From: Seison nebaliae | Taxonomy: Eukaryota | Assembly: GCA_023231475.1 (NCBI GenBank) | Contig: JALJEE010002904.1 | Span: 1-57,382 of the forward strand | DNA length: 57,382 bases | Direction of reading: 5' to 3' | Part shown: piece after piece, positions 1-57,382 of the stretch | How the letters are laid out: every line of letters begins with the position of its first letter | Numbering within the stretch: the stretch's first letter is position 1 | Notes under the pieces: model-generated | What the model was told of the DNA's origin: nothing | The model's input: the letters and a program-made list of their open reading frames with translations, nothing else | The model's database searches: none | Position numbers and translations under genes: made by a program

Positions 1-132
1 TGTCGTCGTAGAAATACATTCTTCTCCTGTTATTCGATGAAGATATTCATTATCTGGTTGTAACAATTCACTAATTATTTCTCTTGTATAATCATTTCTC
101 GCACGTTTATGCATTTCATTATTCGATGACAT
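1..132 (-). CDS. 5' end of a hypothetical gene running off the window edge
   Basis: ATG at 132 opens a frame MSSNNEMHKRARNDYTREIISELLQPD... that stays open to position 1; no recognisable motif. Confidence 0.3.
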   Translation of the reverse strand, partial: MSSNNEMHKRARNDYTREIISELLQPDNEYLHRITGEECISTTT

Positions 133-985
133 TTCTATTTATATTTTCACAAATATCGTACGTGTATTTTCTTTTCTAAAGTTTTTCGATTTAGATATTA
201 AAGAAAATCTTATTGTTAGAATATATGGAAAAGAATTCAATAAGAATTTCAACCACAGACAACGATAATAATAAAATAAAAATTCAAAAATTTTTTGAAA
301 AATGAAAAAATCTTTAAACTAAAACTATTTGGTAGAAGAAATCTTAAAAAAATTCAGTTTCACACAACTTTAATTTAAACAATTTCATGGAAATAGAAAG
401 AAAGAACGAATAAAATTTCGAAGAAACATTCGAACAAACATTTACTTATAATCAGTTTCAGAACAATCATTTAAAAAACTCAAATGAACTGACTGGCAAC
501 TAACTTGTGAATAAATTTAATTAAAATAATAACAAAGCCCGATTTTTACAAAGCCCAAAACTAGTCGACGTCTCTTCATGTTCATATATCTATAAATAAT
601 TTCCATTAATTCAGAATATTTCTTACCACAATTCTCGAGGACGATATGAGTTATCGATTCTTGACTGTCATATTATTACTTTATTAGAAGATATAATACT
701 ATATCTTATTTTCAATTGGTCAATGAATGAACATTAGTGACAATTCAATAGAATTCGACATCTTTTGTTTTTCTTCAATAAGATAAACATAAATGAGAAA
801 CAGATTCAAAAATGATATTATTAGTCACAATGTTGTGAACTTATAAATGTGAACTATCGTTAGCGACTCTACTAACAATCGTACTTGTAAGTACGCGACC
901 GTTATCCCAGTAGCCCGAAATGAACCTCCTCCACAACGACAAACTCGTGCTCAACAAGGCAAAATAACGAAACGACAACCATCAC

Positions 986-1990
986 GTGCAGCAAAAAGAA
1001 ATGGTAAGAAGAAGAATGGAACGACTATCGACAAAACCGTCTCCAAATCTCAACCAGCAAAAATCATCAAATATCCGCCACCAACTACCGATACAAAAAT
1101 TCAACAAGCGATTCAAGACAATCAATCATCCAGTTTATTCAATGCCAGGAGATAACCTAGACACTCCTGATGCTCTCAATGAACAAATGAAAATAGATGA
1201 TGATGATGATGATTCTCGCATGATTATTTCTCGCTACTGACGTCCGTAAGATGCCAACATCTTATCTCGCTTTCCGAATCCCAAGAGATGATTTCTGGTT
1301 TAATTCATTCGCTGAAACACCACATTATACAATCGAAAGAACGGCCGTCCAGGATTACAATCCTATATATCGATTAATTCCTCGAATTATGTCAATGATG
1401 CCGGAAATAACATAACTGATGAATGGACAGCTCTCGAACATTACACAACAGTTCAAATCATATGAGTCCTCCTTTATCATAGAGCTCTTTTATCTGTTGG
1501 ATTTGGTATCTTTAATTTAGAATTGAACGTGACAGGCTTCGATTATAATCGTGCAGCCATGTCTCAACCGGATGCAGATATATATTGAGATATAGCTTAT
1601 TTGAAGATGAGATCTCGTCGTGTTATCTGGGCTCCATTAACAGTCACCCATTTTATGAAAGAATTTATGAATTGACATCCCCACATTCTTAGTGTTATGA
1701 ACGGACCAATGTATGGTCGACTTTGTCGTCCTTCTTCAATTAATTATACAATGTTGTGGGCTGCAATATGGCAATTTCGAATCGTAACAATTATCAACCT
1801 CCTATTCGGAGCAACTCGTTTTGTATTCTGGTCGCGATCTTTATGTGTCGTTGCAGATAGTTTTGAGAGGCTGGATGTGATATGATGAGAGGCTTTAACC
1901 TTACCGAAAATATGAAAGGATGAAGTGTTTCAAATTTCTCAACTCAAGATTTGGTCGCATGTAAAGACGTGAAACGTGTCTAAAATCTAG
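986..1990 (+). pseudogene. Degraded intronless ORF of unknown origin
   Basis: One coding-like frame joins ORFs 986-1240 and 1697-1885; it is interrupted by 10 TGA and 2 TAA and ends at TAG 1988, with no frameshift. Confidence 0.5.
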
Positions 1991-2551
1991 AAACGTGGAC
2001 GGTCATGAATTCAGTTTGTCAAGACATGGATATTCAACCGCAAATTTCGTCATGGATGTTCCGTCAAGATCCTAATATCGAGTTCATCTATTACAATAGA
2101 AAAAAATCAGTCTAGCACCTTGAGAATTGTCCTTGATCAGAGAATGAGAATTTACGGATTTATTTTTTTACAGGTAATTATGAACGTCGCGCAATGTGAT
2201 ACAAGGAATAATAACAATAATAACCATACTGGTGAACAATAAAAGAGTCCCTTATTTTAATTGGCACTCAAAGAATCGAACCGAATATAATATTTAATAT
2301 AACTATTAAACATTGAAATTAACATTCAATGAAAGTTCGATTGTAGAATTATATAGAATGATATTAACCTAAATTATATAATATGATAACTTTGAGTTAA
2401 TTGAAAATTTGAAAAGAATATACTGAAATGACCTGTCAAGCGGAAAAAAGAAGAATAAAATATCAATTCAATTATTCTTACGAATTTATTAGAATAGTAT
2501 TCGACCATCTATAAAATAGTATAAGGTGAAAAGACTCAACAAAATTTTAAA

Positions 2552-2964
2552 ATGAATTCTTTAAAATTGATAGTCCTCTCAATTTCACTTATTCTGTCGT
2601 TTTCGTTGATCGAAGCGAATATTTCCGATGTTCCACCAGATGAAAATCAAGTTGGGAATATGAATCAAATAAATTTTATTCTAATTTTATTTTAGATTGA
2701 CCCGATCAAGGTAACATACCCACAGTTGATTCAAGGACCAGTTAATATATTTAATTATATCCCAAAAGTTAAATGTTCAATTTCCATCAGGGTAAGGGTC
2801 GCGGATGGTTTAGACGAGCTTTTCGCAAAATAAAAGATGGTATAGGTAATGCGTGGAAGTTTTTAACTGGAAAGAAGGCTTCTTGGAAAATCGAATGCAA
2901 TCCTCTTAAAGACAAGAATTGTTGCTGGCCATGGCAATTCCGTTGCATAAGAAATGGAAAATGA
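2552..2964 (+). CDS. Secreted prepropeptide, candidate antimicrobial peptide (105 aa, 3 exons)
   Basis: Exons 2552-2650, 2696-2740, 2791-2964. Signal peptide MNSLKLIVLSISLILSFSLIEA, acidic pro-region, GKGR, then cationic GWFRRAFRKIKDGIGNAWKFLTGKK and a 4-Cys tail. Confidence 0.7.
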
Positions 2965-3361
2965 AAATTCATGATTATTATTGGATGATCACATATATAC
3001 ATAGTTCTATGTACTCTCTTGAATTTTAACCACAAAATTAATAATCATCATCGTCAACTACTTATGTCTAAACATTCCTTTGGAGCTACTTTCTAAACTG
3101 CAACTTCACCTTTGAAACTAAAAATGTGATAAAAAAATTTTTTTCGACAAGTATTCCACAAAAGGTAATGTTATATTATTATTACTATTATTCAGAAAAT
3201 ATCTCTATTGTGAGTATAACTCAAATTTAACTATTTTTTTATGAAAAAAATGAGTCTCTAAGATTTAGTCGATATGGACTCAAAAGTAAGTTAGAAAGAA
3301 TAAAAATGATAAAGTAATACTTTAAAAATATTTTGTTAGTTTTGAGTCACCAACTGAATTG

Positions 3362-3499
3362 TCAAGTTGCCTGAATTGAAAGAATTCGTAAAACCGTCGA
3401 ATAAAATAAAGGAAGCTGCTTCATTTTTTTCCAATAATCTAAAATCGGTTCGTCCGCGAACAAGTTGTCTTTTTCATATTCATCATATTCTGCACACCA
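3362..3499 (-). mobile_element. hAT-family transposase C-terminal dimerisation domain remnant
   Basis: Translates DEPILDYWKKMKQLPLFYSTVLRILSIQAT*, matching the hAT pattern dpLdwWk...P.l...a..iLsipat; truncated by a stop. Confidence 0.5.
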
Positions 3500-3978
3500 A
3501 CAAAAGTGATTCCATTACATAAATTGTGTACAAATACCTCACAACTTGTCAGTATCATTTGACTTCCTTCTTTTAAGTTTCATATAATATGGTATATCTC
3601 TTTCGGAACAATTCACTTCATCAACATTCTCTATAATACAACATGTAGTTCCTATATCAGATAGTTTGGCAACATAACATTATAATTAATTTATAATTAT
3701 AATAAGTTTGGAACATTCACATAAAGAGTTCGGATATATTTTAAACGATTTTTTTTAAAGTTTGAACCGAAATGTAAGGCTCTTTGTAAGTCTAATACGG
3801 TTTGATTATCTTTAATGCTTATTATATATATAAATTATATTATATACGCTGGTAAATAGGGTAATGAAAGATCCAAGAAAAAAATTCTTCTCCTTGAAAA
3901 GTAACATTACTTCCTTTTCTTGATAAGCCAATATAACTAATCTCGATTAATTCTGTTACTAATTGGCAAAATTTTTAC

Positions 3979-4050
3979 GGGCTTGGCCGGGGATTGAACC
4001 CGGGACCTCCCGCACCCTAAGCGGAAATCATACCACTAGACCACCAAGCC
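3979..4050 (-). tRNA. tRNA-Pro (anticodon AGG)
   Basis: 72-nt cloverleaf GGCTTGG...CCAAGCC-C; anticodon arm TCCGC-TT AGG GT-GCGGG; T-loop GTTCAATC; downstream TTTT. Confidence 0.95.
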
Positions 4051-4401
4051 CTGTTGATCAGTTAATTTATTGTAAATTGTACCATAATGTAACAATTTAA
4101 CAAATTTTTTACTTTGTTAATATTTCTATTATAAAAAAAAGAATATCGTTTGAATTCTACACGACAAATTCCGAATTTCCGTAATCGACTTAATTTCAAA
4201 AAAATATAACACAGAACTAGAAAATTGGTTTTTCTGAAAAAACTGCGACCTCCCAATAAAATTGGTTAGTATATTCGTTCGAAAAGTAGCCGTGATTTAT
4301 TAATTATTTACCTCTCACAAAAGCATTTTCTTCCTCTTTTTTGTAGAAAAAATGTAAGAAGAGTTAGATGAAGAAATGTCTATTATATACTTAAGGACAT
4401 A

Positions 4402-4473
4402 TCCCATGTGGTCTAGGGGTTAGGATTTCGCCCTCTCACGGCGACGGCCCGGGTTCGATTCCCGGCGTGGGAG
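4402..4473 (+). tRNA. tRNA-Glu (anticodon CTC), copy 1
   Basis: 72-nt cloverleaf TCCCATG...CGTGGGA-G; anticodon arm TCGCC-CT CTC AC-GGCGA; GTTCGATT T-loop; downstream TTTT. Confidence 0.95.
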
Positions 4474-4731
4474 AAAAATTTTGCGGTTAATTTCATTTCA
4501 ATAATTCGCGTTAAAATGTTCATTTTCCCACTTTTTCTCATATTTTATCTCGGTCATAAATCGTGTCAATCAAGCAACATGGCACTATAATTGAACCATG
4601 TAAATAATAATTAACGACAGTTTATTTATTCTGAAGAATGAAAAAAGGCTAATTTTTTAAAATTTCATTCTCTCAGTAAGAATTAAGGTGAAAACAATTA
4701 ATCGAGCAACATGTCGAACATTGTGAAATAA

Positions 4732-6042
4732 ATGCCATCTGAATTGGTCAATAGCAAATTAACAAAAATGACATCGTACTCCATGGTAAAGATTTGTAGC
4801 GGTGGAAACCGAGACAACAAATTGATACATTATCTCTACTGTAATAAGATAAATGAGAATGAGCTTCAATTGAAGTTGTTTAGTTTGAAACGTACACCAA
4901 CTTTCGATTGTGCTCTCAATGAGGGCCAATTGAAGAGATGCGCCAAAAAACTGGGGAGAGATGTTGAGGCGTATCGTCTCTCGATATATAGAGCTCTTGA
5001 TTTGGAGGAAGGAGAAGAAGAGTTCAAATTCAAGATAAATAACGAACATTTTCCTGCTAGTTTGTCTCTGCAAATTAGTGAAGTTGATGGTCAAGATTCA
5101 ATTCGTTTTATTGAATTGAAATTTGAAAATACGAATGAAAATAATGATGTTTATGAGATTTTTGATGGTATCATCGCAGATTGGAATGAAATGGGAAAGA
5201 AATTGATTGAGAGTCAAAAGGAAAACGAAGATCTGAAGAGGAAAAATAGTAAATTGAAGGTGATATTGAAAGGTCAAACGAAAGAAGAGTTAATGGAAGA
5301 AATCGAATGTCTTCAGTTATTTGGGAAAATGTTGAAAGCGAAAACTGAGAAACTGGAAGAAATCGAAGATGTCGATGATGATTGTGATGATGAAAAAGTA
5401 AATTTGAAGAAAGAACCGATAAAGTTTCCAGAGACTGTAACACAGTGTGGAGATAGTGTTGTCTTTCCAGTAACACTATTAGACAGTTCTATACAAGTTC
5501 GAGAACATCGAATGAAACCGGCAATGAGTAGTGATTCTGAAAGTGAAAAAATTTATATTGGTGTCCCATCATCGGAAGAAACGACAAAAGACAAAAGTAA
5601 ATTAACAGAGAAAGAAGAAATTGAGGAAAACGACGAATGTGATATAATTATTGATGATACAGTCGAATCAAGTACAAATGTGCAATTTGTGAATGATGAA
5701 AGTTATATAACTCCTACGAAGTTAAACGGAAAGAAGAAGGAAGATGATGTGGTGATAGAAGATGAAGATGATGATATCATTATTGACGATGATGAGATTC
5801 AACCTACAAAGAAATTATTAAGATTAAACTTACGAAAATCTTATGGGAAAAGAATAAAGTCAGCTACTATCACTCGTTCGATGGCTCGTGCACAAAAATA
5901 TCAAAGACGTTCAAATAACAAACCAAAAATACATACAGTAATCGATAATGACGATGATGAAGAAATGAGAATTGAGGAAGGAGATGTTTATTATAATTCT
6001 TACGGAGCAAATGATGTCGATGATTTGGAAGAACGCTTTTAA
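4732..6042 (+). CDS. XRCC4: XRCC4-like NHEJ factor (intronless)
   Basis: Beta-rich head of ~120 aa; coiled coil ESQKENEDLKRK and CLQLFGKMLKAKTEKLEEI resemble XRCC4 HLQKENERL and LYKRFILVLNEKKTKIRSL; acidic disordered tail. Confidence 0.6.
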   Translation: MPSELVNSKLTKMTSYSMVKICSGGNRDNKLIHYLYCNKINENELQLKLFSLKRTPTFDCALNEGQLKRCAKKLGRDVEAYRLSIYRALDLEEGEEEFKFKINNEHFPASLSLQISEVDGQDSIRFIELKFENTNENNDVYEIFDGIIADWNEMGKKLIESQKENEDLKRKNSKLKVILKGQTKEELMEEIECLQLFGKMLKAKTEKLEEIEDVDDDCDDEKVNLKKEPIKFPETVTQCGDSVVFPVTLLDSSIQVREHRMKPAMSSDSESEKIYIGVPSSEETTKDKSKLTEKEEIEENDECDIIIDDTVESSTNVQFVNDESYITPTKLNGKKKEDDVVIEDEDDDIIIDDDEIQPTKKLLRLNLRKSYGKRIKSATITRSMARAQKYQRRSNNKPKIHTVIDNDDDEEMRIEEGDVYYNSYGANDVDDLEERF

Positions 6043-6241
6043 ACATACTTCCTATCTCTCTTTCTCTCTCTCGTTCTTTCTCCGACCAGTAACTTTTTCT
6101 TTATCAAATTTGCACGCATATGTCCTACTTTTCCAATACTCTATTCTTTTCTATTAGTTTTGAATGAATTTTATGCGATTGATTTAGTTAAATGTACAAA
6201 ATAAAATCTATGTTACAAATATGTCATTTTTCAATTTTAGT

Positions 6242-6389
6242 TATATTTTAGAACATGGATGTCAAGTTGGGAGGAACGAAGAGTCATTCTGTAGTTTTTA
6301 CATTAGAAGATCTCTATAACGCAGAGGAAGGTGAAAACTATTTTTTTCTCTTTCTTCCTCCCAATTTGACATCCATGTTTTAGAATGTA
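6242..6389 (+). repeat. Long inverted repeat / hairpin
   Basis: 6242-6276 pairs with 6355-6389 (35 consecutive pairs counting G-U); inner helices 6278-6283/6348-6353 and 6292-6301/6331-6340. Confidence 0.85.
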
Positions 6390-7978
6390 TTCATATTTAG
6401 TAGATAATGTATTACGAATTTTATATTATAAAATTTATACTGATGTGATAAATGTTTATTTTATAACTTATTTGATAATTCCATCAACGGTATGCTTATC
6501 TATGTTAAAATTATCAGTCGTCAGAGTACAACAACCGAACATAGTGGTACTAAATTATTCAATTTCATGTATATGTTGGACCGGGATATTGTTAGTTATT
6601 TGGTGTTTTATTTACTCATCCCTTAACTTATACAGCCAAAAATTGTTTCTTAACGTTGAATTGAATATAAAATTAAACCTTATCCAAACCGTTATTATTT
6701 GATAGATTAATATATAATAATGAAATTAAAATTATTGAGAAAGTGGTTGAAAGCTGGTTAATGAAAATAGAGAGCGACAAACTAAATTGATGAAGAAAAG
6801 AACTCTAGAAAATAATATTGTTGTTCTAAACAAGTTAAACTATAACCGTACATATTTCATTTAAAAATTGTTAAAGTTAAAATATAAAAAATCGTCATTT
6901 TCTGCTTGAAATTTTTCATTAATCATTTTCGTCCGATTTCTCTATTGTTCCAGATGGTGTTACTGTTCTTTTTGTACAATATCTCCATTAATTGTAATTA
7001 TTCGCCACTCCTGTCATCGTTTTCTGTAGTTATTGTTCGTTACCGTTGTTTTTTTTCATACGAACGGCTTGTTCTACCATCAATAATTTTAACCTGTCCT
7101 CATTCATTCCTATTCTCATAGGATCATATCTGGATTAGGCTAACGCCCTTATATCTACTGATTCGTCAGGCGAGTTATCCCGTTTATTATTTAATTTACC
7201 TCGCGGGGATTTGTTGTATTACAAATTAAAGCAATATCATTTTAGTATATATATGTAAGAGGTCTAAACATAGTTATGGCTATGCCAACAGAAATGGACA
7301 ATTTGTATGAATGAAACAATTAATCAGAATCAATTAAGACGCCTTTTGCCGAAACAATTAAAAGATACGCTTACCTTTGATCAACGTTTCTTGCTGATCA
7401 ACTGTAAAATGTTACGAATTAATGTTTTGTTATTAACGACTTATCATCCAATCGTTTACATTTATGTTCTTATCATATACATATATCTTACAAATATACA
7501 AGTTCTTGATTATCTCGAAACAAAACAAATAATGAAAAGTCTAGATACGCATACATTAATGGAAGCACTAGAAATGTTACAACGAATAAGATAACGTCTA
7601 AAGACGAACGCATCTACGCACAGTTTCACAAAGCAGTAACGAAAAAGAGCCCTCACTATATACCAAATATTTACGTATAAATGCAGCATAGATAGATTTC
7701 AAAAGAACCATAGCAAACTTATTGTTAATCCTTTTGAGCAACGAAAAACAAGAATCGCGCATATCCCAACTTTTTACATTTGATATACTACTGCACAAAA
7801 TTTTAAAACTTATAAAAATTCCAAAAATTTTTGGAACTTCTATGATATAGCTTTTATTATCCAAGTACTAATAGTTCTAATAAAAATGAAAAAAGGAAAA
7901 CCTTGAATCATTTTTTCTTATTCGATTTTTTTTGGAAAAGTTCGATGAAGAAATATCTGTTATATACTTAACGATATG

Positions 7979-8050
7979 TCCCATGTGGTCTAGGGGTTAG
8001 GATTTCGCCCTCTCACGGCGACGGCCCGGGTTCGATTCCCGGCGTGGGAG
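7979..8050 (+). tRNA. tRNA-Glu (anticodon CTC), copy 2
   Basis: Identical to 4402-4473; flanks also homologous (7939-8104 vs 4362-4527). Confidence 0.95.
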
Positions 8051-8118
8051 AAAAATTTTGCAGTTAATTTTATTTCAATTATTCGCCTCAAAATGTTCAT
8101 TTTCGTCATAAGTAGTAA

Positions 8119-8310
8119 GAATTTAATAATCGACCATAATCAAAGATAGAGACGTATAATGATCACAACATATTGGTGGCGAACATTGTGCGGAAAATTT
8201 GGCGCAGCATCACTGTGATTCGTAATTTTCTGCGAAATAAAGAGAATTAAGGGACGAATATGAATCGGGCAGCTGGACATAAGTCGATTAGTAACAGTAC
8301 GACAAGAGAA
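8119..8310 (+). mobile_element. Tc3/Tc1-mariner transposase N-terminal HTH remnant
   Basis: SKIETYNDHNILVANIVRKIWRSITVIRNFLRNKEN*GTN resembles Tc3 paired HTH (..EMSRKISRSRHCIRVYLKDPVSYGT); in-frame stops. Confidence 0.55.
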
Positions 8311-11029
8311 GACTTAGGAGAAAATGCTCTTAAAAAATTTTAAAGAATCTACATAATATAAGTATAATGTATATTGATCGAACTTATTTTTTACTTATCA
8401 ACTACTAATTTTAGATAATTGTGAAATGAAATTGGTTAATAGAAGTAACGGATACTGACAATAACAGAAAATAACCGAAATTATGATCTGTTGATTTAAT
8501 TAACTCTTTTCTGAATTACAATTAATCTTATAATAAAATAATAATTAATTAATTACTACATTTAATAATGAAATATTAATCTTTGAGATATTCACCTCAA
8601 TATCTCCACCATCAACCTGCGATATATTCTATATTGGGAGTTATAGTTTCTTTCTTGTTTTGTGAAGTAGAAACAACAATTTCTGATTTGTCAATTAATT
8701 CATTATCTTTACGATTATTATTATATTAATTATCATTATTACGAAAAAAAGAAGAATAATAGCTATTCCCTCAAAATTCATCTCGTTTCTCTAATCCGTC
8801 AATTTTTCCAGCAATATTATCGATTTGGTTGAAGATGATCTAATTGGAGGTTAATTAAATTAGTTCTACTAATTTTTTTCGCAGTAATGTTGCAGTCTTA
8901 ATTAAGCTAGACTCATTTTAGAATAGCAACAGTAAAAATAAAATGGGATTTATCATAACAGTAATCTATAATTCATTGATTATATGCAAATTTATGAAGA
9001 ATAGAAGAAAAATTGGACAATTATTTATTTGGCTACTTGATTTAGCATCGGAGCACGAACTATTTTGTTATCACATCTTTACCATCAGAAAGAGAGCAGT
9101 CAATTTAATGCAAGCGGCAATATGAACATTGTGCAAAAGAATAAATAATAGAAAGTTGGAGACTAATTGTGGGGCAGCCAAAGATGTGCATGATTGTTCA
9201 TAATCTTTAAGATAATTTTTATTTTCGTCAAAACACAACAAACCAGAAAAAATCACGGAAGAAATGGCCCAAAAATCTGATAATGATGAACCGCAACAAA
9301 CCACTAACTCTTTTACTTCGAAAGTATATTTACTAAGTTATGCTACACCAAGGTTTATTTATTTTCTCATTTTTCTCCATTTATGTTCAAATTATAAATT
9401 CAATAGAGACTTAATTTAAATTAATATTAAATCTACTTAAAATATAATAGAATTATTATGAAGAATATGCATAAGTTTGAAATTAGAAAGATTCATGTCT
9501 GGAAGAGAATTCTTTTCAATTAGAATAATTGTATTCCTTCCTGTTTTTTATCGATTCTATCTTCATTAGCATATCCCACCAAAATATCGTCTTTGTTTCA
9601 TAAATAAAATTTCATCCGAAAAATTTCTGTAGACAATCACTGGTTGTTAATCAGATAGTATTGTTAAAAACTAACATAAGTATTCTTCATTTTAATAAAT
9701 ATATAGATTAATTTAGAAATAAATTATACAAAACTTCAGAAGCTTATAGAAAAGCAGAAGTGCTAAAAGCATCGAATAACTCGAGAAAAAATTTGAAATT
9801 ACTTAGAAATAATTCCTAGAATCGACTTTCTAGAAATAAGTGTAATTATCACTCTATTGTAATTAATGAAAAGTATTTTCTAATGGAATTATTTATCATT
9901 TCAGATTCGTATCTGATTAATTGGAATACATATCTATAAAATTCTTTCATGTAATTCCGAATAGGGTGTAGAAAGTTGAAGAGATATATTGAATTAATAA
10001 AATTGTTTTAAATGTTGAAGGAGAACATTCTGACAGATAAAAGCGTTTTAATATTCTTTCTTCCAAGTAATTAATCAAAACTGATAAATGTCATTGTTTC
10101 ACTAAAAAATTTGCTAATGTCAATGGACCGGACATTGTCACGGGTTAATAGGGAAAGTGATAGGTCAGGTAAGAAAGAATAAATGGATGGTGATAGATAT
10201 GGATGTAGATTGAAGTAATAAATTATTAGAAATTGAAATTAATGATCCTAATAAGAAAAGACTTTGCTATTTGAAATTGAAATAGGAAAGTAAATTTACT
10301 TCAGAAACTAACAGTTTTGTTGGTGTTCGTTGGTGAGAGTGAGTCGGTTGAAGGAGATAGACACCGTAATTCTTTCTCACGTATCTTTTAAGATGGAATG
10401 TGATGGAAGGGAAAGAATGAGGATGAAAGAAAAGTATATATCTTATCCATTTGTTATTATTATCATCATAATTGTCTTCTCCTCTTCTTCTCTTCTTCTT
10501 CTACTGTGATCAATGTCGACGTATCTCAACGACATTCTATCTAATCAGAATATAAAATCACATAATGTTATTCGAATGTTTCATCTCTAACGATACGTAT
10601 TTTACGTAGCAGACTAAATTGTTGCACCAACTTCCTCTTTCTATTGATTCATTCATTAGCTGTTATTTGTTGATAATGGATAAAAGAAGTTTACGTCGCT
10701 CATCGTCATCATCCGGAGCATCAATTGAGAAGAAGATTCTTACAAAAGATTTCCTAGCAAACAATTCCTTCTTTCATTATTTCTCCTCATTTCCTAACCT
10801 GCTCAAATATCATATTGGATCGATTTCCAATATTCCCATTCGATAAACATTCTGGGAAATCAGAATGAAAAGGTTTCATCTTTCTTCTCTTCTAAATATC
10901 CGCAGAAGTAATTCTCTTAGGAGAATTACGTAGAACTCTTCGTCAAAACCGACTAAAATTAGATGACTTGATTCCTAAAAACATACGAGATCGTTCTAAA
11001 TACTAAAAGGATTTCTTTCGTTTAGATAT

Positions 11030-11773
11030 GTGGAGGATCATTGGAAGACATTGGCAAATATGAAAACTGATTATCGATATATCATGCAACATGTTGGTGG
11101 AGCGACAAAGCAAATGCTTTCAAAATCCGAATTGGCTTCTTATGACGAAAATCGACTACTTAAAAAGAGTTTTATGAATCGAATGAAATTCTTATTTGAA
11201 CCTCGACGAAAAAAATCACAATTGCTACCCATCTCAACCGAAAGAAATTATTCAATGGAAATACTAAAACCAACGAGTCAAATCGAAATGTATTTGAATA
11301 TTGTGGGACTTTCGTTAATCGATTCGCTCGCAGCTTATCCTTCAGCCGACGTCATTATTGGTACTTATATCTATTCGTATTACACGAATTGTAGGAAACA
11401 ATATGAAGAAACCAAACCCAATAATTATATTACATCTATACACGAACCAAATACCGAATTAGATAGTGAGAATTCCTCACAAACTGATGAAATAAAACTC
11501 CCATCGGAACTGTTGGAATACGAAGCAAATAGTTATAATTCCGAATATACAACTTCTGATACCAGTTCTCAATCCGACGATTTCTTCCCAGATCATACGG
11601 ATGACGCCACATTGGATGTGAGGACACTTCCCTCTTATTACGAGAAACAAAGAACAAATAAATTTATACGGACTAATTTCGATTATAATAAGTTTTATCG
11701 AATTTCGGATTTGGAAAATAGCAATCTGTCAATTTTTATTGTTTCGGCTCATTATTATTCTTTCACCAACTGA
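11030..11773 (+). CDS. Hypothetical protein (probably last exon of a gene starting near 10677)
   Basis: 247-codon open frame in very AT-rich DNA with an acidic Ser/Thr-rich segment; no recognised domain; 5' exons not resolved. Confidence 0.4.
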   Translation: MEDHWKTLANMKTDYRYIMQHVGGATKQMLSKSELASYDENRLLKKSFMNRMKFLFEPRRKKSQLLPISTERNYSMEILKPTSQIEMYLNIVGLSLIDSLAAYPSADVIIGTYIYSYYTNCRKQYEETKPNNYITSIHEPNTELDSENSSQTDEIKLPSELLEYEANSYNSEYTTSDTSSQSDDFFPDHTDDATLDVRTLPSYYEKQRTNKFIRTNFDYNKFYRISDLENSNLSIFIVSAHYYSFTN

Positions 11774-14700
11774 CCATCATGTTTTTCGTCCGAAAAATCT
11801 TCCTCATGAAATAATCTTCCTCTAAATCTGTCTCTCGTCAAACAGATTGACAAATGAGAAAGATGCGAATAAGTTTCACCTTATGCAATCGTCCTCCATT
11901 CTTTAACTCAATTTACCTTGAGTGAGCTTCCTCTTCTGCTTAAATAGATATTATCTTTCTCTATTTTATCCATCAGTCTAACATTTCATTACGGTTCCCG
12001 TGCAAAATTCATTCCTTTCATTTCTCTATCTTCGTCTCCAGTCTATTATCATGGACATTTCCATATATTTGAAAAGGACAATAAAAGATAATAATGACGA
12101 ACAAGAACAACAAGCATTTCTGCTTCATCAACTTGAAAGGGGGTAAGTTGCTAATGAAATTCCATATCAAACTCTTCATTTCAACAATACAATCAGATCG
12201 ATTATCTCTAAAGAATTACACTGATCTTTTCTCGCCATTTGAATGTTCGTCAATAACCTTTTCTAATTCCACTTCATTCTACCTTTCCTTCTTTAACTTA
12301 TCATCATTCGATATCACATAGTTTCGAATAAGAAATTTTTATTAGTTCATTAAATATCATTCTCTTTCAGTCATTTACTCCTTAACTACATAATCTTTAT
12401 GAGACGACTATTTCTAATAGAAATGCAAATCAATCGATAATAAACGATTCTTCTTATGAGAGACAAATATAATAGTAGTATTAAAAAAGAAGAAAAAAAC
12501 AATATTCATAAAAACCTTTCCCAGATAATTTCTTTTGAGATAAGTTAATTTGAAAGAAATATTCATCAAGAAAATGTGTGTCTAATCTAAGATTCATCTT
12601 TTAAAGATAAGCAGCTTTCGTGCAACGATTTAGGAGAATTCAATAGAATTTATTAACCGTCATTCTATCACCATACAATTTATTCATCATTCATACTTCT
12701 CAAGATTAGCTAGTAGGCAAACTTATTATCTTCATCTCAAAAGAAATTCATTTGGAAAGTTGCTAATATTCATCTAACATAAGTGAAATTACATGTCTAA
12801 AAGAATTACGAGAAAGGAACATTCTTATTCTTATTCTTCTTCTTCTTTTTGTTCACCATTGCCAGTTAGCCATATATCCTTCAAACTTGTCGCCATATTC
12901 ACCTATACAATTTTAGCGCATATAAACTCTCTGGGGTAATGTCAAACAATATAGAAATGAAAAGAATAGAAATCTTTTACCTGGTTTGTACAACCTGCAT
13001 TCTATATATCAATCAATTCGTTTCAGAGATTATGAAAGGAATATTCCATTTTTTTTTATTGGACGACTACAATTAGTTACGCTAAAGTTATTAGACGAAT
13101 GAATATGGTAGTTATATAATTCTGTCGAATTTCATGATATATGTCACAATTCGTTTTCAATTTGTGCTTTTGAGCAAATTTTTACTGTCAAACAAATAAA
13201 ACGGCTAATAAAAAGAAGGAAGGAATGAGAGAAGAGAAATTAATAAAGAATGCAAAAGAAATTTAGTTTGTTCAGAAAATATGAGAATTGTGACGATATT
13301 TACGAATAGTTTCCGTTTCAATTAGATGTCAATCCGTTATCATTCTAATTATTTTCCTTCTGCTAATCATGTGAAGAAGGGGGAAGAAGAGGGAAATCTT
13401 TTTCAGAGAAATTCCACCAACTTTCTCCCAACTCCGATTAGCAAATTTGGTGGTAAGTAGTTATACTTAATTTTTTATTCATTCCTGATGCATGGTAATG
13501 TTACTGGTACGGAAAATGCGGAAAGAACTCTAATTTTTTTTAATGTACAAAACTTCTTCAATTAGACTCCAACTTTCCCCAAATTGTATGAAGAATATTC
13601 CTCAATAAAATTACTTCGATTAAGTAACTTTCTTATCTTCCCAACACATTTACTTACGTCCACATCCGTCAGGTTCACAACATTGTTTACCAGTTTTTAT
13701 GAATAATTCTCATTTTAACAAAATGTAAATATTTGAGAAGTTACAATAAGTAGAGGAAGATTATATTCAGTTCAACAAACCATAAGAGATTTCTTTATAG
13801 AATATCTTATGCAGATGGATGGCCTCCATTACATTATATCATATCTTACTTCATCTTCACATTTGTGTGAACTGTTGGGAAAACATTCATCTTGAGAGGA
13901 AGAAAACATAAACGATAGTTATAAATTGATATGTCTTAAAATTGAATAATAAATCAACAGAAAGTGGCACCATTTTCATTAACGGAATCAGGAAAAATAA
14001 GATGAAAATGAAAGTTATGAACTACCTTCAAATTAGCCCAGAAAGAAAAGAAACTAAATGAATTTATTTTAAGTAGACGAATGAGGAAATGAGACAGTTG
14101 CGAAAAAATAATATTAACAGACAAATATTTAACGAAATATTTAAAATTAAGAAATTTCTGTCGAAATAGAATTATCGATTGAAAAAAGTAGAATATGAAG
14201 ATTATAATTTTTATAAATTTGAAGCAAAAAGTTAAACGAAAATGTCTTCTAATTTCAGGAAGTTCAGCTAAAGTTAGAATCGATGGAATAAGTCGTTTGG
14301 TTGCCTGTCGTTATAATTATATATCTCGTATATTCTATGAAATGTACATAAATTCCTTTTGGACATGTATATAGATAGACATTCGATACCATCAGATAAA
14401 GGACATCGACGGTGTTTAATTATATTTTAATTTCCATATAGTTCGTTTTGTAAACTTCGCATATCGTTGATTGTTGTGTTCAAAATGAAATTATGATAAA
14501 ACTGACGAGAATAATATAGGAAACGAACATCGTTAACGATTAGTTGGAGAAAGAACAATACCATCATCTGAGTCGTGCTACTGAATTGTTTGGAGGATGG
14601 AAATAATAAATTGAAAGATGATCGATCATTCTCTTTCATTCTTTTTGTAGTAGGAGCTGTTATAGAAGGACTGCTTGTTGATTATTATTATTGTTATTAT

Positions 14701-15368
14701 TGCACCATTACCCTCCAGTTAGAATGCACCGAAACTGCATAAAAAACAAGAAGACCAATAATACGTTGTTCTTTTTATGTAATCGTATTTTATAGTTTAT
14801 TGCTGATAACTTTCTCCAATGTCATAACAAGTATGGTTAGAACATGCTCATTCTAACTATCGATCGTCCTGTTCCTCTTATTTCGTCTAAATGAAGAATA
14901 TGCTCTACTAAAATAATGTATCTATTTCATTTAATTGAATTAATTCGAATGAAATATATTCTCGTTCTGTATTATTACAACTCGTCTCCCCATTTCTCCC
15001 ATCCTTCAATTCTTCTACCTAATAATTTTACCTTATCTTCTCCTCCAACTAACTTTATTCATTGTCAATCTTTCTTTCCAATTGTCGAGTGAAACTCATC
15101 AAAACCCATTCTATTAGTATTGGTGTAAATTAACAAGCAGTTACACAAATTTAATGTTCAATATAGAGTGATAATTGAAAAAAAATTGAAGTGATTCAAA
15201 ATTTATGGGAAAATTATTTTTTCGTTGAATAATAAATTTTAAAAAATAAGAGAAATTTTATTTGAAACAGATTAATTTCCGTTTATATGAATTTGTCATT
15301 AGTCGTTTATGATTTACATGGAATTACTTAATTTAATTCTTCTCATCAATAGTCAATGATCATAACAA

Positions 15369-18300
15369 ATGTCAGTAACTTACAGAGGAGGATGTAACAA
15401 TCGAAATCTTATCCTAATAACAATTTTTCAATTATGCAAAATTTCTGCACAAACATCTTCCTTCCGCTCTTATGCTACTCTGGAAGGCGACGTCATGATT
15501 GGAGCACTATTCTCAATTCACGATCCACCAACAACACCATCACAACGATCGGATCGACTTTGTTCCTCTACAATTCGAGAACAATATGGAATCCAACGAG
15601 TGGAAGCGGCAAGAATGCTTTGGAAAGAAATCAATGATCCGATCAACGGAATTTTGAAATCACAAACTGGATTTACAATGGGAATTGAAATCAGAGACAC
15701 TTGTTGGTTTTCATCAATCGCTTTGGAGCAAGCCATTGAATTTATTAGGAATACTTTAATGACAATTAGAAGACAACCGTTAACGGTTCGACAGAAACGT
15801 TTGATAGAGACTCGATTATTCACTCGATTAACACGCGATATTCGAATGAATATGGGGAATAATGATATGAAGCCAATTGTTGGTGTAATCGGACCCGGTT
15901 CTTCAGACGCGACGATTTATGTCCAAAGTCTATTACAATTATTTAATATACCTCAAATTGGATTTTCTGCTACATCGTTGGAATTGTCAACGAAAGAAAA
16001 ATTTCCTTATTTTCTTCGCGTTATTTCGTCTGATAATATGCAAGCACAAGCTATTGCTGATATTCTTTATCATTTCAATTGGACTTATATTTATGCGGTT
16101 GGGACACAAGGTTCTCTTTTTCGTTTAAATTCAATTAAATTTAAATTCATTCTTTAAATGAAAGGTAGTTATGGAGAGAAAGGTATCGAAGCACTTCAAC
16201 ATTATGCAAGTGAAAAGAATGTCTGTTTAGCGAATGCCAATCAAAAACCATTGATTGTTGATAGTGCCTCATCATCGAAAGTTTACGATGAAATTATTAA
16301 GAAAGTTCAACAACAGAAAAATTGTAAAATCATCGTTTGTTTCTGTCAAGTTACTGATTTTTCTCAATCAATAAATAGAATAATAATAAAACGTCATTAA
16401 GGGAGAAGCGATAACGAAATTGTTGGAAGCGAAAGAAAAACTGGAGGATAAAGGACGAAATTTTAAAATTATCGGTTCAGACGGTTGGGCTGACAGATTG
16501 GAACTGATTAAAGATTTTGATGAAGCTGCACATAATTCTATATCTGTTAAAGTCACTTCGGCACCGGTAGCACGCTTTCAAGAATATTATTCAAGACTTA
16601 AACCTGAAATAGTTTCACCAATGGAGAATCCATGGTTTAATGAATTTTGGACACAGAAGTTCAATTGTACACCAACTGACACTAATTGTAGAAGTTGGAG
16701 AATTTCTGTTTATTTTTAATTATTATGAGAATTTAAAGAAAAACAATTACCCGAAATCTCTGCAATGGATCCCAAACTTGGTTTTGTTATGAATGCCATT
16801 CTAGCAATGGCTCATGGCTTGAAAAATATGCATACCGTTTTATGTAAGGAGAAAGGGAAACCATGTGAACAGATGCAAGTAATTAATGGTACACTATTGA
16901 GAGATATGTTAATGAAAGTTAATTTTGCTGGTGTTACTAATGATATGATACATTTCGATCCAAACGGTGATCCACCAGGAAAGTTAATTCGTTATTCTTA
17001 TTCGATAAAAATTCATAACTTTTCTAATTATAACCATGCTGTTAATAGATATGATATTTTGAGTTATCAAAGTCAATCAGATAAGTTTTCGGATAATTAT
17101 TCAAATGGAAAAACTCGTAATAAGAGATTAGGACAGTACAAATTGATAGGTGTTTGGGACAGTCAACTACCAAGAAATTATCGATTGATTCTCAACGATT
17201 TCATTCGGAATTTAACGGTAATTGACGACATTAGTTTTAGTCGTTGTTCAGAAGAATGTAAATTTGGAGAGAAAAGAGTTTAAATTAACTTTCTCTCATA
17301 TAATTCCTTTTAATTTCATTTTATACAATTTCTTTAATTTTCTTCTAATCGTTTTGTAATGGATAGGTAGTAAGTGAAGCGAAATGTTGTTGGTCTTGTG
17401 AAGAATGTGAACGGGACGAATATTTGGAAAATTCGTTTACTTGTAGAAAATGTCCGATCGATCAAATCCCTCATGTAAACATGAAACATTGTATAAAACC
17501 GAAGATAACATACTTGCAATGGCATGATGTTGGAGCGATAATCTCTCTAATATTTGCAACTTGGGGAATCATTTTATCATTATTCATCGCCATCATTTTT
17601 GCAATTCATAATAATACGAGTATTGTCAAATCGACGACGAGAGAACTGTCTTACATAATTATCGGAGGAACTTTCATTTGCTATATTTGTACTATTTTCA
17701 TGTTAGCCGAACCACATCCATTCTTATGTACGATAAACCGCAGTCTACCATCAATTGCATTCAGTATGATTTATGGTGCGTTAGTCACTAAAACGAATCG
17801 AATACTTCGCATATTACAAGCTTCGAAAAAGATACGAATGAAAAAATTGAATTGTGTATCATTGACATCTCAAATCATTATCACATTATTCATCATTTCC
17901 ATAGAATTGTCCATCATAGTTGTAGTACTCTATATCGAACCACCAATCGTCCATTATCGAATGGTATTTGGAAAGAAGAATACCATCAATAATGAAATAA
18001 GTGCGAACTTATCAATCCCATATTTCCATGACGAGAAAATTATGGAATGTAAATCTACTAAATTTAGCGTTCTCGTTCCATTATCATTCGATTTCTTCCT
18101 CTTATTCATGTGCACTTTATATGCAATTAAAACTAGAAATGTCCCCGAGAATTTTAATGAAGCCAAATTTATCGGATTCAGTACTTATACTACTTGGGTG
18201 ATTTGGATTGCTTTCATCATCATTTATTTCACCTCAGATAACAATAAAATTGTTACATTATGTATCTGTGTCTCATTGAGTGCATATGTCGTGCTCATTA

Positions 18301-19364
18301 TTTTATTCTGTCCAAAATGTTATATTATTCTATATAGACCTGAAAAAAATCAACGAGCAGCATTCGCCACAGCCAAAGGTGTTCGATGTCACATTGGTGC
18401 AAGTACAAGTAACTTAGCTAACAATTCAACAGTTCCCCATCAATCAAATTATCTTCATATCAGAAAATTATCATACGATTCGAAATTATTCAGAAGTACA
18501 TCATTAAAACGGTTTTCTTCCTTTTTTCATAAACAAAAATTTTTCATTCCATCATCAATTTTCAGACCTATCATTACCTCATATTCGGCGAAAGGATCTT
18601 TACAGAATTTTAAGAAGAAGAATTTATCATTGAGTTTGTTAAAATTATTTCGAATATATTTCCAAAAAGAAGAAAAGAAATGTGCGGAAACAAAACCGGT
18701 AACACCACGAAGATCACACACGATAAATCATGCTTTTGTTAATATAATTGAACGATCGAATTCTGTTCAGAATCCTTATTTTCCCAAACAGAATAATACT
18801 ACACAATCCTTATTAACAAATACAAAATTGCCAATTATACCAATTCGACGAAATTCAAGTGAGAGTCGTTTACAACCGATAACTAAATCGATTCAAACGG
18901 AACCGACCTCATTATTTGATAAATTTATACACATAAATTCTGAAGATGATGATTATGTCGATCGAAGTAATAGTTTCGACACATATCCTAAAGTCTATTC
19001 ACAAGGACAATTGTATCGTCTGAGCGAATTGAGTAATTTACCAGACAGTGAATTAATTCAGTTGAAAAATATAATGCCAAACAAACATCGAGGTAGATCG
19101 TTCGATACGACTACCATCGAAAATGATATGACATCGTCCGTCTTTAATAATTCTTTCATTGAACATTATCCAAAAGCGAAAAGGAAAAGTCATTCCGTTC
19201 GTAAAAATCGTAAATACCAACCATCCAGGAATCAGGATTTACTTACATCAATTCTCCATATTCATCCTGCTACCGATAGTTCCATCGACATTCTCAATGA
19301 ACCAGTTACCTTTTTTCTTCTCCTACTACAAATTATTCTTATTTCAATAGATGATTTTCAATAG
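15369..19364 (+). CDS. Metabotropic glutamate receptor, group I (GRM1/5)-like class C GPCR
   Basis: Venus flytrap motifs QYGIQRVEA, GPGSSD, IPQIGFSATS, GSYGE, CFCQG, IGSDGWADR, DPKLGFVMNAI; Cys-rich CCWSCEEC; 7TM with TRNVPENFNEAK. Introns 16111-16164, 16350-16401, 16694-16738, 16983-17048, 17278-17366; exact 3' end uncertain. Confidence 0.93.
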
Positions 19365-20375
19365 ATTCTCTGATCATTGTACAAACACTTCCAATACTTT
19401 GAATTATGCGAGAAAGTATAGAACTTAATAAGCGATATCTTCCGATATTCCGATCAATTCGACAATACTCATTCAACTCATTCCGGTAGAATTACCCTTC
19501 GTACCTCCGATTGAATCTGAACGAATAACTGAAACTTTTTATAAATTTTGTTGATAACCAATAAAATATGGTAAATCAAATATTTCTTTTCTAAATTTAT
19601 TATATATAACATATTATATTATAAGATCAAATCCCCTCGAGGTAAATTAAAAGGAAAAAAAATAATCGGACAAAATTCAATTTTTTTTAAATGCCCATAA
19701 TTTTCTTCAAATAACATTCTATGCGTAAAGGAGCATATCGTTAGATAAATATATACCTCTTTCTAATAATCCTAACTCTCAGGCAAATAAATGTTAAATT
19801 CGGTCTCAAATGATCGATTAATTAACAAAGTTAATTTTTCTCTATTTTTGAGATTCGAAAATCACATTTTAAGTGGTTAATCTTAAAGAAAAGTTTAATC
19901 TAACAATTGCGTAAGTAAAATATTCGATTTCATCATGAAAAAACGATACAGAATAAAAAGAAAAATTTTTTAATTTTCATTAGTTACCTAATTATTGAGC
20001 ATCTTTCGAAAGCGGTTTTTTTGCATTAACTAAGAAATTTTAGTGATTAATTAAATTTTCTCACACGGACGATTTAGAAAGTTTATTTTTTCGCCTTTTT
20101 AAACATTAAAAAGCTATATGTAGAATAATCTCGGTTATTCTCTGCTATAACTGATTGATGAAAAATTATTTAATAATTTTTATTATAATTATGAATATAA
20201 TTATATAAATATAAAGCTTAAATGTGAATCAGTGAATCGGAAGTTTGAACCTAATTGGAATTGTATTAAGAAGGAAAAAAAATAAAGAATAATGACCTTT
20301 TACTAATTGGAAAGTATAAAAATTAGCTAATCCTCAAAATAAGAATTAATACACTTCTCTAACAAAAGTGAAGAT

Positions 20376-20823
20376 ATGCAGGATGAGCAAAATTCAAGGA
20401 AAGCAGCAGCTCTTGAAAGTAAAAAGAAACGTATTTTCTCGAAAGAAAGTTTAAATTCTTATTATTTACGATGTTCACGAAGAATATTTAGTAAAAAATA
20501 TGATGACGGCATTTGGTGACCAAGCTCCACCTAAACCAGAAAGTGTGGAATTGATCGAATGCATGACAATGGATTACCTTAAACAAATGGTTCTAATTTA
20601 TTCTCAATTTTTCATTATTCATTCAAATCAACAGATCCTGAAAGCAGTTGAAATTAATGGACATAATCGAATTACGTTAGACGATGTTTTGTTCGTTGTC
20701 GCTAATGACGTACCAAAATATACTCGAATTAAAGAACTATTAGAAATTAGTGAAAAGATCCGTATGGCTAAGGCGATGATGGAGAAATTGGATGATGCTG
20801 ATAATCAACAAATACCTAAATAA
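20376..20823 (+). CDS. TAF13: TFIID subunit 13
   Basis: KKRIFSKEIKNMMTAFGDQAPPKPESVELIE...DDVLFVVANDVPKYTRIKELL; introns 20449-20491, 20590-20634. Confidence 0.88.
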
Positions 20824-20858
20824 AAAAATTAGCTCAGCAATTGTGTCGATTGAGAAAT

Positions 20859-21647
20859 ATGTGGATCGTTACGCTTCTGTCTTTTCTTCATACAATTTAC
20901 ATTTACAAATATGTAGTACCTGATGAATGGAATGACAGTGGAAATTTACCAGAATCTCTCGATTATAACTTATGTGTTACATGTCTCATTTATTTTACTC
21001 TTCTTCTCCTACTATTTTCCAAAGGGAAAGTTTCTAATTTATTTAATTCGGAAAAAACACAACATATTTAAATGTATTTTTAAAGTTCAATAAATTTTTT
21101 TTTACGAACATTATCCAAGTTTTTCTTCTCACTTATCTCATCTTATTTCTGTATGGAGCAATTGTATTTTGGTTAAATTTCCTTTTCGAAAAACAACAAC
21201 AGCAACATAATTTTGTATTTGACAGTTACGGAACTTTCTCACTAACATTGATCATCGTTTCCTCACTACTTCACAAGATTTCCCATAAAGAATATTTCGA
21301 TTGCAAATCCACCGATTTCTTAATACGACTTTTGGAGGATGAGAAAGTTTTGGAGAATTCACAAATTTTGAGTATTTTCGGTTGTTGGTTAGGTGCCTTC
21401 ACTATTCCTCTCGATTGGGATCGGCCTTGGCAAGTTAGTTAATTTGTTGACTTATCAAATCTTATTTTTTTTCTCATCCAAGTTGTGGCCTTTAGCCTTG
21501 ATATTAAGTCACCATCTCGTTTATTTAGGTAGTGAATTATTTTTTATGTCTATGAAAATTATTCGGAAACAGATGGAAGAAAAAAATCAGAATATTTTTA
21601 TAGATAAATTATCTCGTTTGAAAAAAATTATTTTAAAGTCAATTTAA
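20859..21647 (+). CDS. PIGF: GPI-anchor biosynthesis protein PIG-F/Gpi11
   Basis: Multi-TM protein with signature GCWLGAFTIPLDWDRPWQ|LWP; introns 21030-21085, 21172-21225, 21434-21482. Confidence 0.85.
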
Positions 21648-21938
21648 TTATGTGATGAACGATGGAAACAATTAGTTTAATTTGATATAAAACTTTATAT
21701 ATAAATCACCTGACTTATAATTATATTCTAATTAAATTAATTGTTCTTTAATTATTAATTTCTTTTTTTGCTTGTCGAAAATATTCTTTCTAATTTAATC
21801 TAATAATTCTCTCAAAAATTAGTCTAACTAATTTGATGTTTATATATTTCATTTGTTCCTAAATAATTTCATTCAAATTTCCATCAAATTCTTTTCCCAT
21901 TAAATGTCAAATCATATTATTTTGAATATTTCGAATAG

Positions 21939-22584
21939 ATGTTTTCAAATAAACTTTCAATATTTCTCTTCTTCATCTCCTTCTGTTCAATTTATTCTTC
22001 AAAATTCTACAAATCATCAATAAAAAAACCAGTTAGAATTTCTCTTATTTATCAATTTTTGAATTTTTCTGTTGTTATAGTCATGGGAGAATTGTTATTC
22101 GAATTCTCCGATGTTCGTCCAAAATTTGACATTTCCTGATCCGCTCTTAATTAACAGAGACAACACCTTCTCTATTACACTCGATCAAAAACGAACAATC
22201 GATTCTCCTTTGAAAGTTGGATGAGTAAGTTTTTCATAATAAAATTCTCTTTTGTTTCAGGGAAAACTTGAAATTGAATACAAAGTTGGTCCGGTCTATG
22301 TGGAGATTCCATGTATTGACGATTATGGCAGTTGTACGTACGATGATTTATGTAAACGTTTGGAATCGGTGCAATGTCCACCTGAATTGAAGGAACAACA
22401 TTTCAATTGTACTTGTCCTATCATTGGACCGAATATCGTCCAAGTCAATAATATAACTTTACCTCTCCATCCACCTGCAAAACTTTCTATTCCAACTGGC
22501 GATTATAAATTAAAACTGTCTGTCGATAATGAGAAAGATCATATGTTCTGTCTGGAAGTATTTTTCAAAATTGAAAACGATTAA
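21939..22584 (+). CDS. GM2A: GM2 ganglioside activator-like ML-domain lipid-binding protein
   Basis: Signal peptide, SWENC, PDPL, VEIPCIDDYGSCTYDDLC, CTCP, GDYKL; introns 22032-22080, 22216-22260. Confidence 0.85.
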
Positions 22585-22802
22585 ACTAATCACATTAATT
22601 AATCAGTTTCTCTTAAAATAAATCCTTCAGTTTATTTCATATTTGAAAAAATAGTAATAGTTTCTTATGAATAAAATTATGAATAAGATCAGGTCGTAGA
22701 AGATATGTGAAAAGAGAATTTCTTAAAGAAAAAAAAAAGCTAAAATAGATTATTACATTAATAATGACATCCCAATAAATCATTTAGGTGAAGATGCACA
22801 TA

Positions 22803-23706
22803 TTAGTTGTTTCCATTTTCTGTTTCGTCAAAATTAACTCGATCTTCTTCATCATCTTCCTCATTTTCAGTATTCGCGTCGCTTTCTTTTTCATCTTCAT
22901 CATCTTCATCATCTTCATCATCTTCATCATCATCATCATCATCATCATCATTCTTATCTTTATCTTTATCTTTATCGTCATCATTGTCTTTTTCGTCTTC
23001 TTCGTCTTCTTCGTCTTCTTCTTCGTCTTCTTCTTCTTCTTCGTCTTTTTTATTTTTATTGTCTTCTTCGTCTGATTCATCTGATTCGTCCGATTCATCA
23101 GATTCGTCAGATTCTGTTTCTTTATTTTGTTTTTTATTTTTTTCTTCATTTTTATCTTCTTCGTACTTATATTTTTGTACCTTCCTATCATCTTCATCGT
23201 TATCTTCGGTATCGGCTTCATATTCTTTATCGTTATTGGCGAGCTTTTTTAAATCAGGAACGATTATTGCATCTTCATCATTAAACCATTTAATTTTTTT
23301 CGGTTTATCTGTAGTGTCAACTTCAGGTGGCTCGTCAGGATCTTCTTTTTCATCTTCTTTTTCTGAATTGGCATCTTCTTTTCCTGAATAATCCTCATTA
23401 CTCACCATTTCATCCTTGTTCTTATTATCGTCTTCATGCTCTTCCCTGTCTGAATAATCTTCATCGTCTCCGTTAGAGTTTTGTTCTTCTTCGGCTTCCT
23501 CTTCTTCATCATTGTCTACACTTTCATCGCCCGAACCTTTATTTTTTTCTTCATCACTTTTAAAATCATCTTTTTCATTTTTCCCTCTAGATTCATTTCC
23601 TGATTCATCACCAGAGTTTTCTTTTCGAGATTCGTCACCGGAATCCTTTCCTGAGTTCTCATCAGACTCTTCTTCTTTAATTTTTTTCTTTTTTTTTGTT
23701 TCTTCT

Positions 23707-23738
<32 letters not shown>

Positions 23739-24235
23739 TTCTTCTTCCTCATCATTTTCTTCACTATCCCCACTATCCTCAGCACTGGAATAATCATATT
23801 TTTCCTTTTTATATTTAGGCTCTTGATTGTTTTGATAAGAGTTATCGATCGGACGGAGTTTTTTATTACCAGACTGAAAAATGTCGTATCGATAATCTTC
23901 CGCAATTGGTGAATCGGGTTTCACATCTTCCGTCTCCTCATCCTCATCCTCTTCTTTATTATATTTATTTTTCTTTCGATTCTCATTGAATATGCCTTCG
24001 TCTTCAGATCCTTGCTCTACCCTCTCAGCAACACGATAATTGTGGTCATGATTATTGGAATAAGCGATACCCACAATTACCACCACGGTAAATAAGAAGA
24101 CACATCCTAAAATAATTGCCCCACTACGTGATTTTCTATATCTGATATTCATATTATTCGATCATATAAAATAAATATAATGTTAAATAACCTCGATTGT
24201 TCATCATCGATCAAACGGAAATTCTGGATACTCAT
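22803..24235 (-). CDS. Type II membrane protein with a very acidic (Asp/Glu) ectodomain, ~460 aa
   Basis: Exon 24235-24192, intron 24142-24191, long ORF to 22803; short basic N-terminus, single TM (AIILGCVFLFTVVVIVGIAY), poly-E/D tracts. Confidence 0.75.
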
Positions 24236-24551
24236 CTTACTTCAAAATATTATGACGAAATTTTCTTCTTTTTTAAAAATTTGACGAATGAAATTAGATA
24301 AGTCGCTACATTGGAGCTCATTCGAATCATATATTACTTTCAATGATGTCATGGGATGATGACATCACCCAATGGGGAAATTGAAGGATTTTATTGGACG
24401 TTTATGTTAATAATATTGGGATTAAAAGAAATTGAAAAGAAAAGTTGAATTTATTTAAATTAATTTTTGATGGATGATGGATATCGAAAGGACGAATGAA
24501 TAATGAGTAAATTTTCTTAAGCAAAATTCTTAAACATTTATTTTCATCTAT

Positions 24552-27500
24552 TTAGTAATAATCTGAATAAAGATCGTCATAATTTTGAAAATTTTCATTT
24601 GAGTCTCTCTCTTCTTCTTCTTCATTTCCTTTCTCAATAATCTGATTTTTCCTCTCTCCATTATTTTCTTCATTTATTTCATCATAATGATTATTGTCAT
24701 TCAAACTACCCAAAGATTTTGGTAGATTCTGTCCAATTTTTATGTGGCCCAATTTCGTCAATAAACTTTTCGGCGGTTCGTCCAATTTAAATTCTTTGCT
24801 TTTTTCCTTTTCTTCCTGAACATCACTATCTCTTGGTTTTTCTTCTGAATTATAATTAGTCAATTTATCTAACCAAAATTCTGTGTTTTGTCTCTTACTG
24901 TGTAGCTTGTCGGATCTTATAATTTCTTGTGCCAATTTATTTCCATCTGATGGTTCCTTTTCTTCGAATGAATATCCTTTTGTTAATTCCTCCTTATCTA
25001 ATTTCTTTAAATTTGTTCCTCCTTTCGAATATTTTCTTTCCGTTTCCTTCAATTTCTCATTCGATAATTTCAATGATTCTTTCAAATTTTCTATTTCTTT
25101 TAATAATATCGATCTCTCATCCAATTCATCATTACGATCACTTTTTCGAGTATGACGTTCGAAAGAATGAATCATCCGACCGAAGAACTTGGCTGGTTGA
25201 CTTTCTTCCAAATGACTTTGACGAAGGAAAGGTGGTGAAGATCTAGCTAACGGACAAGAAGTTGTTTGTTTGGCTTTTTCAAACAACTTTCCTAAATTAC
25301 TTTCTCCAATATTCATCCAGATGTCTACACGCGCATACTTTCTTATTTTTCGACTATTTCCCACATAGTAAAAGATTGTTGGAGGAGATTGGAATAATTC
25401 CAAAGCAAAACATTCAAAATGACCTGCACATTTAGGAAACCAATTTCCAATTCGTCGAATTCGTGAACATTGAGCATTCGCCATATCTTCAGTGAGATAA
25501 TGATCGAAAGTTGAGAATTTCGTTCCGATTAATGAATTTAATCCATCTTGACTATTTTCGCATAAACTAAAATCTTTCTCAAAACCTTCCGTTGTTATTG
25601 CAGAAGCGTCGATTGCATAACCAGTTTGCTCTGATCCAATTTTGAAATTCTCAAAAATAATCGAATCTTTCTCATTATAAAGTGACGATCGATATAAATC
25701 AATTTTCAACTTAACCGGACCAATCGATTGTGAAAGTGTTTGAAGTAATTCATTTCCTTTATTTATTGAGATAATTTTAAAAGATAATATGAACTAAAAT
25801 AGAAGAGAATAACCGATAAAGAAATTGGCAGTATTGACAACAATTCCCTTCTGGAAATATTCCCATTTCCGATAAAACTGAAGCGGTCGATAACCCAAAT
25901 TCCTCCCGATCAATAACCTGAAATATGAAAAGTTTTTAAAAATAATGACAGTGGTAAATTGGAAAACCTTTTTTCGGACATTTCGAACATTAAATTTTTT
26001 GGTAGCCAACAACCTAGATGTTTCAACACTGAAAATATTTGTTCTTCATGATCGGCATGGGATCCTTATTAAAGAGAATATTTGTTAAAATTTTCAAAAA
26101 TTTAGCCGGAACTTTTATGACGACATCCATAACAACATTTTCCAGGAACAAAATATGGTTCTTGGTTGTGAGAACAACTTGCGATTCCCGTGCAATAACC
26201 ATAACATATCTTCTTATCTGAAATTTATTTTATAAATAAATTAAAATTATTATAATGTGAAACTAACTTGTGGGTGGTTTAGGTGAAGGTAATTCATTTG
26301 ATAAGCGAACTATAACTGGTGCTTCACATTGGAGATAAAGTGGAACAATATTATCTGCACATGCACGACCTTTTTCGCCGTTAATTAAATTCGTTCCCGA
26401 TTTCTCCAACTTATCATTTAATGACGTCGCTAATGATAATTTGGAGATTTGCTTTAAACAATCACTTGGTGCCGATAATTCGATGGAATTTCCGATAACT
26501 CCATAACCTACTAAACCATTCATGGTATTGGCTAGAATCAATTGATATGTACTACTAAATATTTTCAATTTATGTTCAGCAATCAAGTCTTGATAATTGA
26601 AATTCGTTGGAAGATTGGTAAGACAATTTTTCGGTTGTGCATATATATCAACGATATCATACCAAGTGATCACATAAGCCGATCGGATTCGTTCACTTTT
26701 ATCTTTGACTATGTTGAATTTGAACAAATTCGCTTCAATTTCCTTCAATATGTTAATGTATTTTGACGTAACTAATCGTCCATGAACATGGTCCGGATAA
26801 TAATGTTTCATACAATTTAACTGAAGGAATTTCTGCTTTGTTAAGGGATTATGGAGGCAACTGGTCAATATACTTCGATCAGTCAAATCATTGATTGAGA
26901 TCCGTTTCCATGTCTTGGATTTAGTTCCGAAGTTTAATCTAAAAGTTTTATATGTAACACCATTATAACTGATGGTTACTCGACCATTGTGATGAGCACT
27001 AATTTCCTGCTGAACGAATGCCGGATTGACTAAATGATCGGACGAAGTTCTAATTTTCAATTTCTCCCACGAATACCAAGTATAATAATCATTCTCAGAT
27101 GTCATTGGTAAAATATTGGGGATTTGTATCACTGTGAATGGAGGAATTTTCGGAGGGATTTAAAAGAGGAAAGAAAACTTGGTCGCAAATAAATTCTCAT
27201 TCTTGGAGCGATTAATTTCATTGATAAATTTGGTCCTCTCTTTACATCGTTCGTTGTTAGTTGTGCACCTGAAATCATAAAATAATTATCGACCGGAAAT
27301 TATCAAATTATTTTTCTTAACAATACCATGTGACGTGCATATTATAATTCTGATCATGTACGAGATCTTTTAAATGAGGAAACTTTTTTAGATCGGTTAC
27401 CGAAGGAAGCAGCTCAGTCGTAGGATTGAATGAACACGTATGTTTCAAATTACATCTATTGTCCAATTAATATAATTAATTTGTAATTTGATTAAAAAGT

Positions 27501-29048
27501 TAAATAAATAAATAAATTTAATTAGTTGTAAAATATATGTAAAATGAGAATGAAACTTCAATGAGAGTGATTTATAAGCGGAATATCGAGCATATGATTT
27601 ACAAGTACTACCAAGATCATGAGATGATCGAGTGAATGAATATTTTGATATGGTCGAATAAACTTCTGATAAGATGATGATTATAGATCGTTGTCCAGGA
27701 CAACTAATAGTTGCGGGTTTGACGAAATTAAAGTATCTTTTTCAAACAAAATTTTACATGTTCATTTTAAATAAATATCTACAACTAACCTCGTATAATA
27801 TAATGCCCTCTGTCGATTATTATGATATGGAGTACATAAATTATTTTTCCAAGTTGGTCCATCATTCTTGGCCGGCTTTACTAAAATGATGCTTTCTCGT
27901 TGTTCTCGTGGTTTAATGACAAAATTATCATCATTAACTAAACCGCTAAAAATCATCATTTTCAACCACCAAAATAATTCTTAACTTTTCGAATCATTTC
28001 TGAAATTAACTTCAGTATCATCTTCTCGAAATTTGATGTTCTTGAATTTAACTGTTTTCCTTAAAGACACAACCTCTTTCCCATCTTCCAATTTATTTCC
28101 AATCGATTTTTTAGGGAAAATATGTTCATCGAAAAAAAATGTTGAAGAATCTTCATAATCATTATCCACTGGATTTAAACGGTCATCGTCCGGATTATAC
28201 TCTTTCATATAAATATCTTGTTCTAATGTCCGTTTTGAAAGAGTTCTCGTTCCATTGTTGCTATGTGAAATATGTTGTGAATTTCTTCTTGACAAAGTAT
28301 TTTGTACGTCAGAACTATTCGAATGGACAGTTGGAAGATGGAGAGGTAAAAAGGAACCAATTGGTCCAGAGGTCACGCCAATTTTTGTAGGCATCGTTTT
28401 TGGAATAACTGGTGATAATTTATCAACGAACGGCATAAATTTGGTTTTCGCTTGCACAGACTTAACCTGAGCTGGTTTTGGTGTTGATATAGACGACGGT
28501 ACTACTTTTTTAAGAGTAGCATGTTGAATATTTGTAAACTTAGAATTCTGTAAAGGAATTGACGCGTGAGCAGTAGAAGGAATTGACGCATGATTCATTG
28601 AAGGAATTGACGAGTGAGCTACAGACGGAATTGACGTGTGAACTACTGAAGGAATTGGTGGGTGAACAGCAGAAGGAATAGACACGTGTGTAGGAGACGG
28701 AATTGAGGAGTGCACAGGAGAAGGAATTGGTGAGTGAACCGCAGAGGGGATTGACGTGTGAGCTGCAGCAGATATTGAAATTATTGCAGGTTTTACTAAA
28801 GAAATAGGGGCAGGTTTTGCAGGAAGTTTTTTTGTTGATTTATTTAGCATTTGCACTCTAGGATTCGCTGACGGCTTAGGAGCTTTTTGACGATCTTTTA
28901 CATTGTCGTAATCTTCATATTCTTCATAGTCATAATTACCGCCGTCGTTATAATTTTTATTATTGTTATTATCATAATGTTTGTTGCTGGTGTCATCATA
29001 GTTCTTATTATTATCATCATCATAATTCTTATTACTATTATCATCATA

Positions 29049-29080
<32 letters not shown>

Positions 29081-29184
29081 CATAATTTTTATTATTGTTG
29101 TTGTCCTTGTAACTACTTTTATTATCACTATTATTATTATTATCATTATTTTCATTTCTATTATTATTATTATTATTATTATTA

Positions 29185-29223
<39 letters not shown>

Positions 29224-30331
29224 TTATTATTTGATTCACTTCCATTATCATAATCATCATAATCATCATAATAATCAGTACTCCTGCGTCTTCTACTTCG
29301 AGGGATATCGGATTTTCCGGACGAAATTTTTGGATTATCGAAGTCATAGACGGTAGGCAATTGTTCTTGATTCGAATAAACATATGAATCACTTTCCTCA
29401 TTCTCTGCAGGTTTTCTCATACTTGTTTTCCGTTCAGTTTTAGAATCATGAAGAGTGCCAGATAATTTTATTGCCTGAAATTGTTTCATCGTATCCTTCG
29501 TTGCTCCATCAAAAAAATTATCATAGTATTCCATAAATTGGGAAGTCGCATCTGATTTCTGGGGATTGTTGACAACCGTTCCATTAACAGTATCGATATC
29601 ATAAATTGGATATTCATCGCTTAAAAATTGATTGTATCCAGTAGCCATTGAAGGTAAATTATATGGACCATTAAAATGTGGCTGTTGCATTAATCGTTCT
29701 TGTTCTTTCAATTGAATTTGTGACATGACAGGACGATGAGGGATGGTATGTGAAGTTGGTAGCATATCTTGATGATTAGCCAGATTAGGAAGATTAGATA
29801 TAGGTGGATTAATAGCTGACATCGTATGTGGTTGTTCTAATAAAGGTTGAACATTAGACGTTGCTTCCAAAACAGAACTATGCTGATTTCCTAAAATTTT
29901 TGGTAAGTCTTTCTTCGGAGCCACATCTCTAGTCAGTCGATTCATATCATTAGCCAAGTAATCATATATATCTGTCAAACGTTTATCTCGATCTAATGGT
30001 TCATCTCCAAAATACCTGTCTTCATCAACATCCGAATCATATACGATGATATCATCCTTATTAGTTTTTCCTTCATTCGTTACTCTTTCATAATATTCTT
30101 TATTCGTTCCATAATCATTCGGTATAACTTTATTATTTCTTTCGTCTAATGTTGGTTCCTGGTCGATGAAATCATCATCATCACCACCCAACCAATTTTC
30201 TTCATCAGTTCCACTTCCCAAATCTTCACATATCGCTATTAATATAATGAAATTTATGAGACATAAATTTCCTACTGTCAAAATAAACTTATTTTTTATT
30301 TGCTTTATAAATTTAACTAACTGAATTTCAT
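24552..30331 (-). CDS. Large secreted mosaic protein (~1724 aa, 12 exons) with SUEL-lectin-like, VWC-like and fibrinogen C-terminal domains
   Basis: Frame-consistent introns 30275-30321, 27938-27985, 27737-27789, 27456-27556, 27350-27400, 27269-27321, 27132-27178, 26218-26267, 26065-26112, 25918-25967, 25757-25813 join the separate ORFs. FReD motifs FYRKWEYFQKG, FFIGNELLQTLS, LKIDL, FKIGSEQTGY, KFSTFD, GNWFPKC. Confidence 0.75.
28554..28769 (-). repeat. Coding 24-bp repeat, about 9 x xxHxSIPS
   Basis: AAHTSIPS AVHSPIPS PVHSSIPS PTHVSIPS AVHPPIPS VVHTSIPS VAHSSIPS MNHASIPS TAHASIP. Confidence 0.85.
28950..29240 (-). repeat. (AAT)n coding microsatellite, poly-Asn with KNYD units
   Basis: Long TTA runs on the + strand, in frame within the large secreted gene. 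Confidence 0.9.
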
Positions 30332-30877
30332 TTTTTCCAAGAAAATTCTTTTCTCTTCACTTCTATACTTTTGACAATTATCCAACTCAATATAATATGT
30401 TTCATTTAATTGTTCATTGACGAAGACACTAAAATTTATTCACAACTTCATATCAAATCGCCAAAACTTCTTTAACATTACTCTAATAGACATTTCGTTT
30501 ACAATCTCATTTCTCTTTTTCACATATCAATTGAACAATTAATTTCTTTTTCTTACAATGAAATGTAAATAAATAGATAAAACAAATCTACTGAAGAAAT
30601 TCAACGGACGGAAATAAATCCACTTTTGATTCATTCGATTCATATAAAAAATAGTTTATAGTTCCAAAAAATTTTTATTTTTTTTTATTTTTTACTCAAA
30701 CAGAATTCATCACATATTAAGTCAAAAACATATTCATCACATAATTTTTTGAAAATGGGCCAAATGAAAGTCAACTCAAAATTTCATCATCAACAATAAT
30801 TTAGACATATTTAATAAATTGAATTTAAAAGTTTAGTTCGAACATAAAATAATTTCCATATATTTTAAAATAAAATT

Positions 30878-32764
30878 ATGAAACGTAAATTGGATTCAAT
30901 AGAAATACGTCAAAAGGTTCCTTCATTTTCATATTCCACTCAAATTTCCCATTGTTAGTTCTGTCGTTATGGGCCGATGTGTTATCGAAGAAATGTCGAA
31001 CATTTTTCCGAATATTTACATCCAAGTTCAATATTTTTAGTCAATCAATTCCTCTTAAATTTCCCAGGTGATCATCCGGTGAATGTTGATGATGATTTCT
31101 TCCTTGGACAAACTAATTGGATAAGAAATGACAATATTTATTTTAATTCCATTCCTTGTATTCCTTTTAAATACAATTATCAGAAATCACTTTCATTAAA
31201 AAGTTAATTTTTATTGAGTAGTGAAATTTTTTTTAAAAAATTTTTAAAATTAGCAATTCTCTCAAAAGATGAAAATAAATTGGAATATTCTCTCTTATCT
31301 TGCATGGTTGTCGATGTTGATTGGGTAATGTCATTAATAGGAAATAAGAAGTTTCTCTTAATTTAATTTCTTTTCAATTAATTTATCAGATCAATAATTC
31401 ATATTTTACATCATCATCCTGGTGAGCAATTAACAAAAGAACAAAAAGAAGAATTTCCTAATTTAAAATTAATTCCAGTTTAATTTCAATAAATTTTTCA
31501 AAAATCAAAAATTTAATTAGATTCAAATGTCAATTCCGTATGGAACTCATCATAGCAAATTTGGAATTTTTGTTTATAAGAAACACGTCAACATTTTCAT
31601 TACGACGGCGAATCTCCTTCGGAATGATTGGGAGTTAAAAACTCAAACGTTCATTTTATGTTTTATTGAAAAATGTTGAAATTATTAAAGAATTTGGATG
31701 AGTGGAAATTTAGAACGAAATAAAACGAAAGAATCTCCAACAAATTTCCGACATGATCTTTTCAAATACTTCTCATATTATTCAATTGGTGTTCGTGAGA
31801 ATGTCATTCGGCCACTCGAGAAGATTTTAATTAATTGTGATTTCTCGTCAATAAATGTTCATTTGGTAGCTTCCGTTCCTGGTTATCATTTGGCATCGAA
31901 CAATGAATTTGGATTATTAAAAATAAAAAAAGTTTTTCTAATTATAAAAATTTGTTTGTTTATGAAATTTTTAACAAAAAAGATTCTGAACGAAAACAAG
32001 ATTATTTATGAGAATAATGATGAATTAATAGGACAATTTTCCAGTATTGGCACCATGGGATCGAAAGTGGAAGATTGGCTCTCCACAACATTTCTCCAAT
32101 CGACGCGAATGAATAAAATTGAAAATTTCAAAATAGTTCTCTCAATTTCCAATTTGTTTCACATTAACACATATTCAATTCAGATTTATCCAACTGTTGA
32201 AAATGTAAAGATGAGTTTCGAAGGTTATAGGGCTGGTGGTTCCCTACCATATTCCGATAAGGTAGAACAGAAACAGAAATGGCTCAATAACTATATGAAG
32301 TTTGATTAGAATTCTAAAATTTTCTTTATTTGAAATAATTTTTTAATTTTCAGTCAATGGAAATGTGAGCGAAATGGAAGAAATGAATGTGCACCACACA
32401 ACAAATGTTATTTCGTTATCAACAAAATAAATCATCAGGTCAAATGGTTTTTACTCACCAGTTCCAATATGTCGAAAGCGGCTCTTGGGAATTATGTGTC
32501 AAATGGCAACAAATTCTTTATTCGATCGTTCGAATTGGGAGTTTTCTTCCATCCTCATTTTGTTAATAGTTTCAAAAGAACAAACTATCTCCCAAAATCT
32601 TTTAATTTACCTGTCGATTATCCTCTCACATCATATGGGAAAGAAGGTTTCTAAAATATTTATTTCTCAAAATTCTTCATTATTGTTCTGGTCGATTAGA
32701 TGTGCCATGGGTATTCGACAAAAAATATGATTCGGAAGACAGATTTGGTAATAAATATGGTTAA
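30878..32764 (+). CDS. TDP1: Tyrosyl-DNA phosphodiesterase 1 with N-terminal PBZ zinc finger
   Basis: PBZ CRYGPMCYRRNVEHFSEYLHP; catalytic motifs YGTHHSK..TANL and APHNKCY..TSSNMSKAALG; VASVPG, QFSSIG, IYPTVENV, IRSFELGV; 10 short introns. Confidence 0.93.
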
Positions 32765-33403
32765 TATGATGAAATATGATAATCCAGATAATAAAACATA
32801 ATTCTATAACACATTTAAATTATGTCTGATTTACAGACGAAATAAATTTGTATTATTGTATAGAATGTTTAGTAATAAAATATATATATAAATTTTTGAT
32901 ATGTTACTAAATTTATTTCAATTCATCTGAAAAAAGAAGTTGATATTATTGTAAATGTTTACTCTTTAAAACTTTGTCAAAACTTTACTCACAGAAGAAC
33001 TCCAAAGTAATTAGAATTTATCATCAGAAAGAAATTAAAATACGATTTAACTATGGTGCATTCTTGTTCTCATTTGAAGATTTTGATTTTTCAAAATAAA
33101 CTTCGAATAATTTGATGGTAATTGATTGTTGTCCATAAGTATTTGCCGGTTTGTGGCAAAAATCTGTTTTAATTATAGCAGTATAGCAATGAAATTAAAG
33201 TCAAAATATTTCAAGTCGATTTTCTTTTTAAAGGACTGATTCTGTGTCCGAAATAAAAGTTTTTCTATTTTTTGTTTTGTATTTTCCTTTCTCTTTGTTC
33301 TCCTTTTTCTTGCTAAATTATTGTACTTTCTTTGGCAATTGAAAAAATTCATTTATAATTCGACAAAGCTTACCCTTTAGCCAGGAAAAACTAACTAGAA
33401 ATT

Positions 33404-36400
33404 ATGGAAAAGTTGGGTAAGTCATACGTAAAAAAGCCCTTCAAATGTCCCTCTTGTAAGAGATTGCGAACATGCAATTCAACTAAAAAACCCATTGGAA
33501 AGAAAGCCACCCCAAAATCAGTCAGTAGAAAAACTACCAGCAGAAAATCGACAAGTAGAAAAACAGCCAGCAGAAAATCACGCAGTAGGAAAACGACCAG
33601 TAAGAAAACAACCAGTACTAGAAAATCTAAACAAACTAACAGGAAAAAAAGAGCCGACTCAGTATGTGAAGTTAACTTAACCTTTTATGACTTAAAGTTA
33701 TCAAATTCTTTTCATAGGATTCATGGGTCGAACGATACAACGCCTTATTGGCTAAAGGACCATTAATAAAGAAAGATAAACGAAATAATTTCATGAATAA
33801 GTTTATTCCCGACCAATGTCAGAAATTGTATAGGAGAAAATCATCAAATACAATTCCAAATGATGAGAATGCGGTCAGTGTTCCACCAGCAGATAAATAT
33901 ATAAAAACTTCAAGCAGACCAACCTCCCACGTGTTTAGTCTAATTGTTCATGTGTCTAAATTACTATTGAGAATTTTGTTTTGGTTTATAATTCTTATCT
34001 TCTTAATTCCCAATAACGTTCTGTTCCTAACGGCGACTCTAATATTTGTGTTTTGGCTACTGTTCAATTTAGAGAGTGAGAGCGTTCGATGCTTCAGACG
34101 AACAATTTGGAATCTGATGCCAGATTTCTTTGACCTTTTTTCGAAAATATCACTTGGGAGTTCAGACGATGGTTCTCATGGTTCGAAACGTATACCTCAG
34201 TCAAATTCGAAGTCAAAGCAAACGTTGAAAAGTAGTTCATTGCCAACAAAACACACAAAAATTTCTTCTGGTCAATTACATGACGAAGATATGGACGATC
34301 AAGAGAAACGACGTTCAAGTTCTAGTAAAACTAAAGAGTCTAGCAAAAGTAAACAAGGAAAATCTGATTCTTCCGAAAGCGATTCAAATAAAGATTTAGG
34401 TGTTCCTTTATCGAGACATACATCTTTCTTTAAGATTGATCCGATACAACAACAAGATCCTCCAAACGATAATGATGATGATGATAGTGAAAATGATGAA
34501 GTTCCTTTCGAAGAGGACAATGATTCACCTGAAATAGAAATCAGAAGAACATTTACTGATGAAGATGAAGAGCAATATCCGATGGAAGGTTATCCATCAC
34601 GTAGGTATAATTTGAGTGCGAGACCTCTTCCTCCGCCGCGACCAATGTTTTTAAGAAGTCATATTCATTTATCGGACATTCAACCACGTAATTTCCGACA
34701 AGTTGACGACGCTCCAAGTTGCCATGTCGGTAGTAAATCACTTCATTCGCGGCTGATTTCACAACATTCATTTCATGATAATTCTATTCGTGGAACTCCT
34801 GTTCAACAATTGGAATATTCTCATAGATCGGTTCATAACTCAAATATTTCTCATCCAAATAACTCATACAAAGGAGATCATAATCCTTTAGCTCATAATG
34901 ATCCTCAACTATTCTCCACAGGTCACAGTAATCCAACCAGCTGGGGAAAAGGTTCAGCGAAGACTCGGTTAGTGCCTAAGACTATTTTTTTAAACTATTT
35001 CAAAAAAAAAATTCTAACTATTTAACCATCAGATCTAGAGAAAGGGCAAATTACAGACCTCGGGCTCCGCAAAATACAGAATATTCCAATACTGACAGTA
35101 GACACCTAGACGATCCGTATTCATCTGATCCAACAGCTAATGATATAGCTCCCGATTTACTGAACAGTCAACAAACCAATTTACTTAGTGATCCAGCCAC
35201 TGATTTAGCAACTGATATAGCAACTGACTTAGCAACAAATCCAAAAAATAATTTAGGTTTAGATCTGGAGAGCGATTTAAGTTCTTATCGGGAGAAAGGT
35301 ATTCCTACTAATAATACAAGTTATTTAGCATCTTATTATTTACTTATTATTTTCTATTGACTTAATATTAATACAATAATATATATGTCCTATTACACTC
35401 TTAGACTATATGAAATAAACATATAGAATATAAAATTTTATATTTATTCTAGCAAGAAAACACGAATCATCAAAATTGATGCCAACCATAAGAAATCATG
35501 ACTCTCCAGAATCATACAGATCGCATGATAGTAGAATAAATAGTAAAACAGATCGCTCGACCAATAAACTGCCAATCATTGAACATCATGATAGTTTATC
35601 CGAATCTTATAGATCTCGGACGAACAGTAGATCACATTATTCTACAAACAAAGCACCAACATCGAAAACTTACAGTAATTTCCCATATGGTGGTAGATCA
35701 CTTCATTCGAATGATCGAAGTAAACAGGACCAATTGTCGGGGAAAAATCCTTCATCAAGGAGTTACTTTCTTGATAATACCGGTTTCTCACCGAAAACCC
35801 AAGAAAACAATTATCCATCTACCAATCAACCACATGATACGACTGGTCATCAAAAGGGAAAGGATCATTCGTCAAATAGAATTCCTTCATCTAAGAGTGA
35901 ATTTATCGAAAATACAACCAAAATGATCAACGACCATATCCAGAATGAGCAAAGTAAAATTCCATCATCTCGAACTAGTAATAAATTTTCAAATAAGGAT
36001 AAGCCAAATACTGATGCGGATAGAAGTCAAATGGATCAACGAGCGAATAATTTTCCATTGTCCAGAGCTCTTAATGACTTTTCTCGCCATCCAAGTTCAA
36101 ATATTGCTAACCAAAAAAGTAGATCCAGAAACGGACAACCATCTTCGGAAACAAATAACTATTTACCAAATAATAGAACGGAAGATGATATGAGTAACAT
36201 CGATGATCCTACAATGAAAGGATATAGTAAGTCACTTATTAGGGACAGTAGTAGAAGAATAACTGACAAAGTGCCATCAATTAGTGAAAGGTCTTCAAAA
36301 GCTCCAAGTTTTAGTCGCACTGGAAGAAGGCAAGCAATGAATAAGTCGAAAAGTTCGAATAAAAGTACAGAGAGGAGTTCTAAAAAACGAAAAAATTTCC

Positions 36401-37857
36401 CTGAATATTCGGAACAACAAATGAATCCCCCCATAGATAACCATAACCAGGCCTTAAAGCCCGCCGATCATTTTCGAGAAAGTAGTCCCGGAGATAACCA
36501 ATTCGATAACACTCAACCACCAAATAATAGGAGAGAAAATCCATATGACAATAACCGGCCACAAAGTAATAGGAGAGAGAATCCATATGACAATAACCGA
36601 CCCCAAAGTAATAAGAGAGAAAATCAATTTGCTAATGACCGTCCCCAAAGTAATAAGAGAGAAAATCAATTTACTAATGACCGACCCCAAAGTAATAGAC
36701 CGGAAAATATTTTTGATAATGACCGACCACAAAGTAATAGGTTAGAGAATTTAATTGATAATGACCGACCACAAACGCATAGTAGAGGAAATGCAATTGA
36801 TAATAATCGACCACAAAGTAATAGGAGGGAAAATCCACTTGACAATGCCCGACCACAGAGCAATAGTAGGGGAAACCCATATGATAATAACCGACCACAA
36901 AGTAATATAAGAGAAAATCCATTTGACAATGACCGACCGCAAAGTAATAGGAGGGAAAATCCATTTGACAATAACCGACCGCAAAGTAACAGTAGAGGAA
37001 ACCCATATGACAATAATCGACCACAAAGTAATAACAGAGGACCAAATCGACCAAATAGTAGAACCGGCCAATCACCGTCAAGTTTTCCAAAAAATTTAAC
37101 GAGAAGTCATAGTGACAATGATAGAAATTATGGAAGTAAGAACATGAAACCATCAAGTAGAAGTGCATCTGCTTTTCCTATACATCATCCGAGAAGAGGT
37201 ACAGAAGGTCAAAAGCCAAAAGCCAGGAGTAAATCTGCTTTCATTAATTCACAAACAGATCAGGAAAATGCATTACCATCAACCGCACAAGACATTTCCA
37301 GCGATTTTTCGAACAACCCATTAAATGAACAAAACCCTTCTAGAACACCAATGAGGAATCCAAGATGTTCAAATATTTAAATTTATTATGTCTTCTGTTA
37401 ATTCACTTTCTTAGATCCCAATCGTCCATTCGTCCCACCTCTCCGATCAGCCATGCCTAGAACTGAAACAATGTCTTCCGAAGACAATAGTTCTACATTC
37501 AATAGGAATATAATTAGAGTTTCATTTTTAATTTTCACACTTTGTTTTTGTATTGCATCCATTTCTTAGCCGCACTATATCCCTCATCGAGGACTTGGGA
37601 AGAGAATGGGAGGTCCTGGTCGAGTTCGCATGTTACACAATCATCCAAATCAAATGTTGAATACGAGAAATCTCGGGGTACTTTCACCCAGGACGGCTAG
37701 GGCTCAAATTCCTGGAGAATATCAAATGCGGGCATACTACCCTCCACCAAGAATGGGACAACCTAGAATGACCAGCACAAGTCCTCAAACAAAAAAAAGG
37801 AGAGTCGATATGCGGGGGAATACCGGTCGACCACCGAGACCTATTCCCCGAGTGTGA
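33404..37857 (+). CDS. Large low-complexity orphan membrane protein (basic N-terminus, hydrophobic hairpin, Ser/Arg/Asn/Pro-rich tail)
   Basis: ORFs 33404, 33748, 35476 and 37606 separated by short AT-rich GT-AG intron-like gaps; SRKT repeats, hydrophobic segment near 33940-34070, 14-aa repeats; later junctions not fully verified. Confidence 0.55.
36529..37032 (+). repeat. Coding 42-bp tandem repeat, 12 x RRENPYDNNRPQSN-like
   Basis: 12 consecutive 14-aa units in ORF 35476-37380. Confidence 0.9.
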
Positions 37858-39107
37858 AGCACACCCATTGTCTTTCACTTATTTCTTTTTCGATATAATC
37901 AAAAAATATTAATGGTTTGATTTTTATGTAATTCTATTATGTGTGAATTAAAATTTAGACTTCAAAGTCACATATCAACCATTTCCTCATGCTAATTGTA
38001 ATTGAAATTTAATAATAATAATATAGCACAATACAATTTCGTTGATAATGTAAAAAGAACATTTTTATTATTTAAACAATTAAATCTTCAACTTAAGTTA
38101 AATTGGTAAAAAGGTGGAGACGAATAAAGTCCGAATAATGCATTATAATTCTTTTGCTTATTGAAATTTTGGACCAAGTAGATCCAAACCATTGAAGTGG
38201 CTGCTAGGGATAGAATGAGGGTTTGTCTGCCTTTTCGAATTTTTCCTTATTTTTCGATTAACCATTATTCATTAATTGAAATTATCCCTATTTGTTACGT
38301 CATCATGATGCATATAATTGCAATTATTTCTGATTTCATTTGTCACGTGGAATTCAGCTTTATTGCGCTTAATTTCTTTAAATTGACCGCGGTTTCTTCT
38401 TATGCTAATCAACTTATGCTAGTTCTTCAAATTGTCCAACATTATACGTTTTATTATATTGGATTGAGCTTCCACCACAGAATTATAATGGATAATGAGA
38501 TAAGAACAGGTAACCTCTTTAAGTTATAAGGCCAATTTGTAAAAAAAATTGAATTTAAATTTTAGAGATCAAACATTTCAGAGATTTAAGAAATCTAGGC
38601 ATTTCGTACATCCTTTAGTAGTGAGCTCGATCTCTTCCAGTAAATGGCAAATGAAGAGAAACTCATTTCTTTGTTAACTTATTTACTTCTAACAATTATA
38701 CGTATATGTAAGAAGTCAAAAAATCGCCTGGACCTCTTGCATTAAAATAGGGTAACTGATATGGATTGCCAGAAAAGAGAGGTGAGAATTAATGACATGA
38801 TCGATGACTGAGAGTATAACTACCGTTTATCAAGTGTGTAAACACGAGCACCATTAGGAATCTTTACATCATCAATATTCTTCGTTTACTCATTTCCTTT
38901 GTTTATCTGACAGATTAAACGGTTGAAGGCATGCGTTCCCTTCCCTATCACGCGCATAGGCCGTTAACCTAGTGACCTATAAAGTCGAACGCTGCATCCT
39001 ATTTGTTTTATTATTATCATTATTCTTAAACTTATATATATATTTCTTTATGAATCTTTATTTTTGAGAATATTTAAATTAATCGATAACATTAGTTAGA
39101 ATGTTAG

Positions 39108-41377
39108 TTAAGCAATCGTTCCGGAAATCCATATAGTGCTTTCAATTGCATTTTCACAATTTGGCAGGTACTTTTTTACGGGAAGGTTGGTTGTGGTAGT
39201 CACCGACAGTGCACCACAATCTACAGCATCTGGTAATATGCTGTCACCATATCTTATAAAATAGGAAGAATCCAATTTAAAAACCTAAATAACAAATGAA
39301 TATGATACATATTATGATAAAGTATGAAGATGTTGTGGTTAACTTGAACGTTGTAATAATTTCCAGCTTTATAAAAATGACCTTGATTAATTCCTGTGCA
39401 ATTATTTTTGAATTGTTTACCTTCTACTACTCCCGTATGAAGGATGTAGTGATAAGTATAAACGGATATTACCATACTCGTGTCGGTTATGTCCTTTCCT
39501 AGAAGTCGAGCATACATTCCAATCAGTTTAACTTTCATAGATCTTGGCAGATCTTCATACTTTACAGAATGGGAAAATAATTCGTTTACTCCCATTTTTG
39601 GGAAATTTGGATTACCCGATGCTAGTGCTAAATTTCTTTCGAAAGAACTGAAAGCGGCAGATTCGAAAATTTCAACAGTTGTTGAAGTAGAAAATTTAAT
39701 ATTTTTTCTTGTCACTACAATACGGGATATTCAGGTAATTTGATGAACATATATTAGAAATATAACTTGTAACATGGTCATTAATAATCTGATGAAAATC
39801 ATTGTAACAGAAAGGAATGGAAGGTCCGTAAGGAAAAGTAAAATCTAGATCTTTCTCTGCATTGAACAAGTCAGGAGTTTCTGATTCTAAAAATATAAAT
39901 CATAAATAAAAAGTTTTATGGAAAAGGATAGTATTTAACGTGTGTATTGAACAAAAGTATAAGCAGATAAGTCTGACGTTGATTTGCATTCAAGTTTACC
40001 GTTACAACTGAGTAAATATCAAAAATTGACCAGTACAAAAATATGCAATAGCACTAACAGTTTTTGAGCAGCTGCTAAGTCTTGTAAGTATGTTGCATCT
40101 CCTGGATCAGCAGTATATAAAAACCCCAAAATGTATATTTTCCTATTAACGTAACACAAAAACAAAGGAGAAAAATTAAATGAACTTCGTCCCTTTAGGG
40201 ATAATGAACCCTGTTGCAGCTGTTGCAAGCTTCTCCAGGCCGCTAGTGCTCAGTGCTTCCGTATCAGTTGTGACCTCATGATCGGGCACTTCAATTTTTT
40301 TCATTTTACTTTCATCTGGCGGTTGGCATTTTACAAATCTCTCAATTAGCTTTTCTTTGCCCTCTAAAAAATAAGACAATTTATTTATAACTCTAATTAT
40401 AATAATTCTTGAAAAAAAATCAACCAAATTTCTTCTTTTCAGCATCAACTTTTGCTTGCATTTCTCCAATATCAACTGGATTATCCAACAAATTAATTTT
40501 AACATAGAAAATTATGGAAGAGAGAACCAGGTTTGTTTTCCTTCAGATCCGCCAGAATTTTATCCAATTTTTCTTTTAAATAATTAAATACATGATATTC
40601 GAAGGCGAATCTTAACCAATTTGTTCATTTACTGTAGTATCCGGTTGCCGTTCTTTTTCAACCTTTGCTAACACTGTAAAAGGATGGAAGATAATTGTTT
40701 CGATTAACACGAACTCTCATCAAGTTTTTTTTCTTGTGCCTTTAAGCCCAGTAAGCGATAGAAAGCATTTATTCTTTTAGCCATTACCTCCGCACATAGA
40801 GTACTATTGAGGACTAAGAAATTGAAATAATGATCGGTTTATATAATTTTCTGTTATATAACTAACTTGTGCCCTTTTGTGTCCAACGTTTATTAATTGG
40901 AACATTTCTTATGTCTCTTACTATGGTTTTCATTGTAACCATACCCCTTCTGAATACTAAATAATTCACAAATCAGATGATCGCCAAAAAAACTATACTT
41001 CTAACATTTATTGTCAATATATCTTCTGGATCGTTGAAATTCCTGAATTTCACTGGATACCAGTCTCAAAAGCGTTAGATCCATTTCTAGAAATATTCAT
41101 TATTTCCTTATTTACAGGTTTCCTAACTGTAATCTTTGAAAGATTTAGAAAAAATGATAAATAATTAAGGAAACCTCGACATGAATATGATTCAAGTTTC
41201 TAAGGATTGGTGAGGAATGTAATATTTTTAAATGAACGTAAGTTAACTTCACTTTGTTTCGGATAAGTATTTGCACCTAAAATATAAACCAATTTTTCCG
41301 TTAATAATATTCTAACTTGTTTCATACCAGATTCCTACGAACAAGATTGATAATAACATAAATTTTTCATTATACAT
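39108..41377 (-). CDS. Multi-exon orphan secreted protein
   Basis: Signal-like MYNEKFMLLSILFVGIWYETSAN; many short exons between GTT..AG introns including parts of ORFs 40176-40505, 40019-40228, 39254-39715; full splice path not verified. Confidence 0.4.
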
Positions 41378-42187
41378 CTTATTTTCCATAAATGATTATA
41401 CTACTTGTAATACTACCGAAATATCAGTTTTTAGTCGTAGAAGCTTATTTATTTATAGGACTCAATTCATGAAATATACGTGAAAACTTTCTTCGAAAAG
41501 TTTTGGAATCCCAAAAAAGCTTAACACGTTTGTTTTATAAAAGTGATTCATGTACAATAAACGAATGTCAGTCAATATCATTCATAAGAATTCTTCTAGT
41601 TATTCCGATGGAAAAAAATATTTAATTTAAAATTCAGAAAAATAGACAAACTTGAGTTTTTTTAATGGAAGGAAACATGATTTATTCATTTTAGTGGTGT
41701 CCAAACGATAACAAGAAGTTATAAGAAAAAAACGATTTGATTTTAAGAGGGGAAAAAATCCAGATTGTCTTTTTCGCTTTCTATACATTCACTTATCGTT
41801 CTATTTTGGCAAAAATCAGACATTCTCCTTTTATAACGCTATTTTCGCCTGTACCACGTTGAGGCTACAAGACAGTTTAATGAAGCAGATAAGTGCTACC
41901 CATGTGATATCAAGAATTATTAACAATTATCAAAAACAAAAATTGAAATGAGTTATAAATTATAACTTATAATTAACTAAACTTTATAATTTAAGACTAT
42001 GTTGAAGAAAGCCACAAACAAATGCATTATATTCTACATATATTATATATAAATTCGAAACTAAAAACTCACAGAATGTGATCGGGTGAAAAATACCGTG
42101 GGTAAAATATTTTTTGAACGAAATCATTGCTTACCTAATAGAGCACCAAACTTGTCCAATTACATGCAACTCAAAGAGCATATTCTC

Positions 42188-44708
42188 CTATTCTTTGTAT
42201 TCTGTCTTCCCAAGTTTAACGGATTTAAGCAATTTCCTGCCTGTCCATATATTTGATACGATAAATAATAATTTGCATTCTATAAACAATACGAGAATCG
42301 TGAAAGAATTTATTTTTAAAATAAAAAATGAACTAGATAATTTGGCAATTTCTTCACACATCGCAATTTCGTCTCTTGTTATCCCACCGACAACCATTAG
42401 AATTAAATGTTTCGATGATTCAACAATGTTATCTTTAAACGTAATGATATCCAAAGTATTCTCAATATTGGCTGATTTGAGACTGGTGTGGAATTTTTTA
42501 ATTCTCTTTTCATCTCCTACTACATTTTCAAGACATCGACCAATGAATGGGAAATGGTATATGGGAAAATTATTCAGTGTTTTGCCGTTAGGTGTATTCT
42601 GAATGAATTTAATCAATTTGAAAATTATTCAACAAATCAACGCAACCAACCAAATTGAAATAGTTTCTAATAATTTGTTGGAAGGAAAATTTTTCAGATA
42701 TTGAAGTTGATTTCATTTGAGCTCCTAAGCGATCGATTAATTTCCAATCTTTATCGAAATCTCCGATAGATGATCTATTAATAAAATTTAATTCGAATAA
42801 ACGATCCCATAGGAATAATCCTCCGATTCCATATGACTAAATAAAATGGTTTATGTCAATAATTGTGATATACACTGATTGGAATTGAACCTGAATAAAA
42901 GAATTTTTTAATTCCTTGTAATTGGGAAGAAAACCATTCACTATCGATACGATTACAATTAATTGAATAACATAATATTCGTTGATCTAAATCGGGCAAT
43001 ATTCGAATAAAAATATATGAATGAATAAAATGAGGAGTAACTTGTCGATGCATTAATTGGGTGATATAAGTAAAGAAATAATGGACATCAAATTGATGAA
43101 AATTTGTTTGAAGAATTGTCGTTAAAATTTCTTCATATTCTTTCAAATTAAACTCTTTAAAATTATTAATATCTTCTATTATTGACACATCTATATGTAT
43201 TTCCGATTTATTTCTTCCATCAATATTTATAAATTTATCTAACGTAGACTGGTACATTTCTGTTTCAAATTGACCTGCTTCAAATCATTCTGAACGAACT
43301 CTTTTAATTCTGCAACTTTTTTAGCTTCATCTTTTTTCTTCAAAAATAATATATATTTATATACTTCAAATATTGATGTTTGAAACTTTGTGCAAAGAAC
43401 GAATTTCATTCATTTGTTCTCGGACAAACTGTAACGAATCATTTGGAGATAAGTATTGAATATGTTGGAAGAAGAGATCATTATTTAATGAATAAGAATT
43501 ATTTGTTCCTTTCCCACTGGTAGACGATATCCATTCATCCTTCAGTGACATTCGACCGCAACATATACCATAATGTTCGTCAATTACTGTACCATATGTG
43601 GATGGTGGTTTAAAAAGAGAAAGTAAATCCAAATCTTTGAAAAATATAGTGGAATGATAAAGAAATGTTAATTGGAACCTCGATCAACAACTAATAAGTG
43701 ATTGAAGACTGATTGAAATTGAGGAATTTCTCCTTTCAATTTCGTACATAATTCATTCAGATGAACGGCAGCTGCTCCAACAAATGATCGACGAGAAAAG
43801 TAACCGAATAATTGTTGGAGTTGAATAAGCACATCACTTATCTCAACCAAATCACAATTCCTCATCTATTCATTCACATCAAAATGATAATGAAATGAAT
43901 GACTAACATTAAATGTTCCGTTGACGAAATGGTCAGGAAGTTCCATCGACAAAATATTGGAATGAATAGGAAATAATCGAATAGAAATTGAATCAAGAAT
44001 AATTTCATCCGGTCGCAATTCGTAATTTCCTGAAGAAGATTCGTGATAACGAAGAGAACTCTCGTTCAAAATTCGTAAACATTTCTGAGACTTTAAAGAA
44101 GATTGAAAGAGTGTGTGTGTATGTGTGTGTGTGTGTAAAATATTGGGAAACCGGTCTGGGAATATAAGCGAGTGCGAAATAATTATTTAATTCTTTTTTC
44201 GATTCTAAATTCTTCGATTTCTTCTTGATCAAATGTTGAATATATTTCACAATTAGTTCCGTATAATCACAATTCTTATCAGCTAGGAAAATATAACTTG
44301 AAAAAAATATTATTGAAATTATAGTCATTCATTAACTGGTCATTAACTTAAGATAATAAATATGAAAATAATAATAACAGAGAATCTTTTGTTTTGTAGT
44401 CGAAATCGTCAATGGAATTCAAATTAATTTCATGGAAATATTCAACTCCAAATTTCTGTTGATAAATCAGAAATGAGAATCTTTTGAAACAAATTAAACT
44501 TTGAGTTGTTGCACGTTAATAATCGTTTGGATCGAAGCCATCAGACGACGATTCATTGACAGATGTACCGTACAATCGATATGGTTCAGATTTAACTGAA
44601 ACGTTATATCTTTTTTTAAATAGCAAATTATATTTAGGAAACTTTTTTAAAAAATTCTTCAATCATTTGAAAACTGAATCGAATAATTTCACTAATCTCC
44701 ACGTTCAT
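42188..44708 (-). CDS. VPS33: Sec1/Munc18-family protein, Vps33-like
   Basis: PIHSNILSMELP, LLVVDR..DLLSLFKPPSTYGTVIDEHYGI, LNNDLFFQHIQ, LMVVGGITRDEIA, SNIWTGRKLLKSV; multi-exon; start approximate. Confidence 0.75.
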
Positions 44709-45243
44709 CTTACTTGAACTTATCATTATGGTAAGACAATTCGATATTCTGCCAATTATTTCTTACTCTCTGCTTATATTTTGCAAAAATGTGATGGGAA
44801 TTATGTCAATAAGTTCGATGGAAATTGCTGATAAAAGATAAATTGAACGAACTTAAAATTATAGAATTATTTATTCATTTCTCTATATTCTCTATTCTAT
44901 TCATTTCTCCAAATCTTTGAAATTAAAATTAACATTCATTTCAACAAATTTTCTTGGAATTTTCTTGGAATTTTCTTGGAATTTTTCGTTTTTAATAGAA
45001 TATTTTAATTTAATTTAATTAACTCATTTATAAAATAAGATATGTTAAATTATATGAATTAGAGAGATAAGAAACAGAAAAACTGGTCGATCGAAGAACA
45101 TGAGGAAATTGACGATTCGAAAAGAAAAGTTGAATCAATTTCAACGCAGTCAAACTGAATATTGGATTTCAAGGACCAATTAAGAATAAGGGGAAATCGA
45201 GAAGTGGAAATTAAAGAAGTGGAAATTTTTATTCAATTTTCAA

Positions 45244-47455
45244 ATGTATTTACTGTGCGTTGGATTAGCTTTAATTATCATCTTCCATTCAACCTTTAGC
45301 AGACCGATCATTGGAAGTTGCTTTTAATTTTTTCTCTTACTTACTCTAGAACTACTTGTAGTGTCAAAAAGTCAAGTAATATACCAACAATTCGAAGTGA
45401 ATGAAAATGAATTAGATAATTTGTCGATGCATTTGGTTTTCGGTGTTCTATAGTTCGTACTTTTAAAATTTATTGTCCCTTATTCATTTCTGCAGCGATG
45501 AACCGATTTCAATTATTCATTCGGAAACGAATACTCCGAGATATGAAATTGAGACACCGAGTTCGGGTTATTTGAACAAAATTGCCATATTGAAAAGCGA
45601 AGATTTTATGGACAACGCTTTTACTTCCTTCCGTCTAAGAATTCCTGTATGTAAACTATCAGACAATAGATTTCATATTAAAGTTTCTCTTCTACGAATC
45701 TTGTTGTGATACTCGATTTATTTACCGATTCTCAGATTTATCTTCCGACAAAAGGTGGTCGGACACATAGATCCAAGAACGAAGCCCGATTCTCACAAGA
45801 TTGTCAAACCTTGAGAGAAGTTAATGAGAATATTCAAATGGTGGAAATTGTCATAGAAGCTGTTAGGCTTATGTTAAATGTGAGAGTTTACATAATTTTA
45901 AATTAGATCGAAAATGTCGATGACTTGAAATTTGTGGAGGAAGAAGAAGATCGTGTTCGTGTGGTTATATTACTTGTTACGAAAGACAATCAACAGCAAG
46001 TGAAACAAATGGTACAAAACCATTTATTCAATGAAGAGAATGCTGGTGAATTGATTATTGGAGACGAAACTACAACAACCACACCATATCCACAATTCAT
46101 AGAAATGACAACAACTCCACCGCAAAAGAAATTAAAAGATAAAGTTATCGAGAAAGTTGTCCATAGTTTCATTAATCATATGTTACCGTGTTACTCTAAG
46201 AAGAAGGTAAAAAATTGTACATATCAGACTTTTACTTTTCCATCGACCACTTCCACAACTTCCACTACCACTACTACAACATTAACCACAACCATGTATT
46301 CTCCAATTATTTTATCTACTACCAGTACATTAACATCGTCGACGACCAGTACAACCACAACTACCACTTCCACATCAACAACCACCATCACAACTACAAC
46401 TACAACGACGACAACAACAACTACTACCACTACCACTAAAACCACAACTTCTACAACAACTAGCACAACAACTAGCACAACAACAACTACAACAACAACT
46501 ACAACAACAACAACTACCACAATGACAACAACAACTTCAACAACCACTACCACAACAACTACAACAACAATAACTACCACTAAACTCCGTACATCGACGA
46601 TTAAAACTACAACTATTCGAACTACAACGGAAACTACTAGTCTCCTCTTAACGACAAGTACAACATCTACAACTACAACCGAATCTACCACAACTACCAC
46701 TACGGCCCCAACATCGTTAATCTTGGCAACGGTTTTACGCATAAGAACTAAATTAATTGGTTTTTGACTTTTACATTCGTTTTTCATCAATTTATTTAGG
46801 CATCGATGTCAATCAGAATGGAACATTTGCTACCACTCGCAAAGTATCAACAAGAAATTTAGAAACAATTGTTAGTATGTCCTAAATTAAAATTTTGTAT
46901 AATTATGATTTTCTGTTGTTATGCTTTCAATTTTACAGTTTCTGAAATCTTTGAAAGAAATTTATTTGAATCCTGCCATTCGAGAATTGGAATTTAATAT
47001 TAATCAAACATCGAAAAAATCTGTTATCACATATTCTTATTGGATCGAAGTAGATCGATTCTTATTGAGTCTTTGGTCAGATATTAGTGAAATGGAAGCC
47101 GCTACATTATCGGAGAGACAGATGAAAATTTCATTGAAAAAAATAATTAATTCGCCAAAATTCTTGAAAAAGTTTATCAAGACTCTTCGGCGACATTTGC
47201 CCGTCGAAAATTTAAGTTTTCCAAATACTCTTCATTTACATTTCCATTCATTTTTCCATAAAAGATTTCCAATCGACAACTTTACATAGAGCTACTGGTG
47301 GCAATGTGCGGAAACTGCGGGAAACTCGTTTCGTTAAAGAGCAAGTACCCAAATGGTACATAGTAGCGATCGGAACCGGTGTCAGTCTTTTATTGGTGAT
47401 GACTGCATGTCTCCTTTGCATTTCATGTTGTGGCTTATCGAAAAAGAAGAAATAG
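45244..47455 (+). CDS. Mucin-like type I membrane glycoprotein
   Basis: Signal peptide MYLLCVGLALIIIFHSTFS, Thr-rich stalk, TM WYIVAIGTGVSLLLVMTACLLCISCC followed by KKKK*. Confidence 0.7.
46240..46710 (+). repeat. (ACN)n poly-Thr coding repeat
   Basis: Long ACA/ACT/ACC runs in ORF 45925-46767. Confidence 0.9.
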
Positions 47456-47512
47456 CAAATAAAAAAAATTGAAAAGGAAGCTTTTGAATGATTTCTTGTT
47501 TGTGTTAGGAGA

Positions 47513-48357
47513 ATGCTCAAGAATCTCTTAAATAAACTCCACAGAAAAAACGTTCTTATTCAAACCAGTTTTCTTTTCAATGTTTTTCTAAAAATTCGTT
47601 CTAATTAATTTATTAATTTTTTTTTAGTTTCAAGAACTTTATTTATTCAAACTCAAGAAACTCCAAATCCGAATAGTTTGAAATTCTTACCAAATCGATC
47701 AGTGTTGCCTGATGAGTTTGGTGCGACGAAAGATTTCCAAAATGCACGAGATGCTTCTCAATCGCCTTTAGCCGAGTCTGTTTTATTTCCTCTCAATTTT
47801 TTCATAATTTTTTAAGGAAAATATTCGAATTAGAAGGAGTGAAGAGTGTGTTCTTTGCGAACGATTTCATTACCGTTACCAAAGATGATGATGATATTGA
47901 TTGGAAGATAATGAAACCGTTAGTTTATGGGATTCTGATGGATTTTTTTTCATCGAACGAAATCGTCATCAACAAACGAGAAGTGGACAGTGAATCAGAT
48001 GTTCAAATAGAAAAAGTGGATTTGAGTGAAGAAGACGAAGAGATTTGTAAGATGATCATCGAATTATTAGACACGAGAATCAGACCGACTGTCCAAGAAG
48101 ATGGTGGAGATATTCGATTTATCGGTTATGAACATGGAGTCGTCAAATTGAAATTAGAAGGTGCTTGCTCCACTTGTCCTTCATCCATGGTTACATTGAA
48201 GAGAGGAATACAAAGTATGTTACAATTCTATATTCCCGAAGTACAAGGCGTCATGCAAGTGGAAGATAGTGATGATGACGTCAATTTGAAATATTTTGAA
48301 GAAATGGAAAAAAAATTGAGAGAAGAAAGATCGAAAGATAATAATGATCTTCAATAA
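47513..48357 (+). CDS. NFU1: Mitochondrial Fe-S scaffold NFU1
   Basis: [60 protein letters not shown]; introns 47568-47627, 47776-47816. Confidence 0.95.
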
Positions 48358-48362
48358 AATTT

Positions 48363-48980
48363 TCATTTTATTTCCTCCTCAATCTTTTTATCCAATTTAT
48401 CGATACTCATTTTCGTTTCCTCAATTTGCATATTTTCTGCACGATCATTCACTCGATCGATTAACTCATCTATTTCCAATAATGTCGCTTTCACCGATAT
48501 CAAATATTGACGAATATTCATCGTTACAAACACGCTTAATGATCGAACATCATTCACAACATCTTCATTCCATTTCGCATATTGTCCAAGTATCGTTTCC
48601 CGAAAACTTTTACTTGGTTGACGATCTGAAAAAGAAAAATTTGAAATTTTCTTAAAATTTTAAAAATTAGTTATTGTGAAAAAACCTTGAAAGTCATCGA
48701 TACTGGTCTTTCGTGGAAGGAAATCTTTATAAGGTTTCATTCGTTCCAATCCGTCAATTGGATCCGCTCCCATTTTCTTAATATCGTTCAAATATTTCTG
48801 TGGTTGAAGAACGGATTTAAGTGCACCCGCTCCTAAAAGAGGAAGTAAGAAACGTTTATGTCTTTCATGTGATGATGATGATGATGATGAATTACTGCAG
48901 ACGAGTAAACGGAAGATAAGAGAAAAAAAGAAAATCAGAATCATTAGAATTAGAAAAGAAAATGATTTTTGAAAGGACAT
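48363..48980 (-). CDS. Small secreted helical orphan protein A
   Basis: Hydrophobic N-terminus, RHKR site; intron 48626-48685 joins ORF 48660-48980 to ORF 48363-48557. Confidence 0.6.
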
Positions 48981-49111
48981 ACTTGAAAATTCTTCTTTGA
49001 TTTAATAGAAATTTTCCACTTTTATTTTCAAATTATTCAAATATTTTAACCAACTAATAATAGTTTTTCTTTTGTTGAATTTTAAAAGAAATTATTTTCT
49101 AGAACGATTTA

Positions 49112-49646
49112 TTATTCATCATGTAAAAATTCGATAAATGCGCCCAATTTTTCATTGGAACTAATCGGTTTGTGTCGATTTTTTTTAACTGCATTTCGCA
49201 ACTTTCTCTCATTCATGAACAATTTGGCTTTGTACAAATTGGAGAAGATCTTGTCTCTCGACCCACCAATCTCATTCAATGCCATTTCCGTATTTTTTGC
49301 TACATTCGTTACCGTTTGTTGTGCCAACGAGACAACAGTGAGTACATTATGATTCACTTTGTCCATCCAACTATCATATAATTCATGAATTCTAACCGAT
49401 GTCCTTTTCAACATAGTTCCCATAATCGGTTTGGTTTGACCGTTTTGTTGATGATCGACAGCTAATTCAGCTGCAGCGACTTTCCTTGGGGGAACGAATG
49501 CTCCTGAAAGAGCTTTCGTTACATTTGTTTCTGAGCATTTCAAACACTGGGAAGACGAAGAGAATTGAATGATAAAGATAATTTTGATCAACAATCGAAA
49601 CTTGGAATGAGAAAAGAAAGAAGAATATATGGAGAAGATTTGACAT
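49112..49646 (-). CDS. Small secreted helical orphan protein B
   Basis: Signal MSNLLHIFFFLFSFQVSI spliced in frame to ORF 49112-49594; weak similarity to protein A. Confidence 0.6.
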
Positions 49647-49777
49647 CTGATGATGGTAAAATTTCAGGAAAGAAAAAGTTTTTTCGAGAGAAAACAAAAG
49701 AGAAATAGAATTTCTCTATAATTTTCTTATTCTTTCTTATTCTCCTTTTCTTCTTTTCTTCCTAAAATTCTCTTATA

Positions 49778-50488
49778 ATGAATTGTCATTTTATATCATT
49801 TCTTCTTCTTTCAACTCAAATTTATTCGAGCGAATGTTTCGTCAATTTTTTCGCAAAAATGTTCACAGGCAAATCGTTGACTGAACGTCAGGTTGAGAAG
49901 CAAGCAGCATCAAATGATGCGTTTAAAGATCGTTTACTATCTTGGGTACAATTGATCGATGAAAAACAAAAGTTTCCACATTTTCCATTTTATCGTTATA
50001 AACGGAAATCGAAGAGATTATACACAGTTCGCATCGAAGGTTACCCAAGAACAATATCTGGTCGAGTTGCAAGACACGAATATGAAAATCTTTACTGAAA
50101 TAGTAAAACACATCACTAATCAGCTCAAGTCGTCAAGTGAGACGATTTTTATAGAAGTTCATTTTTTTGAAAATATGAAAATTTTATTTGAAAAAAAATT
50201 TGAGAAGAAAATTAAAAAATTTAACGAATAAGTTGTCTTATTTTATATTTCCAGATGACGAGAGTTACCGAACAATCGATGGTGATGATTAAAGAATCGT
50301 TGGAGAAGGTTTTGGCGGAAGCTCTCGTGCTCACAAAAGACAAAACGGATAAAGAGTTGAATAGAGAAATGAAGAAAAAAAATAAAATTTTAAGAGAGTT
50401 AATTTTATTCTCTTAATCAATTTCATTTTTTATTTTTAGTGCCGTTCAACTTGTCGGACAGAAACGATTCAATGAGACACAATTGTAA
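49778..50488 (+). CDS. Small secreted helical orphan protein C
   Basis: Signal MNCHFISFLLLSTQIYSSEC; 4 exons in frame via GTT..AG introns (first 49972-50014); ends QKRFNETQL*. Confidence 0.55.
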
Positions 50489-50500
50489 GAAACTAATAAA

Positions 50501-51421
50501 TTATGTTAAAGTTGTATTAAGTTCACTGGTTGAATGAGTTTCATTATTTTCCGTTTTATTTGATAAATCTGATTTTTCATCAACATTCTCATCTTTCTCT
50601 TCATTCGTTTTGTGATTCTCTTTATTTTCGTTCCTCACTAAAACATTCTTTGAAGGATAATGATAATTCGATTGAAGATTGTTGTTAGTTGTCGAATTCG
50701 ACATTTGATGATTGGGCAATAGACAAGTGGTAGAGGAAGGAGATGGTGGAGAGAATGGAGTGGTGACGGGCGATAATAATAAATTGGGAGTACATTCATG
50801 AAGAAGAATAGCATTGGATGGTATTTCATTTCCATATATCGGTTTTGGTAAATTATTCTCTTTCAATTGTTTATTCTCTTGAATTGTTGATGGATTTTCC
50901 GAAATAAAATTTTTATTACGATTTTGAATAGGTGGTGGCAATTGATTGAAATTTGAATAGGCGAATTGTGGATTTCTTCCCACCAGAATGTGGAGCATAT
51001 TACTGGAAGTCAATCGTTGACAAGCAGTTGAATGAGTTATCATTTGACAATCGGTACCGTTAACTTGAAGGATTCGGTCGTGAACTCTGAGACCTGAACG
51101 GAAAGCCGGTCCATTCGGTTGAATTTTCGTCACATAAATTCCCTTTTAAAATAATAAAATGAATAATTTAATAATTAAATAATATTGAAACATGATCAGA
51201 ATAAATTGTTCCTTCGAAATTCTGATCTGATCCACCTCCGATACTGAAACCGGATGTGAGAACTGGTTGTCCATTGGCATTCAATCGGATCTGTCCATTC
51301 GGTAATCTAACCGGTTCTCGTTCTAATTGTACGGAAACCTTAAAAAAGAAAGAGGATGAAAAGGGAGTGAATGATGAGAAAAAGAAGAGGACGTACGAAC
51401 AATTTGACAATTATATTCCAT
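50501..51421 (-). CDS. TAX1BP3: Single-PDZ protein, TAX1BP3/TIP-1-like, with C-terminal extension
   Basis: GFSIGGGSDQN..GIYVTKIQPNGPAFRSGLRVHDRILQVNGTDCQMITH; introns 51339-51400, 51143-51191. Confidence 0.75.
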
Positions 51422-52124
51422 AAAAATAAAAAGAAAATTATAGAGACATCAGCCGAACTTTGAGAATGAATGAAATAATTCCACTTCTCTCACCAACGAG
51501 TTGAAGAGGAAGATTTCATTCGAATTTTATATTCTTCCGAAACTTTGTCAATTTATTTAACAATTCTAACCAACAAAAGAAATAAGTTGTCGATTAAACA
51601 TACACTCGTCCTTTACGTTTCATTATTCACTTGATACGAGTAGACACATGGACATGAGACATACACAACTCCTCTCAATAGAGCGTGAGATGTTATTGCA
51701 TATTTTCTAATTATTTGATGCAAATGTAGTAGAGAAGATGTAAAAGACAGGCACATTCGATTGTGTTGGGAAAGGGCAATTCTTTATTTCTTCTCTCGTC
51801 GATCAATTCAATGCATTTCCATGTTCATCCACTCGTCCATATCATCCACGTTTATTCGAATACACATTAATATCTTTTATTCGATTTCTCATGTGTTGTC
51901 TATTATTAATCCAACATTTCTTCATATAAATTTTTTCTGATTTATTCAAAAATTAAATTTCACTAATTATCTAATGTTCACATTCTTCATCGTTGTCAAT
52001 GAGATAGGACCGATTAAATTATTCAATTAAATAAAATTGAATTTTTTTTTCAAAAATTTATGTTTATGCTGATGTCATAACATCGAACAACTTCCAACTA
52101 CTGTTAGAGATGATTGTTTGGTGA

Positions 52125-52125
<1 letters not shown>

Positions 52126-52160
<35 letters not shown>
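52126..52160. repeat. (TC)n microsatellite
   Basis: tctctc run upstream of GOLPH3. Confidence 0.9.
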
Positions 52161-52162
<2 letters not shown>

Positions 52163-52365
52163 ACTCTTCTCCTCCTTCTCAACATTTCTCTTTTCTCTTC
52201 CTCGCCGTTACGTCTACTTCGTATGACGATGATAATTTAAATTTTTGCTTTTATTAGAAACATATTGAATATTCTCTAAAATTTTTTTTGAAAGACAAAA
52301 AAAATAGAGCAGTTTCCGCTCGAAACATTATCAAAAATTTTCATAAATCGTAATTTTATGCTGAA

Positions 52366-53362
52366 ATGACGGAAGTGGGCGGACTTAAACGACGGAACGT
52401 CGCCAGTAACAAAGATAATCAGAACAATGACACTCATATTGATGATGATGAGAGATCGAGAGGAATGGAAGTCGATGAAGATTACCATGACAACGACATA
52501 ACGAATTCCGATGAAGAATCTGATAAAAGTACAAGACTCACTTTAATGGAAGAGATCTTATTACTGGGATTAAAAGAGCGAGAAGTTTCAATTTTTTAAT
52601 TTTCTCCAATTCTCATCTCTCAAATTTAACAAGGGTTATACATCGTTTTGGAATGATTGTATTTCATCGGGATTGCGTGGTTGTATTCTTCTCGAATTGG
52701 CGATAAGGAAACGAATCGAATTGGAAGGAACGGGATTGAGACGTCGAGCATGTGTCAGTCGACGGATAAAAGTCATTAATTCCGAACCGACAGGTGATGC
52801 GCTTTTGGACGAAGCATTACGACATATAAAAGTTAAATTTAATTTTCCGTTCAAATATTTAAATTATGGAAATTTACAGATTACGAATCCGATCGATAAT
52901 GTGCCGAATTGGATCGAATATCTGAGTGGTGAGTCGTGGAATCCGTTGAAATTGAGATATCAATTGAAGAATGTTCGTGAACGAATAGCGAAAAATCTGG
53001 TGGAGAAAGGTGTGTGCACAACAGGCAAACAGAATTTCGTCATTTTCGATTTGACCACACATCCCGTCAACAATTCGACGATGAAACAGAATCTTGTACG
53101 GAAAATTCAAGAAGCCGTTTTGACCAAATGGCCCGGTGAAGCACAACGAATGTCTAAGCGTCTATTGTGTCTGTTGATGATGGCACATTCGTCAGATGTA
53201 TTAGAAAATGCATTTCAATCTCTCAACGATGTCGATTACGAATTGGCTTCGAAGAGAATGAGAGAATTACTTAATTTGGAACCTGATCAACAATGCACGA
53301 TAAAACCGAACGATGGCGTTTGGCATTTAATGTGGGCAGTTATTGCAACATTCCTCAAGTGA
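52366..53362 (+). CDS. GOLPH3: Golgi phosphoprotein 3 (Vps74/sauron)
   Basis: GLKRR, RLTLMEEILLLGLKERE|GYTSFWNDCISSGLRGCIL, WIEYLSGESWNPLKLRYQLKNVRERIAKNLVEKGV; introns 52585-52633, 52832-52879. Confidence 0.97.
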
Positions 53363-54055
53363 ATAATAATCGATTATGAAGGAGAAATGTGTCTGATTAT
53401 TTCATCTAAATTTCACACGAGATTTGACACAAATGAGAGACAATTTCTTTATAGATATACAGTATTTTCTTGTTAAATAATGAATATTGTAATGGAATGA
53501 TGAACAGATGAGAAGTTTCATTTTTCTCCTGTAGCGTTTCGTTTAGTCGTCGAAAATGACGACCATTTTCAATTCATATCGTTTAATGAGTTTTACTTCA
53601 TCTCTTCTCAGCATTTGTCTGACGAATTTGGATAGTTAACAGTCATCTGCTTGAGAACAGTCACAACTTATTTATTTGGACCAATTTTTTATTTATTCAT
53701 TCGATTCCATCCAAAAAAAAAACACCTGCACATTCTTCATCTTTTTCACTCATTCATTTCATTACAATATTCATCTGCACAATAAACAGTTTTGATATCT
53801 AATCACTACTCTCATTCCCATACACAACAGTCACATAAATATCATTCGATATTTTTTTCCGACGGAAGAAGATAATTATGTGAGATAAACGAAAAATATC
53901 AGAATTCTCCAAACAAATCTCTCTCTCAAAAAAAAAGAAAGATTATTCATATTTTTTCTCCATTATATTTATCTTCTCTTATTATCATCTCTTTATTTAT
54001 TTGAAATTAAACAAATTGAAATTAAATTCCAATTTCAAAAATTAAATATTGTTCC

Positions 54056-55083
54056 TTAAATATTATTATTATTCCTCCATAAAATCAATGTTGTCAATAG
54101 ACCTAAATGACGCATCAAATAAATGAGAATTCCTTCCACCACACACATGGTTCGATCACTCATCATTAATAATTGATGAATGGAATTTCCACCAGAAGCG
54201 TCACCGTTTTCTTTCATCGATTTCGTCTTTTCTTTATTTCCATCCATTTCACCATTTCGCTCTCTTATTCGAATATCGGCGCAATTAACGAATTGTTCTT
54301 GTTCGTCTGCACAACCTAAACAAGATTTGCCCGTCGTTTTTGATGTTCCCCATCGATTTCCACAATCATATATCCATCTTAGTACGCATCGTTCGCACGT
54401 AACTCCTTTGGGCAATTTCGCATAAACGGTGAAAGTTGTCGTATTTTGACTAGGAAGCCAATATCGTTTACTCAATTTTTTAGTTGGAGGTAATTTAATT
54501 TTGAATAATTTGGTGGAACGATTCTTTTTTCTCTCTCTTAACGGCATCAACGGTTGTTGATTGAATCTTCCATTTGAAATTTCTACGTTATGTTTCCATT
54601 GTGATGGAATTATTTCATGAGCGTAAGGCGGATATAAGTAGAGGGGATGCTTCTTTAAACACGATTTAGTCGCCTCCTTCATGTCCCCAGTTAGAGGACA
54701 GATATTGAACAAGAAATAACCACCATGATTAGCTGTAATCATTACTTCGATTTTGATTATCGAATTCTCACGATATGTTTTCCCGATAATTCCACTCGCA
54801 AATTTTCCTGAAGAATTTAATTATTAAAATTTAAGTTATGTGGAGAACCTCCATACTCATGATCTCGTTTATCGTCAAATGCATCACCACATAAACCACA
54901 ACGACCTTTATTCTTCTCCCATTGTCGAGCGAAGCCTCCACAGTACAATTGCATATCGTCATAATTCGCCGCCGTTTCATAACCATATCTCCACAAAGAA
55001 TTCCGTGGAGGTGGATTAACTAAACGTCCATGACAAATGACATAATCGATAATTGTTATCAACACTATAGGAATGGGAAGCAT
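54056..55083 (-). CDS. AA15-type lytic polysaccharide monooxygenase (chitin-binding type-4 domain)
   Basis: Signal peptide then HGRLVNPPPRNSLWR, CGG, CGLCGD, TANHGGYF, CERCVLRW, QEQFVNCADIRI; intron 54808-54848; hydrophobic C-terminus. Confidence 0.9.
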
Positions 55084-56409
55084 TCGTTTTTCTTCTCGAT
55101 TAACTAAATTATTTTCATCAATTCCCTTCTCGTATGATGAATTTCCACACATCGAAGAAAGTTGTACATGCTATTCTCTTTTTTCCTTCATTCCCTTCAC
55201 TATCTATCGATTAATGGTTAAGCTATGTTTCTCCCAAATTCGAATGTTTACTTTATCGATCAACTAATCCTTTCTCATCATCATGTTCGTTATCAGTAAC
55301 TTGTCATCAATTTGAATAATCAGAAATGATAATTCCATAATGGAAAGTAAATCTTCTACATTTCTCTTCATTCTCCCACATCAGATCTTTTTTCTAGTAT
55401 ATAGAATCTATATTATAGATTATATCATCTTGTTAGTTCTAGTATATGATTAATAGATCTAGTTTTTTCATCCTACTTTCCCTCAAACTATTCTTAAGAG
55501 AATCATTTGTTAATATAATACATAACTATAACTAATAATAAGAAATTAACTATTGTTAATATATTAAATATTTAAAAGAACTTAACAATTGATGGCAAAT
55601 GTTGAAGAAGAATTAATTCGTTAACTTTATATATTCCGCAAAAAATGTATTACAAATATACTATAAAAAGCAGGACCAGTAGGAAAACACTGTATGTAAA
55701 GTAAGATTTCAAATATTAACAGATTCAAAGAATTCCCTGTGGTTCGATGTTCAATTGGTAGTTCGTCCTCGTACCATTTCTTTCCACGTCCAAATTTAGC
55801 TCTTTTACGTCTAATCGCCACATGAAGTTGTGAGATGTCATGATTGTTGTCCATTTGCAAATTTTGAAACGATGCTGTTTCATCGTTCTTCATTTTACCT
55901 ATCACATTTCGATTAAACCACAGACCTAACCAGTTTCGACTATTTCCAATCAGATATTGTCCGAGTATCCTTGACATTTTTATCTTTGACAGTTCAATTG
56001 ATAATAAATCAATTATTCTATTATTAGAAACACTATCTAATCTATGAAGTACGTCTAATATATTTTATAGCATTGTAAAATATGTTTTTGTCCAATCTTA
56101 GCGCACAAATTAATTAAAAATGAGATAAATAAACTTAAGTAGAATATTTGATCAAATAATAATCAACATTATTATCTTTAAGTATAAATTTATAGTAATA
56201 ATTTAATTGAATAAATAATTTATTAAAAAATTTCGAACATGAACGTTCGATTATTATTACAATTATATAAATGTAAGAGCAATCGATAATAAACCACCGA
56301 AAATCTCGACGTGTGGCATTATAATAGACTAACGGATTCTTGGTATATGATAGTTTTAAAGGAACTAAACCATGGCTTGATTTGGAGATAGCCGGTCTTT
56401 TGAAAAGAA

Positions 56410-56660
56410 CAATAAAAAGAACGAATCACGGTCTTTTCCTCACCAGATTTTTCTCACCTGTCTTTTGAAAATTAGTTGGAAAGTGGTCATTTCCTCACCT
56501 ATCAAAATGGTCATTTCTTCACCCACTTTTTTCACTATAGCTTTTCTTCCTCAAGGAATTTTTTCATTAAGAACTTTTCCTCACGCAGTTTTTTCATTAT
56601 GGAATTTTCCCTACCATATTATCAACTAAATGAACTTTTCTTCACCTAATTGTCTACTAA
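56410..56660. repeat. Dispersed short TTTTCCTCACC-like repeats, probable non-autonomous DNA transposon end
   Basis: About 7 degenerate copies, e.g. ggtcttttcctcacc, ggtcatttcctcacc, ggtcatttcttcacc, gaacttttcctcacg, gaacttttcttcacc. Confidence 0.5.
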
Positions 56661-57195
56661 TCGGAAATTTCCAATCTAATAATGTTTTAATTTAATTTTA
56701 TATTTGGATGTGATTGGATGAAATAATTGTACCATCATAGAGATAGGAAACGAAATGAACCCTACCGTGCAAAATTTGAAAACATGTAATGTCGATATAA
56801 GTTAAAAATAAACATAAAAGTACCTAAACATCAATTATACAATTAATTCAATTTAAACCTATTTTCTCTCTCTCCTAGGAAAAAACAATTATATAATTAT
56901 ATTTAATTAAAAAATAATATACTCCACACAGCCACACCAACGTTCTCTTCCACTTTTACATACAATTCTTCCTATACAAATGGAATGCACGAGATTATTC
57001 AGTCTTCCACATACCGCAATATCACCAGAAACATCAGCTGTTCCAATCCGCGCCAAGAAAGCCATTCGACTTGGCGTCCGAGATCTGCGCCGGCTGAAAT
57101 TAGTGAAGTTTCTACTCAATGAACTCGTTGTACATCTACAACGTTTGGCTTTATTGTCCTATTGGTTGTTCTTCCATCATTTCATACGGGGGACA

Positions 57196-57272
57196 GACAA
57201 TTCGGAGACTCGACAATTCTGAGACGTGCCAATTCGGAGACCGACAATTCGGAGACGCGACAATTCGGAGAC
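57196..57272 (+). repeat. 5 x 14-bp GACAATTCGGAGAC direct repeat, probable transposon subterminal array
   Basis: Copies at 57196, 57212, 57228, 57243, 57259 with 1-2 nt spacers. Confidence 0.85.
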
Positions 57273-57382
57273 CATTTTCAACGACGCAAATTTAAGTAAG
57301 TTGTCTTCTATGATAGATACTTATTAGATAGATACTAAAATTGTGTTCTTAAAAATAAAAGCTTAAATTGAATCTCGTGTTG

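Follow-up and report, generated by a model that had tools for sequence, protein, structure and literature searches.

Seison nebaliae is a tiny marine animal and a relative of rotifers. In one 57-kb window of its genome (the whole stretch of 57,382 nucleotides analyzed), an initial annotation had reported about 40 introns on both strands that begin with GTT, which raises the question of whether intron starts are read by a changed code in this animal. We analyzed introns predicted from gene models, in two sets. One came from a parser that took no account of donor base +3 (the blind parser), with GT/GC-AG ends imposed; its first crude version gave GTT in 51 of 63 introns and its refined version in 71 of 82, of which four introns were dropped when one gene end was corrected, leaving a final blind set of 78. 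The other is a curated set of 81 introns, drawn from 18 genes that lie on both strands; it is hand-made, non-blind and was built with knowledge of the hypothesis. For TDP1, unlike the parser-modelled genes, mapping allowed any intron ends. The 18 intron-bearing genes hold 26.9 kb of coding sequence (3.0 introns per kb); 74 of the 81 curated introns measure 39-62 nt, and 72 give a frameshift or a stop if retained. Loci assigned to a known gene or domain are the following:

15369..19428, + strand: metabotropic glutamate receptor (mGluR); seven GTT introns, placed by frame (16111-16164, 16350-16401, 16694-16738, 16983-17048, 17278-17366, 18512-18565, 19305-19350), the two tail introns being the least sure
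20376..20823, + strand: TAF13; GTT introns 20449-20491, 20590-20634
20859..21647, + strand: PIG-F; GTT introns 21030-21085, 21172-21225, 21434-21482 (Pfam, frame)
21939..22584, + strand: GM2-activator-like ML-domain gene (GM2A); GTT introns 22032-22080, 22216-22260
24552..30331, - strand: secreted fibrinogen-domain gene; ten GTT introns (blind parser; Fibrinogen_C match), donors at 30321, 27985, 27789, 27556, 27321, 27178, 26267, 26112, 25967, 25813
30878..32764, + strand: TDP1 with an N-terminal PBZ finger; ten GTT-AG introns of 39-54 nt (30917-30958, 31026-31067, 31203-31253, 31351-31389, 31478-31520, 31649-31690, 31932-31982, 32136-32183, 32300-32353, 32647-32699)
47513..48357, + strand: NFU1; GTT intron 47568-47627, GTC intron 47776-47816
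50501..51421, - strand: PDZ gene; GTT introns 51400-51339, 51191-51143 (Pfam, blind parser)
52366..53362, + strand: GOLPH3; GTT introns 52585-52633, 52832-52879 (homologue-profile ranking)
54056..55083, - strand: LPMO; GTT intron 54848-54808 (Pfam, blind parser)

The public TDP1 protein model (P0122) maps exactly onto ten of ten GTT...AG introns, as first reported, and each of the ten junctions had exactly one GT-AG placement. These junctions are supported by alignment to human TDP1, and in a homologue-profile ranking nine of the ten introns were the best overall, intron 2 being outscored by retention. The cluster of P0122 has no second member, so it offers no transcript-derived copy. In mGluR, Pfam positions 128 and 129 flank intron 1 and the mGluR1 match stops at the start of intron 16983; the GTT starts reported for this gene stand, and their number rises from five to seven. 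The second TAF13 intron (45 nt) corresponds to a 15-residue gap against human TAF13, and for the first the blind parser picked a GTA at 20431 instead of the curated GTT at 20449. The PIG-F Pfam match spans 121 residues over 104 profile positions, which fits an in-frame intron of 54 nt. The position of GOLPH3 intron 1 is common to four other animal-like loci (L072, L076, L078, L080), two of which use GTA; that of intron 2 is absent from L072, L076 and L078, and exon 3 carries an unused G|GTGAGT where other loci have an intron. We recovered the earlier GTT counts for TAF13 (2), PIG-F (3), GM2A (2), GOLPH3 (2), the PDZ gene (2), LPMO (1) and the fibrinogen-domain gene (10), as well as the GTC at NFU1 47776 (donor GTCTGT, with G at +5 and T at +6), retained even by a parser trained to prefer GTT. 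The GTA thought probable at 27400 or 27326 proved unneeded: GTT at 27321 gives a 53-nt intron, while 27326 keeps no open frame and 27400 would need an intron of 161 nt. A perfect GTAAGT at 22225 in GM2A was rejected as a donor, as it sits behind an in-frame stop, and the GTAAGT sites at 12143, 13453 and 13657, considered as a second intron class, fall where no coherent reading frames exist.

Overall, about 40 further GTT introns were found in nine more gene models. The models placed by frame or by weaker matches are:

2552..2964, + strand: small secreted peptide gene; GTT introns 2651-2695, 2741-2790 (frame continuity)
22803..24235, - strand: acidic membrane protein gene; GTT intron 24191-24142 (blind parser)
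33404..37857, + strand: long low-complexity protein gene; five GTT introns (frame continuity), with an unused G|GTAAGT in exon 1
39108..41389, - strand: secreted protein gene; 14 GTT introns in the curated model, by frame continuity only; the parser placed one GTG at 41053, and two exons searched gave no Pfam match
42188..44328, - strand: Sec1/VPS33-like gene; nine GTT introns in the curated model, weak Sec1 match (E=0.00066); the parser placed one GTA at 42873
45244..47455, + strand: mucin-like membrane protein gene; seven GTT introns (frame continuity)
48363..48980, - strand: small secreted protein gene; GTT intron 48685-48626 (blind parser)
50255..50488, + strand: short gene model of low confidence; GTT intron 50398-50439 (blind parser)

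The curated re-parse at 42188..44328 follows a presumed likeness to VPS33; a PDB search with an alternative VPS33 exon gave no match.

With the blind parser, 71 of 78 introns (91%) started with GTT. This share was compared with backgrounds of 40% (all GT sites in the window), 46% and 58% (GT sites inside introns), and exceeded each of them, including the intronic one within the window (P=4e-21, 4e-17 and 1e-10, respectively). In the curated set, GTT was observed at 80 of 81 donors and GTC at one. Purines at +3 numbered 0/81 in the curated and 5/78 in the blind set, a departure from the usual consensus of a purine at +3 and G at +5. On a bdelloid rotifer contig where GTT makes up a comparable part of all GT sites (270 of 630), the same blind parser found GTT in 6 of 25 introns (24%), next to 17 GTA and 2 GTG, a significant difference from Seison (P=3e-10). 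When GTT was forbidden, 3 of 19 genes, including the fibrinogen-domain gene, had no parse at all, and the 16 that still parsed all scored lower. The parser was noisy on TDP1, where it recovered seven of ten annotated donors, placed one at a different GTT and skipped two in-frame introns; retraining with a donor matrix gave 76/79 GTT, a circular figure. An annotation-free test, which required a drop in GC following GT together with an AG 38-60 nt downstream, gave a modest excess for GTT at the 0.2 threshold that we count as weak (44/2057, against 10/1182 GTA, 11/985 GTC and 8/870 GTG); no peak was seen in its distance histogram, and control dinucleotides were equally variable at 0.15.

We consider it very improbable that T-rich DNA, the way the models were built or a peculiarity of this single region produced the pattern artificially. 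The high GTT background, the weak annotation-free test, a public annotation that may derive from a self-trained predictor and the restriction to one window would all fit such an artefact. Against it stand the gap to the bdelloid contig, the loss of score and of parses without GTT, and the junctions fixed by homologues in TDP1, GOLPH3, TAF13 and mGluR. The results support a changed donor code in Seison, because position +3 carries almost as much information as +2 (1.03 and 1.10 bits) and the bdelloid control is dominated by GTA. This part of the initial interpretation is supported; the rewired spliceosome proposed with it is one that we infer.

The rest of the donor is loosely defined. A weak AA|GTTAGT consensus persists in the normal register, and GTTAGT, the canonical GTAAGT with +3 alone altered, is the commonest hexamer (8 cases). 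The last exon base is mostly A, as first noted (A 47, G 21, T 9 and C 4 of 81; purine 68/81), -2 is A in 51/81 and -3 is never G in the curated set, while +4, +6 and +7 hold almost no information. As the initial annotation had it, +5 is usually not G; G is found there in 22/81, though above the intron background of 6.3% (P=3e-9), an enrichment that is weaker against intergenic GTT sites (51/336, P=0.014). G at +5 is associated with A at +4 (14/34 vs 8/47, P=0.023) and trades off against G at -1 (2/21 vs 20/60, P=0.046), both marginal and uncorrected. If any pyrimidine were acceptable at +3, 22% of pyrimidine donors should be GTC; we observed 1/81 (curated, P=3e-8) and 2/73 (blind, P=2e-6). Twenty GTRAG sites lie unused within spliced coding sequence, five of them preceded by G. 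Acceptors read AAG in 19/81, and no branch-point motif was enriched (YTRAY in 22/81 introns vs 30 in shuffles); degenerate branch points are common in animals. Known donor variants were considered and rejected. U12-type donors are long and fixed and start with RTATCC, which the hexamer list does not fit. Shifted-register donors, reportedly described by Roca and Krainer in 2009 as GTT-RAG-T, also start with GTT but require G at +6, which in Seison occurs in 6/81, the background level, against 22/81 for G at +5. A METTL16-type switch to U at +4 does not apply, T at +4 (24/81) being below background, and there is no sign of METTL16/SNRNP27K loss, since +4 has not shifted to U. The strict GUUUGU of Entamoeba was also set aside, as GTTTGT is missing from the hexamer list and +4 is not T-rich.

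Entamoeba is the nearest likeness: one preprint describes a transformed donor, GUUUGU(U), whose U1, AACAAAC, evolved along with it (Roy and Bowser, bioRxiv 10.1101/2022.06.08.495308). In both lineages nearly every intron has U at +3, and the introns are short and A/U-rich, with GT-AG ends. Entamoeba has few introns, and 88-90% of them carry the strict six-base signal GUUUGU, in which both +3 and +4 are U, whereas Seison is an animal with many introns, +3 alone fixed, +4 not U and G at +5 in 27%. Like animal major-class (U2-type) introns, those of Seison have GT/AG ends, no G at -3, residual +4A, +5G and +6T, a U5/U6-type trade-off and at least one intron position in common; unlike them, they have T instead of A/G at +3, mainly A at -1, AAG at 19/81 acceptors and no enriched branch-point motif. 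The animal Fritillaria borealis also has altered splice signals, genome-wide and via the major spliceosome; there, 95% of introns do not follow GT-AG, a state associated with duplicated U2AF and altered m6A, and the 5' end of U1 is unchanged (PMC13326754), while Seison retains GT-AG and switches one internal position. In Saccharomycotina, one donor position likewise switched from A to U lineage-wide, but at +4 and in intron-poor species, where the switch accompanies the loss of METTL16/SNRNP27K (Parker et al. 2023, PMC10581693), whereas U at +4 is depleted in Seison. U at +3 with a matching U1 is already known from Entamoeba, and in the literature searched we found no published GTT-donor switch in Seison or any other animal.

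The reading we favor, at about even probability, is that these are ordinary major-class GT-AG introns whose +3 switched from purine to U, read by a major spliceosome with a U1 bearing A instead of the usual U opposite +3. A U opposite +3 takes A or G by pair or wobble, the usual rule; an A there would take U alone, the observed pattern, and the predicted U1 recognition sequence would be ACUAAC instead of ACUUAC. U6 ACAGA could remain unaltered and read +3U through a G-U wobble, an idea already put forward for Entamoeba, and the A-rich exon end would be contacted by U5 loop 1 or by U1 with a further change opposite -1. Conversion of old introns probably took place at their existing positions, and the bdelloid control, at 24% GTT, may resemble a tolerant stage on the way. 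The strong choice of U over C favors an A over a G partner, and since G at +5 is linked to +4A and -1G as in two donor classes with a +5/-1 trade-off (Parker et al. 2023, PMC10581693), snRNA pairing in the usual register seemingly still acts. Near-fixed +3U, GTTAGT as the commonest donor, the unused GTRAG sites, GOLPH3 intron 1 at a shared position and the precedent of a matching U1 in Entamoeba are also on the side of a U1 change. Rfam searches of the window (gathering thresholds and E<=1) returned no snRNA gene, three tRNAs being the sole matches.

Counting against the U1 explanation, most donors would form just 4-6 Watson-Crick pairs with an A-bearing U1 (mean 5.3/9). In the preprint, compensating U1 changes are given for Entamoeba, where U1 ACAAAC matches GUUUGU, and Mastigamoeba only; U1 is standard, although the donors are atypical, in Thecamonas, five Mamiellales, 69 Saccharomycotina, Giardia and Trichomonas (Roy and Bowser, bioRxiv 10.1101/2022.06.08.495308). 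These last lineages and the unchanged U1 of Fritillaria weigh in the same direction. They lend some force to a possible but rather doubtful alternative, in which the donor code changed with U1 standard or dispensable, +3U being set by a protein pocket (U1C, LUC7, PRP8) or an snRNA modification and short introns being recognized by intron definition, aided by U5 loop 1. The highly diverged U1C of Entamoeba (same preprint), the alteration of m6A patterns and U2AF rather than U1 sequence in Fritillaria (PMC13326754), the near-uninformative +4, +6 and +7, the A-rich exon end and the short introns all fit it. The residual, linked +5G speaks against it, and the strict U over C is simply explained by an A partner. 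Among the options first listed, the data lean to an altered base-pairing partner at +3; recognition by U5 or proteins alone fits less well, given the remaining enrichment of +5G and its trade-off with -1G.

An altered U6, in which A replaces the G of the ACAGA box facing +3 and +3U is demanded at the catalytic stage, appears improbable. One near-absolute position with free neighbours resembles a catalytic-core demand, but few known RNA motifs are as conserved as the ACAGA box. It covers donor positions 2-6, and Entamoeba retains it despite +3U (bioRxiv 10.1101/2022.06.08.495308). An introner origin, in which a transposon with GTT ends replaced or swamped older introns under a merely tolerant spliceosome, is extremely improbable: it would account for the three letters common to nearly all donors and for the GOLPH3 intron 2 position, yet introns resemble one another no more than shuffled sequences do (best score 34 bits, against 26-40 for shuffles), terminal repeats are wholly lacking at 45 of 81 junctions, GOLPH3 intron 1 lies at an old position, and old GTA introns, which should persist, were not found in the window.

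Taken together, a changed code likely governs how the splicing machinery of Seison recognizes intron starts. Somewhat short of an even chance, in our estimate, Seison may be the first animal with many introns whose donors, in their tens of thousands, switched together, with U1 (or the U6 ACAGAGA box) rewritten to match and GTAAG no longer a working donor, the mixed GTA/GTT of rotifer relatives being a transitional state. Transformed donors are known mainly from lineages after major intron loss, and under the 'coevolution' model such a change goes with having few substrates (Roy and Bowser, bioRxiv 10.1101/2022.06.08.495308); an intron-rich animal with a fixed +3 switch would be a counter-case. 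Whether U1, U6 or a protein dictates the +3 rule is an old question made directly testable with public data, as is how a genome shifts thousands of sites to a new code, for which rotifers with mixed donors offer an intermediate. A changed donor code would also bear on gene prediction in Syndermata.

The window has a GC content of 30% and carries densely packed animal genes; Seison is placed in Seisonidea, within Rotifera/Syndermata, in the available text of its genome paper (PMC8351084). The following features were recorded:

20823-20859 and 47455-47513, very closely packed genes, 35 and 57 nt from stop to start
48357-48363, convergent gene pair with stops 5 nt apart
4402-4473 and 7979-8050, two tRNA-Glu(CTC) with similar flanks (local duplication)
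3978-4051, one tRNA-Pro(AGG)
36516-37033, 42-nt coding tandem repeat, 12.3 copies, inside a long low-complexity protein
57196-57273, 16-nt tandem repeat, about 5 copies, close to the contig end

Broken reading frames resembling transposon debris were observed at 800-2200, 3300-3900, 11700-14760 and 38500-39000, and three or four short secreted-protein genes are clustered at 48363-50098. The gene at 2552-2964 (+) encodes a secreted precursor of 105 residues. Its basic sites resembling cleavage sites, its cationic amphipathic segment and an end rich in Cys and Trp give the impression of an antimicrobial or signalling peptide. The 515-residue secreted protein at 39108-41389 (-), with 14 introns, had no Pfam match for the two exons tried.

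To anchor the donors on homologues, we analyzed TDP1, an exon of which was 100% identical to "hypothetical protein SNEBB_006039 [Seison nebaliae]", the single protein-search match. Mapping of the 473-residue protein onto the window, permitting any intron ends, gave 10 junctions with one GT-AG placement each, and all 10 introns (39-54 nt) started with GTT. This protein aligned to human TDP1 (E=2e-67) without gaps over most junctions. For independence from the annotation, a profile was made with 57 homologues among the 119 listed, and the Seison protein was left out. With this profile we ranked all GT/GC-AG pairs that preserve the frame and lie up to 60 nt from each intron end. The model intron was the top spliced option at 10/10 junctions and the top option overall at 9/10; at intron 2, which is in frame within a variable linker, retention outscored splicing (424 vs 417 bits). 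GTA, GTC, GTG or GC alternatives were present at seven of the 10 junctions and all lost by at least 8 bits. Both GOLPH3 introns also passed the profile ranking, a 15-residue gap between TAF13 and its human counterpart coincided exactly with a 45-nt GTT intron, and mGluR exon 1 ended at Pfam position 128 with exon 2 beginning at 129. TDP1 (30878-32764) has a short N-terminus and a PBZ zinc finger (PF10283) directly before the catalytic domain, as do many invertebrate homologues.

The curated set, edited by eye with the hypothesis known and after one weak model had been dropped, comprises 81 introns from 18 genes (43 on the plus strand, 38 on the minus). Eighty start with GTT and one with GTC, with a fair range of 78-80/81 for GTT because two edits put GTT parses in place of parser GTA (42873) and GTG (41053) without homologue confirmation. 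Median length was 49 nt (39-62 nt in 74/81), and retention was impossible for 72 introns (49 frameshifts, 23 stops). Information relative to background was 0.22 and 0.28 bits at -2 and -1, 1.10 at +2, 1.03 at +3, 0.09 at +4, 0.44 at +5 and 0.02 at +6. As the initial annotation had proposed, the last exon base was most often A (47/81, with G in 21; A at -2 in 51) and +5 was usually not G (G in 22/81). This +5G co-occurred with +4A (P=0.023) and avoided -1G (P=0.046), both P values uncorrected. The top donor hexamer was GTTAGT, and the sole GTC donor carried the full +5G +6T. Within spliced coding sequence, 20 GTRAG sites were left unspliced; an unused G/GTGAGT (slash marking the exon end) in GOLPH3 coincided with the intron position of three other animal-like loci, L072, L076 and L078. 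Very small exons were also seen on the minus strand: a possible 6-nt exon (41133-41128) with a 41-nt GTT intron on either side, a first coding exon of 10 nt (30331-30322), and exons of 29 nt (41276-41248) and 25 nt (41199-41175).

We counted donors with a blind parser, which scored every GTN donor equally and used coding potential, intron length and an acceptor matrix over 19 gene regions. The GTT share went from 51/63 in a crude first pass to 71/82 after self-training and, with one gene end corrected, to 71/78 (the rest 4 GTA, 2 GTC and 1 GTG), from a noisy parser that recovered 7/10 TDP1 donors. The background share of GTT was 40% among GT sites, both window-wide and in gene spans (P=4e-21), and 58% among intron-internal non-donor GT sites (P=1e-10). 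The earlier claim of GTT donors on both strands held in the curated set, and T at +3 exceeded the intronic background in the blind count. With GTT forbidden, three genes could not be parsed at all, and each of the other 16 scored lower, by about 1 bit in two of them and by as much as 80 bits elsewhere.

The same parser was applied to L072, a metagenome genomic contig that is probably bdelloid because it groups with Rotaria (support 99/95, bootstrap not fully settled). Although its intron lengths and GTT background (270/630) were similar to those of the window, it gave 17 GTA, 6 GTT and 2 GTG (n=25; P=3e-10 vs the window). Thus the parser has no pull towards GTT, and a fixed GTT is not a general trait of rotifers. 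The introns are gene-model predictions from one window; we are highly confident that the GTT feature is real, and an artefact or local effect is very unlikely. L072 donors were weak (n=25; +5 A 13, G 9; -1 G 10, A 9), and the 24% GTT of this single contig hints that GTT is tolerated there; a relaxed donor may be common to rotifers.

Acceptors were TAG (36), CAG (26) and AAG (19), and no branch-point motif enrichment was found in the 81 curated introns. Several AAG acceptors follow A-rich runs without a pyrimidine tract (e.g., 16164, 25757, 27737, 31982). Recognition of the 3' end (U2AF) may be relaxed too.

Overall, one donor position has switched, and the remainder is a weakened normal consensus in normal register; a shifted register was rejected, +6G occurring in only 6/81, and U12-type introns and a METTL16-type +4U switch were rejected on the data. 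Standard U1 ACUUAC pairs with GUAAGU (bioRxiv 10.1101/2022.06.08.495308, available part). Its U opposite +3 would accept A, or G via wobble, and an A there would accept U alone. An ordinary major spliceosome with such a compensating U1 is our best explanation, at about even chances. Confidence is held back chiefly because atypical donors go together with a standard U1 in most of the lineages that have them. The same observation favours proteins or RNA modification setting +3 beside a standard U1, which we consider possible but clearly less probable. A changed U6 is unlikely. If the G of the usual U6 ACAGA chose +3 by pairing, C would be as good as U and GTC would be expected at about 22%, vs 1/81 seen. 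An introner origin is extremely improbable, given that the introns have no mutual similarity, 45/81 junctions lack a terminal repeat, and the position of GOLPH3 intron 1 is common to four other loci.

The same kind of phenomenon is known in Entamoeba, where donors have U at +3 and +4 (GUUUGU, 88-90%), U1 has ACAAAC and the U6 ACAGA is unchanged, according to the part of the report available (bioRxiv 10.1101/2022.06.08.495308). Splice signals have also changed in the animal Fritillaria, but in a different way according to the accessible text (PMC13326754). In the available text of the Seison genome paper (PMC8351084), introns are mentioned twice and splice sites once, never with donor sequence, and intron, splicing, donor and snRNA are all absent from its two supplements. 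GTT donors are likewise undescribed in the accessible portions of a lamin paper (PMC10125929) and a minor-intron survey (PMC10639083). We found no report of Seison GTT donors in a search whose coverage was thin for subscription journals, and large intron databases might contain such a donor logo without comment. Whereas Entamoeba is a protist with few introns and a strict donor signal, Seison is notable as an intron-rich animal and for the fixation of +3 alone.
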